Assembly (NCBI GenBank): GCA_051294905.1
Contig: CM119372.1
Coordinates: 8,248,001-8,312,000 of the forward strand
Source of the DNA: Botryllus schlosseri
Taxonomy: Eukaryota
Reading direction: 5' to 3'
DNA: 64,000 nucleotides
Positions within the stretch are counted from its first letter, which is position 1. Each line of letters opens with the position of its first letter. A program made the translations under genes and the position numbers. The notes below the pieces were generated by a model that worked only from the letters and a program-made list of their open reading frames with translations, searched no databases and had not been told where the DNA came from. Shown here one piece after another: positions 1 through 64,000 of this stretch.

Positions 1-128
1 GCGGCGATGACGTATTTCTGTCGCTCACTGATGGCTTACGATGTCTACACGTGATGCAGAAAGGAAGATCATGCTCGGATTATAAAATACGATTTTGTTG
101 CCGAATAATAAACTTTTGGGCAAAGTAA
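1..128 (+). CDS. 3' end of an exon encoding the C-terminal half of a mucin CysD/WxxW domain (gene starts upstream of the window)
   Basis: Frame from nt 3 reads GDDVFLSLTDGLRCLHVMQKGRSCSDYKIRFCCRIINFWAK* (TAA 126-128). It aligns without gaps to the exon at 17780 (GDHVLMSLDDGLRCFNNMQSGKLCSDYEVRFCCR) and has the CysD C-terminal signature GLxC...CxDYxxRFCC. Could instead splice at GTAAAG (125) to the acceptor at 1278. Confidence 0.85.
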   Translation, partial: GDDVFLSLTDGLRCLHVMQKGRSCSDYKIRFCCRIINFWAK

Positions 129-752
129 AGCTATATATCACACGGACGAGAGGATTTGATGTGTCCGTGTCGTCAGGGCCCAGACTGCTATAGCAGGGTT
201 ACTTAAAGTATGGGTCGCGAGAGTATGAATTAGGGTCCCGACCAGCCTAGAGAAATTGCTAAATTTCTAACCACAATAACAATTTTTCGCGCTTTGCGCG
301 ATCTCATGCGCATGGTTTATTCCAGTGGTGGCTCTTGACAATATCGAGTGATCTGGCAGGAGGTGCACGCGATGTATGTTGTCTAAATGACGTCATAATA
401 GTGTATTCCGACGTGAAAATGTGACTTCATGGTGGTCACACACAGTTTCTACGGGGTATAGACATTAGGTATGGTTACCTAGGCTTACGTATTTCAAATT
501 ATTCTGAAGAAAATATGAAGTACAGTAGTCCATACCTGCATATTTTAATGTTTGTACCAGCAGGCCTATTGTGCGCGGCGTGATTTCATTGTTGCAAAAT
601 GTTCAATGACGATTTCATTGAAATCTGGAATACCCAGAATGACAGCGTTGAAAATCGAGAGAACGCAGCTAAAGCATCGAGCCTCTCTTTGCACATCCCG
701 ATCCTAAGAAAGGACCAAGTCTCTTTCTATACTTCTAATTTTTGCTCGAAAG

Positions 753-1153
753 CAGGGGTTCCCTACCTTTTTCGACTCAGCACCGCCTTATCAATTTTGA
801 CTTGAATTTTCACCCCCTCTCCGATCCGAAAAAGAGGACATGTAATCGGGAAATTTATTCACTTAACTCTGTTCGCTGGTGAATTTACGAAAAAGGTCTT
901 TTCCGAGGTGATGAGCTCGGAAAACCAATTTCCGCGTCTACTTTCTGTTGAGTTGATCTTTTTTTGCATCATATACAGAATAAGCCGCTTTCACTTGCAT
1001 ATTTTGGCCGTGTTAATTAAATATACCGCACTGGACGCTCTAACATTTTCGCCCCAAATCCCCCCCCCCCCAGTCGCCCACTTTGGTGTTTTCGCTCCCT
1101 CTTAATCAAAATAGCCCACTGTTGGGCGATATCGCTCATGTTGGGAACCCATG
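753..1153. mobile_element. hAT-type MITE (CAGGGGTTCCC...GGGAACCCATG)
   Basis: Terminal inverted repeats; imperfect 8-bp flanks CTCGAAAG/CTTCAAAG; partial sibling in opposite orientation at about 31790-31966. Confidence 0.6.
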
Positions 1154-1589
1154 CTTCAAAGAAAACTGTATAAACGGCGTACGGAGCGCAAAGATTCAAC
1201 ACGATTCATGTTCGCACTTGACCTGACTAACAATCTGCAGATATGACTCTGACTTGACTTATTGTGTATTCCTTACAGGAATGGTCATCGAGTTCAGACA
1301 GATACGCCATTGTTATCTCATAGATTGGCCCTGTCATATTCAATTCAACGCATCATTTTGAATGGTCTTTGAAGAACGATAGCGATAGATAACGATCGAT
1401 ATCGGGAATGAAATTAGGTCTGGGGACAACATAGGAGATTTAGATTTTGGCCTTGAACTGGAGACTGTGATACAACATATACGGCTTACTGACGATACTG
1501 CTGCGAAACCGACATAGGGAAATATATTACCGACTAATTACGTGAATAAAAACCGTAAACTTGTACAATATTATACATGACATCATCGA

Positions 1590-2370
1590 TAAGTAGCATA
1601 TACGCAATCTCATGACCCATTTCGGTATGGTGCACTGTCAAAATCAATACAGACAGACCAACGTCGAGCATATTGAGGAATGGGCTTATCGAGTGCTCAT
1701 CTGTTAGCCGACATCGAAAACGATATAATTAGCGCACATTCGCACTTGACAGGGGATTGTAAGCAAATGGCTTGAAGGTCACAATTTCACGGTGGAATGG
1801 ACATTAGAGAACATAAAATTAAGTAAATATTTGAATGCAAACCGAGAATCTTGGTAAACTGATTCATGAGATCATCGATATGATACCATGTGAAATCTCG
1901 TTACCTATCTCAGTGTGGAACTCAGTTAAAATTAGCACAGACCAACACCGGCTTTTGCGTAAAATCCGCAATACAGTGGTAAATGCCAGATCAGCGAACA
2001 CCTCTACCACACTCGAACTCGATAACGAAATTACTGCCCTTACCATTGAGACTTGGCAACCTTGAGACTTGGCACAGCGTTCTAAACTAAAGTCAAGACA
2101 TATACCGTGTCAAATCTCATGACCGATATTGGCATTGAACATCGTTAAAATCACTAGAGACTAATACCGGCTTTTGAGTGAAATCTATTTGCGATACATT
2201 ACGGATCAGCACACACTCGACTTTGGAAACGAAAATACTACCCTAAACCAAGCGAAGCGACTCTGAAAGTTGGAACAGTGTTAGATATCACCATCAAAAC
2301 ATACCATACCAAATTTCAAGACTTATCATGATACGGAACACCGTGCAAATCGACATGGTGCAGCAGCGGC
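1590..2370. repeat. Degenerate tandem repeat, about 4 units spaced 200-290 bp
   Basis: Recurring motif 'aaatctc(a/g)tgacc...gttaaaat...gac(c/t)aa(c/t)accggctttt' near 1605, 1890, 2110 and, more degenerate, 2310. Confidence 0.55.
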
Positions 2371-2479
2371 CGATTCAACGCACAAGTAGCGGAGTTCAGA
2401 TACTGACACATTGCTACATCACACATGCAGGGCAAATCGGGGCAAAGTTCTAACTTGCACTTGTGATACCATGGCAGTA

Positions 2480-2782
2480 GGGCTGTTCAAAAATAACTTT
2501 TTTTCCCGGATTCCAGCCATTCACTGATTAAATTGTCAAGTTACCCTAAAAAACGCTGCGCACCAAATTTGGTTCAATTATAACAAGTAGAGGACTCCGC
2601 AGATCCAATTAAAATTTTTAATTTATTAGGTGAAATTGAAAAAAAAAATTCAAATTTTCTGCCAACTCCATGAAATTGTTGAGCTGTCTTTAAAGACGAT
2701 GCAAAACAAATTTGACTCAATTCCAACCAGTAGAAACGGAGTTATTTCAGTTTTTCTTTGATAATCCTCGGATTATCCTTGA
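2480..2782. mobile_element. Truncated copy of the TA-flanked long-TIR MITE family (intact copy at 52080-52519)
   Basis: Starts TA|GGGCTGTTCAAAAATAACTTT...CCGGATTCCAGCCATTCAC and matches the reverse complement of about 52200-52519. Confidence 0.8.
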
Positions 2783-3299
2783 TCATTCGTCTTCCATACT
2801 TTCGCAGCGTCGTGGAAAGCCCGATTCGCTATACGTTATTCTCGGTATCATATCCATTGCGCAACACCCGACGGCTATATGTATTCAAAGCTTCTGCAGA
2901 GATTAATGAATAATATGCGCAGGCATGCAGCGCTTTCACGAGATCTATCCATATTGCCCATTAATTATTATTTGCCAGTCTTTCTTTCCAGTGGTGGCAA
3001 AGGAATTGAATTTATATTTCTACGATGTTTTTAATCTTTTAATGTTCAACATTTGCTGTAATTAACGAGTGGCGCGGATCGTAAGATACCAACGCTACGG
3101 CGCCAATGGGATTTTAGGTGCGAGCCTTAGTTATTCTACTTGTCGAGGTTTCTCTGCGGGTTCCACATCAGCGACATTACTGCAATTGGAGTCTCGAATT
3201 GCCTTGAGAAGGCCATAAATGAAAGTTAGATGAGCTACAAGTCGGCAGCAACGATCCGCTTAATGAAGCATGGTTCAGAGGTAGAAAGCATCATAGAAT

Positions 3300-3302
<3 letters not shown>

Positions 3303-3331
<29 letters not shown>
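3303..3331. repeat. (GA)n microsatellite upstream of N1
   Basis: Perfect GA run seen directly. Confidence 0.95.
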
Positions 3332-3388
3332 CAAGAATAGGACGTCCGAGAATGTATTGAACATTCATTACTGATGTCATTGTCATGT

Positions 3389-3395
3389 TATAAAA
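3389..3395 (+). promoter_or_regulatory. Candidate TATA box of N1
   Basis: TATAAAA about 280 bp upstream of the ATG at 3670; motif only. Confidence 0.3.
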
Positions 3396-3669
3396 AGCGT
3401 AAAATACCAATTCTTTATCATTACAAGTTTTATCACTATCCTATATTCCACCGAACGCCTGAAGGCAGCTGAAGACAATATCGTGCAAGACAGGTTACTA
3501 AGGTTTCAAGAAGTTAGCATAACGGAATTCAAGTTGATTTAGGTTTACGAAAGAACTGTCGTATCGATATAAGTGACGAGGCTTATCAGGTGCAAGCGGG
3601 CTGTAGCGTGTAGCCGAGCTAGGATCGTGATCTGGATTACCACAGCAAGTCTGCCAGCAGCATCTCCCG

Positions 3670-6600
3670 ATGTACCTGGTTGCTCCGTTTTGCCTTCTTG
3701 TCGTTTTCAGCTTCGACGTTGAAGGTAAATATTGTAAACTTTAGGATTTACTACACGGAAATTCGGTTTCAGAGTAAAAGTACCCTATAAGTCCACGAGT
3801 TTTTGAAGAAAACATTGTCGTAAACACAAGCAGGCACTCAAATCACGGTGTGTTGGGCTGAATTGTCTCAACAAAGCGGGTCCCTTCAAACTGGACCACG
3901 GGTGCGGACTGGGCAAACTGGTGTACATGGGTGATTCGATTCTCAATCGAGTATTAGGCTTCGAGTCGAGTCCAGTATTCGAGTATTAGTCATTATGACT
4001 CCGTGACAGTGTGAATGAAGAAAATCTTTTCAAAAGTTTGGCGTTGTGACGCGACAATGTCGTCTGGAAAAACAATGCCACAGCTCAGGAGCAAGTGAGC
4101 ATCGCCGCAAACCACAACACACAATTCGAGGCTGAATTTTTTGTGTCTGTTTTCTAGGGCCACGGGCAGAGTAGAATTTACATTTTCGTAATCAGTACTG
4201 ATGAAGCTTTCGATTGATATCTGTTTTATCGAATTTCGCGCCCGGCCAGTCTAAATATTGCTGTAAATGCCCATGATAGTCAAATGCAGAAAATGACGCA
4301 GTGAGGACGAATTGCCAAAAAGGAGGACATTTAGGCGTCATCGGAGGACATTTTCAATTTCCTGAAAAAGGAGGACAAATCCTCCTAGAGGTGGACGTAT
4401 GGTAACCAATGTCTCCTCCAATTTTTGACGCGTCTGCGCACACCAGTGTTGGGATCAAGTCACTACCTTCGAGTCACGAGTCATTTCGAGTCATTGCACA
4501 TTTTGACTCGAGTCAAGTCAAGTCAATCGATTTTCTAAAGTGACTCGAGTCAAGTCAAGTCACCCAATTCTCGGAGGTGACTCGAGTCAAGTCGAGTCAA
4601 GTCAAGTCAAGTCAAGTCAAGTCAAGTCAAGTCAAGTCCAGTCACGAGTCAAGTCATAATTCAAGTCAAGTTGCCTTTTTGAAGTATGAGACATGATTAC
4701 GTCATTGCATTTTGCTAGCTGGCTGAAATATAGATTGAGTGGTCATTGATTCTGAACCGATGGACGAATACAGAGATAAACATACACGCAAGAAGGCCCT
4801 GTATCGCTCACATATAGCCTACGTGGCATAGCCCCGTTTTATAGGTACTAGCCAAAATAGAGAATAGATAATAGAAAATCGAATTGATATAGATGCAATA
4901 CATTACCCATTTACAAATTGATATGATACAATTCGAGCCTGCGCCAATGGTTGAGGAATAGATAAACTATATTCGAATTCAATTTCAATAAAACAGGAGG
5001 TTTCGTTAGGGTAAGTACAGAGAACAGAAATAGACATCTTGCTATTAAATTATTTTACTATAATTTATGGCAGCATAAGCTGTAAGCTTCGATCACTTCG
5101 TTTGCGGAAAATTTATTTGTGAGAGAGCAATGGAGGCTCAGTAAAACGCAGGATCATTGAATGATTGGTCGCTCTCACGGCGTTTCACACCAGCGTTTCG
5201 CGAACAATCCGACCATATGCTAGATACAGTGATTTTTACCGACACCGATTACTTCATGACTTGAAATTGACTCGTGAATTTTGCTCCGAGTCACGAGTCA
5301 ATCCACATTTCTGATACGCCGAGTCAAGTCAAGTCAAGTCATTCTAGCAAGGTGACTCGAGTCAAGTCAAGTCATTCGAAAAAAGTGAATCGAGTCTGAC
5401 TCGAGTCAAGTCATGACTCGAGTCATCCCAACACTGGTGCACACTCACCAACTCACTGCGCAGACCCTTGGACAACAGTGCGTAACGACTAAATTAAAGG
5501 TCCTCATTTCGGATTTTTTATGCAGAACTTAGATTTTCTGTGCGCAGAAACCGTCTGAGCACTGCGCATTTGCGCACGTGCGCATCTTAGAGGGGGCATT
5601 GATGGTAACCCTACTATTAAAGGACATTATGAAGTGCCTGATTTGAGGACGTCTAATGCTTTGGTCTGGCTTGAACCGGTTGTTGTACTGTTGTGCTCTG
5701 CAGTCGTTGCAATGGATCCGTCGTGTGTGTTAAGTTTGATCCAGTGGAACCTATGGCGAGTGTAGCCATCCACTAACAGTTAGACGGGTCAACGACCGAA
5801 TGGCTACACATGTAATATCTCTGTATTGACGATGGATGGTAGCAGAGACTTGGTGTCACGTATATATCCGGGCATTTTTTCACAAATGAAGGTTCTACAA
5901 TTTAGATCAGGCGTGTCAAACTCAATAAGGGTCGCGGACAAGATTGAAACCTTATGATCTCCCGCGGGCTGCACAGTCAAATGAAGCCAAATGGTACCGG
6001 TTATCCCCCAAATCCAGACCTTTGTGCTTCACTGGATTTATTCATTATGAAGCCTATGCATAATATATATTATTACGGATGATTTGGGGCTCTAGCCTCT
6101 GTATTCTGGCAACATATGTATTCGGAAACAACGGAATTGGCGACAATTACGATTTGAAACCGATTGCATATACAATACATCTATAAACCGCTAAAATAGT
6201 GGCTTTAACCTGCTAGTCACAACAATATAAATTGATATCTTTCTATGCACCCGTTGTTTTAGTCGCGTCGCGCGAATTGGCCGAGCGTGTATTTTGTGAG
6301 GAAGACCAGAGTTTAACTGTAAACGCGGTCACCAAAATTTGCCGCGAGATGGTTACAACGTGGCATACGAACAATGAACACGTTAAACATTTCCTGTCTT
6401 GAGGAATTATTTACATGAAAGTTGATATTATTAAGAATCTCAACTTTTCTTATAAATGTGATAGAATTGAATAGTATGAAAACATATTGAAATGAGCCCG
6501 AAAATTTTCGACTGACACTCGTCAGGGTAATCGTCAGCAATTAGTAGAGAATTGGGTTCATTTCAATATGAATATACTATTCAATTGCATATTGAAGTTC

Positions 6601-9600
6601 TGCACCTGCAAGAAGCTCTTCAAAAATGATAGATAATACAAGTATTTTTCCATTTATTCAGAACTGGATAAAATCGTCTGTTGGGCAGTATACGTTTGAC
6701 ACCCCCGATTTAGATGATTAAATTGAAGTCAATTTTGATTGAAATGTTTCGTAGAACCTAAATGCTGTTGAAATTCCACAGGCTGTCACAATGCTCAACA
6801 CACACAGCCGACTGCGGCTTTAACGTTCTCCGGACGAAAGCGAAGAGAGGTAAGTTGTCCCGACTGCGCAGAAGATGTGGACGAGGACTTGTCTTCATTT
6901 TTCACTGATTGCATGATGTCAAAACGTCCGGGAGAGTTTACATCGTGGAGAAGCGTAGTCGATTTCGTTATCAGAGATTCAAAGTGGTTTCAAGCAACTG
7001 ATGAAGAGTTTTGCAGGTGAGGCTCGAGGATATGTGGGTATCTGGTTTAAGTCCATTCTAAACCGACGGGTATAAATTTGAAAATACGTAATGTCAAAAC
7101 ACGAAGATGCTATAGCGGGACTAACCAAATTTAATGACTGATTCAGCTTCGATAACGGAATTATTAGGGCTACTTTCTTCACTGGAAATGGAAGCACATT
7201 ATTTTAACCTGACACGTGCATTTGTTTTAGCGGGCGTAAAGACAGCGCCAAATGCTGGCAAAGGCGCACAGAGTACATGTTGAATTTCCAATCTTCTCTG
7301 ATATCCCCCACAAAGGATTGTATTGCGGAGTACGACAGACACGTGAAGGACTCATGTGAGGATTTTGCTATCTCTATATGAACAGACGACATAGATGCAC
7401 GGAAACAAAAGCGCTTATGTAATTCTAATAATAATCCAACTCAGTGGTTCTTAAACTGGGGTCCATGTGTCCGGTGTTGACCGTTTATAGTCATCAGGTC
7501 GCTGATCTAACTAAACCTAAACAGGGAATAGAGCAATTGCGGATCGGAACCAGGCACGTGAATTTCGATAATACATGATGAATATCCTAAAAATTATTCG
7601 AATAATAAGTCTTACAATCTTTCGCAGCCTTGTAGAAAGCCCGATTCACTATATGTTTATCTCGGTAATATATGCATTCGACATTGTTTATCTATGATCT
7701 TCGACAAAATTGATTGCAACATATCCCTGCCTTAACACGTTAGTAATAATCAATAATTATTATAGCAATAATATACTTGGGGAATGTTTGCAGTTGCAAA
7801 AAAAAACATTTTTTTTATTCAAGAAACAATAATGACGCGTCAAGCGAGTCGAATATCAAGAGAATACATTGCCTCGAGCTACGGGTAATTATAAAGTCTA
7901 ATAGATAAATACATAGTACACACCTTTCGAAGACCAATACCCATACAACAATCTCAAGGACTCACGGGAATACTGTATTATTCGGTATATTATTCGGTAC
8001 TATTATATACTTGGCGAAAAAGAAGTTTCGCTACGATTAATTGAAACCAGAGGTTGCAATTATGCGTTCCTTGTCAATATTTAATTATTTCAAGTTCAGG
8101 CACGAGTAGGCCTAATGGAAAATAACAAGACTATACCTTATATATATGCGAACAAAATTCATGGAAGGCGGTGGCAACGAAAATTCAAGCCAAATCGTAA
8201 GTCCACATGACTACCGAAATTTTTCAAGGAATCATATGGAAATCCTTGAATATGCCCGAACTGCTCTTTCTATAATTTACCATTAATTAGACATTAAGCT
8301 TATTACACAACTTTTGGGTTAGTTCGGAAATTTATGAGTATTTTCAATTTTCTTTTCGTCCGGTTACTATGACAATATTATTCGATAAAGAGATAATACA
8401 ACACTACTTTTTACTTGAAAAAATAAAAAGTGCATAAACGAAGCACTTTCGCTTCAGAACACGCTAAATATAGAAGCTGATCACATCACCATACTTGAGC
8501 AATGAGCACGCAGTGCAAGTATAGGCAAAGTATACTGTACTTGCGTGTTCTGATAAAGCATGGGCGTATACATCTGGTATTTCGACAGATGGTGCCGAAT
8601 TCGAGCAGTATTACATCAAGAACTTCGACATGTACGACTACGAAATTTCTATTGGAGAATTTATGCGACCGAAACGCAACCTAACGGATTCCGACGACGG
8701 AGTGAATAAATTTGCTGGCGCAGTTGTGGATGTAGCGAACCAAATCGCACAGAATTGCCACTTATACGACGTACTTCTGTACGGCGAATGCCTAGTGTCT
8801 AAATTTGAAGATATATTGGATGCATTTCTCATCACTCACCCATCCCTTACATATTACAACCAGACTGTGAACGACAAGTTCGTGAAAGAACACTACTCAA
8901 GTTGCAGGTAACTTTTCGATTTATAACAGAGAAAAAAATGACATTAGCGTCTACGGAATGCGAGATGGAGACAAATGAGAGATAAACGATTTCATTTCGA
9001 CGATATCACATTACAAATATATGCCACATAAGTACGCTATCCTGGACAATAAAATGACCGCAATAATGGTTATCTCCGAGAAGACAATTTTGACGGAATC
9101 TTTTGATTTGTAAACGTTGTAAAAATGAACTGTATGCATAGTTATCGTATAGGTACATTTTCTATCTATTTGAAAAATGGATCTCAAAATTTGATAAAAT
9201 AGTCATAATAAGCTACTTTGGTTCCAACACGACGATTTCCGCCGCCCATTTCCGTATACCGAACTCCGACAAAACCAAAAAGCAGCCATATACCAAACTG
9301 CACATTTGCGACCCGAAAACTATCAGAATCCAAATATACTTTCCCATTTTGACACCTTGCAAATAACTAGTGACATTTACATGGGATACGCACGTCCAAG
9401 CAACAAATTGTGCTTACCAAGAAATTATTCAGGTCAATGCGTTCTTATGGTTTTACAGGATATCTGTAGCAGAAGTGAATGGGAAGACGATATACACGGA
9501 GCACTGCCCGCTTATCGCCACAGCGGAAGAGAATCCTACCAATTCATTCCGCCATGCGGATGTGGCACCCAGAAACTCCTGCCTCATATCTGATTACCTG

Positions 9601-11142
9601 CAGATTGTTAAACCAACTTCGCCCGTCTATTCGATGTACTCAAGTTGCGCTTCCGAGTCCAGAGAACGGTTGGGCTTTACTACCCAGGAACCAGCTATAA
9701 CTCGCGCCATCGTAACGGAAAAGCCTGAACCTTTAGAGATCAGGAAGTTCGGGAAGAAACGTAAGTATTAACCAGGGCTTTGGAGCAGCGGTAAATTTGA
9801 AACTGCCCCAGCTCCAGCTTCGGCGCTCTCTATTATCATAAATTATCTGCGGCTCCGCATTCGAGATCTATCTAATGCAGGGGCGGGCAACATACGGCCA
9901 GCGGGCCGGATCCGGCCCGCGAAGGGATTTTGTCCGGCCCGCGGACAGTTTTCCGTCTTACATGATAATGTGGCCCGCAGCCCCAGTCTGCCAAGATTCC
10001 CATTACTTGCTTACTACGTCAAATTTTAGTGACTCTATGTTAGTATATGCGTGTATCCAAAGCGTGCGAGAGTATGGAGCTTACGCGTAAGTTCGTCGAA
10101 GCGAGAAGCAGACTTGCATTATCGGCATTTACGATGTACTCAGCCCTAATGTCGTTTGTGGTAATCATGGTGTTTGTCGACTATAATGATCATTTACACC
10201 AGGCTGATATATCTTATTTTTAATCCGTAACCGCCGACTTGTAGCACGGCACACTTCTAGGCTTTCGTAAGACACCGCTTATACCAGGCGTCGCCAACTC
10301 AAGACGGGTCGCGGGCCACTTTTCAAATTTCGTGGAGTACGCGTGCCGCAAGAATTCAACATCGATATTAATTACGCCACACAGTTGAACAACGACGCTA
10401 TCTCGTCACCTGATATCCTGGTAAATTTGAGGTACCTGGCTCATCGAACGCCTTGAAATCTTAATTAAGAATTGCACCGTGTGTTCATTGATAAGCTGGA
10501 AGCACCATTGACGGCGCCTGTGTGACGATGCTATTCTCAAATCCACATTGTCTTCGTCATTATCGGCGAGAAATGGCTTTGAAGTGACATTGCTGTCGTT
10601 GAAGTTCATTCATTAAATAAGATTTATTCCTTGTATACGTGGCGTGGATAAATGGGCGAATAATGTATCGATTCAGCAATCCGACCCGCCAAGTACTTAA
10701 AATTCCTATATCCGGCCCGCTAACTGGAGAAGTTGCCAGCCCCTGATCTAATGGTTCAGTCAGTAATCGGTAACAACGGTTGCAGCCGTCCCAGAGAACC
10801 GTCAATTTGTGTGGTTATTCGAAGTCATGTGACGTGATAATTACTGTGTGTCGTCTGCTGATGAAATTACCGCCGCACGAGAATGCACTTAAAGGGGCAC
10901 TGCGCTCTAAAAATGATGTGGTCTCAAATTGAAGGGCAGCAAAACGAGAATTTTTTTCTGGCCGCAGCCATTTCCTTCAGAACGCCACCGTAATGGAGCT
11001 GCAATTTATTGAAATTTCCACAGGACCTTCACGCTCCAGGTGTCGCGGCTGCGCGTCATTCCTTAACCCGTTACATGCACGATGTCTTCACCGTCGCACT
11101 TGCTCGACGCGATTAGGCAGTCACGCAGAGAACGAACTTTAG
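3670..11142 (+). CDS. Gene N1: uncharacterised secreted, furin-processed cysteine-rich precursor (short model about 384 aa; long model with CysD exons about 536 aa)
   Basis: Phase-compatible GT-AG exons: 3670-3724 (signal peptide MYLVAPFCLLVVFSFDVEG), 6782-7016 (CHNAQ...SGRKRR...FFTDCMMSK...SWRSVVDFVIRDSKW...EEFC), 7231-7355 (KCWQRRTEYML...KDCIAEY), 8589-8907 (...MRPKR...YGECLVSK...HPSL...DKFVKEHYSSCR), 9459-9760 (...EHCPL...SCLISDY...SSCASES...). Candidate terminal exon 11024-11142 (RPSRSRCRGCASFLNPLHARCLHRRTCSTRLGSHAENEL*). Exons 1-5 match N2 in sequence and intron phase; the terminal exon is less certain. Confidence 0.85.
4407..5601. mobile_element. hAT-type MITE (CAATG...CATTG), middle layer of a nested insertion
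   Basis: Perfect 8-bp TSD ATGGTAAC; uninterrupted sibling at 55333-55449. Confidence 0.85.
4444..5436. mobile_element. hAT-type MITE with CAGTGTTGGGAT TIRs and subterminal (GTCAA)n/GACTCGAGTC arrays
   Basis: TIRs CAGTGTTGGGAT/ATCCCAACACTG; TSD GCGCACAC/GTGCACAC; inverted second copy at 59674-62444. Confidence 0.92.
5908..6707. mobile_element. hAT-type MITE (CAGGCGTGTCAAAC...GTTTGACACCCCCG)
   Basis: TIRs and perfect TSD ATTTAGAT (5900-5907, 6708-6715). Confidence 0.88.
9878..10745. mobile_element. hAT (Charlie/Buster-like) MITE
   Basis: CAGGGGCGGGCAA...TTGCCAGCCCCTG; perfect TSD ATCTAATG; GGCCCGC subterminal motifs; contains a SINE 3' fragment (about 10195-10280). Confidence 0.88.
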
Positions 11143-12931
11143 ATAGTTGTTGACATATTTCCTTCATAACATCGGCTGATGTCCGTCCGTCGATCAAGTT
11201 TACTGGAATGTAGAAGGTTCCCCTTCACACGAATCGATTGATCTATGAATTAGCGCCACTGAGAATCTGGTGTTGCATCAAAATTTGACAACCTAATTCA
11301 ACGCCGTGCACTGTACTGTACACGTACACAATGCAACGTGTTAGGAACGAAGTAAACTACATGCGCGACAATATTAAAAAAATACGAGTGTATGAAGCAG
11401 ATAAGAATGAATACAGAAAACTTTGGATTACTAACCGGAAATTGCGCACCGAATCTCTAATTGCAATCTTATATCCAACACCAGGGGGTTCGGATATTGC
11501 ACTGACTAGCTTACTTCGCGAGAATCGTGACAATTATATTCGGACTATAGAATGCCATTCTGGGCTGCTTTGATGCATTTCCCTATTTACGTTCGCAAAT
11601 ATTTACTGGAGTAAACGATCATGCGCTGGCATGAATCTCCATTCGTGGACAACTAGGCATACACAATAACACACTGTCCAATTTTGAGCTATCACAAAAC
11701 TATTACCAAAGTACACGTGTATTTGCTGGTATATGTTTCTCGGTGTGCGACGTACGCGCCCCCAAATCGACATGTGAAGCATCATGTCATGTTTTTATTC
11801 TCTTGCGTCGCTTGTATAAATTATTCGTCTGATTACTAATTAGTTGAATTACTCAGCTAACATTATCATCAGCACATGTAACCGTTACAATGGAATCAAT
11901 CACTGCATTATCTATGAGTAGAGTGATCGTCAGCTCATAATCGGGCTGCTATGTGTCGAAGATTCGTTTCATGCTTCTAATCAAGCAGCTTTTAAACAAA
12001 ATTACTCCGCAAAACCTGAGCCCACTGCCTGTATTTCAACTTGCATTACAATATTACTTCTCAGGACTTGTTGTTCACAACTTTAGTTTATCCATTTGGA
12101 AGCAACGAATCAAGCAAGCAATCTTTTTGCAGAAAAAAACAGCTCATCGATATACGAAACGCGTTTTTTAATACGCTGTATTCACAAAAATGGATGAGTT
12201 ATGGCTGTCACATTTCAAATCCTATGTTATGACTGGTGCAAAAGCATTCATAGTTTTATTGCCATTTGTATCTTAATGACTATGACCTATGTCAACATAG
12301 CTTCTTTGTTTTGACCAAAATTAAAAGATGTTCTCGAGAGAGACTGCTTGGAATTGACGACGAAATGCGGGTATGCTGATACAATGCAAAATAACCTCGA
12401 TTCGTATTACCACATTAATCATTTTTTCAAAAAGCATAATACTTCCGAAATTTCAAGATGGCTATAACTGACTAACGCTAAATGGATAAGGACTCTACAA
12501 ATAGGGGAACACTTTCAAATACATTCAGTTACCGCAATACATGGGCTATTTCACGCGGTTCTTATGATAATTTGTTAAAGTGATGCGAAGTTATACCCAG
12601 AACTAGTTTATACTTTTCAAAGCCAAAAGTACTTGCCTTTGTAAAACTGCTGAAGGGAAAGTGAAAGTATTCTAAAACATTATTACCCGAGTAAGTAGTG
12701 AAAGTAGCCGGATCCTATTACTTGAATACTGCAAAGCAGTAGAAGTATTTGTAGGATCTTCATTTCAATTGTTATGATGTATAGATATATAGATATATAT
12801 AGAAAATACAGCTACAACCAACTAAACATGTTTTAAACAAGGGCCTCGTCTATAAACATGTGTTTTACATTCGCTTCCATTTTCCGAATTTCACTCAAAC
12901 ACAATCTTTGTTGTAACACTAAAGTCATCAT

Positions 12932-14212
12932 TATGGCAAGTTTTTGCAATTTTTGCAACTTTTCTTTTACAGCTTCCGACAGCTTACTAGATACTCAGAA
13001 TATATGTACTATAATGTTTTAAGTAGAGCCCGACCGATATTGAATTTTTGGGCCGATACCGATAAAACCGATATCTAACACCTTCACCGATAAGACCGAT
13101 ATATTCAGCCGATATTAAAAAAAGGTGGAATCTGCCTCAAAAGGTGCATTTTCAAAAATTCAGAGCATTTATTTCAACAGCTTCACAGCATGAAATAAAC
13201 TACAACATGAAATAAACAAGATAGGCTGCATCTGGACACCTTGAAAGTTAAAGATATATGAAATATAGCAATATTCTTAGTCTAGAGGTCAAGAATTATA
13301 GTTTTCTGACTTGATACCATCATGTTGTGACGTCACAAAAATATCCGATATTTTTTGACCTCCAATGGCCGATACCGATAATTCTTTCAAAGTCTAATAT
13401 CGACTCGATATTATCGGCGAACCGATAATCGGTCGGGCTCTAGTTTTAAGGTGTTTGGTGGGATTTTATAGTGCAACTTTTTGCAACTTTTCTCTGTTTT
13501 TCATGCCAACTTTTACTGCAACTTTGATCAATTATTGCGTAAAATATAAAGGATTGACTTAAAACATGCTATAAACTATTTCTAGTATGGTTCTATTCTC
13601 TTTGATTTGCATAACAAAGAGCTATATGATGGGTTAGCTGCATCTCAATGTTATCTATTACACAATGGCTTGCAAGCAAGAAGTGTAACTACCCTTGCCA
13701 AGCACGACCGTGCCCGAACAATATGTAGAGAGTCGCTTTATCAATTCTGTCCTTCAAATTTGAGACAGTATCCCATTTCATGAACGCCCAGGTGAGACCG
13801 CCGAAAATAACATTTTCACTGGGTCACCTTTTTCAGGCTATTGATTCTGTTAAAGTCGCCGATCTAGGGGGGGGGGGTCTGGGGTGTTTCATTTGACTTG
13901 TTTTTTGGGGAGAGGGGGTTATCACAATGCTGTTTGGCGTTTGGTGTGAAAATTTCTCCCGCATTGCCTAATTTTCTTGCTATATGCCGGAAAAAAATTG
14001 TAATTTTTAGCGGTTTCGCCAGACCGTCCATTAAATGGCGAAGTAACAAATTTGACAGGTCTGCAAGAACTAGGTTATACAACGGATCCTTTAGAAGATT
14101 ATCTCACATCCTAATAATTCAACAAAAATTATAAATGCAACTTTTTACTGCAACTTTTGTTAAAATTAAGTGCAAATTTCTCGCGATTTGAGTGCAACAA
14201 AAACTTGCCCTA
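12932..14212. mobile_element. hAT-type MITE (TA[T/G]GGCAAGTTTTTG TIR, TGCAACT subterminal repeats)
   Basis: Perfect TSD GTCATCAT (12924-12931, 14213-14220); hosts the nested element at 13024-13442. Confidence 0.88.
13024..13442. mobile_element. Nested hAT-type MITE (TAGAGCCCGACCGAT TIR, CCGATA repeats)
   Basis: 15-bp TIR; perfect TSD GTTTTAAG (13016-13023, 13443-13450). Confidence 0.92.
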
Positions 14213-14293
14213 GTCATCATTATTAAAATTAGCGAATCTGACTCATCCTACTCTGAGACGTAGGCCTAGTTATTTATAATCCAGAAACCAGTA

Positions 14294-14382
14294 ATGTGCC
14301 ACTCGCAGGGTAATTTCATCATCAGCCATGGCCTACTACTACTAGGCCATGCATCAGCACAACCTTGTTGGCCAATTGTACG
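14294..14382 (+). CDS. Candidate signal-peptide exon of a stand-alone CysD gene
   Basis: MCHSQGNFIISHGLLLLGHASA-QPCWPIV with an A-x-A cleavage pattern. Donor CG|GTTCGA (phase 2) joins in frame to the second acceptor of the tandem CAGGTAG, giving an exon start at 17784. The hydrophobic stretch is short, so support is weak. Confidence 0.3.
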
Positions 14383-14413
14383 GTTCGAAAATAATGATCG
14401 CTATGTATTACGC

Positions 14414-15116
14414 CAGGGCTCGCCAACCGTGGCCCGCGAGAAGGTTTTGAGTGACCCGCGAGGTAATTTCCGAAATTAGTAGTATTATCAAAAATGGATT
14501 GCACAGATTGGGAACTTGCAAGACCAACCAAAAATTTGATTAGTCTGGCCGCAACACTTTAGATGTGATAACTCAAATATCAGTTCCGACGCATTGGCAG
14601 ATCCACGAGCCAGTCACATTTTGGTAGATCTTCGTACACTACAATAAAGCGGAATAATTTGCGATAGCTTTATCAAAAGTAAAAATTTTCTACACGCTTC
14701 GCGCAACATGTTGTCACTCGATTTCTTGCTTTTAATATTGCTACCCCTTTGTGAAAATGAAAGAACGCCTAATGTATCAGATTGAAACTAACTATATTCG
14801 CGATTACGAAACAAAGTGTCATTCAACATTTGCGACCTTGCGTTTGCGCTCGCAGAAAGACCGTCGACTATGAAACCTACGCACAAAAGGATTGACGCAT
14901 GTTGGTCGAAGATTTCGATAGCGATATGTCCAGACGCCGATTACCTAGTCCTTGCAAACTGAGCCCAGCGATATACAGCAGGCCCGCAATATAGTCAAGT
15001 GACAATATTATTGACCTATGAACTTCGAAAAATTTTCACGCCACGCGAGGCTAGTGGCTCGCGTAATAGTTCGTCAATCAAATGTGGCCCTTTGGCTGAA
15101 AAGGTTGGCCGCCCTG
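14414..15116. mobile_element. hAT (Charlie/Buster-like) MITE
   Basis: CAGGGCTCGCCAACC...GGTTGGCCGCCCTG; perfect TSD TATTACGC; same family as 16119-16834 and 57495-59049. Confidence 0.88.
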
Positions 15117-16118
15117 TATTACGCGAAATGGGAGAGAGGATAAAAACGTGATTTCGTTGCACATGTTGATATGACGAGCTATGAATCGGATGAGGAAATA
15201 CTCGTTCTTTCGTGATAGTTCAGGCCGCGAAATGGAACAGTGTTATTGAGTATGCAATTATGCATGCTAATTGGAATTCATTACTACGCATGATCGTCAT
15301 TCACTCCAGTAAGGATTTTCGAGCGTAAATAGGGGATGGCAGAAGAGTAGCCCAAAACGCCGTTACATTCAGCAAACAATTGTCGCGCTGCGAGCTACTC
15401 AATGCGATGTCAGGACCCCATGGTATTTTATGTTGGAGACAAATTACTGATTTGATACGCGATTTCCAATTTGTAATCATCTGTTTCGTAAATTCATTCT
15501 TGATGTCTGCTTGATACTCTAGTATTCCCGGATTATCGCGCACTATATGAGTTGTAAATGTGCAATGTGCATACTGCATAGTTCAATTCGTTATGGGTAT
15601 GGCGCAATGTGCATGGCACAGTGTTTAATTCGATTATTCGATTCGTTTCAACGGGAAAATATTATATTCCGATAAATTTGATCGATACCGGATGGACTGG
15701 TAACTAGTGAATAACTATCGAACGTCAAACCATTGGCCATTTGGTACAAATCGAATTTCTATTGATCACGTCGTGATATCCACCAATATTGCTCTTAGGC
15801 TACTACAGTTACAGTGGAATAATAATCTCACATTTAAGGATTGAATTGAGCGGTATGGCTTCATGTTAACGAGTACAGTGCCAGTGTTAAAACGCCGCAT
15901 CGGAATTTTAATGCTGTACACAGCAATGGCACGCAGGAAAGTGCGATCTAGTGCAACTATGATGTTATCGACAATTGACAAGTATTCATGATGACGTCAC
16001 AAGCCGGCACGGCGGCACTTATGTCTTTGTTGCTGCATCCGATGTTACTGACGGCTGACAGACTCTAGATTACTATAGATAACTAACCTACGGGTAAATT
16101 AGTAATCTATATATGGAC

Positions 16119-16834
16119 CAGGGGTGGCCAATCCTTTCGGCTAAAGGGCCACATGATATTGACGAACGAGTGCGCTGCCCACTAGCCGCGCCAGGCGCGT
16201 AAAATTTTCAAATGTAATATTATTATTACTTGGGTATATTGCGGGTCGACTGTATACCGCCCGCAGGGCTCAGTTTGCAAGGACAGGACTATTCGGTATC
16301 TGGACATATCGATATCGAAGATTTCCGCTATTATAAGAAAATCATTTTGTGCCTACATTTCATCGTCGACGATCTTTCTGCGAGCGCAAACGCGAGAAGA
16401 CTTTCTCTCATAATTGCGAATATACATACACTCTATCGGCTAAATCATACGTTTTTTCATTTTCAGGTGGGGGTAGGCTACAAAGCCAGAAATCGTGTGA
16501 CAATTAAACACGCGAAGCGTGAAGAAAAATTTTACTACTATTTTAGTTTATTGTAATGTACGGCGATTTACTAAAAATGTGACTGGACCCTGGATCTGCC
16601 AATGCGTCGGAACTGATATTTAAGTCATCAACATCCCAAGTGTCGCGTCTAGACTAATCACATTTTTGGTTGGCCTTGCAAGTTCACAATCTGAGCAATT
16701 TAATTTCGATAATATAACAGAATTTCGATAATATAATGGGAAGTTAGCTCGCGGGCTACACAAAACCTTCTCGCGGGTCACATATGGGGCCGCGGGTCAC
16801 ATATGGCCCGCAGGCCGCGGGTTGTCCCCTCCTG
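16119..16834. mobile_element. hAT MITE, inverted sibling of 14414-15116
   Basis: CAGGGGTGGCCAAT...GTTGTCCCCTCCTG; flanks ATATGGAC/ATATAGAT; internal similarity to 57957-58808. Confidence 0.8.
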
Positions 16835-17057
16835 ATATAGATAGACACCTTCGATAGTATTCAGAGCCGGAGCCGGAGCTGGAGCCGGAGCAGTGGTAAT
16901 AATGCGGCTCCGGATCTGGAGCCGGAGCTAATGTATGATAGAAGAAAGCACCGGAGCCGGGGCTGGAGCAATGCAAATTTACGGCTGCTCCAAAGCCCTG
17001 TGTGCCAGGACAATGGTCATCGAAAGCTCAAATTGGCGTTCAGAGAGTCAAACCATA

Positions 17058-17708
17058 GTGTCCTATATGGTGTGAGCACAGTCAAATCTCACGGCTCAGT
17101 GAAATTGGTCTACGTCACAGTTTCCATTTGGTCAAAGACAAGTTGACAGTAATTTTTCACCGGATCACCGAGCATTAAATTTGATTAAACGGGTAACATC
17201 GAAAGCTACAGTGGTACTGATTGCGAAAATATAAAATTTATTCTGCTCGTGGTCCTGGAACCCCCAAAATCAGCCTCGAATGTTTCAATGTAACGGAGTT
17301 TGGTATTGTGACGCAACCATGTCGTCTGGGAGCAGGTGCAGCGCAAACCACAAGCGTATTGGCCATTGTTGCGCAACCGATTGGACACTTGGACAGCCAC
17401 ACTATCACTCTCGTGCGCACTTGCTCCTGAGCTGCTCACACAGCATGACTGCGTCACAATACCAAACTCCGTTACAATGCCACATTCGGGGCTGATTTTG
17501 GGGGGTCCAGGACCCCGGGCAGAATCAAATTTACATTTTCGGAATCAGTACCATGGTTGCTTTCGATGGATGCCCGTTTAATTAAATTTAATGCTCGGAA
17601 AGCCGGTCAAAAATTACCGTCAATTTGCCTTTGACCAAATGGAAAGTGTGATGTAGATCAATTTCACTGAGCCGTGAGATTTGCTTGTGTCCACACCATA
17701 TAGGACAC
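17058..17708. mobile_element. Foldback/palindromic MITE with arms of about 290 bp, TA-flanked
   Basis: TA|GTGTCCTATATGGTGTG...CACACCATATAGGACAC|TA; 17058-17345 is the diverged reverse complement of about 17412-17708. Confidence 0.88.
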
Positions 17709-17779
17709 TATCATCAAACGGTCTGATCTACTTGCAACGTTGCTTTTTCCACCTAAGACAAATTCATATCATGACGCAG

Positions 17780-19566
17780 GTAGATTGGGCAGATGCCTAG
17801 CCGGGAGCTACTGGACAAAGTTTTACAACCTGGATTCACCAGAGGGATTGGGGGATCTGGAAACTCTTGAAAGTTTACGAAATGCTTATCGGTTTGCGGA
17901 GATTTGTCAACATCCGGTCGCAGTTCATGCTCGGATAGCCAAGGGTTCCTCGGGAGATCACGTGCTCATGTCATTGGACGATGGGTTGCGCTGCTTCAAC
18001 AATATGCAGTCGGGAAAACTATGCTCGGATTACGAAGTTCGATTCTGCTGCAGAGGTATGTTTTTCTTCGACTAATCTTAACTTCGACCCGCGACCTTCT
18101 TAGAAGCCACGAGAACAATTGGAAATGAAGTTACATGTTATCAAGTGTCTATAGAAAATGAAGGCGGTGATAAAAAATTGTAGTAGGCTAGGCTACTTCG
18201 AAAGTGGGCCATAGACTGCACGCAGTTCAGAAACCGCTGCTTAACGAAAAGTCATGCATGGTTCGGATTCAAAAGCAGATTTATAAATCCCTACTGCGCC
18301 TGGTAGGCCATATATGACTAAGTGCCAAATGGAGTAGTGGGGAGGTATAGAATGTCCATGCAAGCGTATATATAATCTTGCAATAATATGCGACGGCAAG
18401 TGTAAAGAGATTTTACCAGTTTTCAGACCTTGGACATGACTGTGTCAAGTGACGAAAAATCCTAGAATAATTGAGAAATCGCCATGGTTTTATAGCCATA
18501 ATAGTAAAACATCGTGATATATTAATTACATATCGCATTCATCCAGCCCTCGGGATAACTCCGAGAGTCAATGAATAAAACATTACAACCATTCCAGCAA
18601 TGACGTGAGGAAATGTCGTTGAATTGTAAGAAATTATCGCCACGAAAATCCGATGGCGCTGTCGGTACTTAGTCTAGGTGACAGTACGGGGTGCGGAACT
18701 TGATTTTTAAAAATACGAACCCGTCTGACAGCTTGAATTTATGAGGAACAATCAATCCGCCCGAATCCAAAGAAATTTCTTCCAAAAACCCGTGTCCAAT
18801 AAAGACTGAGGCTAGTGTTGGCTGATTTATATTTGTTCGGAACCTTGACATAACAATTTTACACTTCTAGCAGTCCTATCACGAGCTGTCCACTGTCCCA
18901 GTGTCCGTGTTCGTTTTTCGAGCAGATGATTTTTTGTGGTCTGCAATGAAAACTTCTGGTTGCAACTAACCGAAAATGTCCGAAATAAGATTTGAGAAGT
19001 AATCCATATTCAGTATATGATCGGACTGTACAAAGTTTTAAGAAATCCAGTTTGAATCTGAATGATGTCCATCTCTGCTATGCTAGATGAGACTGGAGAC
19101 CTATAATTGAGAACCTACACAGCTTTTACCTTTAACAACCTGGAAAGAGCTCTCTAAAACAATAGGAACATATACTTTCTCCAGAATGACGCCCGAGTCT
19201 GTTGTTAACAATTCAAATGTACAGTACATTATAACACAGTTCAATACCAGTTTTAAATGTTTTACAGAGGTAGTCCCGGAATGTAGCGACGGCTATGCAT
19301 GGACACCGTGGTTAGACAGGGATCGTCCGAAGCGTGGCGAAGACGAATCTCTTGCGAAGCATCTTTCCGATGGCAACGCCTGCGACGAACCGACTAATAT
19401 TCGAGCGCGAATAAGGAACTCGAAGCATTGGTACTGGAAGGGAAACAATGTACTCGACATATCCCCTTCGCACGGATTGACGTGCAAAAGAAGGGACCAG
19501 TTAAAGCTTATCATGTGCAAAAACTATGAAGTCTCATTTTGTTGCCCCGACCTTTCGAATGTTTAA
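17780..19566 (+). CDS. Two exons each encoding a mucin CysD/WxxW domain (as in MUC2/MUC5AC/CILP); distal end of N1 or a separate gene
   Basis: Exon 17780-18055 (CLAGSYWTKFYNLDSPEGLGDLETL...ICQHPVAVHAR...GLRCFNNMQSGKLCSDYEVRFCC) and terminal exon 19268-19566 (CSDGYAWTPWLDRDRP...ACDEPTNIRAR...GLTCKRRDQ...CKNYEVSFCCP...*), joined in phase 1. AATAAA at 19667-19672. Confidence 0.92.
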
Positions 19567-20933
19567 AGCTACGAATCGGGAATATTGAGATATGTCTTAC
19601 CTTGATGTAGCGTGTTTTTCCCACACTTGAAACAATTTATATATCATATAAGCTCTGAATTAGGATAATAAAAATGTCACGGTGTACGGTACTGGGTATA
19701 ACGAATAGATAATGCAAAACTAAAACGAAGAGCATTTTACCACGAGGTATATGGCAATGGTGAGTAATTGAGCATGGAGTTGAACTTGAAAAAAAAAACG
19801 AAAGGTCTTCTTGAGTGACCATTCAAGCTATCCAGCATGAGGAATTTAAAAATTTGTTAGCAGTAACTGAACTATTAATCGACGCTTTTGTGCCGCATAT
19901 CTAGCCAATGGATGGATGCGTTTAAGTTCATAATGGCATGACTCTTTACTGCGCTATAGTGGTAGCTGTTGAAGCAGCGAACAGCAAAGGTTCAATGCAG
20001 CTTTATCATATGAATATTTTGACGATAACCCGTACCAATTGATTCAATCTAGGAATGCAAGAGGAACCCAAAAGAAAGAACGCGTAAAAGAAAATTTCTG
20101 ATCTTAATTTAATGCGGCACATGCAGCCGATCGCACGAGCTTTCAAGTTCTTCGATGTTCCCTTAAACCAGTGGCTCTTACTCAAACCTGCGGAACTCTT
20201 ACGCTAATCTGCAAGCCTTCGCGGAACGAAAATATTCTCTGAATCATAAAAACAGAAGTCGGTCACACAATACACATCTAGTAGCCGACATTGTTGTAGA
20301 TTATTGGTGCACAAAATGAACGAAGCATTAAAGAGTGTTAAAAGAAAACAAACATTAAAATATAATTTTTCACACAAAACGAAAACATAATGAATATATA
20401 TTGCAAATCGGCGTGACTTCTCCTGTTCCCTTCAGATAACAGTTCGGAAATGTTAGGCTTCACCTTGGAAAGTGTTATCTTATTGTTCGGTCGAAACGGA
20501 TCAGCGTGATACCAATGGTCCTAATTACAAATGAGCTTATAAATATCGGAGGAGAATTGGTATTTCAGAAGAGCGGGTCTCGAATTCGTACCCCAACCTT
20601 CTCTTCACTCGCGGCTCGTCACTGCCCACGGCGTACCACCACACTCGTCACAATTTTGGGCCTAATTACCTACTACCAATAATGGCCAAGAGCAGCGCTT
20701 TTAAACCTTTTTGAGCACCATTTGCAATTTTTTGACGAAAAAAAAATTCATTCGCATAAACCAACCGAAAATTGTTATACACAAGCAAAATGAAGATACT
20801 AATCAATATTTTGTTCGGATGTTCAACAAGTAGGCTACCGGTTTATAAGAACCATCCAATACTCCTTCTATCCTAAATACACCGAATTTTCCAAGAGTGG
20901 CAAATGCTTTCTTGCAGATACAAAGGATTAGTG

Positions 20934-21680
20934 CAGTGGTTCTCAACCGGGGGCCGCTTATCCGTAGGGGTCCGTGAAGCAATTTCAGGGGGTCCGCGAA
21001 GTCTCTAAATTTGAAAAATGATTGATAACGTAATTTGTATGTTTTTTTTTAAATTATAGGGAAATCACGATGCAATTTTGTTTCACACCTGCTAAAACTT
21101 CAAGACCCACATCAACAGCATGGCCGTCTGAGATGACACATCCTACTTTGCTAACTCATTTTAATTGCCAAAGTCTCAATAGCTTACTGGTACAAACATA
21201 TTGTCGTTTAGAGGTGTTTTGATGGAGTTTGTGGAAATAATAACAAGTGTGAGTAGTAGGGTCAATCAAGGTGACTTCGAAAGGTTTTCAAATCATCTTG
21301 GATTTGAAGTCCCCAGTCTCAGCAAATTAGTGAACAGTAGTTTGAAATAGAAATTCCTGAAGTTTTTTCCTAACATATCCCAGTAACAGGATTGAAACCT
21401 CCTCACGGAATCTATTTTCATCTGTAATATGCATTACCACTCTTACAGCGGATTTCCAAGACACGACTACATACTGATACCGAATTTCTACACATAGCAT
21501 GATGTTATTTCCACGAATAGTAATTATCTTGCTGTTCATTACTAGCCTATAGTTAATATTTGTACAAGACAGATTGCGGTTAGATGATAATTGAGCTAAA
21601 TTTGAGTGAAACTTGAGGGGGTTCGTGGCGGTCCATGACGGTGTAAAAGGGGTGCGCGAAGGCAAAAAGGTCGAGAAGGT
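20934..21680. mobile_element. hAT-type MITE (CAGTGGTTCTCAAC family), degraded right end
   Basis: Left end matches the reverse complement of the right end of 62874-63663; GGGGTCCGCGAA subterminal repeats. Confidence 0.6.
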
Positions 21681-21905
21681 CGAAGTTTTAGTGGCATATC
21701 GCGACCCAAGCCTCACACATCAAAAAGAATGGATTTTTTACATTATTATGCTACGATTTTACGGGCATGTATGACATAGAGAACGCCCAGACAACAACCG
21801 TACGCAACACAGCTCAGCGAAGCATGTTTGACGCACGCGATTTGAAATTGGGGGAATTATCTTCCTCTGAGCGTCGCATTTGTACTACTACTATACTGTC
21901 TACTC

Positions 21906-23122
21906 CAGGGGTTCTCAAAGGGTGGGCCACAGGAGTAATTTGAAATGGGCCACAGAGCTATTTGGAAAATTGAAGAGATAGTGAATGTTTAGTTACATTT
22001 TTATATTCATATATTCGCAAATGTATTCATATTATCGAATTATACGTAAGCTAAACTTCAAGCTTTTCATCCGACTCTGATGAGATGTATACTGCTGGTG
22101 GCACGTATGGAGTCACAATGTGGAAATCGAAAATGGGAGGGGAAACGGCGGCTGTTGTCCCCGCCTATGACAATCTACGTCCAACAGCAACGACAATAAT
22201 ATCGGTTATAGAATAACTGGAAGTTAATGCTGAAGTAACCAAGGATTCCTGCAGTGACATACGTCGTATGCCTTTTGAAATGGTACTCTGACTGAGATAT
22301 AGGCTACTTGATGTAGATCTATGGTAGGCCCAATTCGTCAGTTCGTATTATTGTAACATGAAAATAGCCACAATTGCAATTGATTATCATTTATAAACTT
22401 CCTATGGAATTATATACTGTTCCACCGCAACGAATCATAAAGGATTGAGGATTTAGTACAGCACATTTATCTTTGAAGTCGGTCTAAAAATGTCCGGCCT
22501 TCAAGTCATTGTACATGATGTAAGAGGTGCATGAATTATTGTATCATTGGATTTATTGTTCTCACATTGTAACTTCAATAGGTAGGCCTACAAGACACAC
22601 TATGTAGGCTACATTCTAGCTAGCATATAAAAATTCTGTTGTATCCCATTCACCAAAGAATTGTTTGAAGCGGGCCCAGAATGATAATAATATTCCCCAC
22701 CATAGTGAAACTAGAACCCCAATCGCACAGTGGACGGGGGTATTGGATCATTGGGTCTCACGACTTGATTGGAACAGCGGAAGTTGACCTACACAAGAGT
22801 TGTATACGATCCGCGAGGCCCGTAACTGTCGCACCCCAAACCCCCAATCGACGGGAGCTCGAAGGGGCCCAAAATTATTTCGTTGGTTGTTTGTAGGCGG
22901 ATATTTATTGAACTTGGAAATTTTCGTCGCGCTTCACTCGATTTCACGTCCCGTAAAGCCTATATCTAAATCTGATTAGTAGGAGATTTGTAGATTTTAG
23001 ACAAACAAATATAGCGACGGCACCGATAGCTACAAATTGTACAGAATATGACTCTAGGTGAGCCACAGAGCATTTTCAAACCCGAAAAGGGGCCACGGCC
23101 AAAATAAGGTTGAGAACCCCTG
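21906..23122. mobile_element. hAT (Charlie/Buster-like) MITE
   Basis: CAGGGGTTCTCAA...TTGAGAACCCCTG; perfect TSD GTCTACTC. Confidence 0.92.
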
Positions 23123-23162
23123 GTCTACTCAGACTGCGAGGAAGGGACTATTCCGTGGCGAC

Positions 23163-24907
23163 CAGGGCTGTGGAGTCGGCAAATTTTTGCACCGACTCCG
23201 ACTCCGACTATTTTCTTCACAGAACTGCGACTTCGACTCCGGCTCCAACTGTGTTACAAATTTACTTAAATATATGCCACAGTGACGGTTGAATGACTTT
23301 CATATAACCATTAAACATATGCAAACATATTGCTGACGATGGCATGAAAAATTGTTTCATTGTGGCACATCTCGAAATATGCGCAGTCATTCAAACTTGA
23401 TATATATCGCGACCTGTAAAATTAAAATGTGGATAATACATTAGAAGTGTAGCTATAGGCAGGACCGAAACAACACTTCGTCACCCCACAAAAACATTGA
23501 TGATCTTAGGCCCCCATATACTTTTGCCTACCACTTATCAGCGAGATTTGTTGTACTGCTCAGTGAGACACCTTCTATCGTCTAACCGCGCAAAGCGCGA
23601 AAAAATTCTATAATTCATGATCGAATCGGTCAATTTTATCGGCAATTGCATATAGATTGCTATCAATATTTTATCCTCTCTCTTCTCACGTGATCTCCTG
23701 TCTGCTATGTCAAAAGCTATTGAAATAGCCCAAACGTACTAAACTAAAATACGCACACGATTTCAAATTTGTATTTCTTCACTGGCAAATAATAATTTTT
23801 CTGAGCGGGATGGCATTTGTCTTGTGGGGTTTAGATTGCCAGGACACGAACTTTCGGCGCCAGCCATTTAGGCGGCTATGGACAATTAAACATATATTTA
23901 TATATATCGAAGTGTACGGTCACGGTCAGCATAAGGGCAGTCCTTTTCGGCCAAGGTTTTCTCGCTGCCGATCGTTCTGGCACACTTCCCGAAGTCGCAT
24001 GTTACATGGCCTAAAACTTCATATATCCTGGTCCGTCGTAGTGCGGTAATGGCCTATACGCCGAAATGCCCATTTTTATAAATCATGCGTATTATTTCTT
24101 GCGGGACGGGTACTCAATAATCAAGATATTTGGTAACGTTAGGGGTTTGAGGTGCGACCATTACGGTCCTGGTTCCAGGCAGTCTAGCCAGTGTATGAGT
24201 CAACAACTTATACAGAGATGTACAAATTCTCTCACAACACACTATACCGATGACAAGCACACGCTCTCTCACTACTAATAAACGGTGATCAGAAAGGAAA
24301 TTTAGGGAATAGTCAAACAGCATGTAGAATACTTGCACTCTTTCTTAAACATATGTTCGACTCAAGCGGCTGAGCTACTTACTAGAAATATTTTTGATTT
24401 TGTCAAGTGGGATGCAGCGTTTGGTTATATTTTACATCAATTTTGCAAGTGAATTTGTCACTTACAAAACCAGACGATGTATTTACTCTTTCATAATAAC
24501 ATGGTATAATTCCAAAAATTGCACCAATTTGTCACTCCATCAGTAATTTAGTGTTGATCGCGATTTGGTGGAAATTTTCTTCCTGTAATGCAATTTGCTA
24601 TAAATGTCCAATTTTATGAATATCGTTACTAATAACAGTGATTGTTGATACATACAAATCCCATTTTATTTATTATTAGTAATTTTAAGAGATGTTGGAA
24701 AGCAATTGTTTTCATATTAAAGGAGTTGGAGTCGGAGTCAGAGTCAGGAGCATTTTCACAAACTTCGACTCCGACTTCAGCCAGCAGTATCTGTTTCACG
24801 ACTCCGACTCCGACTCCAAGGCGTTCTAAAAAGAGTCACCGACTCCGCTAAGGGAAAATGAGCGAAACTCCGACTCCGATTCCACCGACTCCGACTCCAC
24901 AGCCCTG
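23163..24907. mobile_element. hAT-type non-autonomous element (CAGGGCTGTGGAGTCGG TIR, (CCGACT)n subterminal repeats)
   Basis: 17-bp perfect TIR; TSD GTGGCGAC/GTGACGAC. Confidence 0.9.
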
Positions 24908-25629
24908 GTGACGACTGCCGACCATTTCAACGACCGAGCATTTCAATATAGAAAATTGTGGCCAATCAGCGACGATCATTGTTGGCTACGGTTGTGTCGC
25001 TACCCATCTTTTTGACACCTCACTTTCCTAGCGGTATGTAGGCCAAAGCTTGACGTATTCATGTGTCTCCACGCAGAAGGAGTTGACCACGAAAATAATG
25101 TGTCTCGTAGGCCCGCACCCGTTAGTGGCACACCGCTACGCTAAAGCATCCCAACGGTCTTCGACGGTGATTTCTAGAGAAACCAGCCGGACAAATCTTG
25201 TCATGAATTCAAACCAATTTGCGTAATAGAAAGGTCGGCATATTTACATGATCAAACCATCTTTTCTGATTGTCTCGCTTATCTTATTAGTTATACGACC
25301 CATCACCGCGACTTTGGATGCGGAAACCCTTCTCCCTGAAAACCGCGCGAAGCGCTAAGAATTACATACTAACTACTAATACATATTAACTGCTCGATCT
25401 GGTGACCAAAAATTCTACCCTTGTGACCCATACTTTATAACGGGGCTTCTTGAAGCATAAGTTGCGATTCGGTTATAAATTTGGGTCGCAACCGCACTAG
25501 AGCGATCTTTTAATATCCATGTAATATTTGTTGAATATCTTGCAACATAATAATATTTCTTCGCGCTTCTCGCGTTCCATCGCGGATAGTTAGTGCATTT
25601 CCAAGGTCACTGTGTTGGGTACTAAAAAG

Positions 25630-26004
25630 CACATTTAAGTGTGACGTCATAGTGGATCGATATTCACAATTGAAAATATAGGGTAAATATAGCTCCGTTT
25701 ACGAAATAGGCTTCCAACCCCTGTCATATACGGACCAAAAATATCTTCAACTATAGGACTACATCGCCTTGCAGTATTTTTACCGTCGGTGGTCATCATC
25801 ATCAGAACATTCGTGTCGTATTGATGATCTATATCTATACGTACTATAGCCGACTATTTCGTGGGTTCCAACCATCCCACAATTATGGCATGATTTTGCA
25901 ACTAAAAAAACACAATTTTTTAACAGGCCTTTGTTTAAAACATTGTTTAAAGCATGTTTCAAACAAAGTGTTTTAAACAACCATTTGTTTTGAATGCAGC
26001 CCTA
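25630..26004. mobile_element. Partial inverted copy of the TAGGGTTGCA MITE family
   Basis: Reverse-complement match to 31112-31560; ends TGAATGCAGCCCTA. Confidence 0.75.
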
Positions 26005-27723
26005 GTTGTCTGCGCGTTCTCCATGTCATGCATGCCCGTAAAAACGAAGCATACTGAGATTAAAATTGCATCCGTTTTGAATTGTGAAGCTTGGGTCACG
26101 AGATTCAAATAAAACTCTGATTTGGGTCGCGGTATAGAAAGTTCAAGAACCACTGCTTAAATAGCCCTAAAACGGAAAAATTAGCATTTACAATAACTTG
26201 CCAATGTGAGTCTACTCTAAAGCATCATAACGATGCCCGATTGTGTTTTTCAGGGAAAGCAAGGTCGGGTAATAAATTCTGCCCTGAAATGTAACCAGCA
26301 GCAGTTTATGTAATACAAAAGCTGGCACATTTTTATGATCAAGCCAAGTTGTTGTAATGACTTTTCCACGTATCTCGCTTATTGGCCGATAGCACCCAAA
26401 ACAGTGTGCTCGGAAATCTAAAAACGATCCAAGGTTTATACGACCTTCTCTTTTCGTTTACAATGTTCTTCACCGTTGTGCAAAGGGCCGCCATGCGATA
26501 AGTGCTAAACCTTTATGTTTAATAAACAACAACAAACGATCCACCGGAAATCGCCCTACGCGCGAAGACTTTTTGTTGAAACTCAAATATTACATACTTG
26601 AAAGATCGTTCTGATGCCATCGCGGTCAAAAATTATACCCTTCGCGACCCATACTTTCAGAACTCCTGATATAAGGTTAACTGAAGACTTAGAGATAATA
26701 CGTATTTATATTAAAACAATTTTAATGTTGATTTGATGATAACGCTCATGCGTCAGAAACATTAACGAGATTTTATATACTGGCCATCCTGAATCAATTC
26801 GTAAAAATAGGTGATGAAAGTAGTCGTGGCGATTCTTAGGATGGGATGGAAATTTGAACATGTGAACAAAGATCGGCTTATAGATATGTTGATTCCGCGT
26901 TTGGTCAAGCATCAGAACACACAATGCTGATACCAGCATGTTACCTTCAAATGTGTATCAGCAAAGGGCTTACTGTATTAAACTTGCCCATTTCACGTTC
27001 TTTTGTGGGGACGACATCAATGTAATTTACTATTGTCTCAAATATTTTAATAATTTGGTGATTTATTTTGCACCTCATAATTTGATAAATTGTGCCTATA
27101 AATAGGATGTTTGGATTTAAATGGTGATGTGAATTGCATCAACAAATTCATTGTATTAATTTCATATTATGACAAGTAATACATTTTGCCTTACCATCGA
27201 CGCCGGGACAGAAGTATCTGTTGATTCTGTATTGATTACAGCATTCATAGCATTCATCTTCAGCTTTCCGCTTTTTGTATTACTTCGGACAACTCATTAT
27301 GAATGAGTTAAGACCGAAGTTCAAAATGATTTGCAACTAACTTCGCATATAGAGGAAGAATCTATCAAAAACACGAACCAATCGGTTTTTCCAAGTGCAA
27401 CTCTGAGACTTCTAATCTAAACTAAACTCATAATTGTGATCTGAACTACCGAAGCGTTTCAAAATGCGTAAGCCCGGAGGTCAAGCTATCGTGCAAACAA
27501 TAAAATCAAAAAGTGCAATATTGAGATCATTACTTACTAAATACCATGATAAAATATATTAAGAAAAAGTTTAATCAATTCGCTCTGGGAATTTGATTCT
27601 TTCATGAAAACGTTTATTAAGATTTGTATCACCTCGGTGCCTTCGCGGGCCGCACAAAATGTTGGGCCGTAGTTTGCCCAACCCTGGCCTACAGACACTC
27701 GATAAAGCCGACGTATACGACGT

Positions 27724-28345
27724 TGCTCTACCAAGTATGCCGGACCCCAATTGTGGAACAGCATCTCGCCGGCTATCCGACAGTCGTCGAGCATGTCCGC
27801 GTTCAAGTCGAAATATACACCAGGCCGATATTCTTCTTATTTTCCGTAACTGCCTCTAGCACGGCCCACCTCTAGGCTTTTTGTAAGACACCGCTGACGC
27901 GGATGAGGTGGCGAGGAGGAGCCTAGGTAAACCCCCAACACTTAGGTGTCGGAATTCGGAAGTCGACCTCGGTCGGACTCGAACCCGCACCCATTGGTGT
28001 TGCAGCCGCGGATTATACCACTGCGCTATCTCGCCACCCGCAGCAATTTCTTCTAAATGAATACTAGCCAGTCTTCAGGATTACCGGATCACGACCTAAC
28101 ATCGACCTCGCCCTCCGCCACATACCACCTCATTTTGTCGCTTGCGCCTTATATTCTCTGCATTACTTTTCATTCAGTGTGCATGCCTCTTATTTACTTC
28201 GCCTAGGCTAAGGTGGGTGTCTGATCTTAAAGGCTACTCCAAGTTGTTTCGACACCTTCCTATCTTTTCATTGTTTCGCAGTCTTGTGATGTTTCTGAAA
28301 CGATGAAAATATTAATAAACCTGATTGATTGATTGATTGATTGAT
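27724..28345 (+). mobile_element. 5'-truncated LINE 3' end (L2/CR1/Crack-like) with (GATT)n tail, interrupted by a SINE
   Basis: Encodes KYAGPQLWNSISPAIRQSSSMSAFKSK, typical of the ORF2 C-terminus; shares its 3' UTR with 34201-34428, 49886-50475 and 58809-58965; tandem GATT tail at 28322-28344. Confidence 0.85.
27815..28039 (-). mobile_element. tRNA-derived SINE
   Basis: Minus strand starts GGGTGGCGAGATAGCGCAGTGGT (A box) and has GGTTCGAGTCC (B box), then a non-tRNA body. Degraded siblings at about 10195-10280 and 57232-57425. Absent at the equivalent LINE position near 50170-50180. Confidence 0.85.
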
Positions 28346-28837
28346 GGGATGGTTGGAACCCTCAAAGTCGTCGGTTTCAATAGCAATAGTACAGAGATTT
28401 TGCCAAAGGAGCTATATTTTCCCTAACTTTTCAGTGGTCAATGTCAATCCCCTATGACATCACAATTGAATATTCGTGACGTCATGGCTTAAAAAAAAGC
28501 AATAAAAAGCATGCTTTAAAGGCCTTGTTTTAAACATGTTTGTTTTAAATTGATTTTTGTTTTAATTGCAACCCTAGTTCCATGGAACACGGGTTAAGAA
28601 CCACTGGCTTAAACAATACCTCTTGTATTTCAGTTAAAAATTACTTCACGTTCATTCGCCGTTGAATACTCAGCTATCATCAACTTCCTTTCGTCTTTTG
28701 TATGAATGCTGTACAGGGATATCACGATAGCTGGAGTTCTAGATATCTCTGATTCGGCATTAAGAACATTGATATAACAGAAGTTCGTGTTTCGAAGGGT
28801 TACGCTACCAATATATCCAGGCGATGGCGCACTCGGC

Positions 28838-28846
28838 AGAGAGAGG

Positions 28847-28896
<50 letters not shown>

Positions 28897-28902
28897 AATA
28901 GA

Positions 28903-28933
<31 letters not shown>

Positions 28934-28955
28934 GGACAGAGAGAGAGAGAGAGAG
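28838..28955. repeat. Imperfect (GA)n microsatellite upstream of N2
   Basis: GA run of about 118 bp with a few interruptions. Confidence 0.95.
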
Positions 28956-29563
28956 TGTGAACCACTACTTTTCAAAGTATTTGAGTGCGAAACTCCCACA
29001 TTATCTCCACATAGTACGTTGTTACATATTTAGGTCAGATATTATATATAATATAACCTTGATACAATATACATTGTGATAAATCATTATATTGATTAGC
29101 ATACACTCAAGTTTTGAGTTACATGGTTACCAGCATGTACATTACTTACAGAACACGCGGTTGTGCTATGTTATAGCTAATATATTATTAGATAATCAGA
29201 GCCATGACGCATTTCTTCACGAACGAATTCAACTGAACTAGTACGATATTTTTTTTAATAACTGATAAGTTACCCCCTTCGTGCAAAATAAGTTTAGATT
29301 ACGTCATGTTTACGAGACTGTATGTTGATTTATGAAGGTTGAAGTAAACGCAAAATGTGACGGGGATCTATATTATTGTGACGCTTCTGAACAGGAATGT
29401 CCCCGTTACAAAACGAGAATCGAGTCTGCTTAATTATACGTGACAGCCTCAAGGTATCGAAAATTGGCAGACGGTAAGCTGGTTCAGCTTCAGATCCAGA
29501 ATTTTATAACTTGTTACTGCAGTATAGGATAAAGTTTCTCAGGTTGTACAAAGACTGCGCTAG

Positions 29564-32500
29564 ATGAATTTACGGATAACTGCATTGCTACTCGCTTTTG
29601 CGATTTCCAGCATTGAAGGTAAAGATATCAAGTATATTACATGGAGTGCTCGCTTTACAGTCAAATATTGCTACAACGGCATATAATTTGAAAAGACACA
29701 TTCTGAAATAGATATCAATAGGAAGATGCCTGATTTTCATACTGGCATATAATTTGAGTGTTTACAATTTTTGTTGCAATGTAATATGTCGAATATGATA
29801 ACGAAATCATTAAATTGTATGCATGGAAAAGTAACTTTTCATCTCCCAAAACATACCGATTACTTTCTTTCGCATTCGAAATTAGGTTTTATATCCAGCA
29901 TTACTGATATCCAGCATTGCCCCATTGTGGTTCTCTCAGTAGTAGGGTTGGGAAAATTTGTAATTCGATTCCGAGCATTCATCTTCGAGTCAAGTACAGA
30001 GTATTCGAGCAACCCCATTTTATGATGTTATAGCAGCAATAATGATTTGAAAATATCAAATACTTACGTTTTTGCGACTGCAGGGAAAATGATGCCTGCA
30101 GTTACACGCCATCCGAAATAATTTCGTATTCCTTATTAAAAACTATTTGGTAAATACCATTGTGAGAGCCGATCATCCCTTGATAGAAATATCGTACCCA
30201 TGAATAATCGTAGCATGTTGTAACTTGTTTCACCGTACCGAGTTAGGACCAAGCGGGGTTTCGAGGCTATGATGGTGGGGATAAAGCATTGGAAGTATAT
30301 TATTTACTGATGCAGTATTACCATTGGATTATTTTCGTTATTGGAATAAAAGGACTCTCACTACTCTACTGGAATCACTAAAATCAATGCTCGACAAAGA
30401 TTCTAGTAATCGAATCGTTGTGCCTGCTGCCCTATATACGCAGTTAACACTATGTCACTTGGAATGTTACACCTCGACATGCATACTTCCGGGATAGTAT
30501 AAGGTAACGATCAATTTACACCAAAATGGGACTCCATCTGACCCAAATATTTCTGCGAGAGGAGGTTGCACCACACTTGGTCCCCCTGAAGGGTATGTCT
30601 ACTTACATATGAGCTGGGATAATTTGTTCATACCTAATAGTAGGAACGATGGACACCATCCATGTCAAGCGAAACTAGCTCAATTATCTATTTAGCACTT
30701 CACCCAATCGTTAGGTGAAAGTATCTCTGGAAACTAGAAAATGAAATCACGAATATTTATCATCTATAACACGAAAATGCGATAACGACTTTCGTATGTG
30801 CTTGTAACCTTTCAGTATCAAAACGGGGCTTTTACTCAGATTCGCCGCCGGCATTTGAAACTCGAACACAGCGAACAGTTAATAACAAGTCTTTACTATA
30901 GAGATGTGCTCAAAATTTATTTGTGCTGTGTAGTTAGTTTTGAAATAACCTACAGTGCGTTCTGCAAGTCGCATTGACGTCATTATGACAGCGATTATAT
31001 GACTTTTAACTCCTCGAAATTTTCAAAAGGTTACAAGTTATGAACTAAATAGCGACTCGAATTTGAAGCTTTGTCGGCACCCACGATCTATCTGAAACGT
31101 AACTTTGCGCGTAGGGTTGCATTTAAAACAAGCATTGTTTTAAAACACTTTGTTTAAAACGTGTTTTATGCAGTGTTTTAAACAAATGCCTTTAAAGATT
31201 TTTTTTCAAACGTCCAATTATGCCATACTTGTGTAAATAGTAAATACCTTCCAAAAACAAACAAAAAATGTATGAGCTTACGGACGATTTGCACCCAATA
31301 AAGTCGACGTATACGATGTGGGTGGTTGGAACCCTCGAAATCGTCGTCGGTTCAACAGTCATATCATGTAGATATAGGTCATTGGTACGGAACGGGTGTT
31401 CTGGTGATGAACACTACCTACCGTAAAAATGCTGCATAACGATTTAGTCCTGGTCAAAGATATTTTTGGTCTGTGTATGACAGTGGTCCAAAGACCCATT
31501 CGTCGAAGGAGTTATATTTACCCTATATTTTTTATTGTAAATGTTAATCCTCTGTGACGCCACAATTATAGATTCGTGACGTCATGGCTAAAAAAAAACA
31601 ATAAAAAACATGTCGTAAACAAGGGTCCTGTTTTAAACATGTTTTTTTTTAAACTGATTTTTGTTTTAAATGCAACCCTATTTGCGCGCAACTTGGCTCC
31701 TACACAACGGAATAAACTATACATTCAGTTAGCGGTGAATTCATGTTTACAGATTGTGATGTAAAACACACCCAAATCGTGACTTCCTAATTCCAAATCC
31801 GAATAACATAATTCACTAATTTCACCAGCGATCTGGGTTAGATGAATAAATTTCCTGTATATATGTCCTCTTTTGTGGATCCGTAAATATTGGGGGGGGG
31901 GGGGGAGAAAATTTGTGTCGAGTTTGAGAAGTGGGCGTTTATTCGAAAAAGGTTGGGAGCCTCTGCTTTAGAGTCTTGGAGCACAAAATCAACTGTTATT
32001 CAAAATAACAAAAGCTTTAAAACATGATTTTCCCACAAAACAAAATGTTCGCAAAAATATTGTAGGCTATTTCCGTGTGACTTCTGCTGTTTCCTTTCAG
32101 AGATTTCACAAATGAGAGCATCGTCGTATTCTTCAGTCGAAACGCAACAGCGTGGTATATTCTATAGTGATACCAATTACTTCATCGATAATGAGCTGAT
32201 AGAGATAGAGATAGAATTTCAAAAGGACAGGGTTTCGATTTTGAACTCCAACCCCCTTCACGACTTACCACCTGAACAGTCACAATTTGACAAACAATCG
32301 AATTTAATTAAGAACCACCGAGTAGAGTAATCAAACTAGTGGAGGATATTGATCGATTTTACAGTCCGCAATTATGCTGCATCTCCCTATCTGCTGAATT
32401 TCTACCGTGTCTTGACACATAGCTATGTATGTAATGGCTATACGCACGGTGATTCAGTTCAGTTTAGTCCTATAATTTCGTACATTACTCTACACTCTAC

Positions 32501-35500
32501 AGCATGTCATCATCGGCAAGCTACATTTCCACCGGATAGGTTTCCAGAAGAAGATTTTCGTCGCCGTCGCAAAAGAGGTCTTGCTGGCGGTGATGATGAC
32601 ATCATATACACTATTTATCCGACAAGTCAACCGACAGCCGTTGACGCAAACCCAGAGCTGAGTAGATTTTTTACCCAATGCATGTTGGAGAAGACTGGCA
32701 GCGTATTCAGATCGTGGAAAAGTGTAATTGACTTTGTATTCCGAGACACTCGATGGTACAGCGCAACAGAGGAACAGTATTGCCCGTAAGTATCGAGCGA
32801 GTTACATATAAGATACTATCGTGTTCTCAAAGGAAGTTGTTGGTGCTAGCTAAAGAAATCATTCATATGTGCCAAATTAAATCTACAGTAATTGAGGAAT
32901 TGCAATTAGTACTGTCGGCACCGGCAATGCGATAATTTGTTACTGACAGGGAAAATAGCGACACTGATCGACTAAGCACAAGCTGCTGGCAAGGACGTAT
33001 CAATTTTCTTCTCAAGGAAAACTCACAACTTAAATCAAAGGCAAAAGAGTGTATCCAAGAATACGCGTGGTCGCAGGAACGCGGTATGACATATTTGTGG
33101 ATATTCATCGAATACATCGCCGACATACGAGAGTATCCGTCCATGTATATTCTATATATTCAGGCTCTTCAACACTGATACGAGGCAAGCGACAAGTTTC
33201 CACCGGCTTTTCGTCAACAAGAGATCCATGTTTAGGAGTCACGATTGTCGCGTACGATAATTGTATTCGTGGCGGCCTCGTGACCCCTGCAAATTTACGC
33301 GAATACCCATCGTTACGGAGTTGGGATGCGGTATCGGTCGATAAGTTTGTGAAAGAACACGTATCAAACTGCAGGTACGCCATAAAACATGCATGCTGCT
33401 AAATGCAACTTGCCGTGAAACCGGGATTGACAGAATTTCATTTCAGGATCACATCTCGTCCCGTTGGTGGCAGGAACAGATACAATGAGGTGTGCCCACT
33501 GGTACCCAGCGGGCTACCGAGCTTTCTGCAACCTACCACGTCGCCCTGCCTGTCTGAAATCTACAATGAAATCGTCAGAACATCGTCGCCATTGTTTCCT
33601 GTTCAGAAATCGTGCACTGAAACGTTATCAGGTTCGTATTCGCCGAGACGCAACGTGAATTGTTTTTTTTTGTACGCTTCTCTGCTCTGCACTGTTGCTA
33701 GGATAGCAAACGTCACTGTTTTTAATGTGTGTCATCACAATGTCGTAAACTTCGTACGAACGAACGGTAATTCTCATCATAATTCTTTTTGTAAGGCATT
33801 ACAAGTTCCAATAAGACGTCGCATAGGTCTTTGGAATTGGACGTTGCATATTTTTGTACTTGATGCATCAGTTAGCTTCAGTAATTATTGTTGCTCATCA
33901 GCCGATGGCTTTCATATTTTCATCCGCTCAAGACACGCGATGCACAATGCGATAGAAAAGACTCAACGCGTGCTGCCGCTTATGAGGACATCTTCTCTAG
34001 ATTGGCAACGGGTTGTAATTTATTCCATTTGTCTGTTATTGAGTACACCGTCATCACTATGCGTTAGTAATCATCACACATTAACTTATTTTGTTTTGTT
34101 CCGTCCGTGACTGCGCTGAGGGCTCTCTCGTATTTTGAATTTCGTATTTTCCTCTGTGTGACGTTACAACTAGAGATACTGATTGTTGATAAACATAGTT
34201 TCAATTCAATCCAATTCAATCAGTTTATTAATATTTTCATCATTTCAAAACATCACAAGACTATGATACAATAAAAAGATAGGAAGGTGTCGAAACAACT
34301 TGGAGTAGCCTTTAAGATCAGACACCCACCTTAGCCTAGACGAGACAAAATGAGGTGGCATGTGGCGGAGGGCGAGGTCGATGTTAGGTCGTGGTCCTTT
34401 AATCCTGAAGGCTGGCTAGTATTCATTTTTTGGAGTGCTGCTTGCATTATAGCTGACGGTAACCCTGATGAGTGTCAGCTCGAAAAGCTTCGGGAATAAT
34501 ATGAATAGATTGTTCTAACAAGACACAATGCAAAGTAAAAAAACAGATCGATCTTGATCATGCTGTCTTTTCATGCTCTTTTTAATTGCGTCCTTTAATA
34601 CGTCCTTCCTCGGGTCATTTTTCTTGGCCTTTTATCCATAATTGCTACTTCATATATATATTATTATATATGATCTGATCATAACCATAAGTGGAATTAA
34701 TTATTACACACGAAAACATGAAATAAATGTCCGTGCTCCACCCCGGACAACCCCATAACCTTATTGTATACATCTCAGTCCAATTCGTTGTGACGACATC
34801 ACAATGGACCGGTGGTATTGATTTCGATTCATACCATTGCGTCTCCACACATGCAGTATTTTACAATATGCAATTGGTGTCTTCGTTGAATTTCTGTATT
34901 TCCGTCCTTATTCTGATAATATTTCACCCTGATAACAGGTAACCAGAAGTGCAGGAATGTGGTTTGCGGAAATCACGCGACCTGCGATGTAACCACCGGG
35001 CTCTGCAAGTGCGACAGCAGCTACGTGGAAAATAGTCTAGGACTTTGCGTCCGTGAGTATCACTAAATCTCTCCGCGAAGTCCGCGACGGACCGCAATAG
35101 ATGCAGACATATATTGTTTTCAGTTGAGAACAAATGCGCACTAGTTTTCTGTGGATCTCCTTTGGAAACTTGTAACCCAAGTAACGGACTTTGCGTGTGC
35201 ATAACCGGATATGAGAGGGACTCGACTGGTGTATGCAGAGGTAAAGGTTTAAATTGTCTAGCCTTTACTAAAACTGTAAAGCACTTCCTAGATTTCCGAA
35301 TTAAATGACTCGAAATATTACTCGCAGGCCGCATTGATAACTTCCCGGTAACATTTACGCCAAAATGAGCAATAGCCGGAAATCGTCCCGATTAAGGACA
35401 GAAAATCCTTATTACGATCATTCCATCTAATATTTTCACTATCTCGAAGCCAGAAGCGTAATACACGAAGTGTGCCAACGATTCTCTAATCTCTATCGTG

Positions 35501-38500
35501 TAAATATGAGGGTACATGTACTTGCACATAGGGTGATGCGCCGTACTGAAATCAGGTATTATGTATAAATGTGATGACTATAGAAATGGTGCGAACATTC
35601 TGTTCACGTTCCTGTTCGGTATGCGCACCGTGATAATACTTTACGTGCGGAAATAAACGTTTATAGGTTTTACCCTGTAAAACTTTTTGAGAAATATCAT
35701 TGTATCACAATAATCGTGTCATTTTCTATGTATAATTTGTTTGAATTTCGTCCTCGTATCACTCGAAAAACTAAGATAAGCTGTGTATGGTCAAATTTGC
35801 GTGAAATATCGCATTGTTCGGTCGTAAATATTGAATCGACTTTATTCCGTCACTGTTACCTGTTTGACCTGAAGACTGTCTATCCTAGCTATATGAAGAG
35901 TGAGATCATGAGCTGAGGTTTTCTGTAACGAAGTTCAGGTAGCCTACATCTGATTTTCGGAGAACTCAAACTAAATTTGTACTACTTGCACTGCTTCCGC
36001 AACCGGCTTCAAGGCATTACTACGTTTTTCTTAGACTTTTAATTTTCCTAGGTAAAAAGTAGTTTTGTAGTATGTTTGCATCACGTTTACGAGTGAAATT
36101 ATCATAGCAACTGGGGGGAAATAGCTTCTGTATCACGGTAACTGAATATATTTTGACAATTGTTATTTTACATCAGCCGCCAAGAGTAGTTTCGATTTCC
36201 CTTCCAAATTTCTACTTGTACTGAGTACAGATTTATTACCTTACCTCCAATTCTACTTGTGAACCAACTATGACTACTTGGCAATCTCTGATCATGAGCT
36301 TGTATCTCCCCGCACAGTAGCAGAGTTATCAACGTCCGATGCAACCACAAATGATACCTGGTCCAAAACCGTTTCCTCTTTGGGTTCGAAGATTCTCATC
36401 ATAACTGAACACAACTGTGAGAAAATTTGCGTCCCTTGCGGGTTGCAAAACTAAGCCCCGAACTATTACAATTTTATCAGCAAGTTGTTTAACATTATGA
36501 TGGGATATTTCGATCGATACACTAACACATAGCGACCGAGCACACTCTAATTGTAGGAAATATATTACTGCGGTAACAGACAGGGGATTAATAGACAGAA
36601 TGGGGAAATTTGAATTTCGATTGCAGTAGTATTGAAGTATCACGTGGCTTCATAGGAATAGGACGTCCGAACAAACGGTCTGTTAGATTTGAAGTATAGC
36701 AATTTCGAGAACCTAGAAAAACATGTTTTATTCACGTTGCGGATTATATTTTGAAATAATTCATAGCGCAATGTATTTTAGATATAAATCCGTGCAGAAA
36801 TGTCGTGTGTCGGGACCGGAACCAAGTATGCAACCCAAGAACAGGAAATTGTGAATGTCCCCCTGGGTACAGCACAGTCGGTGGGCTTTGCGTCAGTAAG
36901 TGATATCGGACTATCCCTAATGCAGAGGAAAGATGACATTATAAAACGCACGCGCGTTTCTTCAGTCCAACCAGCCGACCCGTGCCGAGGCGTAACTTGC
37001 GGAGCAAATCAAAAGTGCATTAACTTTGGTGGAAGAGGGTACTGCATCTGCGAAAGTGGATTCAGATTTGTTAACAGAGAATGTGTCGGTAAATATCATT
37101 CCTATCGATTTACCGAATGAAAGACTATCAGCTCCACTTCAATCCTTAATGACTTATTCAGGTGATGATATATGCAGCAGGATTGATTGCGGAGCCAACG
37201 CGGAATGTTCTAACATCAACGGCAGAGCTATGTGCAGTTGCGTAACTGGATACGTGCGAATAAATGACGCCTGCATAAGTAAGTTTATCTTGTGTCATTT
37301 ATTTTTACCACTGGTACTTCGGCCTGTACATTTTCGCTAATTATGCCCATTTCAACCGTAATTTAATAGACGTTAATTGGCCGATGATTTCGTAATCATT
37401 AGACTATATTCGTCCAGAGCGACGAGAACTAGATTATATTCATTAATTCACCGATTTAATTTGTCTGAATATAAAAACGTAGGGCAGCATAATCTTATTC
37501 TTGTGATTTCCTATGGTTACAATTATATTTGAAGACTTCCCACAACAATGACCATTTTTCTGTATGCAAGTGGGTCTACGGGAAGAATTTCGATCCTGGT
37601 CTCGATAAATATACTTGTACATGCTGTGTACAAAACTTGTATCCAATTTCTGCTGTCCGCGAAAAGGTTTCTATTCTGGTACGCTTGAGATAAGCTCCAA
37701 TGGGCTGCGAGAACGGAAAAAATCACCAAATTATACACATGATAACTTTGCATGCACATGAATATTGACAAAGTTTACTTAAAAACTGACATTTTAGATT
37801 TGTGTTGAGTACGTTGCAGACTTAAGCGTTTCGAGTGCTTCTCAAATTTGACGTTGCTCTAGGGAGTCTAGGCATTTCATTGCGGTACGAATTCAAACCC
37901 TTTATGAACTCACAGGACGCAACCCGTGCGCTGGAGTTCGCTGCGACCCCAACATGAGATGCGTCAGTGGGAATTGCGTGTGTCGTAATGGGTTTGTCCC
38001 GGCACCAAATAACAGACCAGGATGCGTTCCACAAGGTTTGAGCTTTCGAAGTCTTCAGAATATTATTGGTTCAGCTAATCGACCACGCGTTTGAGCACAC
38101 TTGTTGTTATGTCGTATCCGTGCTGTCTCTACATCTTGGCAGAAGTATGGTCGAAGTAGTCAACGTTTGTAGTCAAGTTGTCGTATAGAGGTGACGCCGT
38201 AAAATTCTACTCAATTGCAAGTAGCAGTCGAAAGTTTCACGGCATTTCAAAACTACATTAGGTAGAAAATATCGGAATTAAAAGTTCTGAATAAGTTTCC
38301 AGAAGTAGATTTGGTCGAGATGTGTCATACTCTTCGCAATTAATTGTAGGTGCCGTCTTTTCAATCGTAGCGCTTAGTTTGGCGACTGATGCGAAGTGAC
38401 TAATGACCCAATGAATAGGGGCAATTTTCGAGAACATATTCAAATACCCGGGTACTAGGGGGGGGGGGGATATTCAGTCCACTTGTTATGACAATCCCGC

Positions 38501-41500
38501 TCCGAAAAGTGATGCAAACTTAATTCAAACTACTTTCTACTTAACAAAATCAAAAGTGTAAAAAGCAAGTTGTTTTGAATAAAAAAAAAACAATTAAGTG
38601 AAAATGGACGAAATCTGAAGACATAATAATCATTCGTGTAAGCAGTGCAAGCAGGTGAAAACCTACTTGAGCACTCCGAAAGAGTAGTAGTATTTGGTTA
38701 CTGGCCACTTCTAGGTCATTATTCACCATACCGATATATCTTATATATATATATGTTATGTATATCAGGGCTATGCAACCTGCGGGCCGCCGAACAACGG
38801 TCCGAGAAGTGCCAACATTGAACGGCGATTGGCCCGCAAAATAGTTTACTAAGTCAGCTTGTGGTCATGTACGTTTGAGCTAAGCTCAAATGGATCAAGA
38901 GAGTGGACGAATAAACACAACTAACTATGCATATGGTGAATTTGAACAATACAGATGAATATTTTTCCCGTGCCATCGCCGTTACCAATTTCTAATGAAA
39001 TAGCTGAGATCGGCCTTACAACTAGGCTACCAGGGAGCCTATTTGCGGCCCACGGCCCCCCGCCATATTTCTGACTGGCCCACTTATATAAAATCTTGCG
39101 CATGCAAGATGATTCCTGAGTTGTCTACTTATCGCACAGTTTACTTTTGTTTCTGTTGCGGCGGTGGTGCGATGCGTAGCACTATACGTACGCTATTCGC
39201 CACCTCTCGCGCACATAGTTCGTCCGCCTTATAATGTCAGGCATACTCACCTTATAAAATGTATTTCGTCAATTTCAGATCCGTGCGCTTCTGTGCGATG
39301 TCCAGCAAACAGCAATTGTGTTAACGGCGACTGCGTATGCGATGTTGGATTCGAGCTCGTCGATGGGCGTTGCAGAAGTAAGCGTTTCGAGTGCTCCTCA
39401 AATTTTACCTTTAAGGCATTTCAATATGGTATGAATTCAAAACATTTATGAACTCACAGGACGCAACCCGTGTGCTGGAGTTCGCTGCGGCCCCAACATG
39501 AGATGCGTCAGTGGGAATTGTGTGTGTCGTAGTGGATTTGTCCGGGCACCGAATAACAGACCAGGATGCGTTCGACCAGGTTTGACATTTGGTCATCTTC
39601 AGATTACTACTGGTTCCGCCAATCAACCAACTATCAACTCCACCTTCGCACCAAACAATTTTTGTTCATAATCATGGTGTCTCGACATCTTGACAGAGGT
39701 GGTCAAAGTAGTTAACGTTGGTATACTCAATCAGAAGTAGTGGTAACGCCGTAAATTTCAAATCAATTCCAAGAAGCAGTATAAAGTTCCAAGGAATGTC
39801 AAAGTTACTTCAAGTGGATGTAGTAAATAAATACAGGTCTCAAATGTTCTCAAGTGTAGGGAGTTTCCAAAAGTAGATATGGTCAAGAGGTGTCATTCTT
39901 TTAGGAATTAATTAGAATTGGCTTTTTCAAATCGCAGGTTGCATTTGGGTGACGGACTGAAAAATACTAATGACTCCATGAATAGCTGCACTTTTCGGAA
40001 ATATATTCAGTTACCTTGATACGAGCTGGTAATTCACCCAGTTGTTACTACAATCCCGCTCATAAAAAGTGATGCAAACGTCCAAACTACTGTCTGTTTT
40101 GCGAAATCAAAAGTGTAAAAGTAACTATAACTTTGCCCAATAAACTGTTAAGTGGAAGTAATTTATAGAGTCGAGTAGTGCAAATAGGCAAAAACCTATA
40201 CTTACCTACTTATTCCGTTACTGCTGGCCACCCTGCATCTATGGGTCCTGTATCTTTCACCGAACCGATAGATCTTATATGTATAAGAGGTATGCAACTT
40301 GCGGCTCGCCGATACAAATTTTACGGCCCGAGAAGTACCAATATTGAACGGCGTGTGGCCCGCGAAATAGTTTTCTAAGTCAACTTGTGGTATGGTACGT
40401 AATAAATCCTGCGCAATATACATTATGAGTGTGTCTATTAGTTTATTGTAAGCTAATAGGTAATAACCCCAATCACACTATACGATCTTAAATGATAAAG
40501 AAATGTACAAAAAACGGTAAGCTCCAGCGCGCGGCGTGAAGCCTGGCGTCAAGAGTTGCCAACTGCGGGAAGGCTCTGATAGCCGAATTTCTTGTAAAAT
40601 AGCGCCAAACTGACTGAAAAAGTGCTGAATTATGTTAAGTAATAGAAATGACCATATATATATATAAAGAGAAATGAGCTCCAACGGTTCAATTAATTAA
40701 TTAATTAATTAAAATATGTAAAACTTTAAAATTCTAAAACAAAAGCGCCACGAAGAAAAACTATGCAAACTTTCGCATGGATTAGCCCGCTTAGTGGCAT
40801 CACGAATTATATATATGCCCAACGATCTAATCGTGGCCGTTGTTCAACTGCATATATCCAAGAAAGGGAGAGCATGTCTGTAGTACCTATAACTGCTGAA
40901 TGATATAGTTAGGATTACAAACTGGATGTTGCCATGGACCGCAGATTGAATGACCTACTAATATTTCGATGTACGGTAATCCAAGATAATGATTCATAGG
41001 ATGTAAGTCACCTACCAACTTTAATTTCATATTTCTCTTACTCTAACATCAAATGCTTCCTAAGATGCACGAGTAGACAGCACTTGATACTGATCTAATG
41101 TGCTGTTAACAAATTTTCATTGGGATAGTTGAGTAAAGTCGAAAGTGCCAAAATAGTGTCAACGTGCCAAACACCAATTTCCAGTGCCAACCAACGTGAA
41201 AATGGCCAAAGCTCCCAAATGCGCCAATTGGCAACACTGCTGGCGACTGCAAGCAAAGCGTCACGTCTGTCGCGGTCGATTAATGCTCAATTATAATTAG
41301 CCATAATTGAAGAGGGAAACATATTACAGCATAATGACCGTTGAGATATATCAGCACGTTTGAGCTAAGCTCAAATGGGCTAAGAGAAAGGACAAAAACG
41401 CACATATGCATGTGACAACTTATACGCACATGAATATTTCAGACAAAAATCGTACATTAATACACATACAGACCTTGATGACCAGATAAGCCTTGCAACT

Positions 41501-44500
41501 ATTAGAGAGCCTCTTTGCGTTTCACGAAATCACGGCTCCCCTGTACTATTTCTAACTGGTCTGCTTATCAAAAATCGTGCATACACAAACCTGAGCTCCT
41601 GAGTTGTCTACTTATCGTTCGGCTCAAATCCGTTTGTGTTGCACTTGTACTACCTACTTTATTCGCCACCATTCATCCACAGTTTGCCTGCCTTATAATG
41701 TCAGGCATACTCACCATATACAATGTATTTCGTCCATTTCAGATCCGTGCGCTTCGGTGCGATGTCCAGCAAACAGCAAGTGTGTTAACGGCGACTGCGT
41801 ATGCGATGCCGGATTCGAGCTCGTCGATGGACGTTGCAGAAGTATGCGTTTCGAGTGCTTCTCAAATTTTGCCTTTACTCTAGCTAGTCATTTCAATATG
41901 ATGGTATGAATTCAAAATATTTATGAACTCACAGGACTCAACCCGTGTGCGGGTGTTCGCTGCGGCCCCAACATGAGATGCGTCAGTGGGAACTGTGTGT
42001 GTCGCAGTGGATTTGTCCGGGCACCTAATAACAGACCAGGATGCGTTAGGCCAGGTTTGATATTTTGAAGTCTTCAGACTAATATTGGTTCTGCTAATCA
42101 ACCAAATATCGACCGCGCCTTTGCGCACACTTGTTGTTTCATCGTTATGTTGTCTAGACATGTTGGCAGATCTCGTCAAAGTACAGCCGTTGGTACTTAA
42201 GTAGAAGTAAACTATAGTAAATTCCTAGGCATGTCAAAACTACTTGAAGTGGAAGTCGAAAATAAAGGTTTTGAAGTCTCAAGCAAGTAGTTTCCAAAAT
42301 TACATTTGACCGAGGGATGGCATATATCTTTAGCAGTTAATCGGAGGTGGTTTCTTTCAAAATAGCAGGATGCATTTCTGTTGCTGACGGAAAATGACTA
42401 ATCAGCAATCCCCCTGCAAGGCGCAAATTTTGAAAATATATTCGTTCCCGCGACACGGGGCCTATTTTGCCCGGCTGTCATGACAACCTTCCTCCTTAAT
42501 GGGACGCAAACTTATCCCAAACTACAAAACATACAAAACGTAAAAATCATGTAGTTTTTCCCACAAAACTGGTAAATGGAAGTGGAGAAAAGAAAGCAGT
42601 CTGAAACTTCAGCACTTGAGTAAGTACTAAGTAGTGCAACAACGCAAAAACCTATTTGAGTAATCCGAAAAAGTAGGAGTATTTCATTACTGACCACTTG
42701 TGCGACCAGGTCATCACACAGCAAACCGATATATTGTAGGCTATATATATCGGGGGTGCGCAACGTAAGGCTCGCAGAGAACAATTGTGCGGCTATAGGG
42801 TTGCATTTAAAACAAATGGTTGTTTAAAACATGTTTTTTAAACAAGAACCTTTTTTTTAATTTCAAGTTGTAAAATGATGCCATAATTGTGTAAATACTT
42901 TCTAAAAAAAAAGTTGTATGAGCCTGCGGACAATTACCACCCGATATAGCCAACGTATACGATATGGGATGGTTGGAACCCTCAAAATAGTCGGTTGTTT
43001 TAAACATGTTTGTTTTAAATGCAACCCTATGTGAGACCCAAGAAGTGCGAATTTTGAATGCTGTTTGGCCTTTGAACTAGTTTCGAATTCAACTTTATTC
43101 CAGGTAGCAGTGGTACGTTTGAGCTAAAGAGGGCAAAATGAAGATACAAAAGCACTAAAATAAGCATATACCAGTAAATAGCTTTTCCCGTGATTATTTT
43201 TGACAAAATGGATTAAATGACCAGACAATTTTTACCGCGTCATCGCCGTTACCAAAGTTAATGAAAGGGTAGGGATATTGTTCTTGCAACTAGCAGAAAG
43301 TATATGTGCGGCTCGCTGCTCTCTCGTCACTTCTAACTAGCCAGCTCATCTAAAACGTTTAGCATGTAACCCTACTTATGGTTCCTGAGATGGCGACTTA
43401 TCGCGCGGCTCACTTTATTTGGTTTTGCAGCGGTGTTCATTTCGACTGTCTTACTATGTCAGTCATTTTCTCCATATACGATGTATTTCTTAATTTCAGA
43501 CCCGTGCGCTTCGGTGCGATGTCCAGCAAACAGCAATTGTGTTAACGGCGACTGCGTATGCGATGTTGGATTTGAGCTCGTGGATGGAAGTTGCAGAAGT
43601 AAGCGTTCCGAATCCTTCTTAACTTTTTTCTTTGCTGGATAGGAATTTCATTGTGGTTTAAATTCGAACCATTTATGAACTCGCAGGACGCAACCCGTGT
43701 TCTGGAGTTCGCTGTGGCCCCAACATGAGATGCGTCGGTGGGAATTGTGTGTGTCGTAATGGATTTGTACCTGCTCCAAATAACAGACCAGGATGCGTTA
43801 CGCCAGGTTTGAAATTTTGAAGTCTTCAGATTATTGGTTTTCTTCGCGAAATATCGACGATAAGCACTATGGTAGCGCAGTGGTCATGCTAATTTTTACG
43901 TGCTTTATATGCTCTCTCTCTTTTTGATCGAACAGTCGCGCTTAAGGCATTAACTGAGTTTAATCGCGCTAAATAGGGGATTATTCAACAAAAAGTTTCA
44001 AACGGGTATTGCGTGTCCAAACCTGGGAAAGTGCGCCCCTATAGAAGAGTGAAAGCACTTGATAGAGTACAATCTGCAGCTTTCTGGCAAAAATGATAAA
44101 CTATTGAGCCCGTAGAGCTGTTTTAATCCGAGGTTGTGTTAGAACGATTTGGTGTTATACGGCCCCGTAAGTCAGACCGCGATGAGTTTCATCCGATAGC
44201 CGACAAAGGCCATTGATGATGATGATATAACGCGAATTTATAGCATACACTTCCAACTTCCCCATATTTAACTTGTTATATTTGCATTTTTTCTTCTATA
44301 GACCCTTGCGATTCCGTGCAATGTCCGACAAATAGTGAGTGCAGAAACGGAAACTGCGAATGCGTGACTGGATTTGTGCTCATAGACGGATCTTGCAGAA
44401 GTATGTGTGAATTATACATCTAAAAGTTCGGAATTCAATGTACCAATGCCTTTCAACGAATAATGACTTCACAGGACCCAACCCATGCAGTGGAGTCAGC

Positions 44501-47500
44501 TGCGCGACCAACATGAGATGCGTCAACGGGAATTGTGTGTGCAGGAATGGGTTCGTTCCGGCGCCAAACAGCGGACAGGGTTGCGTGAGACCTGGTATGT
44601 TATCACTCAAATGTATGCGGAGGCGAATTGTCAAGATTTGGTCACCCGCCCTCTCAGACAAGCATACAGCGTACGATTTACGCGAATCACCGTATTTATG
44701 ATCCGCCATGTTTACAGATGGTACGAATATGTCGAATCTAGAGACGGACCACTACAAAATCTTCAGCTTTCCCAAATTAGATTCGAATTTAGCTACATAG
44801 TTTCTTTCCAAATTAGATTAGAATTTGAGTTATATCTACACATTTTCTTGCAAATTGAATTATTATTAGTAGAATTACTTAATTCACGAAAAATCAAGAA
44901 ATTCACGAAATTGAATCAAGCTCAGCTTGTATCAAGTCAAACCAGAGTTCATTATCAAAAGCACGAGAATGGCAAATATCTGTAGAGCAGTCTTGGATCG
45001 TTTCGCACTGTACATTTCTCCAGAAGCATTTTCAAGAATACCGGAAATAAGATTAAAAATAAAATTAGAGCATACTAAAATTTCGCGACCGAGATTAGAA
45101 TTAGAATTAGAGCTGAGGAAACATTTCCCCCGGGGCCGAAAGGGGCGCCAGCTACGAAATGGGCGAATGGGGGAAGGGGACTGAGAGCAAACTTTAGCGC
45201 TATGGACTATGGGAAACCGTTTGGGAAAATCCGTAAATTAATAGCTCCCTCTGTGCACCAAAGTCAGATCTATGTATTGTGGTCACGTCGTTCGCGATCG
45301 TGCAAGGTGCATTCAATTGAAAATCGTCACCAACGCTCTCCGTTGATGGTAACTGCTATGTAACATTTACTTAACCAACCAACCAAACAATCACTCAAAC
45401 AACGAGTAGACTAATTATTCAGTGACATGCACTTGTCGAGCGCAAGTTATGAGCACACATTCAAACGCATGTACAACGAGAACGATGAAGTTTTAAGCTT
45501 ATATCGCACCAAAAAGAAGTAAGATGATTTGGAAGAGAAATTGCTTTGGAAGATTGTTTTCACTGATTGTGTGCGTCCTAGAATTTTTGAAAAAAAATGT
45601 GACTCTGACATATCATATATCGGGCTGCCAGTAATTTAGATGGAGACAGAAATTCTACGCCGGGATGCCAAACTTAACTTGTATCACGCGCCGGATTCAA
45701 AACTTTTGGTCGCCCGCGGGTCGGACTATAGTCAAATGATTCCGAAATGTCACCTTCAAATCCACTCCTTCGTTCTTCACTGGTTTGCTTTATCATGCAA
45801 GATATACTTCATAGTATGCAATATATTACAGATCATATGGCTCTATGCTAGCAACCATGTTATTCGCAAACAACCGAGTTGGCAAAATACGATGATTGAC
45901 TTATTAAATGCAGTTATAAACCACAAAAGAAGTTGCTCCAGCAACATGTTGGCATATTTGTATCCTCCCCCCCCCTTTAGTCGTGATGCGGCGTTACCCC
46001 TGCGCATTTGTTGTGAGGCATACAAGTGATTTGACTGTAAACGCGGACGATGGAATTTGATTCAATATTTTAAAACTCAACACTGTCGGCCGATGCATAT
46101 AATGTGGACTATGAACATGCTAGAGATTTGCGGTCTTGGGGGATTACTTACGTTCAAGTATTTCTTACTTAAATTCTCAACTTTTGTTAGAAATGTGCAA
46201 TGGACCAAACAACTTTTTGTCGGGCGTAGGGGACGTTGCGAAAAAAAGTTTGGGAAACTCTCTAATTAAACAATGTTGTCGAATCTCTGGTCTGGTTAAA
46301 TATCTCTAATTAACTGCGTGGACACAGTTGTACAAACATGCATTTGCACTTCTGGATGGCATATTGTATCTATTCTACCCTCTTTATAGATCCATGTAGC
46401 TCGGTGAATTGCGATGTAAACAGCACCTGCGTGAATGGGAATTGCTTATGCAGGCCTGGCTTCGTGCGTGTGGACGGGAATTGCCGAAGTATGATCTTTT
46501 TTATTCTTCATTTTACACGCTAAGGTGCGAGATACGACTGCGCTTTATTTAGGTCCATGCGATTCATTCTGCTCGGAAAATGAAGAATGTACTGTCGTGG
46601 GATCGAGACCCAGTTGCAGCTGTAAGGCCGGGTTTACATTGAATTCGATTGGGGAGTGCGTAGGTAAAGTGTCTTACATTTATTTGGTGTTTTTGTGCTA
46701 ACAATTTACACGTGATGTATGTCTATTCATTTGCCCCAAGTTCTCAGATTAATCAAATTTGTAAGACCAGTGAATAAGAAAATCGGTACTAGGATTATGA
46801 TTATAATTATGATTATGATAAGAATATAATTTTCTTAGCCTGATATGAGCTGCATTGTACAGTAGGGTTGTTAAAAAATGATTTTTTGGCAAATTTTTGC
46901 GGCTAATAGCTAAAATTATTAGGTTAGCTAAAATAGCATTGCGCACCAAATTCGGCTCAATTCCAACGAGTAGAAGTGAAGCTACCAGAGTTGGAAAATT
47001 TTGAATTTATTATAAAAAAAAGTTATCATTTTTTCCAAATTTTACTGTCTACCCCATGGTATTGTCAAGTTGTCCAAAAACACAATACACAGAAAATCTG
47101 GCTCAATTCCAACAGGTAGAAGCGAAGTTATTGGAATTGAACGTCTTTGATTTGAAAAATTAGTACTTTCTGCATGTGATTAATCCAAGAAATATTGATG
47201 AGAAACTCGAAAACCTTCACTTCTACCGGCTGGAATTGAGTCAAATTTGTTTTGCATGCAATGGGTTGGCCAATAAAATTTGAAAAAAGTCAAAATTTCT
47301 GTATAATAAATTCGATAAACAATAATACAATATAATAAAATTTCCAACTCCATTAGCTACAGTTCTACTCGTTGGAATTCAGACAAATTTTGTGTGCAAT
47401 GATTTTAGCCAACCTAACAATATAGCTAAGCCGTAAATATTCTAAAAATAAGACATGGAAAGGCACGACTTATATTAACCCTGTATTTATTCTATGTCTC

Positions 47501-50500
47501 CATATGTAAATCTGAATAACTGTGTGGGATAGCCAGAGGGGGTATAAAGATACTTTAAGAAATCATTTATCATTCGTCACGTCACTTCATTCTCGTTTAG
47601 CGATTGCGTCCAAGCTATGCGCTGTTACTGTTTTCTCATGTTGCTTTGCGTCTGTATTAGGAAGTGATCCTTGCGCCGGAGTGTCATGCGGGCGAAACAT
47701 GGTATGTAATAATGGCGCTTGCGTATGTCGCCAAGGATTCACACCGGCACCAAATGGTGTAGGATGCGTCACACCACCTCCAGGTGAGAGCCAATAGAAT
47801 GGTCGCAGCAGAGTCTCTATCTGGGCACCGGAAATTTGTGATATCGGTAGCTACTCATTGCTAACAAGTCGTAACGCAAAGAATATTCAATATGCCGGAT
47901 AAGTAAGGTACACGACTTACTTCGACGTTGGGCTCCTAATCAGTTGCGTGATCTACCCAACGTCATTTATGGAATACACCAACATATACATGCAGATGTC
48001 GTCAAAGTAGTCTGCGTTCGTACTCAAGTAGAAGTAACGCTGTAAATTTCCACTCAATTGCAAGTAGAAGTAGTGAATTCCAAGACATGTCAAAATAACT
48101 TGATTGGAAGTAGAAGAGCAATGTACGAAAAGCACGTATGTAAGTAGTTTCAAAAAGTACATTTGGTCGAGGAGGTCACACAGTCTGGCAGTTAATCGAA
48201 GCGGGCTGTTTCCGGAATTTGCGGGGTGCTGCCAAAGGTGTTGCCAAAGTATCCGAAATCTACTTTGTACAATACAAAATCCACGGTTTCAAAGTATATA
48301 TTTTGCCGCAAAAATGGGAAATAGAAGCACGGAAGAAGTCGTAGAACATAACCAATTGAATAAGTCGTGCAAGTAGGCCACATCTACTTTGAGCAATCGG
48401 AATAAGTAGAAGTACTTCGTTACTTGGCGAGTCAATGTGTGGAATAGATTGATCAATATAAAAACATGATCTACTAGTTATAGCAAAAAAAAAATGAGCG
48501 CAACAACCACTATATGGTCCTGTCCGATATACTCAGATCCCTGCCGAAATGTTAACTGTCCGGCGAACAGTAACTGTGTTCTTGGGGACTGCGTCTGCAA
48601 CGCTGGATTCGTAAAGAGAGGAGAGTTTTGTCTACGTGAGTACATGTTTGAAATGGTAGTACTGTTGTGTGGCATGAGTCATGACAAGTATCAATAATGA
48701 CTTTATAAAACTAATAATTTAATGCTACTATATTGTATTGGGGTGGGTTCAACCATTAATGTGGGTAAAGAACGACACTTTGGTGGTGCGAAATATATTG
48801 TAGTTGGAATAATGTCACTCAACTCAACTCCAGTAAATTAACTGAACAATATCGAAAAGTCGAATAATCCTGAACTATGATAATGCGTTAAAACAGGGTT
48901 GTGCTTAAAGCGAAGCTAGAATGTGTCAAATAAGGTCTTTATCCAAAACGTGTTACTAATAACACTGGTCAACACAATTTTTGCTGCAAATTGTCATGGT
49001 GTCTTGGGCCGAAGTATGGGATGGATCGAAGTAACCCTGTTGGTTGCACAAAGTGAAACAGAAGTTTTCAAAATGGAAATTCACGAACCCACCGGCATGC
49101 GAACCCATCAGCTATGATTGTTTTGTTAGCAACCCGATATGCTACACGACGGCCGAATGCGGTCTATGGTTATATTTCTAAACTAATATGTCTTCTGGAG
49201 CAGATTCTATTCATCAAATTCCTTCGCGCTTCGCGCGACTTAGTATCTCGAGATTGCTTGATTCTATTATGGGTGCATTAATATATTTAATATGCATAAT
49301 TTACAGTAATGAGTTCAGCCGCGCAAGCAATTATGAGAGAATTACATCCTAATATCCTATCCCGGGAACAGGACTGTTAGGAACCGGCATATTCTTTGCA
49401 AGAAATTAAGCAAATATTGCGTGCATTGAAAGATCGTTGTAGCAACCCAAATTTATACCCTTCGCGTCCCCTACTTCAAGAACCGCTGGCGTAACCGATT
49501 CCATTGGCAGTTTTAGATAGGCGGTTGGTGGAATTCCTTTCTTTGACATTTAAGACAAAACTAAACCTGTTCGGCACGCCAGTTGGTAATATGTTAACAT
49601 TGACACGCTGCATACGAAAGGTTGCCGACCCCCAACCTGCATGATTCAGATGGCATGCTACCGGTCATTATTCATTGCTTCATATCCTCCCCAGATATCC
49701 GCGCGTAAATAAATACATTCGAAGGGTGATTTTTGCAGGTCCGACCTCGTGTACCGGAGTGCAATGTGGCGCAAATCAGAGATGCGTGAGGGGGACATGC
49801 GAATGCTTGCCGAACTTTGTACCGGTTCCCGAAGGCGTCGAATGTATTCGCGAAAGAGGTCTGAATCATATTCAAGATTTGGACTTCAGTATCAGTTTAT
49901 AAATATTTTCATCATTTCAAAACACCACAAAACTGCGATACAATGAAAAGATAGGAAGGTGTCGAAACGACTTGGAGTAGTCTTTGAAATCAGACACCCA
50001 CATGGCCTAGGCGAAGTAGAGAAAAACATGCACACTGAACGAAGAGTAAAGCAGAGAATATAAAAGGCAAGCGACAAAATGAGGTGGCATGTGGCGGAAG
50101 GCGAGATCAATATGCTAGGTCGTGGTCCGGTAATCCTGAAGGCTGACTAGTAGTCATTTAGAAGAAACTGCTTTTATTTCGACTTCAATGTGGACATGCT
50201 CGACGATTGTCGGGTGGCCGGCGAGATGCTGTTCCACAATTGGGGTCCGGCATACTTGATGGAGCGATGGGTTTGTTTGTATTCCGTCCCGATCATATGA
50301 TAGTTGTTCATAGTTGACGCGCGTGTCGTACTTATGCGCTTTTGACTCCGAGGTGAAGTATAGTCGTTGAAATCTGAGGGGCAGTGACCACAATGGAACT
50401 GATACATAAATTGGTTGGTTGTAGCTTTGTTATATCTTCTGTTTAGAACACCAAATCTTTTGAATAGCGATTTATCAATTGCACATCCAGGCCCCCTCCG

Positions 50501-53500
50501 GGCCCCCTCTTCCTGGCATATGGATGATCAGATGTTGTAGTTTTTGCAGTGGGTCATATCCATGACATCGTTATTATGAGTATAGGGTTCCTGGGCACAA
50601 TTATTTGACCAATCTTATCTGAATCGGGTATTATTAATTCTAACAACTCTTGCCAATAACAGTTATTTTATCTACGACCATTATAGTTTGGATAGTATGT
50701 GTTCGACTCTGGAATCCTTGAAACCTCAATTGGTCGTATTACAGCGTGCGAACTATTTTGTGCAAAGCTACCCACGTTAGTGCAAATGACATTTCTATCA
50801 AGTCGTGATCCACCGAGAGCATTGTCCGAAAATGCGATGAAATGGACATGGTCGTAAAATATCAAATTATATCTAATGTGTTGTAGAACTCGCATATATT
50901 TTTATAGCATAGTATAGTTACATACATGAAGAACTTTTCACATCTTCCATACTGTCATGGCGTGATAATGAGTGATATTCGAATATTCGACTCGAATCGA
51001 CGCTTTATACTCCGTTCAGAATCGCATCACTCAGGAACTCGATTTTTGCCGGTCCTAATGATGAGTATTTCATACATATTAGTGTCTCACGTCGTCTCTT
51101 ACCATTCATCTAACATCTGGTAGTGGTAGTGTGTTCTCGAAACGCAACACTCCTCTCTTGAAACCACTTTCCGATTATTCAAAACACATAGATTACACGT
51201 CACATCTCATTCAAAATACTGAGCACATTTTAAATCACCTGACTCGCTACGCACACACATATGGAACTATATACGAGCCCGTCGCAGTAACCACCAGTCC
51301 AGTATTCGGCAATAACTATTTTAACCTCGCTCCTTTCAGGACAATGGAAAGAGTGGGGAGAGTGGCAGGAATGCTCTCGAACCTGTGATGGGGGCTCCCA
51401 GGTCCGATTCCGAGAGTGCGACGGAAATAATTGCAACGGTGACCCGCTCGAAAGCAGACCGTGCGGAACGCAGGCGTGCGCGAGTGGTGAGTAAGAGGAC
51501 TCTGTATGCCTCAGTACCTATATACGTATCGACAAGTGGTTCGCGCACTTCACTCGATAATGCGATTTTTCTCATGAAGGCCGTTACGCAGTTTTTACAA
51601 ATACCTCCAAGATCACTCGGCAGCATATCGAGTGAGGATGTTTGATATTATTTTTTTACGGGTCGCGCCGATAATATTGAGGATCACGTTGATAGCAATT
51701 AGCACTGGTTATGTCCAAAAATGTGTTGTTGCTGGCCTGGATTTGTAAATCAGGTTCCCAATTAAAGATACAATAGTGATGTTAAGCTTTGAATCAAGTA
51801 TGCTTACGGCATTGGTATTCTCTTCGTGGCATACTTAATTGTTTCTTCACGTGCCGTGCATTCTGCAAAACCAATCACCAGACCAGACCGGGGCAACTAG
51901 ATAATTCTGGTTGTCTAATTTGACCAGTTAGAGCAAAATGTCAGTAATCCAATTATGATCTGCTTTGTGAAATGCATATGCCTAAATTTTAATTCTAATC
52001 TATCTTTGGTTTTCCTGAAGATGTCTTGGAAAACTGTATAGCGCAAAACAAGCCTAGCTTGGTGTACAATTGTACATTAGGGCTGCTCAAAAATAACTTT
52101 TTGTCCGGATTCCAGCCATTCACCGATTAAATTGTCAGGTTACCCTAAAACGATGCACACAAAATTTAGTGCCAACTAGTAGAAGTGGAGCTATTTGAGT
52201 TTTTCGTTGATAATTCTCGGATTATCCTTGATTGGTGGACAAAGAAAAAACTCAAATAACTCCGCTTCTACCTGTTGGAATTGAGTCAAATTTGTTTTGC
52301 ATCGTCTTTGAAGACAGGTCAACAATTTCATGGGTTTGACAGACAAAATTGATTTTTTTGTAATTTTCCCTAATAAATTAAAAAAATTAATTGGATCTGC
52401 GGAGTCTTATACTTGTTAAAATTGAATCAATTTTGGTGCGCAGTGTTTTTATGGGGCAACTTGACAATTTAATTAGTGAATGGCTGGAATCCGGGACAAA
52501 AAGTTATTTTAAACAGCCCTATTGTACGTACAGTCATTTGACATGCTGACGATTATGAGGATGGACTCTAATTTGATGTGTGAACTTGACTCGTCTTGTG
52601 CTGTAGTTCTCTCTAATTTGGAATTTCATTGAATTTCCGAGTTTTTACGAATTCAGTAATTCGAATTTCAACCTATAATTTGAACAAATAAAACTATTTA
52701 TCTATAATTATAGTTCTAGTCAAATCTGGAAAAGCTGAAAATTTGCTAGTTGCCCAACTCAGCGCCATCAATCATAAGCTGTTCGAAGTATATATTCCAA
52801 AGTTGATTGATCAATTATTGTGAACCCAGTCAGAACACATTCTTATTGACTCACTTTTATTTAGATCTATGCGCTGGGATAACGTGCCCAGGAGAACTGT
52901 CATGTACAGCTGGTCGATGCGAATGTCCATCAGGTGCTACAAGAACATCCGACAACAGATGCGTTCGTAAGAGAGCAATAAAAAGAGAGTATTGTACCGA
53001 AACCCTGTAGCCAATACGATATTTCATTCCTTTCAGAGTGTACGGGCGGAAAGCAGTACGCTCAATGCGCTCCCTTATGTTACGATATATGTGGAGGGAC
53101 GGCTACACCTGTCGACATTACCAGTTGCTTCGGCGCCGGCTGCCGGCAGGGAGTAAATTGCGTGTGTCCGCCTGGTCAGGTGGAGCGTAGTTCTACCGAC
53201 TCCACTTGCGTGCAGGCTAACGCGTGTCCAGGTTTGTCCGCTTTATATTTGTAATTTGGCATGGTGTTACCGCCAATTTTGTTGCTCGCCAGGCGAATGG
53301 AGGCCATGGGGCGGATGGGATACATGCTCCCGTACCTGCGGAGGTGGGACGCAAACTCGTGAAAGAACTTGTCGCGGTACCAATTGTGATGGAAATGGAA
53401 GCGAAACTCGCCCGTGCCAGACTAACGCGTGCCCAGGGTCAGGTCCGTGTATACAGGTTTTAGCGGTGTCGTTACGAATAGAATATGAAGCTTTGTTGGC

Positions 53501-55111
53501 GTTGTAATTGAGCTGAAATGTCTCGAGGTCAAGCCAACTGACAGATGAGACCAGACCAGCCATTAATGTGACTTCGTGCATCTTACTGCATTCGGTTCGG
53601 TCTCTTTTCCCAGCATATTTAATTCGAGATTTTTAGAATTTATCTCCGATATATCCAGACCAAGCCGTACAACCGAAGAATCGCGTTGATCTTTTTGAGT
53701 ATAGAATTTAAGTCACACTCCCACAGCAACATCACAATTAAGGGTGGGCACCGGGCACCTTGATTCAAGTGCTCGAATCCGAATGGAGTATTAGTTACAG
53801 TGACTCGATTCGAGTAGTGAGAGACGGTATTTTCGCGTACTGAAATTATACACCCCTATAGGAGTAATAGCGTTTCCAGACAACTTAGTAATTTGTCAAT
53901 AAATGAAGAAACTGCATCAGAGATAGCAATATGACCAAACTCTTCGCCTTCTATGTCTTCATTTATGTTCCAGGAAATTGTCAAGCCCCAAAGATCTTCA
54001 ACGCGTGTCCAACTAGATGCCCGAAAAATTGCTTGAATCACGCTATAGAAATACAGTGCGAGTCGGGTTGTCGGCAGAACAACGTCCAATGTGTTTGCCC
54101 CGCTGGTATGGTGGAGAGAAGTTCCACTGATAGCACGTGCGTGAGCACGAATCAATGCCAAGGTGAGTTTTTTAAGTAATTCAAACACAAATCCAGGTCA
54201 CTCAAGATCATTATTCTTTCACGCAGCCGGCGGACCGTGTTTCCCGAACCCATGCCGGAACAGCGGTACGTGTATTCCGATCGGGTCAAGATATATGTGC
54301 GACTGTCTTGACGGCTACTCGGGGAGACATTGTGAAAGTAAGCTAATGAATACTGTAAATATACATGGATGGAGAATATAGGTTTATGGAGTGCCCGTGG
54401 AGACTTTTGATAACCCAATTCTGCTTTTGCACTCATTGAAATGAGAGAAAACGATTCAAATGCACCAATGCTTATGCGTTGTAGTGATTTCTGTTTACCA
54501 TATGTACCAGATTTTGGCGCCACCTTGGGCTGATGCACAAAAACAAAAACATCTCCCCGATTTTCATGTACAGTGAATGGTTGAGGATTCACATATTCAA
54601 CGTTTCCAGAAGCCCATAAAAACTCTGTGCGAAATGGAAATCTAAAATACCTCTGTATAAGTTGAAAACGCTAGTTTCTGTTTTTGTGGTATATATCATT
54701 CAAACGATGCGAACTGCCCTGCCACAGCAGCTTTAGTAGTTGCATACATTGTATCACAGTGGACTATAGTCATGGTCAATACGCGCCTTTAAGATCCGAT
54801 TTACCCCATTTCTTACGAAACTCTGGCGTTCGTTGCTTCGGAGTCGCATTTTAATCCTTTTCAGAGGACAAGAGGACAATTTCCCAAAAAAGGGGACATT
54901 TAGGCGTCCTCCGAGGACACTTTCAATTTATTGAAAAAAAGAGAGGATAAATCCTCTTATAAGAGGACGTATGGTAACCCTATTTCACCCCAATCTTTCA
55001 GTCGGATGCACAGCAGCGGTATGCTCCCCCGGTGGACGTTGCGTCAGAGGAAAGTGCGAATGTAGCGTCGGATTCCAACTCAACGGAAATGGATCTTGCT
55101 CGCGCATCTGA
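29564..55111 (+). CDS. Gene N2: large secreted mosaic protein (signal peptide; two furin-delimited Cys domains; 20 EGF-like; TIL; TSP1; TIL; EGF; EGF-like), about 1285 aa, no transmembrane segment seen
   Basis: 30 phase-compatible GT-AG exons: 29564-29618, 32503-32785, 32950-33083, 33164-33374, 33447-33631, 34939-35052, 35124-35240, 36782-36895, 36966-37088, 37162-37278, 37916-38035, 39279-39377, 39460-39579, 41743-41841, 41935-42054, 43500-43598, 43687-43806, 44302-44400, 44475-44594, 46390-46488, 46553-46663, 47661-47783, 48537-48635, 49739-49858, 52865-52966, 53037-53231, 53293-53442, 53974-54162, 54227-54337, 55002-55111 (TGA). They sum to 3858 nt with an open frame throughout. Signal peptide MNLRITALLLAFAISSIEA. 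Confidence 0.9.
31112..31680. mobile_element. hAT-type MITE (TAGGGTTGCATTTAAAACAA TIR)
   Basis: 20-bp TIR; perfect TSD TTTGCGCG; siblings at 25630-26004, 28345-28576, 42796-43029 and a fragment near 12820. Confidence 0.92.
32503..33631 (+). CDS. N2 exons 2-5: propeptide plus the two unrecognised cysteine-rich domains
   Basis: RRRRKR and RGKR sites; FFTQCMLEK...RSWKSVIDFVFRDTRW...QYC; SCWQGRINFLL...KECIQEY; YDNCI...YPSLRSW...DKFVKEHVSNCR; EVCPL...PCLSEIY...KSCTE. Collinear with N1 exons 2-5. Confidence 0.9.
34201..34428 (-). mobile_element. LINE 3' UTR fragment (same family as 27724-28345)
   Basis: Reverse-complement match to 28056-28330 with an internal deletion; short tandem tail at 34201-34221. 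Confidence 0.85.
34939..52966 (+). CDS. N2 array of 20 single-exon EGF-like modules (all phase 1-1)
   Basis: Each exon is 99-123 nt with six Cys. Type A example DPCASVRCPANSNCVNGDCVCDVGFELVDGRC (C-x4-C-x5-C-x4-C-x-C-x10-C); type B example NPCAGVRCGPNMRCVSGNCVCRSGFVRAPNNRPGC. Confidence 0.92.
37798..37821 (+). pseudogene. Relic of a dead type-A EGF exon
   Basis: TTTTAG|ATTTGTG...CGTTGCAGAC|TTAAGCGTTTCGAGTGC versus functional TTTCAG|ATCCGTG...CGTTGCAGAA|GTAAGCGTTTCGAGTGC: internal deletion and loss of the GT donor. Confidence 0.7.
42796..43029. mobile_element. Internally deleted TAGGGTTGCA MITE inserted in an older MITE remnant of one repeat unit
   Basis: Both TIRs present; absent at the homologous sites of the other units (about 38800 and 40325). 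Confidence 0.8.
46865..47482. mobile_element. Long-TIR MITE related to the 52080-52519 family
   Basis: 46924-47001 is the reverse complement of about 47337-47416; shares the TTCCAACxxGTAGAAG motifs. Confidence 0.7.
49886..50475 (-). mobile_element. LINE (L2/CR1/Crack-like) ORF2 C-terminus and 3' UTR, decayed
   Basis: Minus-strand remnant ...RSIKYAGPQLWNSISPATRQSSSMSTLKSK*KQFLLNDY; upstream KSLFKRFGVL...FMYQ broken by a frameshift. Confidence 0.85.
52080..52519. mobile_element. TA-flanked long-TIR MITE (Tc1/mariner-pogo type)
   Basis: TA|GGGCTGCTCAAAAATAACTTTTTGTCCGGATTCCAGCCATTCAC...GTGAATGGCTGGAATCCGGGACAAAAAGTTATTTTAAACAGCCC|TA, with about 90 bp of inverted homology. Confidence 0.9.
53037..54162 (+). 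CDS. N2 TIL-TSP1-TIL exons
   Basis: Two 10-Cys TIL-pattern exons (53037-53231, 53974-54162) share CVCPxGxVERSSTDSTCV. The TSP1 exon 53293-53442 has WRPWGGW, CSRTCGGG and TRERTC. Confidence 0.9.
54227..55111 (+). CDS. N2 final exons: canonical EGF and terminal EGF-like module
   Basis: PCFPNPCRNSGTCIPIGSRYMCDCLDGYSGRHCE, then GCTAAVCSPGGRCVRGKCECSVGFQLNGNGSCSRI* (TGA 55109-55111). Confidence 0.88.
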
Positions 55112-55332
55112 TTTTTCATTTTCATTTACATTTTGCGACGACAGAGTGGTTTATCGTTAAAACCGTAATGAAATTGTGACGAAATCTCTCTCGGAACACC
55201 GTTCTGGTGATTATTTGAGTATAGACATGAGGAAAACGATTGAAAGAAATTATGATGCGCCGTATGGAGGCTCGCAGTTCGAGTGTAGACATATTTCAGC
55301 AGATTGGCATAGGAACGTGAAATGGTCACTGG

Positions 55333-55449
55333 AAATGTTCCCTCTAAGCTGCGCGCGTGCGCAAATGCACAGTGCTAACACGGTGAGTGTGACTTGGTGA
55401 GTGACTTGGTGAGTGTGCGCAGACTCGTCAAAAATTAGAGGGAACATTG
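55333..55449. mobile_element. 117-bp hAT MITE in the presumed N2 3' UTR or flank
   Basis: AATGTTCCCTCTAA...TTAGAGGGAACATT; perfect TSD GTCACTGG. Confidence 0.9.
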
Positions 55450-55964
55450 GTCACTGGCCAGAGGCATCAAGAAAGTATCGTGCGAGGACAAAATAGACGT
55501 GATCATCATTATTATTTGTGGTGGTACTAATAGTATTGTAAAAGAAATGTATCACATATAAAGGTCTGATGCGTCACTGTCTGTAATGCCATGTGTCACA
55601 AAATACATTGGAATTTAATTGATCGATGCACAATACGGATAATTATCGCACGAATCTATTACATGAGATGTATGTATAGCAATGTATAGGACCCTCAATG
55701 TCACAGGTGCGCCAAGCCGGCGTCTGCCGGCATGTACACTGCACCATGGTATAGGCTATGACTGCACGAGTGCACGTATACACGAACTAGGCGACAGGGC
55801 TTGATAGTTCGGGCAAAACTAAGATATCATATCGTCACGATATCTAATTTATAGTATTTTATGTTATGCTCCCAAGGCGCGGATTTACACCCGAAAATTC
55901 GGAAGCTGTCAAAATCGACTATAACAAACTTTTGAGCGACGTATAGTATTATTAGTATTATTAT

Positions 55965-56236
55965 GGAAAATTGAAAAAAATTCAAATTTTTCCGTCAACC
56001 ACATGAAATTGTTGAGTTGTCTGCCAAGACGATGCAAAACAATGTGACTCAATGCCAACAAGTAGAAGCGTTATTTGAGTTATTCGTTGATAATTCTCGG
56101 ACTATCCTTGATTGGTGGAGGCTTTGCGAAGGCTTTAATTGAACCAAATTTGGTGTGCAGCGTCTTTTAAGGTAACCTGACAATTTAATCAGTGAATGGT
56201 TGTAACCCGGGAAAAAAGGTATTTTTGAACAGGCCT
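55965..56236. mobile_element. Partial copy of the 52080-52519 MITE family
   Basis: Matches 2630-2782 directly, then ends in the family terminus GGGAAAAAAGGTATTTTTGAACAGGCCTA. Confidence 0.75.
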
Positions 56237-56744
56237 AGTTCAATGCCTATAGCTATTGAAACTGTTCTTCTTCGTCACTTCGTCACTTTCCAATACCTCC
56301 CTTTCAATTAGTTTCCTGCCAAGTCCGAGTGTTCACAACATTTAATTGTATTTGGCTAACGATAATCTCTTAACTACGTGTCAAATTTAGTCTGCGATAG
56401 TTATAGCACGAATACAAGATGAGGTAACTTTCGTATTGGATGATTGACAAAACACTATTATTCCTGTCATGATGTCAGACTTGAATAAAATACATCGTTA
56501 TTGACGTGCAAGCTGCGAGAGGCAACCTGAAGTGGTTTTGTGTTTGAGATAATTATGGTTCAATAGCGGGGCTATAATACAAAACACATCTTATTACCTA
56601 TAGCCTATAATAAAATTGATGTAACCAAAATTCGGAAGTCATTTCATTGAAATGCGGCTAAGATTAATCCAATTGTGATAACACATTCACGATTAATCCA
56701 TCACACAAAAGATAGGCGATATGTTTTTCAATACAACGCACGTC

Positions 56745-56751
56745 TATATAA
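56745..56751 (+). promoter_or_regulatory. Candidate TATA box of the annexin gene
   Basis: TATATAA 200 bp upstream of ATG 56945; motif only. Confidence 0.35.
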
Positions 56752-56944
56752 GCAGTTTGACAAGAATAAGCACCCTTCGTCACGTTGTAAAGATGTGCTA
56801 TTATTGATATCTGCATAGTCGACGTGTCAGAAACAGTTATATTTCATCTACAAAGCATATATCCTGATGTCATGGCCTACCTGTGGCAATAGACGTTAAC
56901 TAGATACGGTTGAAGAATCTTTTGCCTATAATTCACAAATTATT

Positions 56945-59900
56945 ATGGGTGAACAGGGAACAGTGAAACCGTGCAAGCACTTTAATCCGGAAAGGGATGC
57001 TGGGTTATTATATGGTAATCTTCGTGGACTTGGTAAGTACGTGTTTATAGCCATCATTATTACTGTGATTACTGTGTGGTGGTGTTCGCAGGACGCGGTG
57101 ACATTACTTCCTAGTGTCCACGTCCAGTCGTCCACTCATACTAATGGCGGTAATAGGCGCATGCGACTTTTTGATGATTACTGTTATTCATGGTGTTTCG
57201 ACATCTATGATCAACTATCATTGATCAATTTAGACCAGGCATAGATATTCTTTATTACGATCTCTAAGTTGGTGAATGAGAATCGCGACCTACGTCCGTT
57301 CTAGGCTCTAATTATCAAGACAGCCTAGGATGTGGTGGAGCCTAGATAACCCTCCGATACTTAGGAAGGGTTCAGGAGTCGATTTCGGTCGGACTCGAGC
57401 CTGCAACCAATTAGTGTTGCAAGCACTGGATCATATAATGGAGCATGTGCTTGTCGTTACATTAAAATATGTTGCTAGCGGATTTCATTTAGTTCAGGGG
57501 CGGCCAACCCGTGGCCCGCGAGAAGGTTTTGAGTGGCCATCGTGGTAATTTTCGAAATTGGTTACATTATCACAAAATAAATTGCCCACGTGATTCATTG
57601 TGAACTCGCAAGGTCAACCAAAACTGTGATTAGACTGAAATTTGGGATGTCTATGACTAAAAAAGCAATGGTTTCAACTAATTGGCCACCTTCCATATTT
57701 TCGTATATCTTTGTAAATTAGCATAAGGTATAGAATATTCCGCGGATGAATAATTTAACATGCTTTTGGTAACCCTAATACGCCTAATATACAGAATTGG
57801 GTCTTTTTGTATTCGCAATTATTAGATCACGGAGTATTCCCATTATTACTTGTGTGGAGTTGTGGTGCTTCAGTCACACTAAATAAATGTCAGCGATTTT
57901 GGTGCGTAATCAGATATACTCCTTGAGTTCACCTTTACGTTGTCATAGTTCTAGACCAGGGGTGGCCAACCTTTTCGGTCAAAGGGCCACATGTGATTTA
58001 CAAACCATTGCGCGGGTCACTTGGATGTTGATGACCTTTCTTTAGTTGTCAGATAGGAGTGATCCAGATTAGGTAACGTTGAAAACAAGACTTATCTTGG
58101 TACCCATCAAAATCAATAACAATGATGTCATGAAAACTCCTAACCGCGCCAAGCTCGAACATTTTTCAAAGTTAATGAATGAATTCGCCCAATAATATTG
58201 TTACTTGCATCTATTGCGAGTCGCCTCAATATTCGGCTGGGCTCATTTGGCAAGGAGAGATCAATTTGGCGTATGGACATATCAACACCGAAGACTTCGG
58301 CGTACATACATCTATCATTTTGTGCAAAGGTTTCATCGCCGACGATCTTTCTGCGAGTGCAGACCCGACGTTGCATGTTGTAGGTCACGTTCTCTTAAAA
58401 TTGTGAATATAGTTCGACTAATTTCTGTAAATTGAGCATATCTTTAATTTTCAATTTTTAGGAGCAGTACCAATGCTAAAAGTAAGAAATCGAGTAACAA
58501 TAAATCGCGCGAAATGCTAAGAAAATTTTCAAGTAAAATAACTCTTTCACGAAATATGCTAGTTTATGGTAATATACGAAGATCTACGAAAAATGTGGCC
58601 GGCCCCTGGCTACGCATATGAGTCGGAACTGATATTTTAGTCATCAAAATCCCAAATTTCGTGGTCAGGCTATATTATCAAATTTTTGGCTGGCCTTTCA
58701 AGTTCATAAATAAATCACTTGGATAATTAGATTTTAAATAATATATCCAATTTAAAAATGACCTCGCGGGCCATGTGTGGCCCGCGGGACACGGATTGGC
58801 CGCCCTTGTTCAGTGGGCATGCCTCTTCTTTCCTTCGCCTAGGCCAAGGTGGGTGTCTGATCTTAAAGGCTACTCCAAGTTGTTTCGACACCTTCCTATT
58901 TTTCCATTGTATCGCAGACTTGTGATGTTTTGAAATGATGAAAATATTAATAAAAACTGATTGATACAAGGTCATCAATGCTCAATTGACCTGCGCAATG
59001 GTTTCGAAACCGCTTGTGGCCTTTTAGCCATAAAGGTAGGCCACCCCTGATCTAGATATTCCCAACCAGAAGAATCCTCTCAAATAGGCACATATCTCGT
59101 GTTTTATGTACTTCCAGCTAGTGATTCAAGCTATTCGGCTATCATCAATATCTTATCCAAACGATCGAGTGCGCAACGCGTTGAAATTCTATTCGGATAC
59201 CATGCAATGTACGGAAGGGTGAGTCTGACTATGAAGGCTGAATCTTGTTTTAAATTGATTGCAATATTTCTGCTGTTGCGGAAGGACCTTATACAAGATA
59301 TCAAGTCGGGATTGTCAGGGGACTTTCAACAAACTGCGGCGTCTATGTTATTAACACCTGCCGAGTATGATGCGACATCTCTTTATAAGGCACTGAAAGG
59401 CCTAAAAATCGAAGCAAGGGTAAGAAGATCCTATTCAACTATACCAATCGCTGGAATATAGAATTTGGATAATTCTCGATTTACGAATTCTCGAAGTACT
59501 GTCGAGATAGATATGATTGCGTTACCATATATTCTTACGATTAAGCTATATTGAGAAATCGTGAATGCAATCGGAACTAACATGTGATTGATGTTTGCGA
59601 TTCGTGCGACGTTACATTAAGCTAGTTGAGTAATGAGTCAGATCAATTAATGCATGTATAACTGACTCGATATCAGTGTTGGGATGACTCGAGTCAGACT
59701 CGAGTCAAATTTTTCGTATGACTTGACTTGACTCGAGTCACTTTGCAAAAATGACTTGACTTGACTTGACTCGGCGCTTCAGAATTGCGGATTGACTCGT
59801 GATTCGGAGCAAAATTTACGAGTCAATTTCAAGTCATCAATAAGTAAACGGTATCGACCAAATCCCTGTATCATGTGTATTGTGTATACTCGGATTATTA

Positions 59901-62799
59901 GCTAGGGATGGTGTGAACGCGAGGTTCACGTTCGCGTTCTGTCTGTGAACCTCGGAAATTGAAAGGTTCACGTTCACAAACGAACCTTGGTAGGTTCCGC
60001 ACTGTGAACCTTTTTCATATATTACCATTTTACCGTCATCATAACATATTTGGCTGAACTTTGCCATTTCATCTGCGTGCCACTCTATGAATGGCGCTGG
60101 CACTGGCAGCATAAACAAAATAAACACTGAACGAGCATGCACCTTGACAATCTCAAAAATTTTACCTGCTTTGTTACAAAAGTCTGCTCGAAATATCCAG
60201 CTTTCTGTTCGTGAATATTTAGTGACTCTCTGGCGTGAGCTTGACCCGCAATCACACAACATCAAGAGCAAAATACGCTACATCTCGATTTCATATGTTT
60301 ATTGTATCATAAAATCTAAATCCGTACGATTGGGGTGTTAGCTACTGCTGCATAACTTGTTAATGTGGTGAAACCCGTTTTACATTATGCTCAACATCAA
60401 TGTAGCAACACTTAGACGCCGAATAAATTGTCCGGTCTGGCCTAAACCGTTAAGACGTAGGCTTACCCTTGCAAGTCCTCGTCAAAACTGTTGGCAAAGC
60501 GACGGAGGATATTGATTTTATGGGATTATTGTATCATTTGATTGCTGCAGTTGATACATTTGGCCATGTTTAAAAAGTCAGTATGTACTTCAGCACTCTG
60601 CCATTATGTAGCCCGAGCCGTCGCTAGGTATCTAGTACATTAAGGTATATCACTTCCTTGAAATGTAGGGTTGGAATTAGCAATATGACGTCACGTGACG
60701 TCATGAGGTTCGCGTTCACACAGAACCTTTCAAAAAGGTTCGCGTTCACACGAACCTGAACCTTTCAGAGGTTCACACCATCCCTATTAATATTAGCGAT
60801 AAGCCGGTGACACTTGTGAGAGCATCCAGTCATTCACTTATTGTACGTTTCACTGGTCCTCCATTGTTACATCACAAATATATTGGCCGCAAACGAAATG
60901 ATCACGGCCTACGTTGCCGTAGTAGTAAGTAGATTAATAGCAACGTATCTCTGTTTCTTAGACGGCTCAGTGCTTACATTGCGCAGTGCTCACCTTTACC
61001 AACCATCTTGTATGATTTAAATACAATGAATATAGTTCATGCATTTGTATTCTCACGGATGTATAGCTGGGTAGGGTAGTGTACCATATCAATCTGTTTG
61101 AACTTCTCGACGCTTCGTATTCGAATATCTATATTGGCGGATAATAACATTAATAACAGACTGTAGCATGTTACTATACAGTTACTCACGTATTTTATTA
61201 GTAGTTCTACGTGTGCGTGTGCGATACAATGCAATTTTGCATGTATATTCAACTTTATATTCGTTATTTGATTCAAGATAGAGGGCTAATTATTTTGTCT
61301 TTCACACTGCTCGCAAAATGTTATGACTAGGGCAATTTTTTTTTTGACCTAAAAAACGGAAGATTTTGACCTAAAAAATTTAAATTTTGACCTTTTTTGA
61401 CCTAAAAAAACTGAAATTTGACCAAATTTTGACCTCACGTATGCAAATTAGGTGTTTTCGCATATAATGTTAAAATTGTACTACTTATCTTCATTTCTGG
61501 TTGGAACTGTCTGTCCTTACAAAGTAGATTGGCCTGAAAAAACGTTTTTGGCTTAAAAACTGACAGATTTTTACATGAAAATCTAGTATTTTAACGAAAT
61601 CTGGCCCTATGAAGAATTCCAGTAGTTACATTACGTATTCTGGTGGAAATAATTAAAATTTGTTGTAATACAACGAAAGATCCTTTCCTACATTCTCGGG
61701 TAGAAAGTGTCTGTCCTTACTACGTAGCTTGCCAAGAACGGACAAAGAACGTTCAACAGCAGCATTTGTTGGCTGACAACACTCAAGTTGTGTGCACACT
61801 GCTGGTGACAAACCGTGTTGCTTCATTCTGACAATGTTGTCTATATCACAATTTTTCAGCTTGCGCTTCTTGATATAAGAACCATGCAATGTCCAAGCAG
61901 TCTTGCTTCAGCTAGGATATTGCGGTACGTTGACCATAAAACCATGTCACTATTTGTTTCATTTGACCATTTATGATTCACAATGAGCAGACGATGGTCC
62001 GTTTACAACGGTAGGCCTATAAAGTAGGCTACAAGCTGTAAAATATCAAATGATAAGTTCACCGACAGCGCAAAATCTACGATACAAACGAAATGCAGAG
62101 GTCAAAAAATGTTTGACTTTGCAAACAATTTTGACAAATTTTGACCTAACGCTACAATTTTGACCTAATTTTGACTTTTTTTGACATGTCAAAAAAAAAT
62201 TGCCCTAGTTATGACTTTGAATCATCACTCCTACTTCGAAAATTCAATTTGACTTGAATTGTGACTTGACTCGTGACTTGACTTGACTTGACTCGACTTG
62301 ACTCGAGTCACCTCCAAAAATCGAGTGACTTGACTTGACTCGAGTCACCTTCGAAAATCGATTGACTTGACTTGACTCGAGTCATAATCTGCAATGACTC
62401 GAGATGACTCGTGACTCGAAGGTAGTGACTTGATCCCAACACTGCTCGATATAGCATATTATATTAACCTCTATCAAGTAGCCTACCTAATATTCCTAAA
62501 GTGACCGAACGACCAGTATATACATAAGCCTTACAGACCTTAATTAAAAGCACTTCGTTTGTGTTTCGTTTGCAACAATATTTTGATGCAATAAGTTGGG
62601 TGTTGTCTTGGAATGATAATTTCCTACTTAATGTTTGTGATATCTTCAGGTTCTTGTGGAAATACTTCTGACACGAAGCGCCGAAGAGATAAAATGTATG
62701 AAGGAAAGTTATTCCGTTAAATATCACCGTAGTCTTGAAACCGACATTGAGCAGAGCTGCTCCGGAAATTTGAAAACATTCCTTCTGAAAATTGTTGCG
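56945..62799 (+). CDS. Annexin family protein, 5' part (repeats I-II); continues beyond the window
   Basis: Exons 56945-57032 (MGEQGTVKPCKHFNPERDAGLLYGNLRGL), 59118-59218 (ASDSSYSAIINILSKRSSAQRVEILFGYHAMYGR), 59285-59419 (DLIQDIKSGLSGDFQQTAASMLLTPAEYDATSLYKALKGLKIEAR), 62650-62799 (VLVEILLTRSAEEIKCMKESYSVKYHRSLETDIEQSCSGNLKTFLLKIVA). Annexin hallmarks: GTVKP..FNP..DA, IL.KRS.AQR..I, DL..DIKS.LSGDF, P.EYDA..L.KA.KG, EIL.TRS. Confidence 0.93.
57232..57425 (-). mobile_element. Degraded copy of the tRNA-derived SINE
   Basis: Shares ACCAGGC...CTAGGCT...GGAGCCTAG...GTCGA..TCGGTCGGACTCGA...GTGTTGCA with 27815-28039. Confidence 0.7.
57495..59049. mobile_element. Composite of two same-family hAT MITEs (inner inverted copy 57957-58808) plus a LINE 3' fragment (58809-58965)
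   Basis: Four family termini in order A(57495), B(57957), A(58808), B(59049); outer flanks ATTTAGTT/ATCTAGAT. Confidence 0.65.
59903..60786. mobile_element. Nested hAT-type MITE (TAGGGATGGTGTGAAC TIR)
   Basis: Perfect 16-bp TIR; GGTTCAC/GTGAACC subterminal repeats; TATTAGC on both flanks (imperfect TSD). Confidence 0.88.
61328..62207 (-). mobile_element. Nested hAT deletion derivative (TAGGGCAATTTTT TIR) retaining a transposase C-terminal remnant
   Basis: Perfect TSD GTTATGAC; TTTGACC repeats. Minus ORF 61653-61889 contains QPTNAAVERSLSVLGKLRSKDRHFLPENV, matching the hAT dimerisation motif P.(T/S)...ER.FS. Confidence 0.88.
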
Positions 62800-62873
62800 G
62801 TAAGTATGGCGTCTCTCAATCAGAATTGCTGCAGCCTTAAAATAGTGAGTGTAAAATGTCGAAATCTCTAGGA

Positions 62874-63663
62874 CAGTGGTTCTCAATCTTTTTGTTTTTG
62901 CGGACCCCACGAACCTCCGTGGATTCCCTTGAGTTTTCGTTCAAAATTATACCAATTATCGTGCAACTATCATCTCTCTTGTGCAAATATTAACTGTAGG
63001 CTTGTGAGAAACAGCTACAAAATGACTTTGTTTTTTGAAAAGAACATCATACCATATGTAGAAATTGGGTAAACTTTTATTATTTGGAAGCGAATTTTAC
63101 AGCTGTATTTATTGTCTTAAAAATTCCAGTCTTCGATTTGATATGAACGAGTGCCGAAAATAATTCAACAAAGATAGGTGCTGGGGAATGTAATAGTAAC
63201 GCGCAACGCTTCCGACGACACCTTTTGGTATGATCGCAACATATATGGCACCAAAGTTGAAAAACAGAGTATTTAATGAACTTATAAAGTCCAGCCTTGT
63301 CATTTATATCTAGCATCTCATCTTGAAGTTATTCTGGAATGGTGGTTGCGTATGTCACAGGAGAAAATGGATTTCGTGACGTGGTTTCAATCCTTTCATT
63401 TGGGACAGATTAGGAAAACAATTCAGAAATTTCAGTAGCTATTGGCAATTTGTGTATTAAAATGAGTTTGTATAGTAGGATATTTTATCTCAGACGACTA
63501 TTGTAATGATGTTAGTCCTTAAGTTTTAGCAATTAGGAAGCAAAACTGTCTCATGATTTCCCTAATTAAACAAACACAAATCAGGTTATCAACCATTTTA
63601 CAAATTCAGAGGTTTCGCGGACCCCCTGAAAACGCTTCGCGGAACGCCGGTTGAGAACCACTG
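62874..63663. mobile_element. hAT (Charlie/Buster-like) MITE
   Basis: CAGTGGTTCTCAA...TTGAGAACCACTG; TSD CTCTAGGA/CTCTTGGA. Confidence 0.9.
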
Positions 63664-64000
63664 CTCTTGGACTCATAATTAGCGTTGGCCAAAATAGAGT
63701 TCCTGAGTGATTCAATTCTGAATCGAGTATTTGGTTTCGAGTCGAATCGAGCATGCATCCTTTATGCTACCACAAAGACAATAATGCCCGTTCTGCACCA
63801 CGTTGAAGATAGTTTGGTATTTACTCGACCATGCAATTTCATTGCACTTTATGACAATGCTGTGGGGTGATCATGACTTCACAGATTTGTCCTTTTCACT
63901 AAGGTGCGTAGCCTTGCACTATATACGATTCGTTCGCTGCGATACGAGATACGACCAATCGAGGTTTCAAGGGTTTCACTATTGAATAATAACATGGGAT

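Follow-up and report, generated by a model that had tools for sequence, protein, structure and literature searches.

The window analysed here, a stretch of 64,000 nucleotides from Botryllus schlosseri, holds two genes, A and B, and not the alternation of CysD genes and head (N) genes that a preliminary description had read in it. We regard them, with slightly better than even confidence, as two old tandem paralogues, probably accompanied by the end of a third, in a secreted mosaic family with a common head. The anatomy of both genes as modelled is almost certain. The two-gene cassette suggested earlier does not exist. The shared head, which occurs with at least six kinds of tail, is predicted to be a secreted and well-folded domain; it belongs to no Pfam family and has no clear relative among solved structures.

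Gene A is a single transcribed unit

Gene A lies on the + strand and encodes a product of 536 aa made of a signal peptide, the head and two CysD domains. A TATA-like box is found upstream (3389..3395, + strand) and both RNA-type contigs start at 3464. The coding part of exon 1 (3670..3724) specifies the signal peptide and ends in a phase-1 donor, whose joint to 6782 occurs in 2 raw reads and 2 contigs, while exons 2-5 (6782-7016, 7231-7355, 8589-8907 and 9459-9760) form the head in a stop-free model whose joints are likewise seen. Head A has an N-terminal Cys-His, the furin-type sites RKRR and RPKR, 13 Cys and a short linker. Without splicing, the frame of exon 5 would run on to a stop at 9771.

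The joint between the last head exon and the CysD exon (9760 to 17780, GT..AG) is carried by 7 raw reads with 5 starts and is also present in contigs of runs X1 and X4; furthermore, two single contigs span all seven exons. Because they are spliced to the head that had been called N1, the exons at 17780 and 19268 are exons 6-7 of gene A and not a separate locus. Hence, from the earlier proposal that each CysD locus is followed by a head gene on the same strand, the two + strand head genes (3670 and 29564) are retained, whereas 17780/19268 loses its standing as a locus of its own. The look of a separate gene was given to the CysD exons by the gap of intron 5, which measures 8,019 nt (9761..17779, + strand) and of which 38% is covered by repeats recurring in the window.

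Exon 6 (17780..18055, + strand, phase 1-1) encodes the first CysD/WxxW domain with the motif WTKF (Pfam Mucin2_WxxW, E 4.7e-19) and exon 7 (19268..19566, + strand) the second one with WTPW (Pfam E 1.5e-16) and the stop, after which a poly(A) signal AATAAA stands at 19667. In a single-cell run, sense-side depth is 28.9 in the bin 19344-20000 and 0 over 6671-8671. None of the runs with window sequence is on record as RNA and 14 were guessed to be RNA; raw-read runs were used.

Gene B and the CysD piece at the window start

Gene B, also on the + strand, is a stop-free reading frame under selection that is known here as a predicted gene model, in which 31 GT-AG exons without internal stops encode 1,334 aa: a signal peptide, the head and 26 EGF/TSP1/TIL exons. 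Exon 1 (29564..29618), obtained by the signal-exon search, encodes the signal peptide and has a phase-1 donor; exons 2-5 (32503-32785, 32950-33083, 33164-33374 and 33447-33631) are modelled as the head, which bears an N-terminal Cys-His-His, the furin-type sites RRRRKR and RGKR, and 11 Cys. Exons 6-24 (34939..49858), delineated by the gene model and self-comparison, are 19 six-Cys EGF-like exons of phase 1-1, including a recently multiplied pair of 120-nt and 99-nt exons at 37.9-44.6 kb. In a Pfam scan of four of these 19 exons, one was above the EGF cut-off and three matched EGF/EB families below cut-off; the exons outside the scan are six-Cys repeats of 33-41 aa. Exons 25-31 (51340..55111) encode, in order, TSP1, EGF-like, TIL, TSP1, TIL, EGF and EGF-like modules and the stop, of which the two TSP1 and two TIL modules and the EGF at 54227 exceed Pfam cut-offs, the module at 55002 staying below and that at 52865 being assigned in the gene model. 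All 25 internal tail exons have a length that is a multiple of 3 and are of phase 1-1, and pN/pS lies between 0.05 and 0.51 in each of the 25 repeat pairs.

The window opens on the C-terminal part of a CysD (3..128, + strand; Mucin2_WxxW, Pfam E 1.6e-6, above cut-off) of the type of the first CysD of gene A, with coding part 3-125 and a stop at 126-128. Its likeness to the exon at 17780, reported earlier, is borne out at the protein level (59% over 39 aa, E 2.7e-13 among window ORFs), the blastn self-comparison of the window at E 1e-5 giving no match between the two. It is identical at 21/33 positions to the first CysD of gene A, at 22/33 to the first one of the relative P0001 and at 11/33 to the second CysD of gene A (19268). 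At the point corresponding to the splice donor of gene A, this piece has TA instead of GT. It is probably the end of an upstream gene, a paralogue, or a relic, lying beyond the window. No read or contig extends across position 1 in any of four runs, two of which have gene A contigs at depth 51-57, an absence that weighs weakly in such data; the little evidence on co-expression of this upstream CysD with gene A thus points against it.

A separate CysD gene and N gene, duplicated as a two-gene cassette, can hardly be the right reading of this layout, even though the order on the strand, the likeness of the two CysD pieces and the possible read-through of exon 5 lent themselves to it. The spliced N1-CysD transcript refutes such a unit for 17780/19268, no signal exon occurs in 9761-17779, and the relatives P0001, P0002 and P0007 are fusions of a head with two WxxW domains. 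Furthermore, the head gene tree, one of the checks named in the preliminary description, does not make heads A and B sisters (AU p 9.2e-9), so the A/B duplication is old. Signal-peptide-like phase-1 first exons on the + strand are only those of genes A and B, and a search for further Cys-rich phase 1-1 exons gave none of note, the one of 5 candidates that passed the filters being an intronic frame. It is also highly improbable that tails are swapped at the RNA level within one complex locus, head A being spliced as well to phase-1 exons of gene B, or the upstream gene to N1. Every tail junction is of phase 1 and compatible on paper, but among the joints listed (15 of 179, for the stretch to 20000) every one starting at 9760 leads to 17780, a stop and a poly(A) signal of its own close gene A, and gene B has its own signal exon. 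As an evolutionary pattern, on the other hand, the idea of N genes with interchangeable phase-1 tails gains support from the phase-1 head ends, the phase 1-1 tail exons and the varied tails of the relatives.

The head family and its predicted structure

Sequence comparison establishes a family of predicted proteins with varied tails. The head, of about 230-290 aa, follows the signal peptide directly, and heads A and B share 30% identity (E 3e-41) and the same intron phases 1,2,1,2,1. Run against 1,737 six-frame ORFs of the window, the head profile matches the eight head exons of genes A and B and nothing else, which leaves the window without a third head. Word-based searches for relatives were insensitive, with 1, 1 and 2 matches; the profile search retrieved 24 library proteins at E<=0.001. 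In Pfam, tails of the head relatives contain WxxW, TSP1, EGF, sushi, trefoil or YWTD modules and also a weak Ly6-like match, while the head has no match, with no family below E 0.019 for that of gene A. A self-BLAST of the head found no internal repeat and a JGI metagenome scan gave 167 pattern matches, none confirmed. No title or abstract in the literature searched describes the head, a search in which an unnamed domain is not findable by name, subscription papers are poorly covered and ascidian proteome supplements may list the genes.

The relatives P0001 (543 aa), P0002 (608 aa) and P0007 (579 aa) have the layout of gene A, a signal peptide, the head and two Mucin2_WxxW domains, at 54% (over 526 aa), 34% and 26% identity to it, respectively. 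The nearest head to that of gene B belongs to P0004 (45% identity, support 96/94), which ends, unlike gene B, in one TSP1-like domain. In P0005 the head precedes repeats like the first EGF-like exons of gene B (E 2e-31), but the protein ends in LDL-receptor class B repeats. P0001, P0004 and P0015 are Logan sequences with no name from any source. Moreover, since the genomic fragments P0003 and P0006 each match exactly one exon (A aa 140-245 and B aa 19-113), exon borders are conserved.

Family marks are conserved Cys and Trp residues, besides the mature N-terminal Cys and a nearby furin site. Indeed, of 20 aligned heads 19 have Cys in the first mature column, and His is at the second position in 15 of 20; of 20 signal-bearing sequences 18 have a RxK/RR site within 70 residues, two being without it, and in 6 of 20, gene A and P0001 among them, Gly stands directly before the basic run. 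The statistic on residue -1 is circular, since a small residue at that place was a condition of the motif search. Eleven Cys columns are kept in A, B, P0001, P0002, P0004, P0005 and P0007 and, by alignment, ten of them in P0013. The Cys count is even in 7 of 19 signal-bearing heads, counts that depend on head cut points, so a free thiol is not family-wide. The products of genes A and B, putatively secreted and free of a membrane anchor, have a hydrophobic N-terminus and no hydrophobic stretch after the signal peptide.

AlphaFold predicts a confident helical core of the head (pTM 0.74-0.75) and models its N-terminal residues poorly (pLDDT below 50), for which reason the pairing of Cys1 is not readable from the models. 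Foldseek gave no match at E<=0.001 against PDB and BFVD, and the best VIA-align scores among 48,161 chains, Z 4.1 (rmsd 3.3, 84 aligned) and 3.1 (rmsd 3.2, 72 aligned), lie under the stated background of 7-8; from a missing match a new fold does not follow, and one of the two VIA-align searches hardly probed the C-terminal half. ESM Atlas, queried with the P0001 or P0023 heads, returned no usable feature match and structural rows with TM at most 0.38 by query, a result that shows neither novelty nor absence. A sequence search of PDB with the first profile had brought up Turandot A (E 0.018, a 52-residue stretch), a match treated as chance because the 17-sequence profile, with a best E of 0.2, did not return it.

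Possible roles of the head and comparison with known systems

We propose that the common part of the family would be a disulfide-bonded helical head behind the signal peptide. Phase-1 introns bound this head, and therefore exon shuffling could add and remove phase 1-1 extracellular modules downstream of it, giving two CysD in gene A and an EGF/TSP1/TIL array in gene B. Signal peptidase is predicted to leave Cys as residue 1 and a furin-type convertase to cut 10-25 residues after it, often again mid-head, with the pieces presumably held together by disulfides. One Cys, most simply the N-terminal one, may stay free for an inter-chain bond in the A/B subfamily, given its 11 aligned cysteines; such a cross-link is doubtful. 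The head would then act as a maturation and linking unit by which different binding tails are fixed in a secreted layer, be it a mucus net, a tunic or a cuticle; there the EGF array of gene B may be a long spacer and CysD may provide non-covalent cross-links, as in MUC2, whose CysD dimerises non-covalently (PMC3195396). On balance, we lean slightly towards a role in extracellular matrix or mucus. It is unlikely that the head is, beyond this, a new fold and a universal connector, whose convertase-exposed Cys-His peptide, through a free thiol or metal site, couples differently tailed members into one secreted material (such as the feeding net or tunic of sea squirts) by a combinatorial, exon-shuffled assembly unrelated to VWD/cystine-knot mucin polymerisation.

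Other roles fit part of the same data. The head could be a signalling or ligand precursor from which furin frees either a helical ligand domain or a short N-terminal Cys-His peptide that would be amidated if the basic site follows a Gly, the tails setting only the location. The frequent cut site (18/20), the Gly before the basic run (6/20) and the compact helical core agree with this, but the peptide predicted to be freed measures anywhere between about 4 and more than 40 residues, only its first two positions being constant, 2 of 20 sequences are without a cut site, and no cytokine or hormone is among the fold matches listed, an outcome that the tool itself rates as inconclusive; we consider it improbable on present evidence. 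A diversified innate-defence family, with a head that attaches to a conserved target, be it a microbe or the host surface, and tails that serve in recognition or as effectors, appears quite improbable. TIL, sushi, trefoil, TSP1 and Ly6-like modules, the last as a weak match, occur in the tails and are common in barrier and immune proteins, and repeats recently expanded in gene B; however, the repeats are under purifying and not diversifying selection, the layout of gene A is kept in P0001, P0002 and P0007, and the same modules are equally frequent in matrix proteins. Very little, finally, speaks for palmitoylation of the N-terminal Cys by an enzyme of the Hedgehog-acyltransferase type, with proteins tethered to cells until furin release. 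The Cys after the predicted signal-peptide cleavage (19/20 aligned heads) recalls Hedgehog and Spitz, but PMC8061759 states that this Cys is insufficient without a basic residue among the first seven, and Lys/Arg occurs there in only 8 of 20 heads, being absent from gene A and present in gene B.

The head family points to little-studied secreted proteins, which automatic annotation would scatter under the names of their tails (mucin-like, thrombospondin-like, selectin-like). The fixed N-terminal Cys and the furin sites open the head to direct biochemistry, gene A (536 aa) and P0004 (351 aa) being small enough to express. Should the head be a linking unit, the invertebrates most closely related to vertebrates would possess a new means of building secreted gels or tunics.

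Stanniocalcin is a secreted, helical disulfide dimer with 11 Cys, and the A/B subfamily resembles it in being helical and predicted to be secreted, with 11 Cys. Its Cys spacing differs from that of the A/B heads, its Pfam profile matches none of 17 heads at E<=1, and its fold is not among the fold matches listed, an absence that is no exclusion. Gel-forming mucins (MUC2, MUC5AC and MUC5B) have CysD (PF13330) in common with gene A, with two domains above cut-off, and none is found in gene B. They are defined, in PMC4948705, by three or four VWD-C8-TIL units and a PTS domain; VWD and C8 have no match in the 23 exon translations scanned, such units being absent there, and a mucin-type PTS region is absent, P+T+S reaching at most 32% (A) and 38% (B) in 60 aa. 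The CysD of gene A have 6 Cys against 10 in that of MUC2, and the first is without the second Trp. Oikosin 1, a major house component of Oikopleura, has 13 tandem CysD (PMC3195396), against two in gene A and three CysD matches in the whole window. Among ascidian proteins, CiEnds and HrEnds are endostyle-specific and secreted (PMC7347631). The head of gene A is absent from MUC2, MUC5AC, MUC5B and oikosin 1. The tail modules of genes A and B, one symmetrical phase-1 exon each, are like those of the exon-shuffled class 1-1 mosaic extracellular proteins (EGF, TSP1, TIL and sushi arrays) reportedly described by Patthy. Phase 1 holds in all 25 internal tail exons of gene B, exon 6 of gene A, both signal exons and both head ends. 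Unlike in those mosaics, the constant element here is a four-exon head, outside any Pfam family and fixed at the N-terminus.

Gene A and the upstream CysD

The window is intron-rich animal DNA, and genes A and B (N1 and N2 of the preliminary description) were modeled by picking exons on GT-AG signals and joining them by script, which gave two reading frames without internal stop. Gene A (+ strand; exons 3670-3724, 6782-7016, 7231-7355, 8589-8907, 9459-9760, 17780-18055, and 19268-19566; poly(A) signal AATAAA at 19667) encodes 536 residues arranged as signal peptide, head (the N-terminal domain common to both genes), linker, and two CysD (Mucin2_WxxW) domains. All six predicted joints are among the 15 joints listed, of 179, from four sequencing runs aligned to 1-20000. 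The 9760-17780 joint is crossed by seven raw RNA reads with five starts (run X23, about 6% of which was read) and by one contig each of X1 (1,719 nt) and X4 (1,869 nt), runs classed as RNA by guess, both contigs spanning all seven exons; the 7355-8589 joint has contig support only. No joint was seen over 1-20000 in the single-cell run X21, and its sense-side depth of 28.9 in the last bin is consistent with a 3' end of gene A near 19.7 kb.

The CysD exons at 17780 and 19268 are the tail of gene A because they are spliced onto its head, because the + strand of the window holds only two signal-peptide-like phase-1 first exons, and because the library protein P0001 has the same layout of head and two CysD (54% identity). 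The preliminary description had each CysD locus followed by a head-family gene on the same strand; the two + strand head genes stand, while the CysD loci at 17780 and 19268 turn out to be exons of gene A. For the same reasons, the tandemly duplicated unit of a CysD gene and a head gene is rejected and keeps next to no credit, its alternating appearance being an artefact of the long intron within gene A. Were exon 5 left unspliced, the frame would reach a stop three codons past the donor (9760-9771), which leaves room, on paper, for an isoform with the head alone; none is supported by the listed joints or ends of the four runs. The window also contains MITE-like palindromes and a recurring inverted-repeat family (17055-17711; 46892-47441; 14429-15114 with 16122-16781 and 57495-58808); each of the four runs has reads over many of these elements, and depth at the level of genes is masked as a result.

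At 3-125 lies coding sequence for the last part of a further CysD domain (Pfam), which, as previously described for 1-128, resembles the 17780 exon (59% over 39 residues), a likeness confined to protein since blastn self-comparison of the window gave no match between the two. This upstream CysD is of the first-CysD type, with 21 of 33 domain residues identical to the first CysD of gene A, 22/33 to that of P0001, and 11/33 to the second CysD of gene A. It lacks the donor used by gene A at that point, and its frame continues to a stop; most simply, it would be the final exon of a third paralogue, of the A type, or else a relic. Within this read-through, at a place that is intronic in gene A, an AATAAA occupies 107-112, 14 nt short of the stop, and loss of the donor may have given rise to a new 3' end; position 124 holds a weak phase-2 donor. 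No record in any of the four runs crosses position 1, a weak sign that this CysD is not co-expressed with gene A.

A common head with exchanged tails

A profile built from the P0001 head and eight window exons, searched against 1.84 billion representatives, retrieved 24 proteins at E<=0.001, six of them fragments. Pfam (E<=0.01) assigned tails of two WxxW domains (P0001, P0002, P0007), one WxxW (P0013), TSP1 (P0012, P0018, P0021, P0024), TSP1 and trefoil (P0023), TSP1, trefoil, EGF, and sushi (P0020), EGF (P0008), sushi (P0017, below cut-off), and LDL-receptor class B repeats (P0005). Weaker are the TSP1-like match of P0004 (E 0.023) and the Ly6-like match of P0016 (E 0.16); P0015 and P0019 gave no tail domain, and P0008 and P0009 have a ShK-like Cys pattern read by eye, which Pfam does not match. 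In P0005 (residues 257-510), the head is succeeded by EGF-like repeats as in the first tail exons of gene B (E 2e-31) and then by the LDL-receptor class B repeats, so that the A/B subfamily has a third layout. No Pfam match better than E 0.03 was obtained with 17 heads, and stanniocalcin, a candidate relative, failed a profile test against them. The real finding is an unnamed N-terminal domain common to a module-swapping family, predicted to be secreted.

Across 20 aligned heads (the six fragments excluded), Cys is invariant in four columns and present in 19 heads in another four, the first mature residue among them; the A/B subfamily has 11 aligned Cys. Of the 20 sequences with a signal peptide, 18 show RxK/RR within 70 residues and 15 carry His as second residue. 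Gly immediately precedes the first basic cut site in 6/20 (gene A, P0001, P0002, P0004, P0017, and P0018), a classic amidation signal, and the Cys-His-His N-terminus of gene B, P0004, and P0006 is a possible metal-binding motif. Two genomic fragments (P0003, P0006) each match exactly one window exon, hence exon borders are conserved. For the heads of P0001 and P0004, AlphaFold predicts the same elements, a helical core and a single beta hairpin (pLDDT averaging 77 and 79, pTM 0.75 and 0.74, 134 and 128 residues at or above 90), with a disordered N-terminal peptide and mid-head loop, where most members have a second basic site. Fold searches gave no clear PDB match for either model, and the head is an unproven candidate for a new fold.

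In the head tree, gene A pairs with P0001 (support 99/96); the partner of gene B is P0004 (96/94), whose tail differs from that of gene B. This tree, a check proposed in the preliminary description, does not make A and B sisters: their clade is rejected (AU p 9.2e-9), which makes the A/B duplication old, with more than one change of tail. Tail labels need seven changes against a minimum of four on a tree in which 9 of the 17 inner branches are weak; one head common to many tail types favors the module swapping proposed earlier, and swapping at the RNA level is highly improbable.

Gene B and its neighbor

Gene B (29564 to 55111, + strand, 31 exons) encodes 1,334 residues, including 175 Cys, as signal peptide, head, 19 EGF-like exons, TSP1, EGF-like, TIL, TSP1, TIL, EGF, and EGF-like. 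Pfam was run on 10 of the 26 tail exons: six score above a curated cut-off, and the other four have sub-threshold matches to EGF-type families. The A and B heads share 30% identity (E 3e-41) and identical intron phases. Frame is kept in 25/25 internal tail exons, and pN/pS is 0.05-0.51 in 25/25 repeat pairs; this predicted gene is under selection. At 37811-44603, a two-exon EGF-like unit occurs in 4-5 tandem copies with intron identity of 60-94%; it multiplied recently with its introns, and the array is still expanding. About 1.8 kb past gene B starts an annexin gene (56936-62810, + strand; Pfam Annexin E 3e-10 and 1e-11; exons near 56.9, 59.1, 59.3, and 62.6 kb), which may extend beyond the window.

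Possible role and relation to known systems

The proteins are predicted to be secreted with Cys as mature residue 1 and their heads to be cut by a convertase in exposed loops, while the tails would supply binding (CysD) or length. Given its 11 aligned Cys, the A/B subfamily would leave one thiol unpaired, which could link chains. A role in extracellular matrix or mucus is held slightly more probable than not, and the cross-link between chains less probable than not, since 7 of 19 heads have an even Cys count and the models leave Cys1 unplaced. That the head is a peptide or ligand precursor is unlikely, and a defence family distinctly so; Hhat-type lipidation is very unlikely, the basic-residue rule, as worded in the excerpt of PMC8061759, holding for only 8 of 20.

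According to the available part of PMC3195396, MUC2 CysD assembles into dimers that are non-covalent, and oikosin 1 has 13 CysD; comparison with this and the accessible portion of PMC3390340 led us to reject identity with oikosin 1. CiEnds/HrEnds are described as endostyle proteins in the sections seen of PMC7347631 and PMC9953650. Proteins A and B have neither VWD units nor PTS and therefore fall outside the gel-forming mucins under the definition in the excerpt of PMC4948705. They work as exon-shuffled mosaic extracellular proteins do, the module test for that class having come out positive, and differ from them in that the constant domain is unannotated.

Follow-up and report, generated by a model that had tools for sequence, protein, structure and literature searches.

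Two genes of Botryllus schlosseri, N1 and N2, lie in the window analysed here (64,000 nucleotides of contig CM119372.1, positions 8,248,001 to 8,312,000 of the forward strand) and encode precursors that share a cysteine-rich N-terminal region, the head, in front of different cargo. What is this head, how is it processed and what could it do for such unlike proteins? A sequence-only reading had proposed a family of secreted proproteins whose unrecognised head is cut twice by a furin-type protease into a propeptide and two chains, the second with the cargo.

Gene models of N1 and N2

Splicing by script reproduced the 55 nt signal-peptide exon of both genes, the identical intron phases after exons 1-5 (1,2,1,2,1) and all seven sequence blocks quoted earlier as common to them (Table 1). 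Both spliced models have an open reading frame throughout and AG/GT intron ends. N1 encodes 546 aa, comprising a signal peptide, the head and two Mucin2_WxxW/CysD domains, and under a strict filter no additional candidate exon was found between its exons 5 and 6. N2 encodes about 1,330 aa, with the head followed by 22 EGF-like, 2 TSP1 and 2 TIL modules, of which the end of the cargo is predicted. Specifically, its five head exons precede 25 phase 1-1 cargo exons that remain open to 1,298 aa, and a final EGF-like exon adds a predicted stop at 55109-55111. N1 ends at 19566 and N2 is predicted to reach 55111; both exceed the span originally quoted.

Concerning transcripts, the N2 joints from exon 1 to 39460 (four in the head and the next eight in the cargo) are present in contigs of three out of four runs (X1, X2 and X7, from three studies, their RNA status being presumed), and the proposed N2 head junctions were thereby borne out. 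The raw-read run X23, of which about 6% was read, contained three N2 cargo joints and zero head joints. The N1 joints are supported through orthologues rather than reads, namely P0001 (543 aa), which is collinear with N1 (285 identical of 526 aligned residues), and Styela clava XP_039267313 (P0013), which has the same layout as N1. Both signal peptides carry small residues at -3/-1 (rule-based) and no transmembrane stretch or membrane anchor was seen in N1 or N2, as expected of secreted proteins; both are predicted to be secreted matrix proteins. Their cysteine counts are odd, with 25 in N1, 25 in P0001 and 169 in N2 (plus 6 in the last exon).

Table 1. Exons and cargo of N1 and N2, in window coordinates
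Gene	Feature	Position	Strand	Basis or remark
N1	Exon 1, signal peptide, 55 nt, phase 1	3670..3724	+	V-E-G before Cys fits the -3/-1 rule
N1	Exon 2, Cys1-His2-x3-His6 tip, site 1 RKRR, first half of unit 1	6782..7016	+	
N1	Exon 3, second half of unit 1 (CW...S.L...CI)	7231..7355	+	
N1	Exon 4, acidic linker, site 2 RPKR, first half of unit 2	8559..8907	+	
N1	Exon 5, second half of unit 2, Thr/Pro/Glu linker	9459..9760	+	
N1	Exon 6, Mucin2_WxxW (CysD-type) domain 1	17780..18055	+	Pfam PF13330, E 4.7e-19
N1	Exon 7, Mucin2_WxxW domain 2, stop	19268..19566	+	PF13330, E 1.5e-16; P0001 ends alike
N2	Exon 1, signal peptide, 55 nt, phase 1	29564..29618	+	Splicing, contig joints
N2	Exon 2, Cys1-His2-His3 tip, site 1 RRKR, first half of unit 1	32503..32785	+	Contig joints
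N2	Exon 3, second half of unit 1	32950..33083	+	Contig joints
N2	Exon 4, site 2 RGKR, first half of unit 2	33164..33374	+	Contig joints
N2	Exon 5, second half of unit 2	33447..33631	+	Contig joints
N2	Cargo, 19 six-cysteine EGF-like exons (so named from Cys spacing; the one exon scanned had no Pfam match), all phase 1-1	34939..49858	+	Contigs up to 39460, rest predicted
N2	Cargo end (predicted): TSP1, EGF-like, TIL, TSP1, TIL, EGF, EGF-like	51340..55111	+	Pfam TSP_1, TIL (two), EGF
N2	Last EGF-like exon with stop (predicted)	55002-55111	+	

The two WxxW domains of N1 score 69.3 and 61.3 bits against a PF13330 cut-off of 22.4 and match the CysD domains of the mucins MUC2 and MUC5AC/B. Excerpted text on MUC2 describes its CysD domain as forming non-covalent dimers that cross-link mucus (PMC3195396). 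N1 differs from these mucins in having 6 Cys per WxxW domain instead of 10 and an unrelated head; VWD-C8 assemblies and a C-terminal cystine knot gave no match in P0001 or in the scanned exons of N1 and N2, where only TIL was found, in N2.

Distribution of the head among ascidians

The local alignment score between the N1 and N2 heads is 348, while 500 shuffles gave a mean of 34 (sd 5, max 62). Together with many paralogues and homologues, this upholds the proposal of a real family of secreted precursors. Searching the 495 Mb genome with exon-2 queries and local profiles, which gives lower bounds, led to at least 31 exon-2 loci beginning with Cys, one of them a fragment. They are spread over C2 (which holds the window), C3, C4, C5, C7, C8, C11, C12 and C14, with two broken copies on C12 besides, and the 50 kb upstream of N1 contain three further members. 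Core identity among 22 paralogues has a median of 30%. HMMER over 1.84 billion representatives returned 49 matches at E<=0.001, of which 48 were kept as the library set.

A species name was available in the cluster for 24 of the 30 homologues looked up (none in the other 6), and all named homologues are ascidian, from Styela clava, Clavelina lepadiformis, Ciona intestinalis, C. savignyi and Phallusia mammillata. Styela clava LOC120342514 (XP_039267313), the likely N1 orthologue, is uncharacterised, as are the other database proteins named next. The head is also shared by Styela LOC120329695 and LOC120342798, Ciona intestinalis LOC101242749, C. savignyi H2YVX0, the Phallusia 'fibrillin-1-like' protein CAB3245030 and the 'SCO-spondin-like', 'cubilin-like' and 'properdin-like' proteins of Clavelina lepadiformis. 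Most of these database homologues share the Cys-His tip and the first basic site described below; they are named after their cargo or unnamed, and their head carries no annotation. Cargo-based names (cubilin-like, properdin-like, fibrillin-like) thus hide the family. In every member inspected the head is N-terminal, on many unrelated matrix modules: WxxW, TSP1, EGF, CUB, Sushi, TIL, ZP-N and SUEL lectin were detected in the 37 library proteins scanned. An ShKT-like exon was also seen by eye among the cargo (nine kinds of matrix cargo overall).

The head units gave no Pfam match over cut-off in the N1/N2 exons, P0001 and the 37 library proteins scanned, nor did a 40-sequence profile find a PDB sequence match; in this respect the first impression of an unfamiliar head stands. 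No published description was found in the literature searched. The genes and the family are real, and the head domain is undescribed within the reach of our searches. The kind of system is known, namely modular matrix proteins with a furin-matured module at the N-terminus, while this domain and its tip are unnamed. Occurring in 30 or more genes and in all three ascidian orders, the head is a candidate tunicate invention for making tunic, mucus net or glue.

Architecture and basic sites of the head

The earlier picture of a single head cut twice has to be replaced. As judged from its exons, the head consists of a two-exon unit duplicated in tandem, each copy a 1-2-1 exon pair with one basic site in front. 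Compared with one another, exon 3 pairs with exon 5 (E 6.7e-4) and exon 2 with exon 4 (E 3.4e-4), while the crossed exon controls gave E 0.4 and 0.8. On a 50-row alignment, hhalign matched unit 1 to unit 2 with a probability of 96 and E 4.7e-9, against 0.34 for the reversed control. Unit 1 is better conserved (mean column identity 0.43 vs 0.33), with C62, W87 and C96 invariant. In P0049, a lectin match sits inside the unit-2 region.

The best-kept cysteines are eight (20, 62, 96, 105, 127, 216, 254 and 318), and the minimal members P0021, P0033, P0038 and P0040 have exactly these. Over the whole head the count is odd in 14 of 30 and even in 16, and unit 2 contains 2-8. Repeat homology and the single co-loss of C96 and C105, which disappear jointly in one clade of two genes, lead us to infer that every unit is held shut by two nested disulfides, in N1 C62-C127 with C96-C105 and C216-C318 with variable pairs. 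The units are likely helical. AlphaFold with a thin alignment placed helices, with a pLDDT of 75-90 for two stretches of unit 1, a mean of 52 and a pTM of 0.35; fold searches with this weak model (pLDDT 52) gave no receptor or cytokine fold match.

The two basic sites lie at equivalent positions as claimed, RKRR 37-40 and RPKR 175-178 in N1, RRKR 40-43 and RGKR 164-167 in N2, and follow the furin/proprotein convertase consensus R-x-[KR]-R as worded in an excerpt of PMC11036296. Site 1 shows the full consensus in 20 of 24 genome paralogues, where linker shuffles predict 1.5, and is dibasic in 23. In the library, it is found in 39 of 46 sequences vs 3.4 expected, a figure biased by the search profile: the set was gathered with an exon-2 profile containing both the Cys-His tip and site 1, which inflates the counts for both. 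Although the linker from tip to site 1 varies from 9 to 54 residues, the site retains its P1'/P2' pattern, with mostly S/Q/N/A/D at P1' and V/T/A/I/L at P2'. Such residues are typical of convertase sites. Site 2, which lies outside the search profile, matches the full consensus in 8 of 14 paralogues of the genome (0.6 expected; 12 dibasic) and in 22 of 42 library sequences (27 dibasic); Styela P0013 keeps it as RFKR and P0001, the closest N1 orthologue, has it reduced to RTER. Site 1 is thus widely kept among relatives and site 2 in about half of them, and double processing is not a general feature of the family. From these motifs, single processing is predicted to be near-general and double processing common, not defining.

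The Cys-His tip and its possible roles

Cys opens exon 2 in 24/24 genome paralogues and in 7/7 loci found later. The preceding residue, split by intron 1, is Gly/Ala in all of these (24/24 and 7/7) if exon 1 ends in G, as do all exon-1 candidates found, in typical signal-peptidase contexts; no such candidate was found for L021, L024 and the first L033 gene. In the library, Cys occupies the predicted mature position +1 in 46 of 48 sequences, the other two being cut short, and is preceded by Gly, Ala or Ser in 46/46 (G 32, A 13, S 1). His follows at +2 in 38/46 and recurs at +6 in 17/46, against a His frequency of 1.6% elsewhere in the linker. Where His2 is missing in genome paralogues, His4 is usually present (21/24 have a His at one of these two positions), and 6/46 library sequences have no His at 2-7. 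Prediction thus places the first residue of the mature chain exactly at this near-invariant Cys, which usually occurs as Cys-His and often as Cys-His-x3-His, with signal peptidase probably cutting directly before it. His at 2-7 and site 1 tend to co-occur: 37 of 40 sequences with such a His have the site and 2 of 6 without (Fisher p 0.003, with sequences treated as unrelated). Beyond the tip the sequence varies without constraint, and this speaks against a peptide that binds a receptor. Holding Cys exactly at +1, which a plain disulfide would not need, suggests that its free amine matters. The first piece had been read as a propeptide; carrying one of the best-kept motifs, it is predicted to be something other than throw-away or inert.

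Our leading interpretation, put forward tentatively and at rather less than even confidence, is that the head is a thiol/metal hook linking chains before the furin cuts. Removal of the signal peptide would expose the Cys-His tip, made reactive by its own free amine and nearby His, and the tip would bond another cysteine or grip a metal ion. It could hold heads together during Golgi passage through a disulfide that reaches unit 2 within its own chain or in an adjacent one, perhaps with metal assisting head-to-head linkage. A furin-type protease would then cut behind the tip at site 1, and in about half of the members at site 2, locking or releasing the linked state. The cargo (CysD, EGF, TSP1, CUB, Sushi, TIL, ZP-N, lectin) might afterwards be delivered to tunic, mucus or adhesive, a destination taken from the cargo alone. 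This hook is suggested by the Cys at +1, the His2/His6 pattern, the association of His with site 1, the furin-like P1'/P2' residues that site 1 retains despite its variable linker and the N-terminal head on diverse cargo, as well as by the odd cysteines of N1, P0001 and N2 with no membrane anchor seen. Against it, parity does not single out a free thiol, with the head odd in only 14/30, six sequences have no His at 2-7, site 2 is kept in only 22/42, and the phase-1 intron lying just before the Cys could help to fix its position.

An unlikely but simpler arrangement is an internal tether, in which Cys1 bonds to its own unit 2 (best candidate C254 of N1, at the end of exon 4) and the cut N-peptide stays attached as a short chain, with no inter-chain or metal role. 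Eight best-kept cysteines make four pairs, the minimal members hold exactly eight and parity is even in 16/30; the tether nevertheless leaves the exact +1 position and the His2/His6 pattern unexplained, L024 and P0018 keep Cys1 with no C254 equivalent, and the totals of N1 and N2 remain odd. Distinctly unlikely, in our estimate, is a Hedgehog/Spitz-type anchor, with Cys1 palmitoylated by an HHAT-family enzyme and a surface-tethered precursor released by the furin cut 9-54 residues downstream. Excerpted sources describe a Cys exposed by signal cleavage as the HHAT acceptor (PMC8061759) and Spitz as released by losing its palmitoylated N-peptide (PMC5875562); no other anchor was seen in N1 or N2, and the genome holds four intronless HHAT-like genes vs two Hedgehog genes (starting C-R-P-G and C-R-G-P). 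All four keep the catalytic His, H379 in the excerpt on HHAT (PMC8693861), and two checked against PDB gave E 2e-41 and 2e-54. HHAT relatives may, however, also remodel GPI anchors (excerpt of bioRxiv 10.64898/2026.08.27.744591), and the extra copies need not serve the head family. Pro at +3, present in 12/24 genome paralogues, falls to 2/46 across species. A Lys or Arg among the first seven residues, described as a need of the enzyme's substrates, occurs in only 17/46 of the library (21/24 in the genome, often as the furin site itself; absent in N1, present in N2). The excerpt stating that need also holds an N-terminal Cys alone insufficient and reports 0/87 predicted human N-Cys proteins besides the Hedgehogs as shown substrates (PMC8061759), and even parity in 16/30 suggests that Cys1 is often paired.

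The remaining explanations concern the units rather than the tip. Unit 1 could be excised between the sites as a helical, disulfide-bonded, cytokine-like signal of 100-135 residues that the cargo parks in the matrix, which would suit its better conservation, its invariant C62, W87 and C96 and the lack in N1/N2 of a conserved Cys joining its core to unit 2. We consider it quite improbable: the absence of site 2 in about half of the members would often leave unit 1 unfreed, the diverse cargo fits a structural role, and the weak model matched no receptor or cytokine fold. Even less probable is that the head is a strongly diverged known fold (saposin-like, GFR-alpha-like or a four-helix cytokine, for example) with its usual function, since the Pfam scans above gave no match over cut-off in the head, the 40-sequence profile had no PDB sequence match and the named homologues are exclusively ascidian, although all-helical units with nested disulfides are a common extracellular design.

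Von Willebrand factor has a furin-cut assembly propeptide, and the proposed hook recalls the N-terminal assembly region of this protein and of gel-forming mucins, being a His/Cys N-terminal module removed or opened by furin before modular cargo. This is a functional analogy only: the head has no sequence similarity to that region and is about 270 residues long, predicted to be helical and devoid of D domains. The latent TGF-beta prodomain likewise uses a Cys in its N-terminal region for tethering before furin cleavage, and the head resembles it in having a Cys near the N-terminus and a furin-type site; in the head family, matrix modules take the place of the cystine-knot growth factor. With Hedgehog and Spitz, as excerpted, it shares a predicted Cys at +1, a basic cluster close behind and, as predicted, proteolytic removal of the N-peptide, but it has His at +2 and no Hedgehog or Hint domain, and wild-type Shh resists furin in the excerpt of PMC11036296, whereas most head family members carry the full consensus.

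A broader and doubtful proposition is that the ascidian-wide head makes dozens of unrelated matrix proteins clients of one Cys1-His2 chemistry, either N-acylation by the extra HHAT-like enzymes of this genome or a Cys/His metal clamp, undone by furin. If true, these proteins would be the first large class of Hedgehog acyltransferase substrates beyond Hedgehog and fly EGF ligands or, in the clamp version, would reveal a new switch, gated by metal, for the assembly of tunic and mucus. Owing to the conserved tip, the mass of one N-terminal peptide would separate free thiol, disulfide, metal and palmitate.

Surroundings of the two precursor genes

The secreted-precursor gene N2 is directly adjoined downstream by an annexin gene with a weak Pfam Annexin match, and other annexin-like exons were recognized by eye at window positions 57000 and 62650. 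Inspection by eye also led to MITE-like elements at 4444-5431 and 59675-62404, hosted by intron 1 of the paralogous gene N1 and by the annexin gene, respectively; their arms carry AGTCA repeats and their ends are inverted. Concerning the N2 cargo, a two-exon EGF-like pair presents recent tandem duplications within window 37916-44594.

Coordinates of features in the window and elsewhere in the B. schlosseri genome (G000)
Feature	Position	Strand	Remark
Annexin gene	window 56917-62808	+	
EGF-like exons, near-identical set	window 39279/41743/43500		
EGF-like exons, second near-identical set	window 37916/39460/41935/43687		
Patatin-type lipase-like open frame	L040:3530-5282	-	584 codons; GxSxG motif by eye
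Head paralogue without furin-type site 1	L017:6010-6430	-	
HHAT-like gene L045	G000:C2:31.93 Mb		
HHAT-like genes L046-L048	G000:C2:4.66-4.69 Mb		

Head paralogues elsewhere in the genome

About ten paralogues are clustered at G000:C12:8.09-8.25 Mb and C7:0.65 Mb; an extra intron splits exon 3 in several of them, and two are broken copies (L054, with a frameshift, and C12:8219205, with stops). The L017 paralogue bears an RSKR site, followed by an exon-5-like unit end and then a WxxW exon. The patatin-type lipase-like frame is located downstream of the upstream paralogue cluster.

HHAT-like, other acyltransferase-like and Hedgehog genes

The four HHAT-like genes are intronless, encode 536-589 aa and all keep the MBOAT His. 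L045 and L046 are near copies of each other, with H-R-P after this conserved residue and not H-G-G/F. Additionally, LPCAT3-like (L043), DGAT1-like (L044) and porcupine-like (L049) genes each consist of a single long open frame. Two Hedgehog genes, L071 and L072, are located on G000:C6; after maturation their products are predicted to begin with C-R-P-G and C-R-G-P, as against C-G-P-G.

Follow-up and report, generated by a model that had tools for sequence, protein, structure and literature searches.

A homologous pair of head domains shared by an unnamed ascidian family of predicted secreted proproteins

The window analysed here, 64,000 nucleotides of Botryllus schlosseri contig CM119372.1, carries two genes (N1 and N2) whose products each begin with two domains, A and B, and so raises the question of whether these domains are copies of one module and what a precursor built in this way would do.

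Gene models of N1 and N2

N1 has seven exons and a complete 536 aa open-reading frame, and spans 3464-19712 in RNA contigs. A sequence-only reading had placed it at 6782..9760, which is too short at both ends; it also overlooked the invariant cysteine at position +1 of the predicted mature protein and the C-terminal cargo domains. The protein runs from a signal peptide (a hydrophobic leader of 19 aa, with a cleavage site predicted by the −3/−1 rule) through Cys at +1, RKRR, domain A, RPKR and domain B to two WxxW/CysD domains. Splice joints were examined in four of 24 listed RNA runs (X1, X5, X21 and X23): all six are crossed by a single contig in X1 and likewise in X5, five of the six are supported in the raw run X23 and none of the six in the single-cell run X21. 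A consensus GT donor at 6850, directly after RKRR, is not among the RNA joints listed. The features of N1 are:

3464..3724, + strand: exon 1, signal peptide (ATG at 3670) preceded by the 5' UTR, ending in a phase-1 intron; joined to 6782 by RNA contigs X1 and X5 and two raw reads
6782..7016, + strand: exon 2, +1 Cys peptide, first putative furin site and N-terminal half of domain A; flanking intron phases 1 and 2; RNA joints
6784..6786, + strand: Cys20, predicted mature residue 1, followed by His; C-H-x-x-x-H in N1
6835..6846, + strand: RKRR, first furin-type site, read from sequence, cleavage predicted
6880..7339, + strand: domain A, aa 52-133, interrupted by intron 7017-7230 and predicted to form five helices
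7231..7355, + strand: exon 3, C-terminal half of domain A, including C-x21-C; flanking intron phases 2 and 1; RNA joints
8589..8907, + strand: exon 4, acidic linker, second putative furin site and N-terminal half of domain B; flanking intron phases 1 and 2; RNA joints
8666..8677, + strand: RPKR, second furin-type site, read from sequence, cleavage predicted
8750..9657, + strand: domain B, aa 193-311, interrupted by intron 8908-9458; a diverged copy of A with Cys195, 206, 244, 261, 286 and 308
9459..9760, + strand: exon 5, C-terminal half of domain B together with a linker; flanking intron phases 2 and 1; RNA joints
17780..18055, + strand: exon 6, WxxW/CysD domain 1 (PF13330, 69.3 bits); RNA joints
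19268..19712, + strand: exon 7, WxxW/CysD domain 2 (PF13330, 61.3 bits), stop at 19564-19566 and 3' UTR; RNA joints

The N2 head has two basic sites and the intron phases of N1, its last donor being uncertain. The EGF-, TSP1- and TIL-like exons downstream probably belong to it, as suggested by their strand and by the Styela relative P0005:

29564..29618, + strand: predicted N2 signal-peptide exon, with a phase-1 donor that would put Cys at +1; the best of two candidates
32503..33631, + strand: predicted N2 head, exons 32503-32785 and 32950-33083 (domain A), 33164-33374 and 33447-33631 (domain B)
34950..55099, + strand: candidate N2 cargo from a pattern scan: TSP1-like and TIL-like exons, and about 20 that are EGF-like

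An ascidian family with variable cargo

N1 and N2 belong to an unnamed ascidian family of predicted secreted proproteins with a shared head. At least 20 loci of this family lie in the present genome; databases gave 36 matches, and all 20 of the named ones are ascidian. No named non-ascidian came out of word-index searches, in which 0 of 49 candidates scored for the N2 exon, 9 of 4119 for the A alignment and 3 of 2891 for divergent members; these are weak searches, so the family may also occur beyond ascidians. A literature search that covered mainly open-access journals found no account of the family, and six Styela and Ciona locus identifiers gave 0 papers. The cargo behind the head varies, and across the 36 relatives Pfam assigns WxxW, TSP1, EGF, sushi, CUB, TIL, SUEL lectin, trefoil and LDLR-B domains. 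Members are annotated by this cargo, for example as cubilin-like, SCO-spondin-like, properdin-like or LRP1-like, so that an unnamed domain pair which heads a large expressed gene family is now mis-annotated. Ci-meta2 (PMC13225635) may be a lead of the TSP1 type.

The two CysD domains of N1 score above the PF13330 gathering cut-off of 22.4 bits, and N1 resembles other proteins with this domain (MUC2 and MUC5AC CysD, CILP, Oikosin 1) in being, by prediction, secreted and in carrying CysD domains; unlike them it has the A-B head, which is not in Pfam, and most members of its family bear other cargo. The body of CILP consists of TSP1, Ig and a C-terminal part. That of gel-forming mucins consists of VWD/PTS/CK, according to PMC3195396. 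Pfam found no VWD, PTS or CILP body in the N1 exons or in the orthologue P0001, PF13330 being the only match.

None of the eight head exons, nor the heads of the 36 relatives, has a Pfam match above cut-off. The ESM Atlas gave unrelated short matches at 0.92 for the exon and none usable for the head, and a PDB sequence search gave one chance match (E 0.72). Both domains are predicted to be helical. AlphaFold2 models domain A of the orthologue at pLDDT 95.5, and domain B of the relative P0003 is modelled as helices plus a beta-hairpin. At E ≤ 0.001 Foldseek matched neither the whole model, for which TSP1 cargo filled the list, nor domain A in PDB or viral models. VIA-align of domain A gave none of 48161 at Z ≥ 8, which does not establish the fold as new; its best match (Z 6.3, rmsd 2.8, 76 aligned) is a generic helical part of phenylalanine ammonia-lyase. 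Saposin, stanniocalcin, GFR-alpha and odorant-binding proteins, known small disulfide-bonded helical domains, are not among the clear domain A matches listed, an absence that does not exclude them. Domain A may be described as a small, confidently predicted target without a clear solved relative.

Homology of domains A and B

The sequence-only reading took A and B for an ancient internal duplication, and this very probably is their origin, although the relationship is seen only at family level, by profile-profile alignment. In all counts the repetitive artefact P0021 is excluded; A counts also exclude the first-exon fragments P0002, P0018 and P0025, and B counts exclude regions of <60 aa after A. 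The B profile was built solely from regions downstream of A. Family profiles of A and B align collinearly in hhalign with a probability of 96.1, an E of 2.9e-9 and a score of 45.9, compared with maxima of 14.5 for column shuffles (0/60) and 15.2 for Cys-fixed shuffles (0/60), and with 9.4 for reversed B. Half-profiles match in order (A1-B1 72.6%, A2-B2 96.0%, crossed pairs <1%), and all ten tests on disjoint protein sets gave 81-96%. That A and B are unrelated and merely share helix periodicity and Cys spacing is very improbable: single sequences of the two do not align (blastp E 0.9-4.6), first-half profiles from genome exons alone do not match (probability 2.6%) and the middle part is a helix in A and a hairpin in B in the model, but the profile match far exceeds the Cys-fixed shuffles, the halves are collinear and the exon phases are identical. 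In a quick tree A and B form separate clades, a single branch (SH-aLRT 97) setting all 34 A rows apart, so the duplication is older than the split of Styela, Clavelina and Ciona.

The reading's further proposal, that one disulfide-bonded helical module was duplicated together with its basic site, agrees with the gene structure: each copy has two exons, phase-1 introns on both sides and a basic site in its first exon. Most of the motifs it listed are present in all four domains. Each ends in C-x21-C (N1-A C105-C127, 7253-7321; N1-B C286-C308, 9580-9648; N2-A, 32984; N2-B, 33547 region), with hydrophobic residues at +8/+9, Ser at +13 and L/V at +15 in all four segments, and each starts with [FY]xxC-hydrophobic. 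Across the family, 24 of 34 A domains have C-x21-C, with a spacing of 19-24 in the remainder, and only 12 of 31 B domains have its first Cys. The likeness claimed between N2-A and N2-B around RSW fails, as it is offset by three residues from the SVxxFV helix match, and the Trp there is not a B consensus residue. Each domain is split by a phase-2 intron that starts two bases past a Cys codon and has GT/AG ends, the N1 joints being backed by RNA and those of N2 read from sequence. Both copies share this phase and position after Cys, and the two sites are likely to be identical, although the intron-side Cys lies 16 residues past a conserved Phe in A and 8 past it in B, and hhalign matches A-C96 to B-C261, not to B-C244.

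Cysteines, basic sites and the proposed release

In domain A, Cys62, 96, 105 and 127 and Trp87 and Trp106 are each invariant (34/34). In B, Cys195 and 286 occur together in 12 members, one alone in 1 and neither in 18, whilst Cys206 and 308 are both present in 27 and both absent in 4. From such co-occurrence among related sequences we infer that the disulfides of each domain are internal to it, 62-127 and 96-105 in A and 195-286, 206-308 and 244-261 in B; the 96-105 pair comes from one possibly decaying paralogue (L020), which has Tyr at both positions and keeps Cys+1, and 244-261 is a putative pair outside these counts. Since co-loss points to pairing inside each domain, a disulfide link within the A/B heterodimer that had been suggested is unlikely in N1 and N2.

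The two-chain logic of the earlier reading is not general; N1 and N2 both have the second basic site. R-x-K/R-R precedes A in 25 of 31 proteins (missing in 6) and lies in the A-B linker in 18 of 31; the 13 that lack it there include the 53%-identical orthologue P0001, which has only R-x-x-R. A released A chain, also proposed earlier, would fit better, because A is the conserved copy, with a mean identity of 30% versus 19% for B and the higher value in 447 of 465 pairs. After cleavage A and B might remain associated in a pseudo-symmetric heterodimer, plausibly by non-covalent contact, but we consider this rather unlikely. The domains are homologous and nearly always together (31 of the 32 regions that follow A contain B), they diverge in a correlated way (r 0.61) and packed domains would easily bear the loss of the second site, but the Cys pairs appear to be held inside domains, P0024 has A without B, and B diverges far faster. 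Insulin-type two-chain precursors likewise combine basic sites with Cys-bonded helical parts; here, however, no excised peptide is bounded by two sites between A and B, the pairs look intra-domain, and the chains are homologous domains of 80-110 aa.

A Cys comes directly after the predicted signal peptide in all 31 proteins with a complete N-terminus and in all 12 genomic paralogue exons, a pattern defined post hoc from the sequences with the cleavage site set by the −3/−1 rule; N-terminal counts exclude the first-exon fragments P0002, P0018 and P0025 and the 5'-incomplete N2, P0010 and P0027. Residue −1 is Gly, Ala or Ser in 31/31, and His is at +2 in 23/31. PMC8061759, a review, gives 87 human proteins with Cys at +1, so such a residue is rare by default. 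As the intra-domain pairs would use all A and B cysteines, Cys+1 is probably unpaired and free to tether the precursor.

It is unlikely that Cys+1 is instead bonded to an A or B Cys, with the cut propeptide staying attached and the head acting as a plain structural or folding prodomain. The B homologue of A-C105 is predicted to pair with a Cys upstream of it, which would make A-C105 available to Cys+1, and B Cys counts are odd in several members (three in P0016 and P0034, five in P0014, P0022 and P0027), in which Cys+1 may therefore pair inside the protein. However, the invariant A-C96 would then remain unpaired, L020 drops C96 and C105 together without losing Cys+1, and head totals are odd (13 in N1, 11 in N2).

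Fatty acylation of Cys+1 by Hedgehog acyltransferase (Hhat), holding the precursor at the membrane until furin release as for Hedgehog and Spitz, seems quite improbable, although these share with the family a signal peptide, +1 Cys and a nearby basic cluster, which lies 9-21 residues on in most members. According to PMC8061759, Hhat requires a free N-terminal Cys, but also a basic residue within the first seven, and none of the other predicted human +1-Cys proteins is a proven substrate. In the family K/R occurs within the first seven in 12 of 31 and not in N1 (31/31 if His is counted), and His at +2 is outside the substitutions that the review lists. Unlike Hedgehog, the family has no Hedgehog signalling or Hint domain by Pfam in the 36 relatives or the N1 and N2 exons. 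If the anchor were a fatty acid, no large family of Hhat substrates would have come before this one, Hedgehog and the insect EGF ligands apart.

Cys1 of TIMP plugs the active site of a metalloprotease. A similar role for the Cys-His(-x3-His) N-terminus, as a metal ligand that binds Zn/Cu or plugs a metalloprotease and is removed or released by furin, is distinctly doubtful: besides His+2, a second His lies at positions 4-8 in 16/31 (at +6 in 11/31) and the pattern spans Styela, Clavelina, Ciona and unnamed divergent members, but 8/31 keep Cys without His+2 and the N-terminus has low confidence in the model (pLDDT about 50).

With a free Cys+1, the head would be a tethered and furin-released unit on shuffled matrix cargo, a mechanism that we hold tentatively as a whole, at not quite even confidence. 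After intra-domain pairing Cys+1 would hold the precursor by a covalent bond, in the simplest case a disulfide with a partner or with another copy; furin-type cleavage would free the A-B-cargo part and, where a second site exists, also A from B-cargo; domain A would be the conserved working unit for recognition or assembly, and matrix modules would have been shuffled in behind the head by phase-1 exons. Latent TGF-beta is held by its prodomain Cys, and shares with this scheme an N-terminal Cys tether and a furin cut that frees the downstream part; here, however, there is no cystine-knot domain or sequence match, there are two sites, and the domain is duplicated. A speculative and, taken whole, improbable extension is an ascidian-specific class of Cys-tethered, possibly lipid-anchored, furin-released extracellular proteins. 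In it domain A, taken as a five-helix disulfide domain with an undescribed fold, would be cut out to serve as a diffusible ligand or to signal assembly, and the head, used again on at least 20 genes in each genome, would set when diverse mucus, tunic or immune modules are released. Tunicates are the sister group of vertebrates, and the +1 Cys and basic sites offer direct tests of how tunicates may anchor and release matrix or mucus proteins. The B-cargo chain of N1 would end in its two CysD domains; those of MUC2 dimerise and are non-covalent cross-linkers (PMC3195396), and by this analogy mucus or tunic matrix is where N1 most likely works.

The repeated domain pair of the N1 head

The seven-exon gene N1 (3464-19712, + strand) encodes a 536 amino acid open-reading frame, which opens with a 19-residue leader and then Cys20 (Cys+1), and closes with two WxxW/CysD domains (PF13330, Pfam) lying beyond the region considered by the sequence-only reading. 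Four of the 24 listed RNA runs were compared with window positions 1-20000; the seven exons are covered by one spliced contig in X1 and one in X5, whilst five of the six joints are supported by the raw RNA run X23 and none by the single-cell run X21. The features of the head, in N1 residues, are:

37-40, RKRR, first basic site
52-133, domain A
165-168, RPKR, within the acidic linker between A and B
193-311, domain B

A GTAAGT consensus donor at 6850, immediately after RKRR, is absent from the listed RNA joints; splicing there would leave out the first half of domain A.

The head of the second gene, N2 (32503-33631, + strand, exons predicted), matches N1, as do its intron phases. Across both heads, the motifs earlier described were all found in the sequence: four C-x21-C segments with hydrophobic residues at +8/+9, Ser at +13 and L/V at +15, [FY]xxC starts in all four domains, and four phase-2 introns, each entering two bases past the end of a Cys codon. 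The accompanying proposal, that A and B arose by internal duplication, is confirmed. Single A and B sequences gave no alignment, but profiles of A (34 rows) and B (31 rows, taken only from regions after A) matched with probability 96.1 (E 2.9e-9, score 45.9, 75 columns), far above the best scores of 60 column shuffles (14.5) and of 60 more that kept the Cys columns in place (15.2), and above reversed B (9.4). First halves matched each other at 72.6% and second halves at 96.0%, crossed halves did not match, and A and B drawn from disjoint proteins matched at 81-96% in 10 of 10 tests. Small, genome-only first-half profiles reached 2.6%, which counts against duplication; overall, it is highly improbable that A and B are not homologous. 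Each copy consists of two exons between phase-1 introns with the basic site in the first, as the sequence-only reading proposed. The suggested RSW likeness of A and B lies out of register. With the shared helix as reference, the position of the intron-side Cys in B precedes that in A by 8 residues.

In a quick tree (65 rows, 95 columns) all A rows shared the same side of a branch supported at SH-aLRT 97, and we therefore infer a single duplication older than the split of these ascidian lineages. An AlphaFold2 model of the relative P0003 placed both domains mostly at pLDDT > 90, with five helices in A, and corresponding helices in B where a beta-hairpin replaces the third; domain A folded alone reached pLDDT 95.5. 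A is more conserved than B (mean identity 30% vs. 19%, higher in 447 of 465 pairs), as between N1 and its relative P0001 (67% in A, 40% in B). The relatives P0029 and P0032 carry long A-B insertions (a SUEL lectin domain and ~290 low-complexity residues, respectively), so adjacency in sequence is not required. The domain pair matched no Pfam family, solved-structure sequence or clear fold, and no description of the head was found in the main texts of open-access papers; we regard it as an ascidian module not previously described.

Cysteine pairing and basic sites

Four Cys and two Trp are invariant in domain A (34/34). In B, Cys195 and Cys286 are both present in 12 proteins, one only in 1 and neither in 18, and Cys206 and Cys308 are both present in 27 and neither in 4, counts which kinship inflates. 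This co-occurrence, together with the paralogue locus L020, where Tyr occupies both the A-C96 and A-C105 positions, points to disulfide pairs within each domain and speaks against A and B being joined by disulfides in N1 and N2, although B has an odd Cys count in some family members. The two-chain logic of the sequence-only reading is borne out only in part. Of 31 proteins, 25 have R-x-K/R-R ahead of A and 18 have it in the A-B linker. That A and B stay together as a non-covalent dimer is rather unlikely.

L019 and L020 (C4) both have Tyr for A-C96, and L020 also lacks A-C105 and B-C244; these may be variant or decaying paralogues. Asp84 in A (Asp in 30/34) and His240 in B (His in 20/31) occupy equivalent positions and could, with Cys+1, form a putative metal site or triad.

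A constant N-terminal cysteine

All 31 N-terminally complete proteins have Cys directly after the hydrophobic leader, whose last residue is Gly in 20, Ala in 10 and Ser in 1. This Cys, overlooked earlier, varies less than either basic site and, given the proposed within-domain pairing, would be unpaired. On the leading but tentative reading, the protein would be secreted, then held covalently via Cys+1 until a furin-type cut frees the tethered protein; a second cut, where its site exists, would separate A from B-cargo. The N1 cargo is the two CysD domains. Such domains form non-covalent cross-links in MUC2 and are building material of the larvacean house protein Oikosin 1 (PMC3195396), which by analogy suggests that N1 may act in mucus or tunic. 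By Pfam content N1 belongs to the CysD proteins, yet its architecture differs from CILP, mucin and Hedgehog alike; the head would work as other tethered furin-processed precursors do.

The alternatives for Cys+1 are not all mutually exclusive. A bond to another Cys of the same chain is unlikely. Acylation by Hedgehog acyltransferase (Hhat) is quite doubtful: the enzyme requires a free N-terminal Cys and a basic residue within seven, and Spitz is modified as Hedgehog is (PMC8061759), but K/R falls in the first seven residues of only 12/31 members, N1 excluded, and acylation is for that reason a rival rather than the lead. PMC8061759, a review of the enzyme, also counts 87 human proteins with Cys at +1, none besides those already known being a proven substrate. 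Metal binding by the N-terminal peptide is just as doubtful; His comes directly after Cys+1 in 23/31, with a second His at +6 in 11/31.

Family and genomic neighbourhood

The N2 exon query matched 14 places in the 495-Mb genome and three further queries added 6 loci, profile-confirmed on fetched loci, giving a family of at least 20, five of them within ~75 kb on the contig of the window. In 12/12 loci examined the predicted exon begins one split codon ahead of a Cys, and a predicted phase-2 GT ends the first half of A (after Cys in 10, Tyr in 2); the corresponding site in B was predicted in 8/8. A profile of 14 first exons matched 36 proteins among 1.84 billion representative sequences, and the 34 looked up gave 20 named relatives, all ascidian (9 Styela clava, 9 Clavelina lepadiformis, 2 Ciona), by which the host of the window would itself most likely be an ascidian. 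Identity to N1 along the length of P0001 is 53%, and P0003 reaches 46% against the N2 head. Modules behind the head differ: WxxW, TSP1, EGF, sushi, CUB, TIL, SUEL lectin, trefoil and LDLR-B (Pfam).

L015 (C7), on another chromosome, is a recent transposed duplicate of N2, a close copy with a 76% identical first exon and the same introns. The tandem cluster L030-L033 (C5) holds four near-identical paralogues. All keep G-C-H, but their first basic site is weaker (R-H-R-R in two, K-R in one) or missing (the fourth). P0017, P0022, P0024, P0026, P0027 and P0029 form a divergent clade (SH-aLRT 97), perhaps belonging to a different tunicate lineage.

Downstream of its head, N2 probably continues through ~20 EGF-like exons; these, with TSP1-like and TIL-like exons, lie at 34950-55099 (+) and are probably its C-terminus. 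Recent duplication has affected several of the EGF-like exons, with blocks at 37.8-44.6 kb sharing 65-85% identity. A tandem paralogue, N0, lies directly upstream of N1: window 3-110 (+), with L016 and L028, corresponds to its 3' WxxW exon. The A-B linker of N0 has no counterpart of RPKR, and KKR immediately precedes B. Dispersed non-coding repeats containing (AGTCA)n arrays form one family, with copies at 4444-4671, 5223-5425, 59685-59872 and 62249-62444, and are highly represented in the RNA runs.
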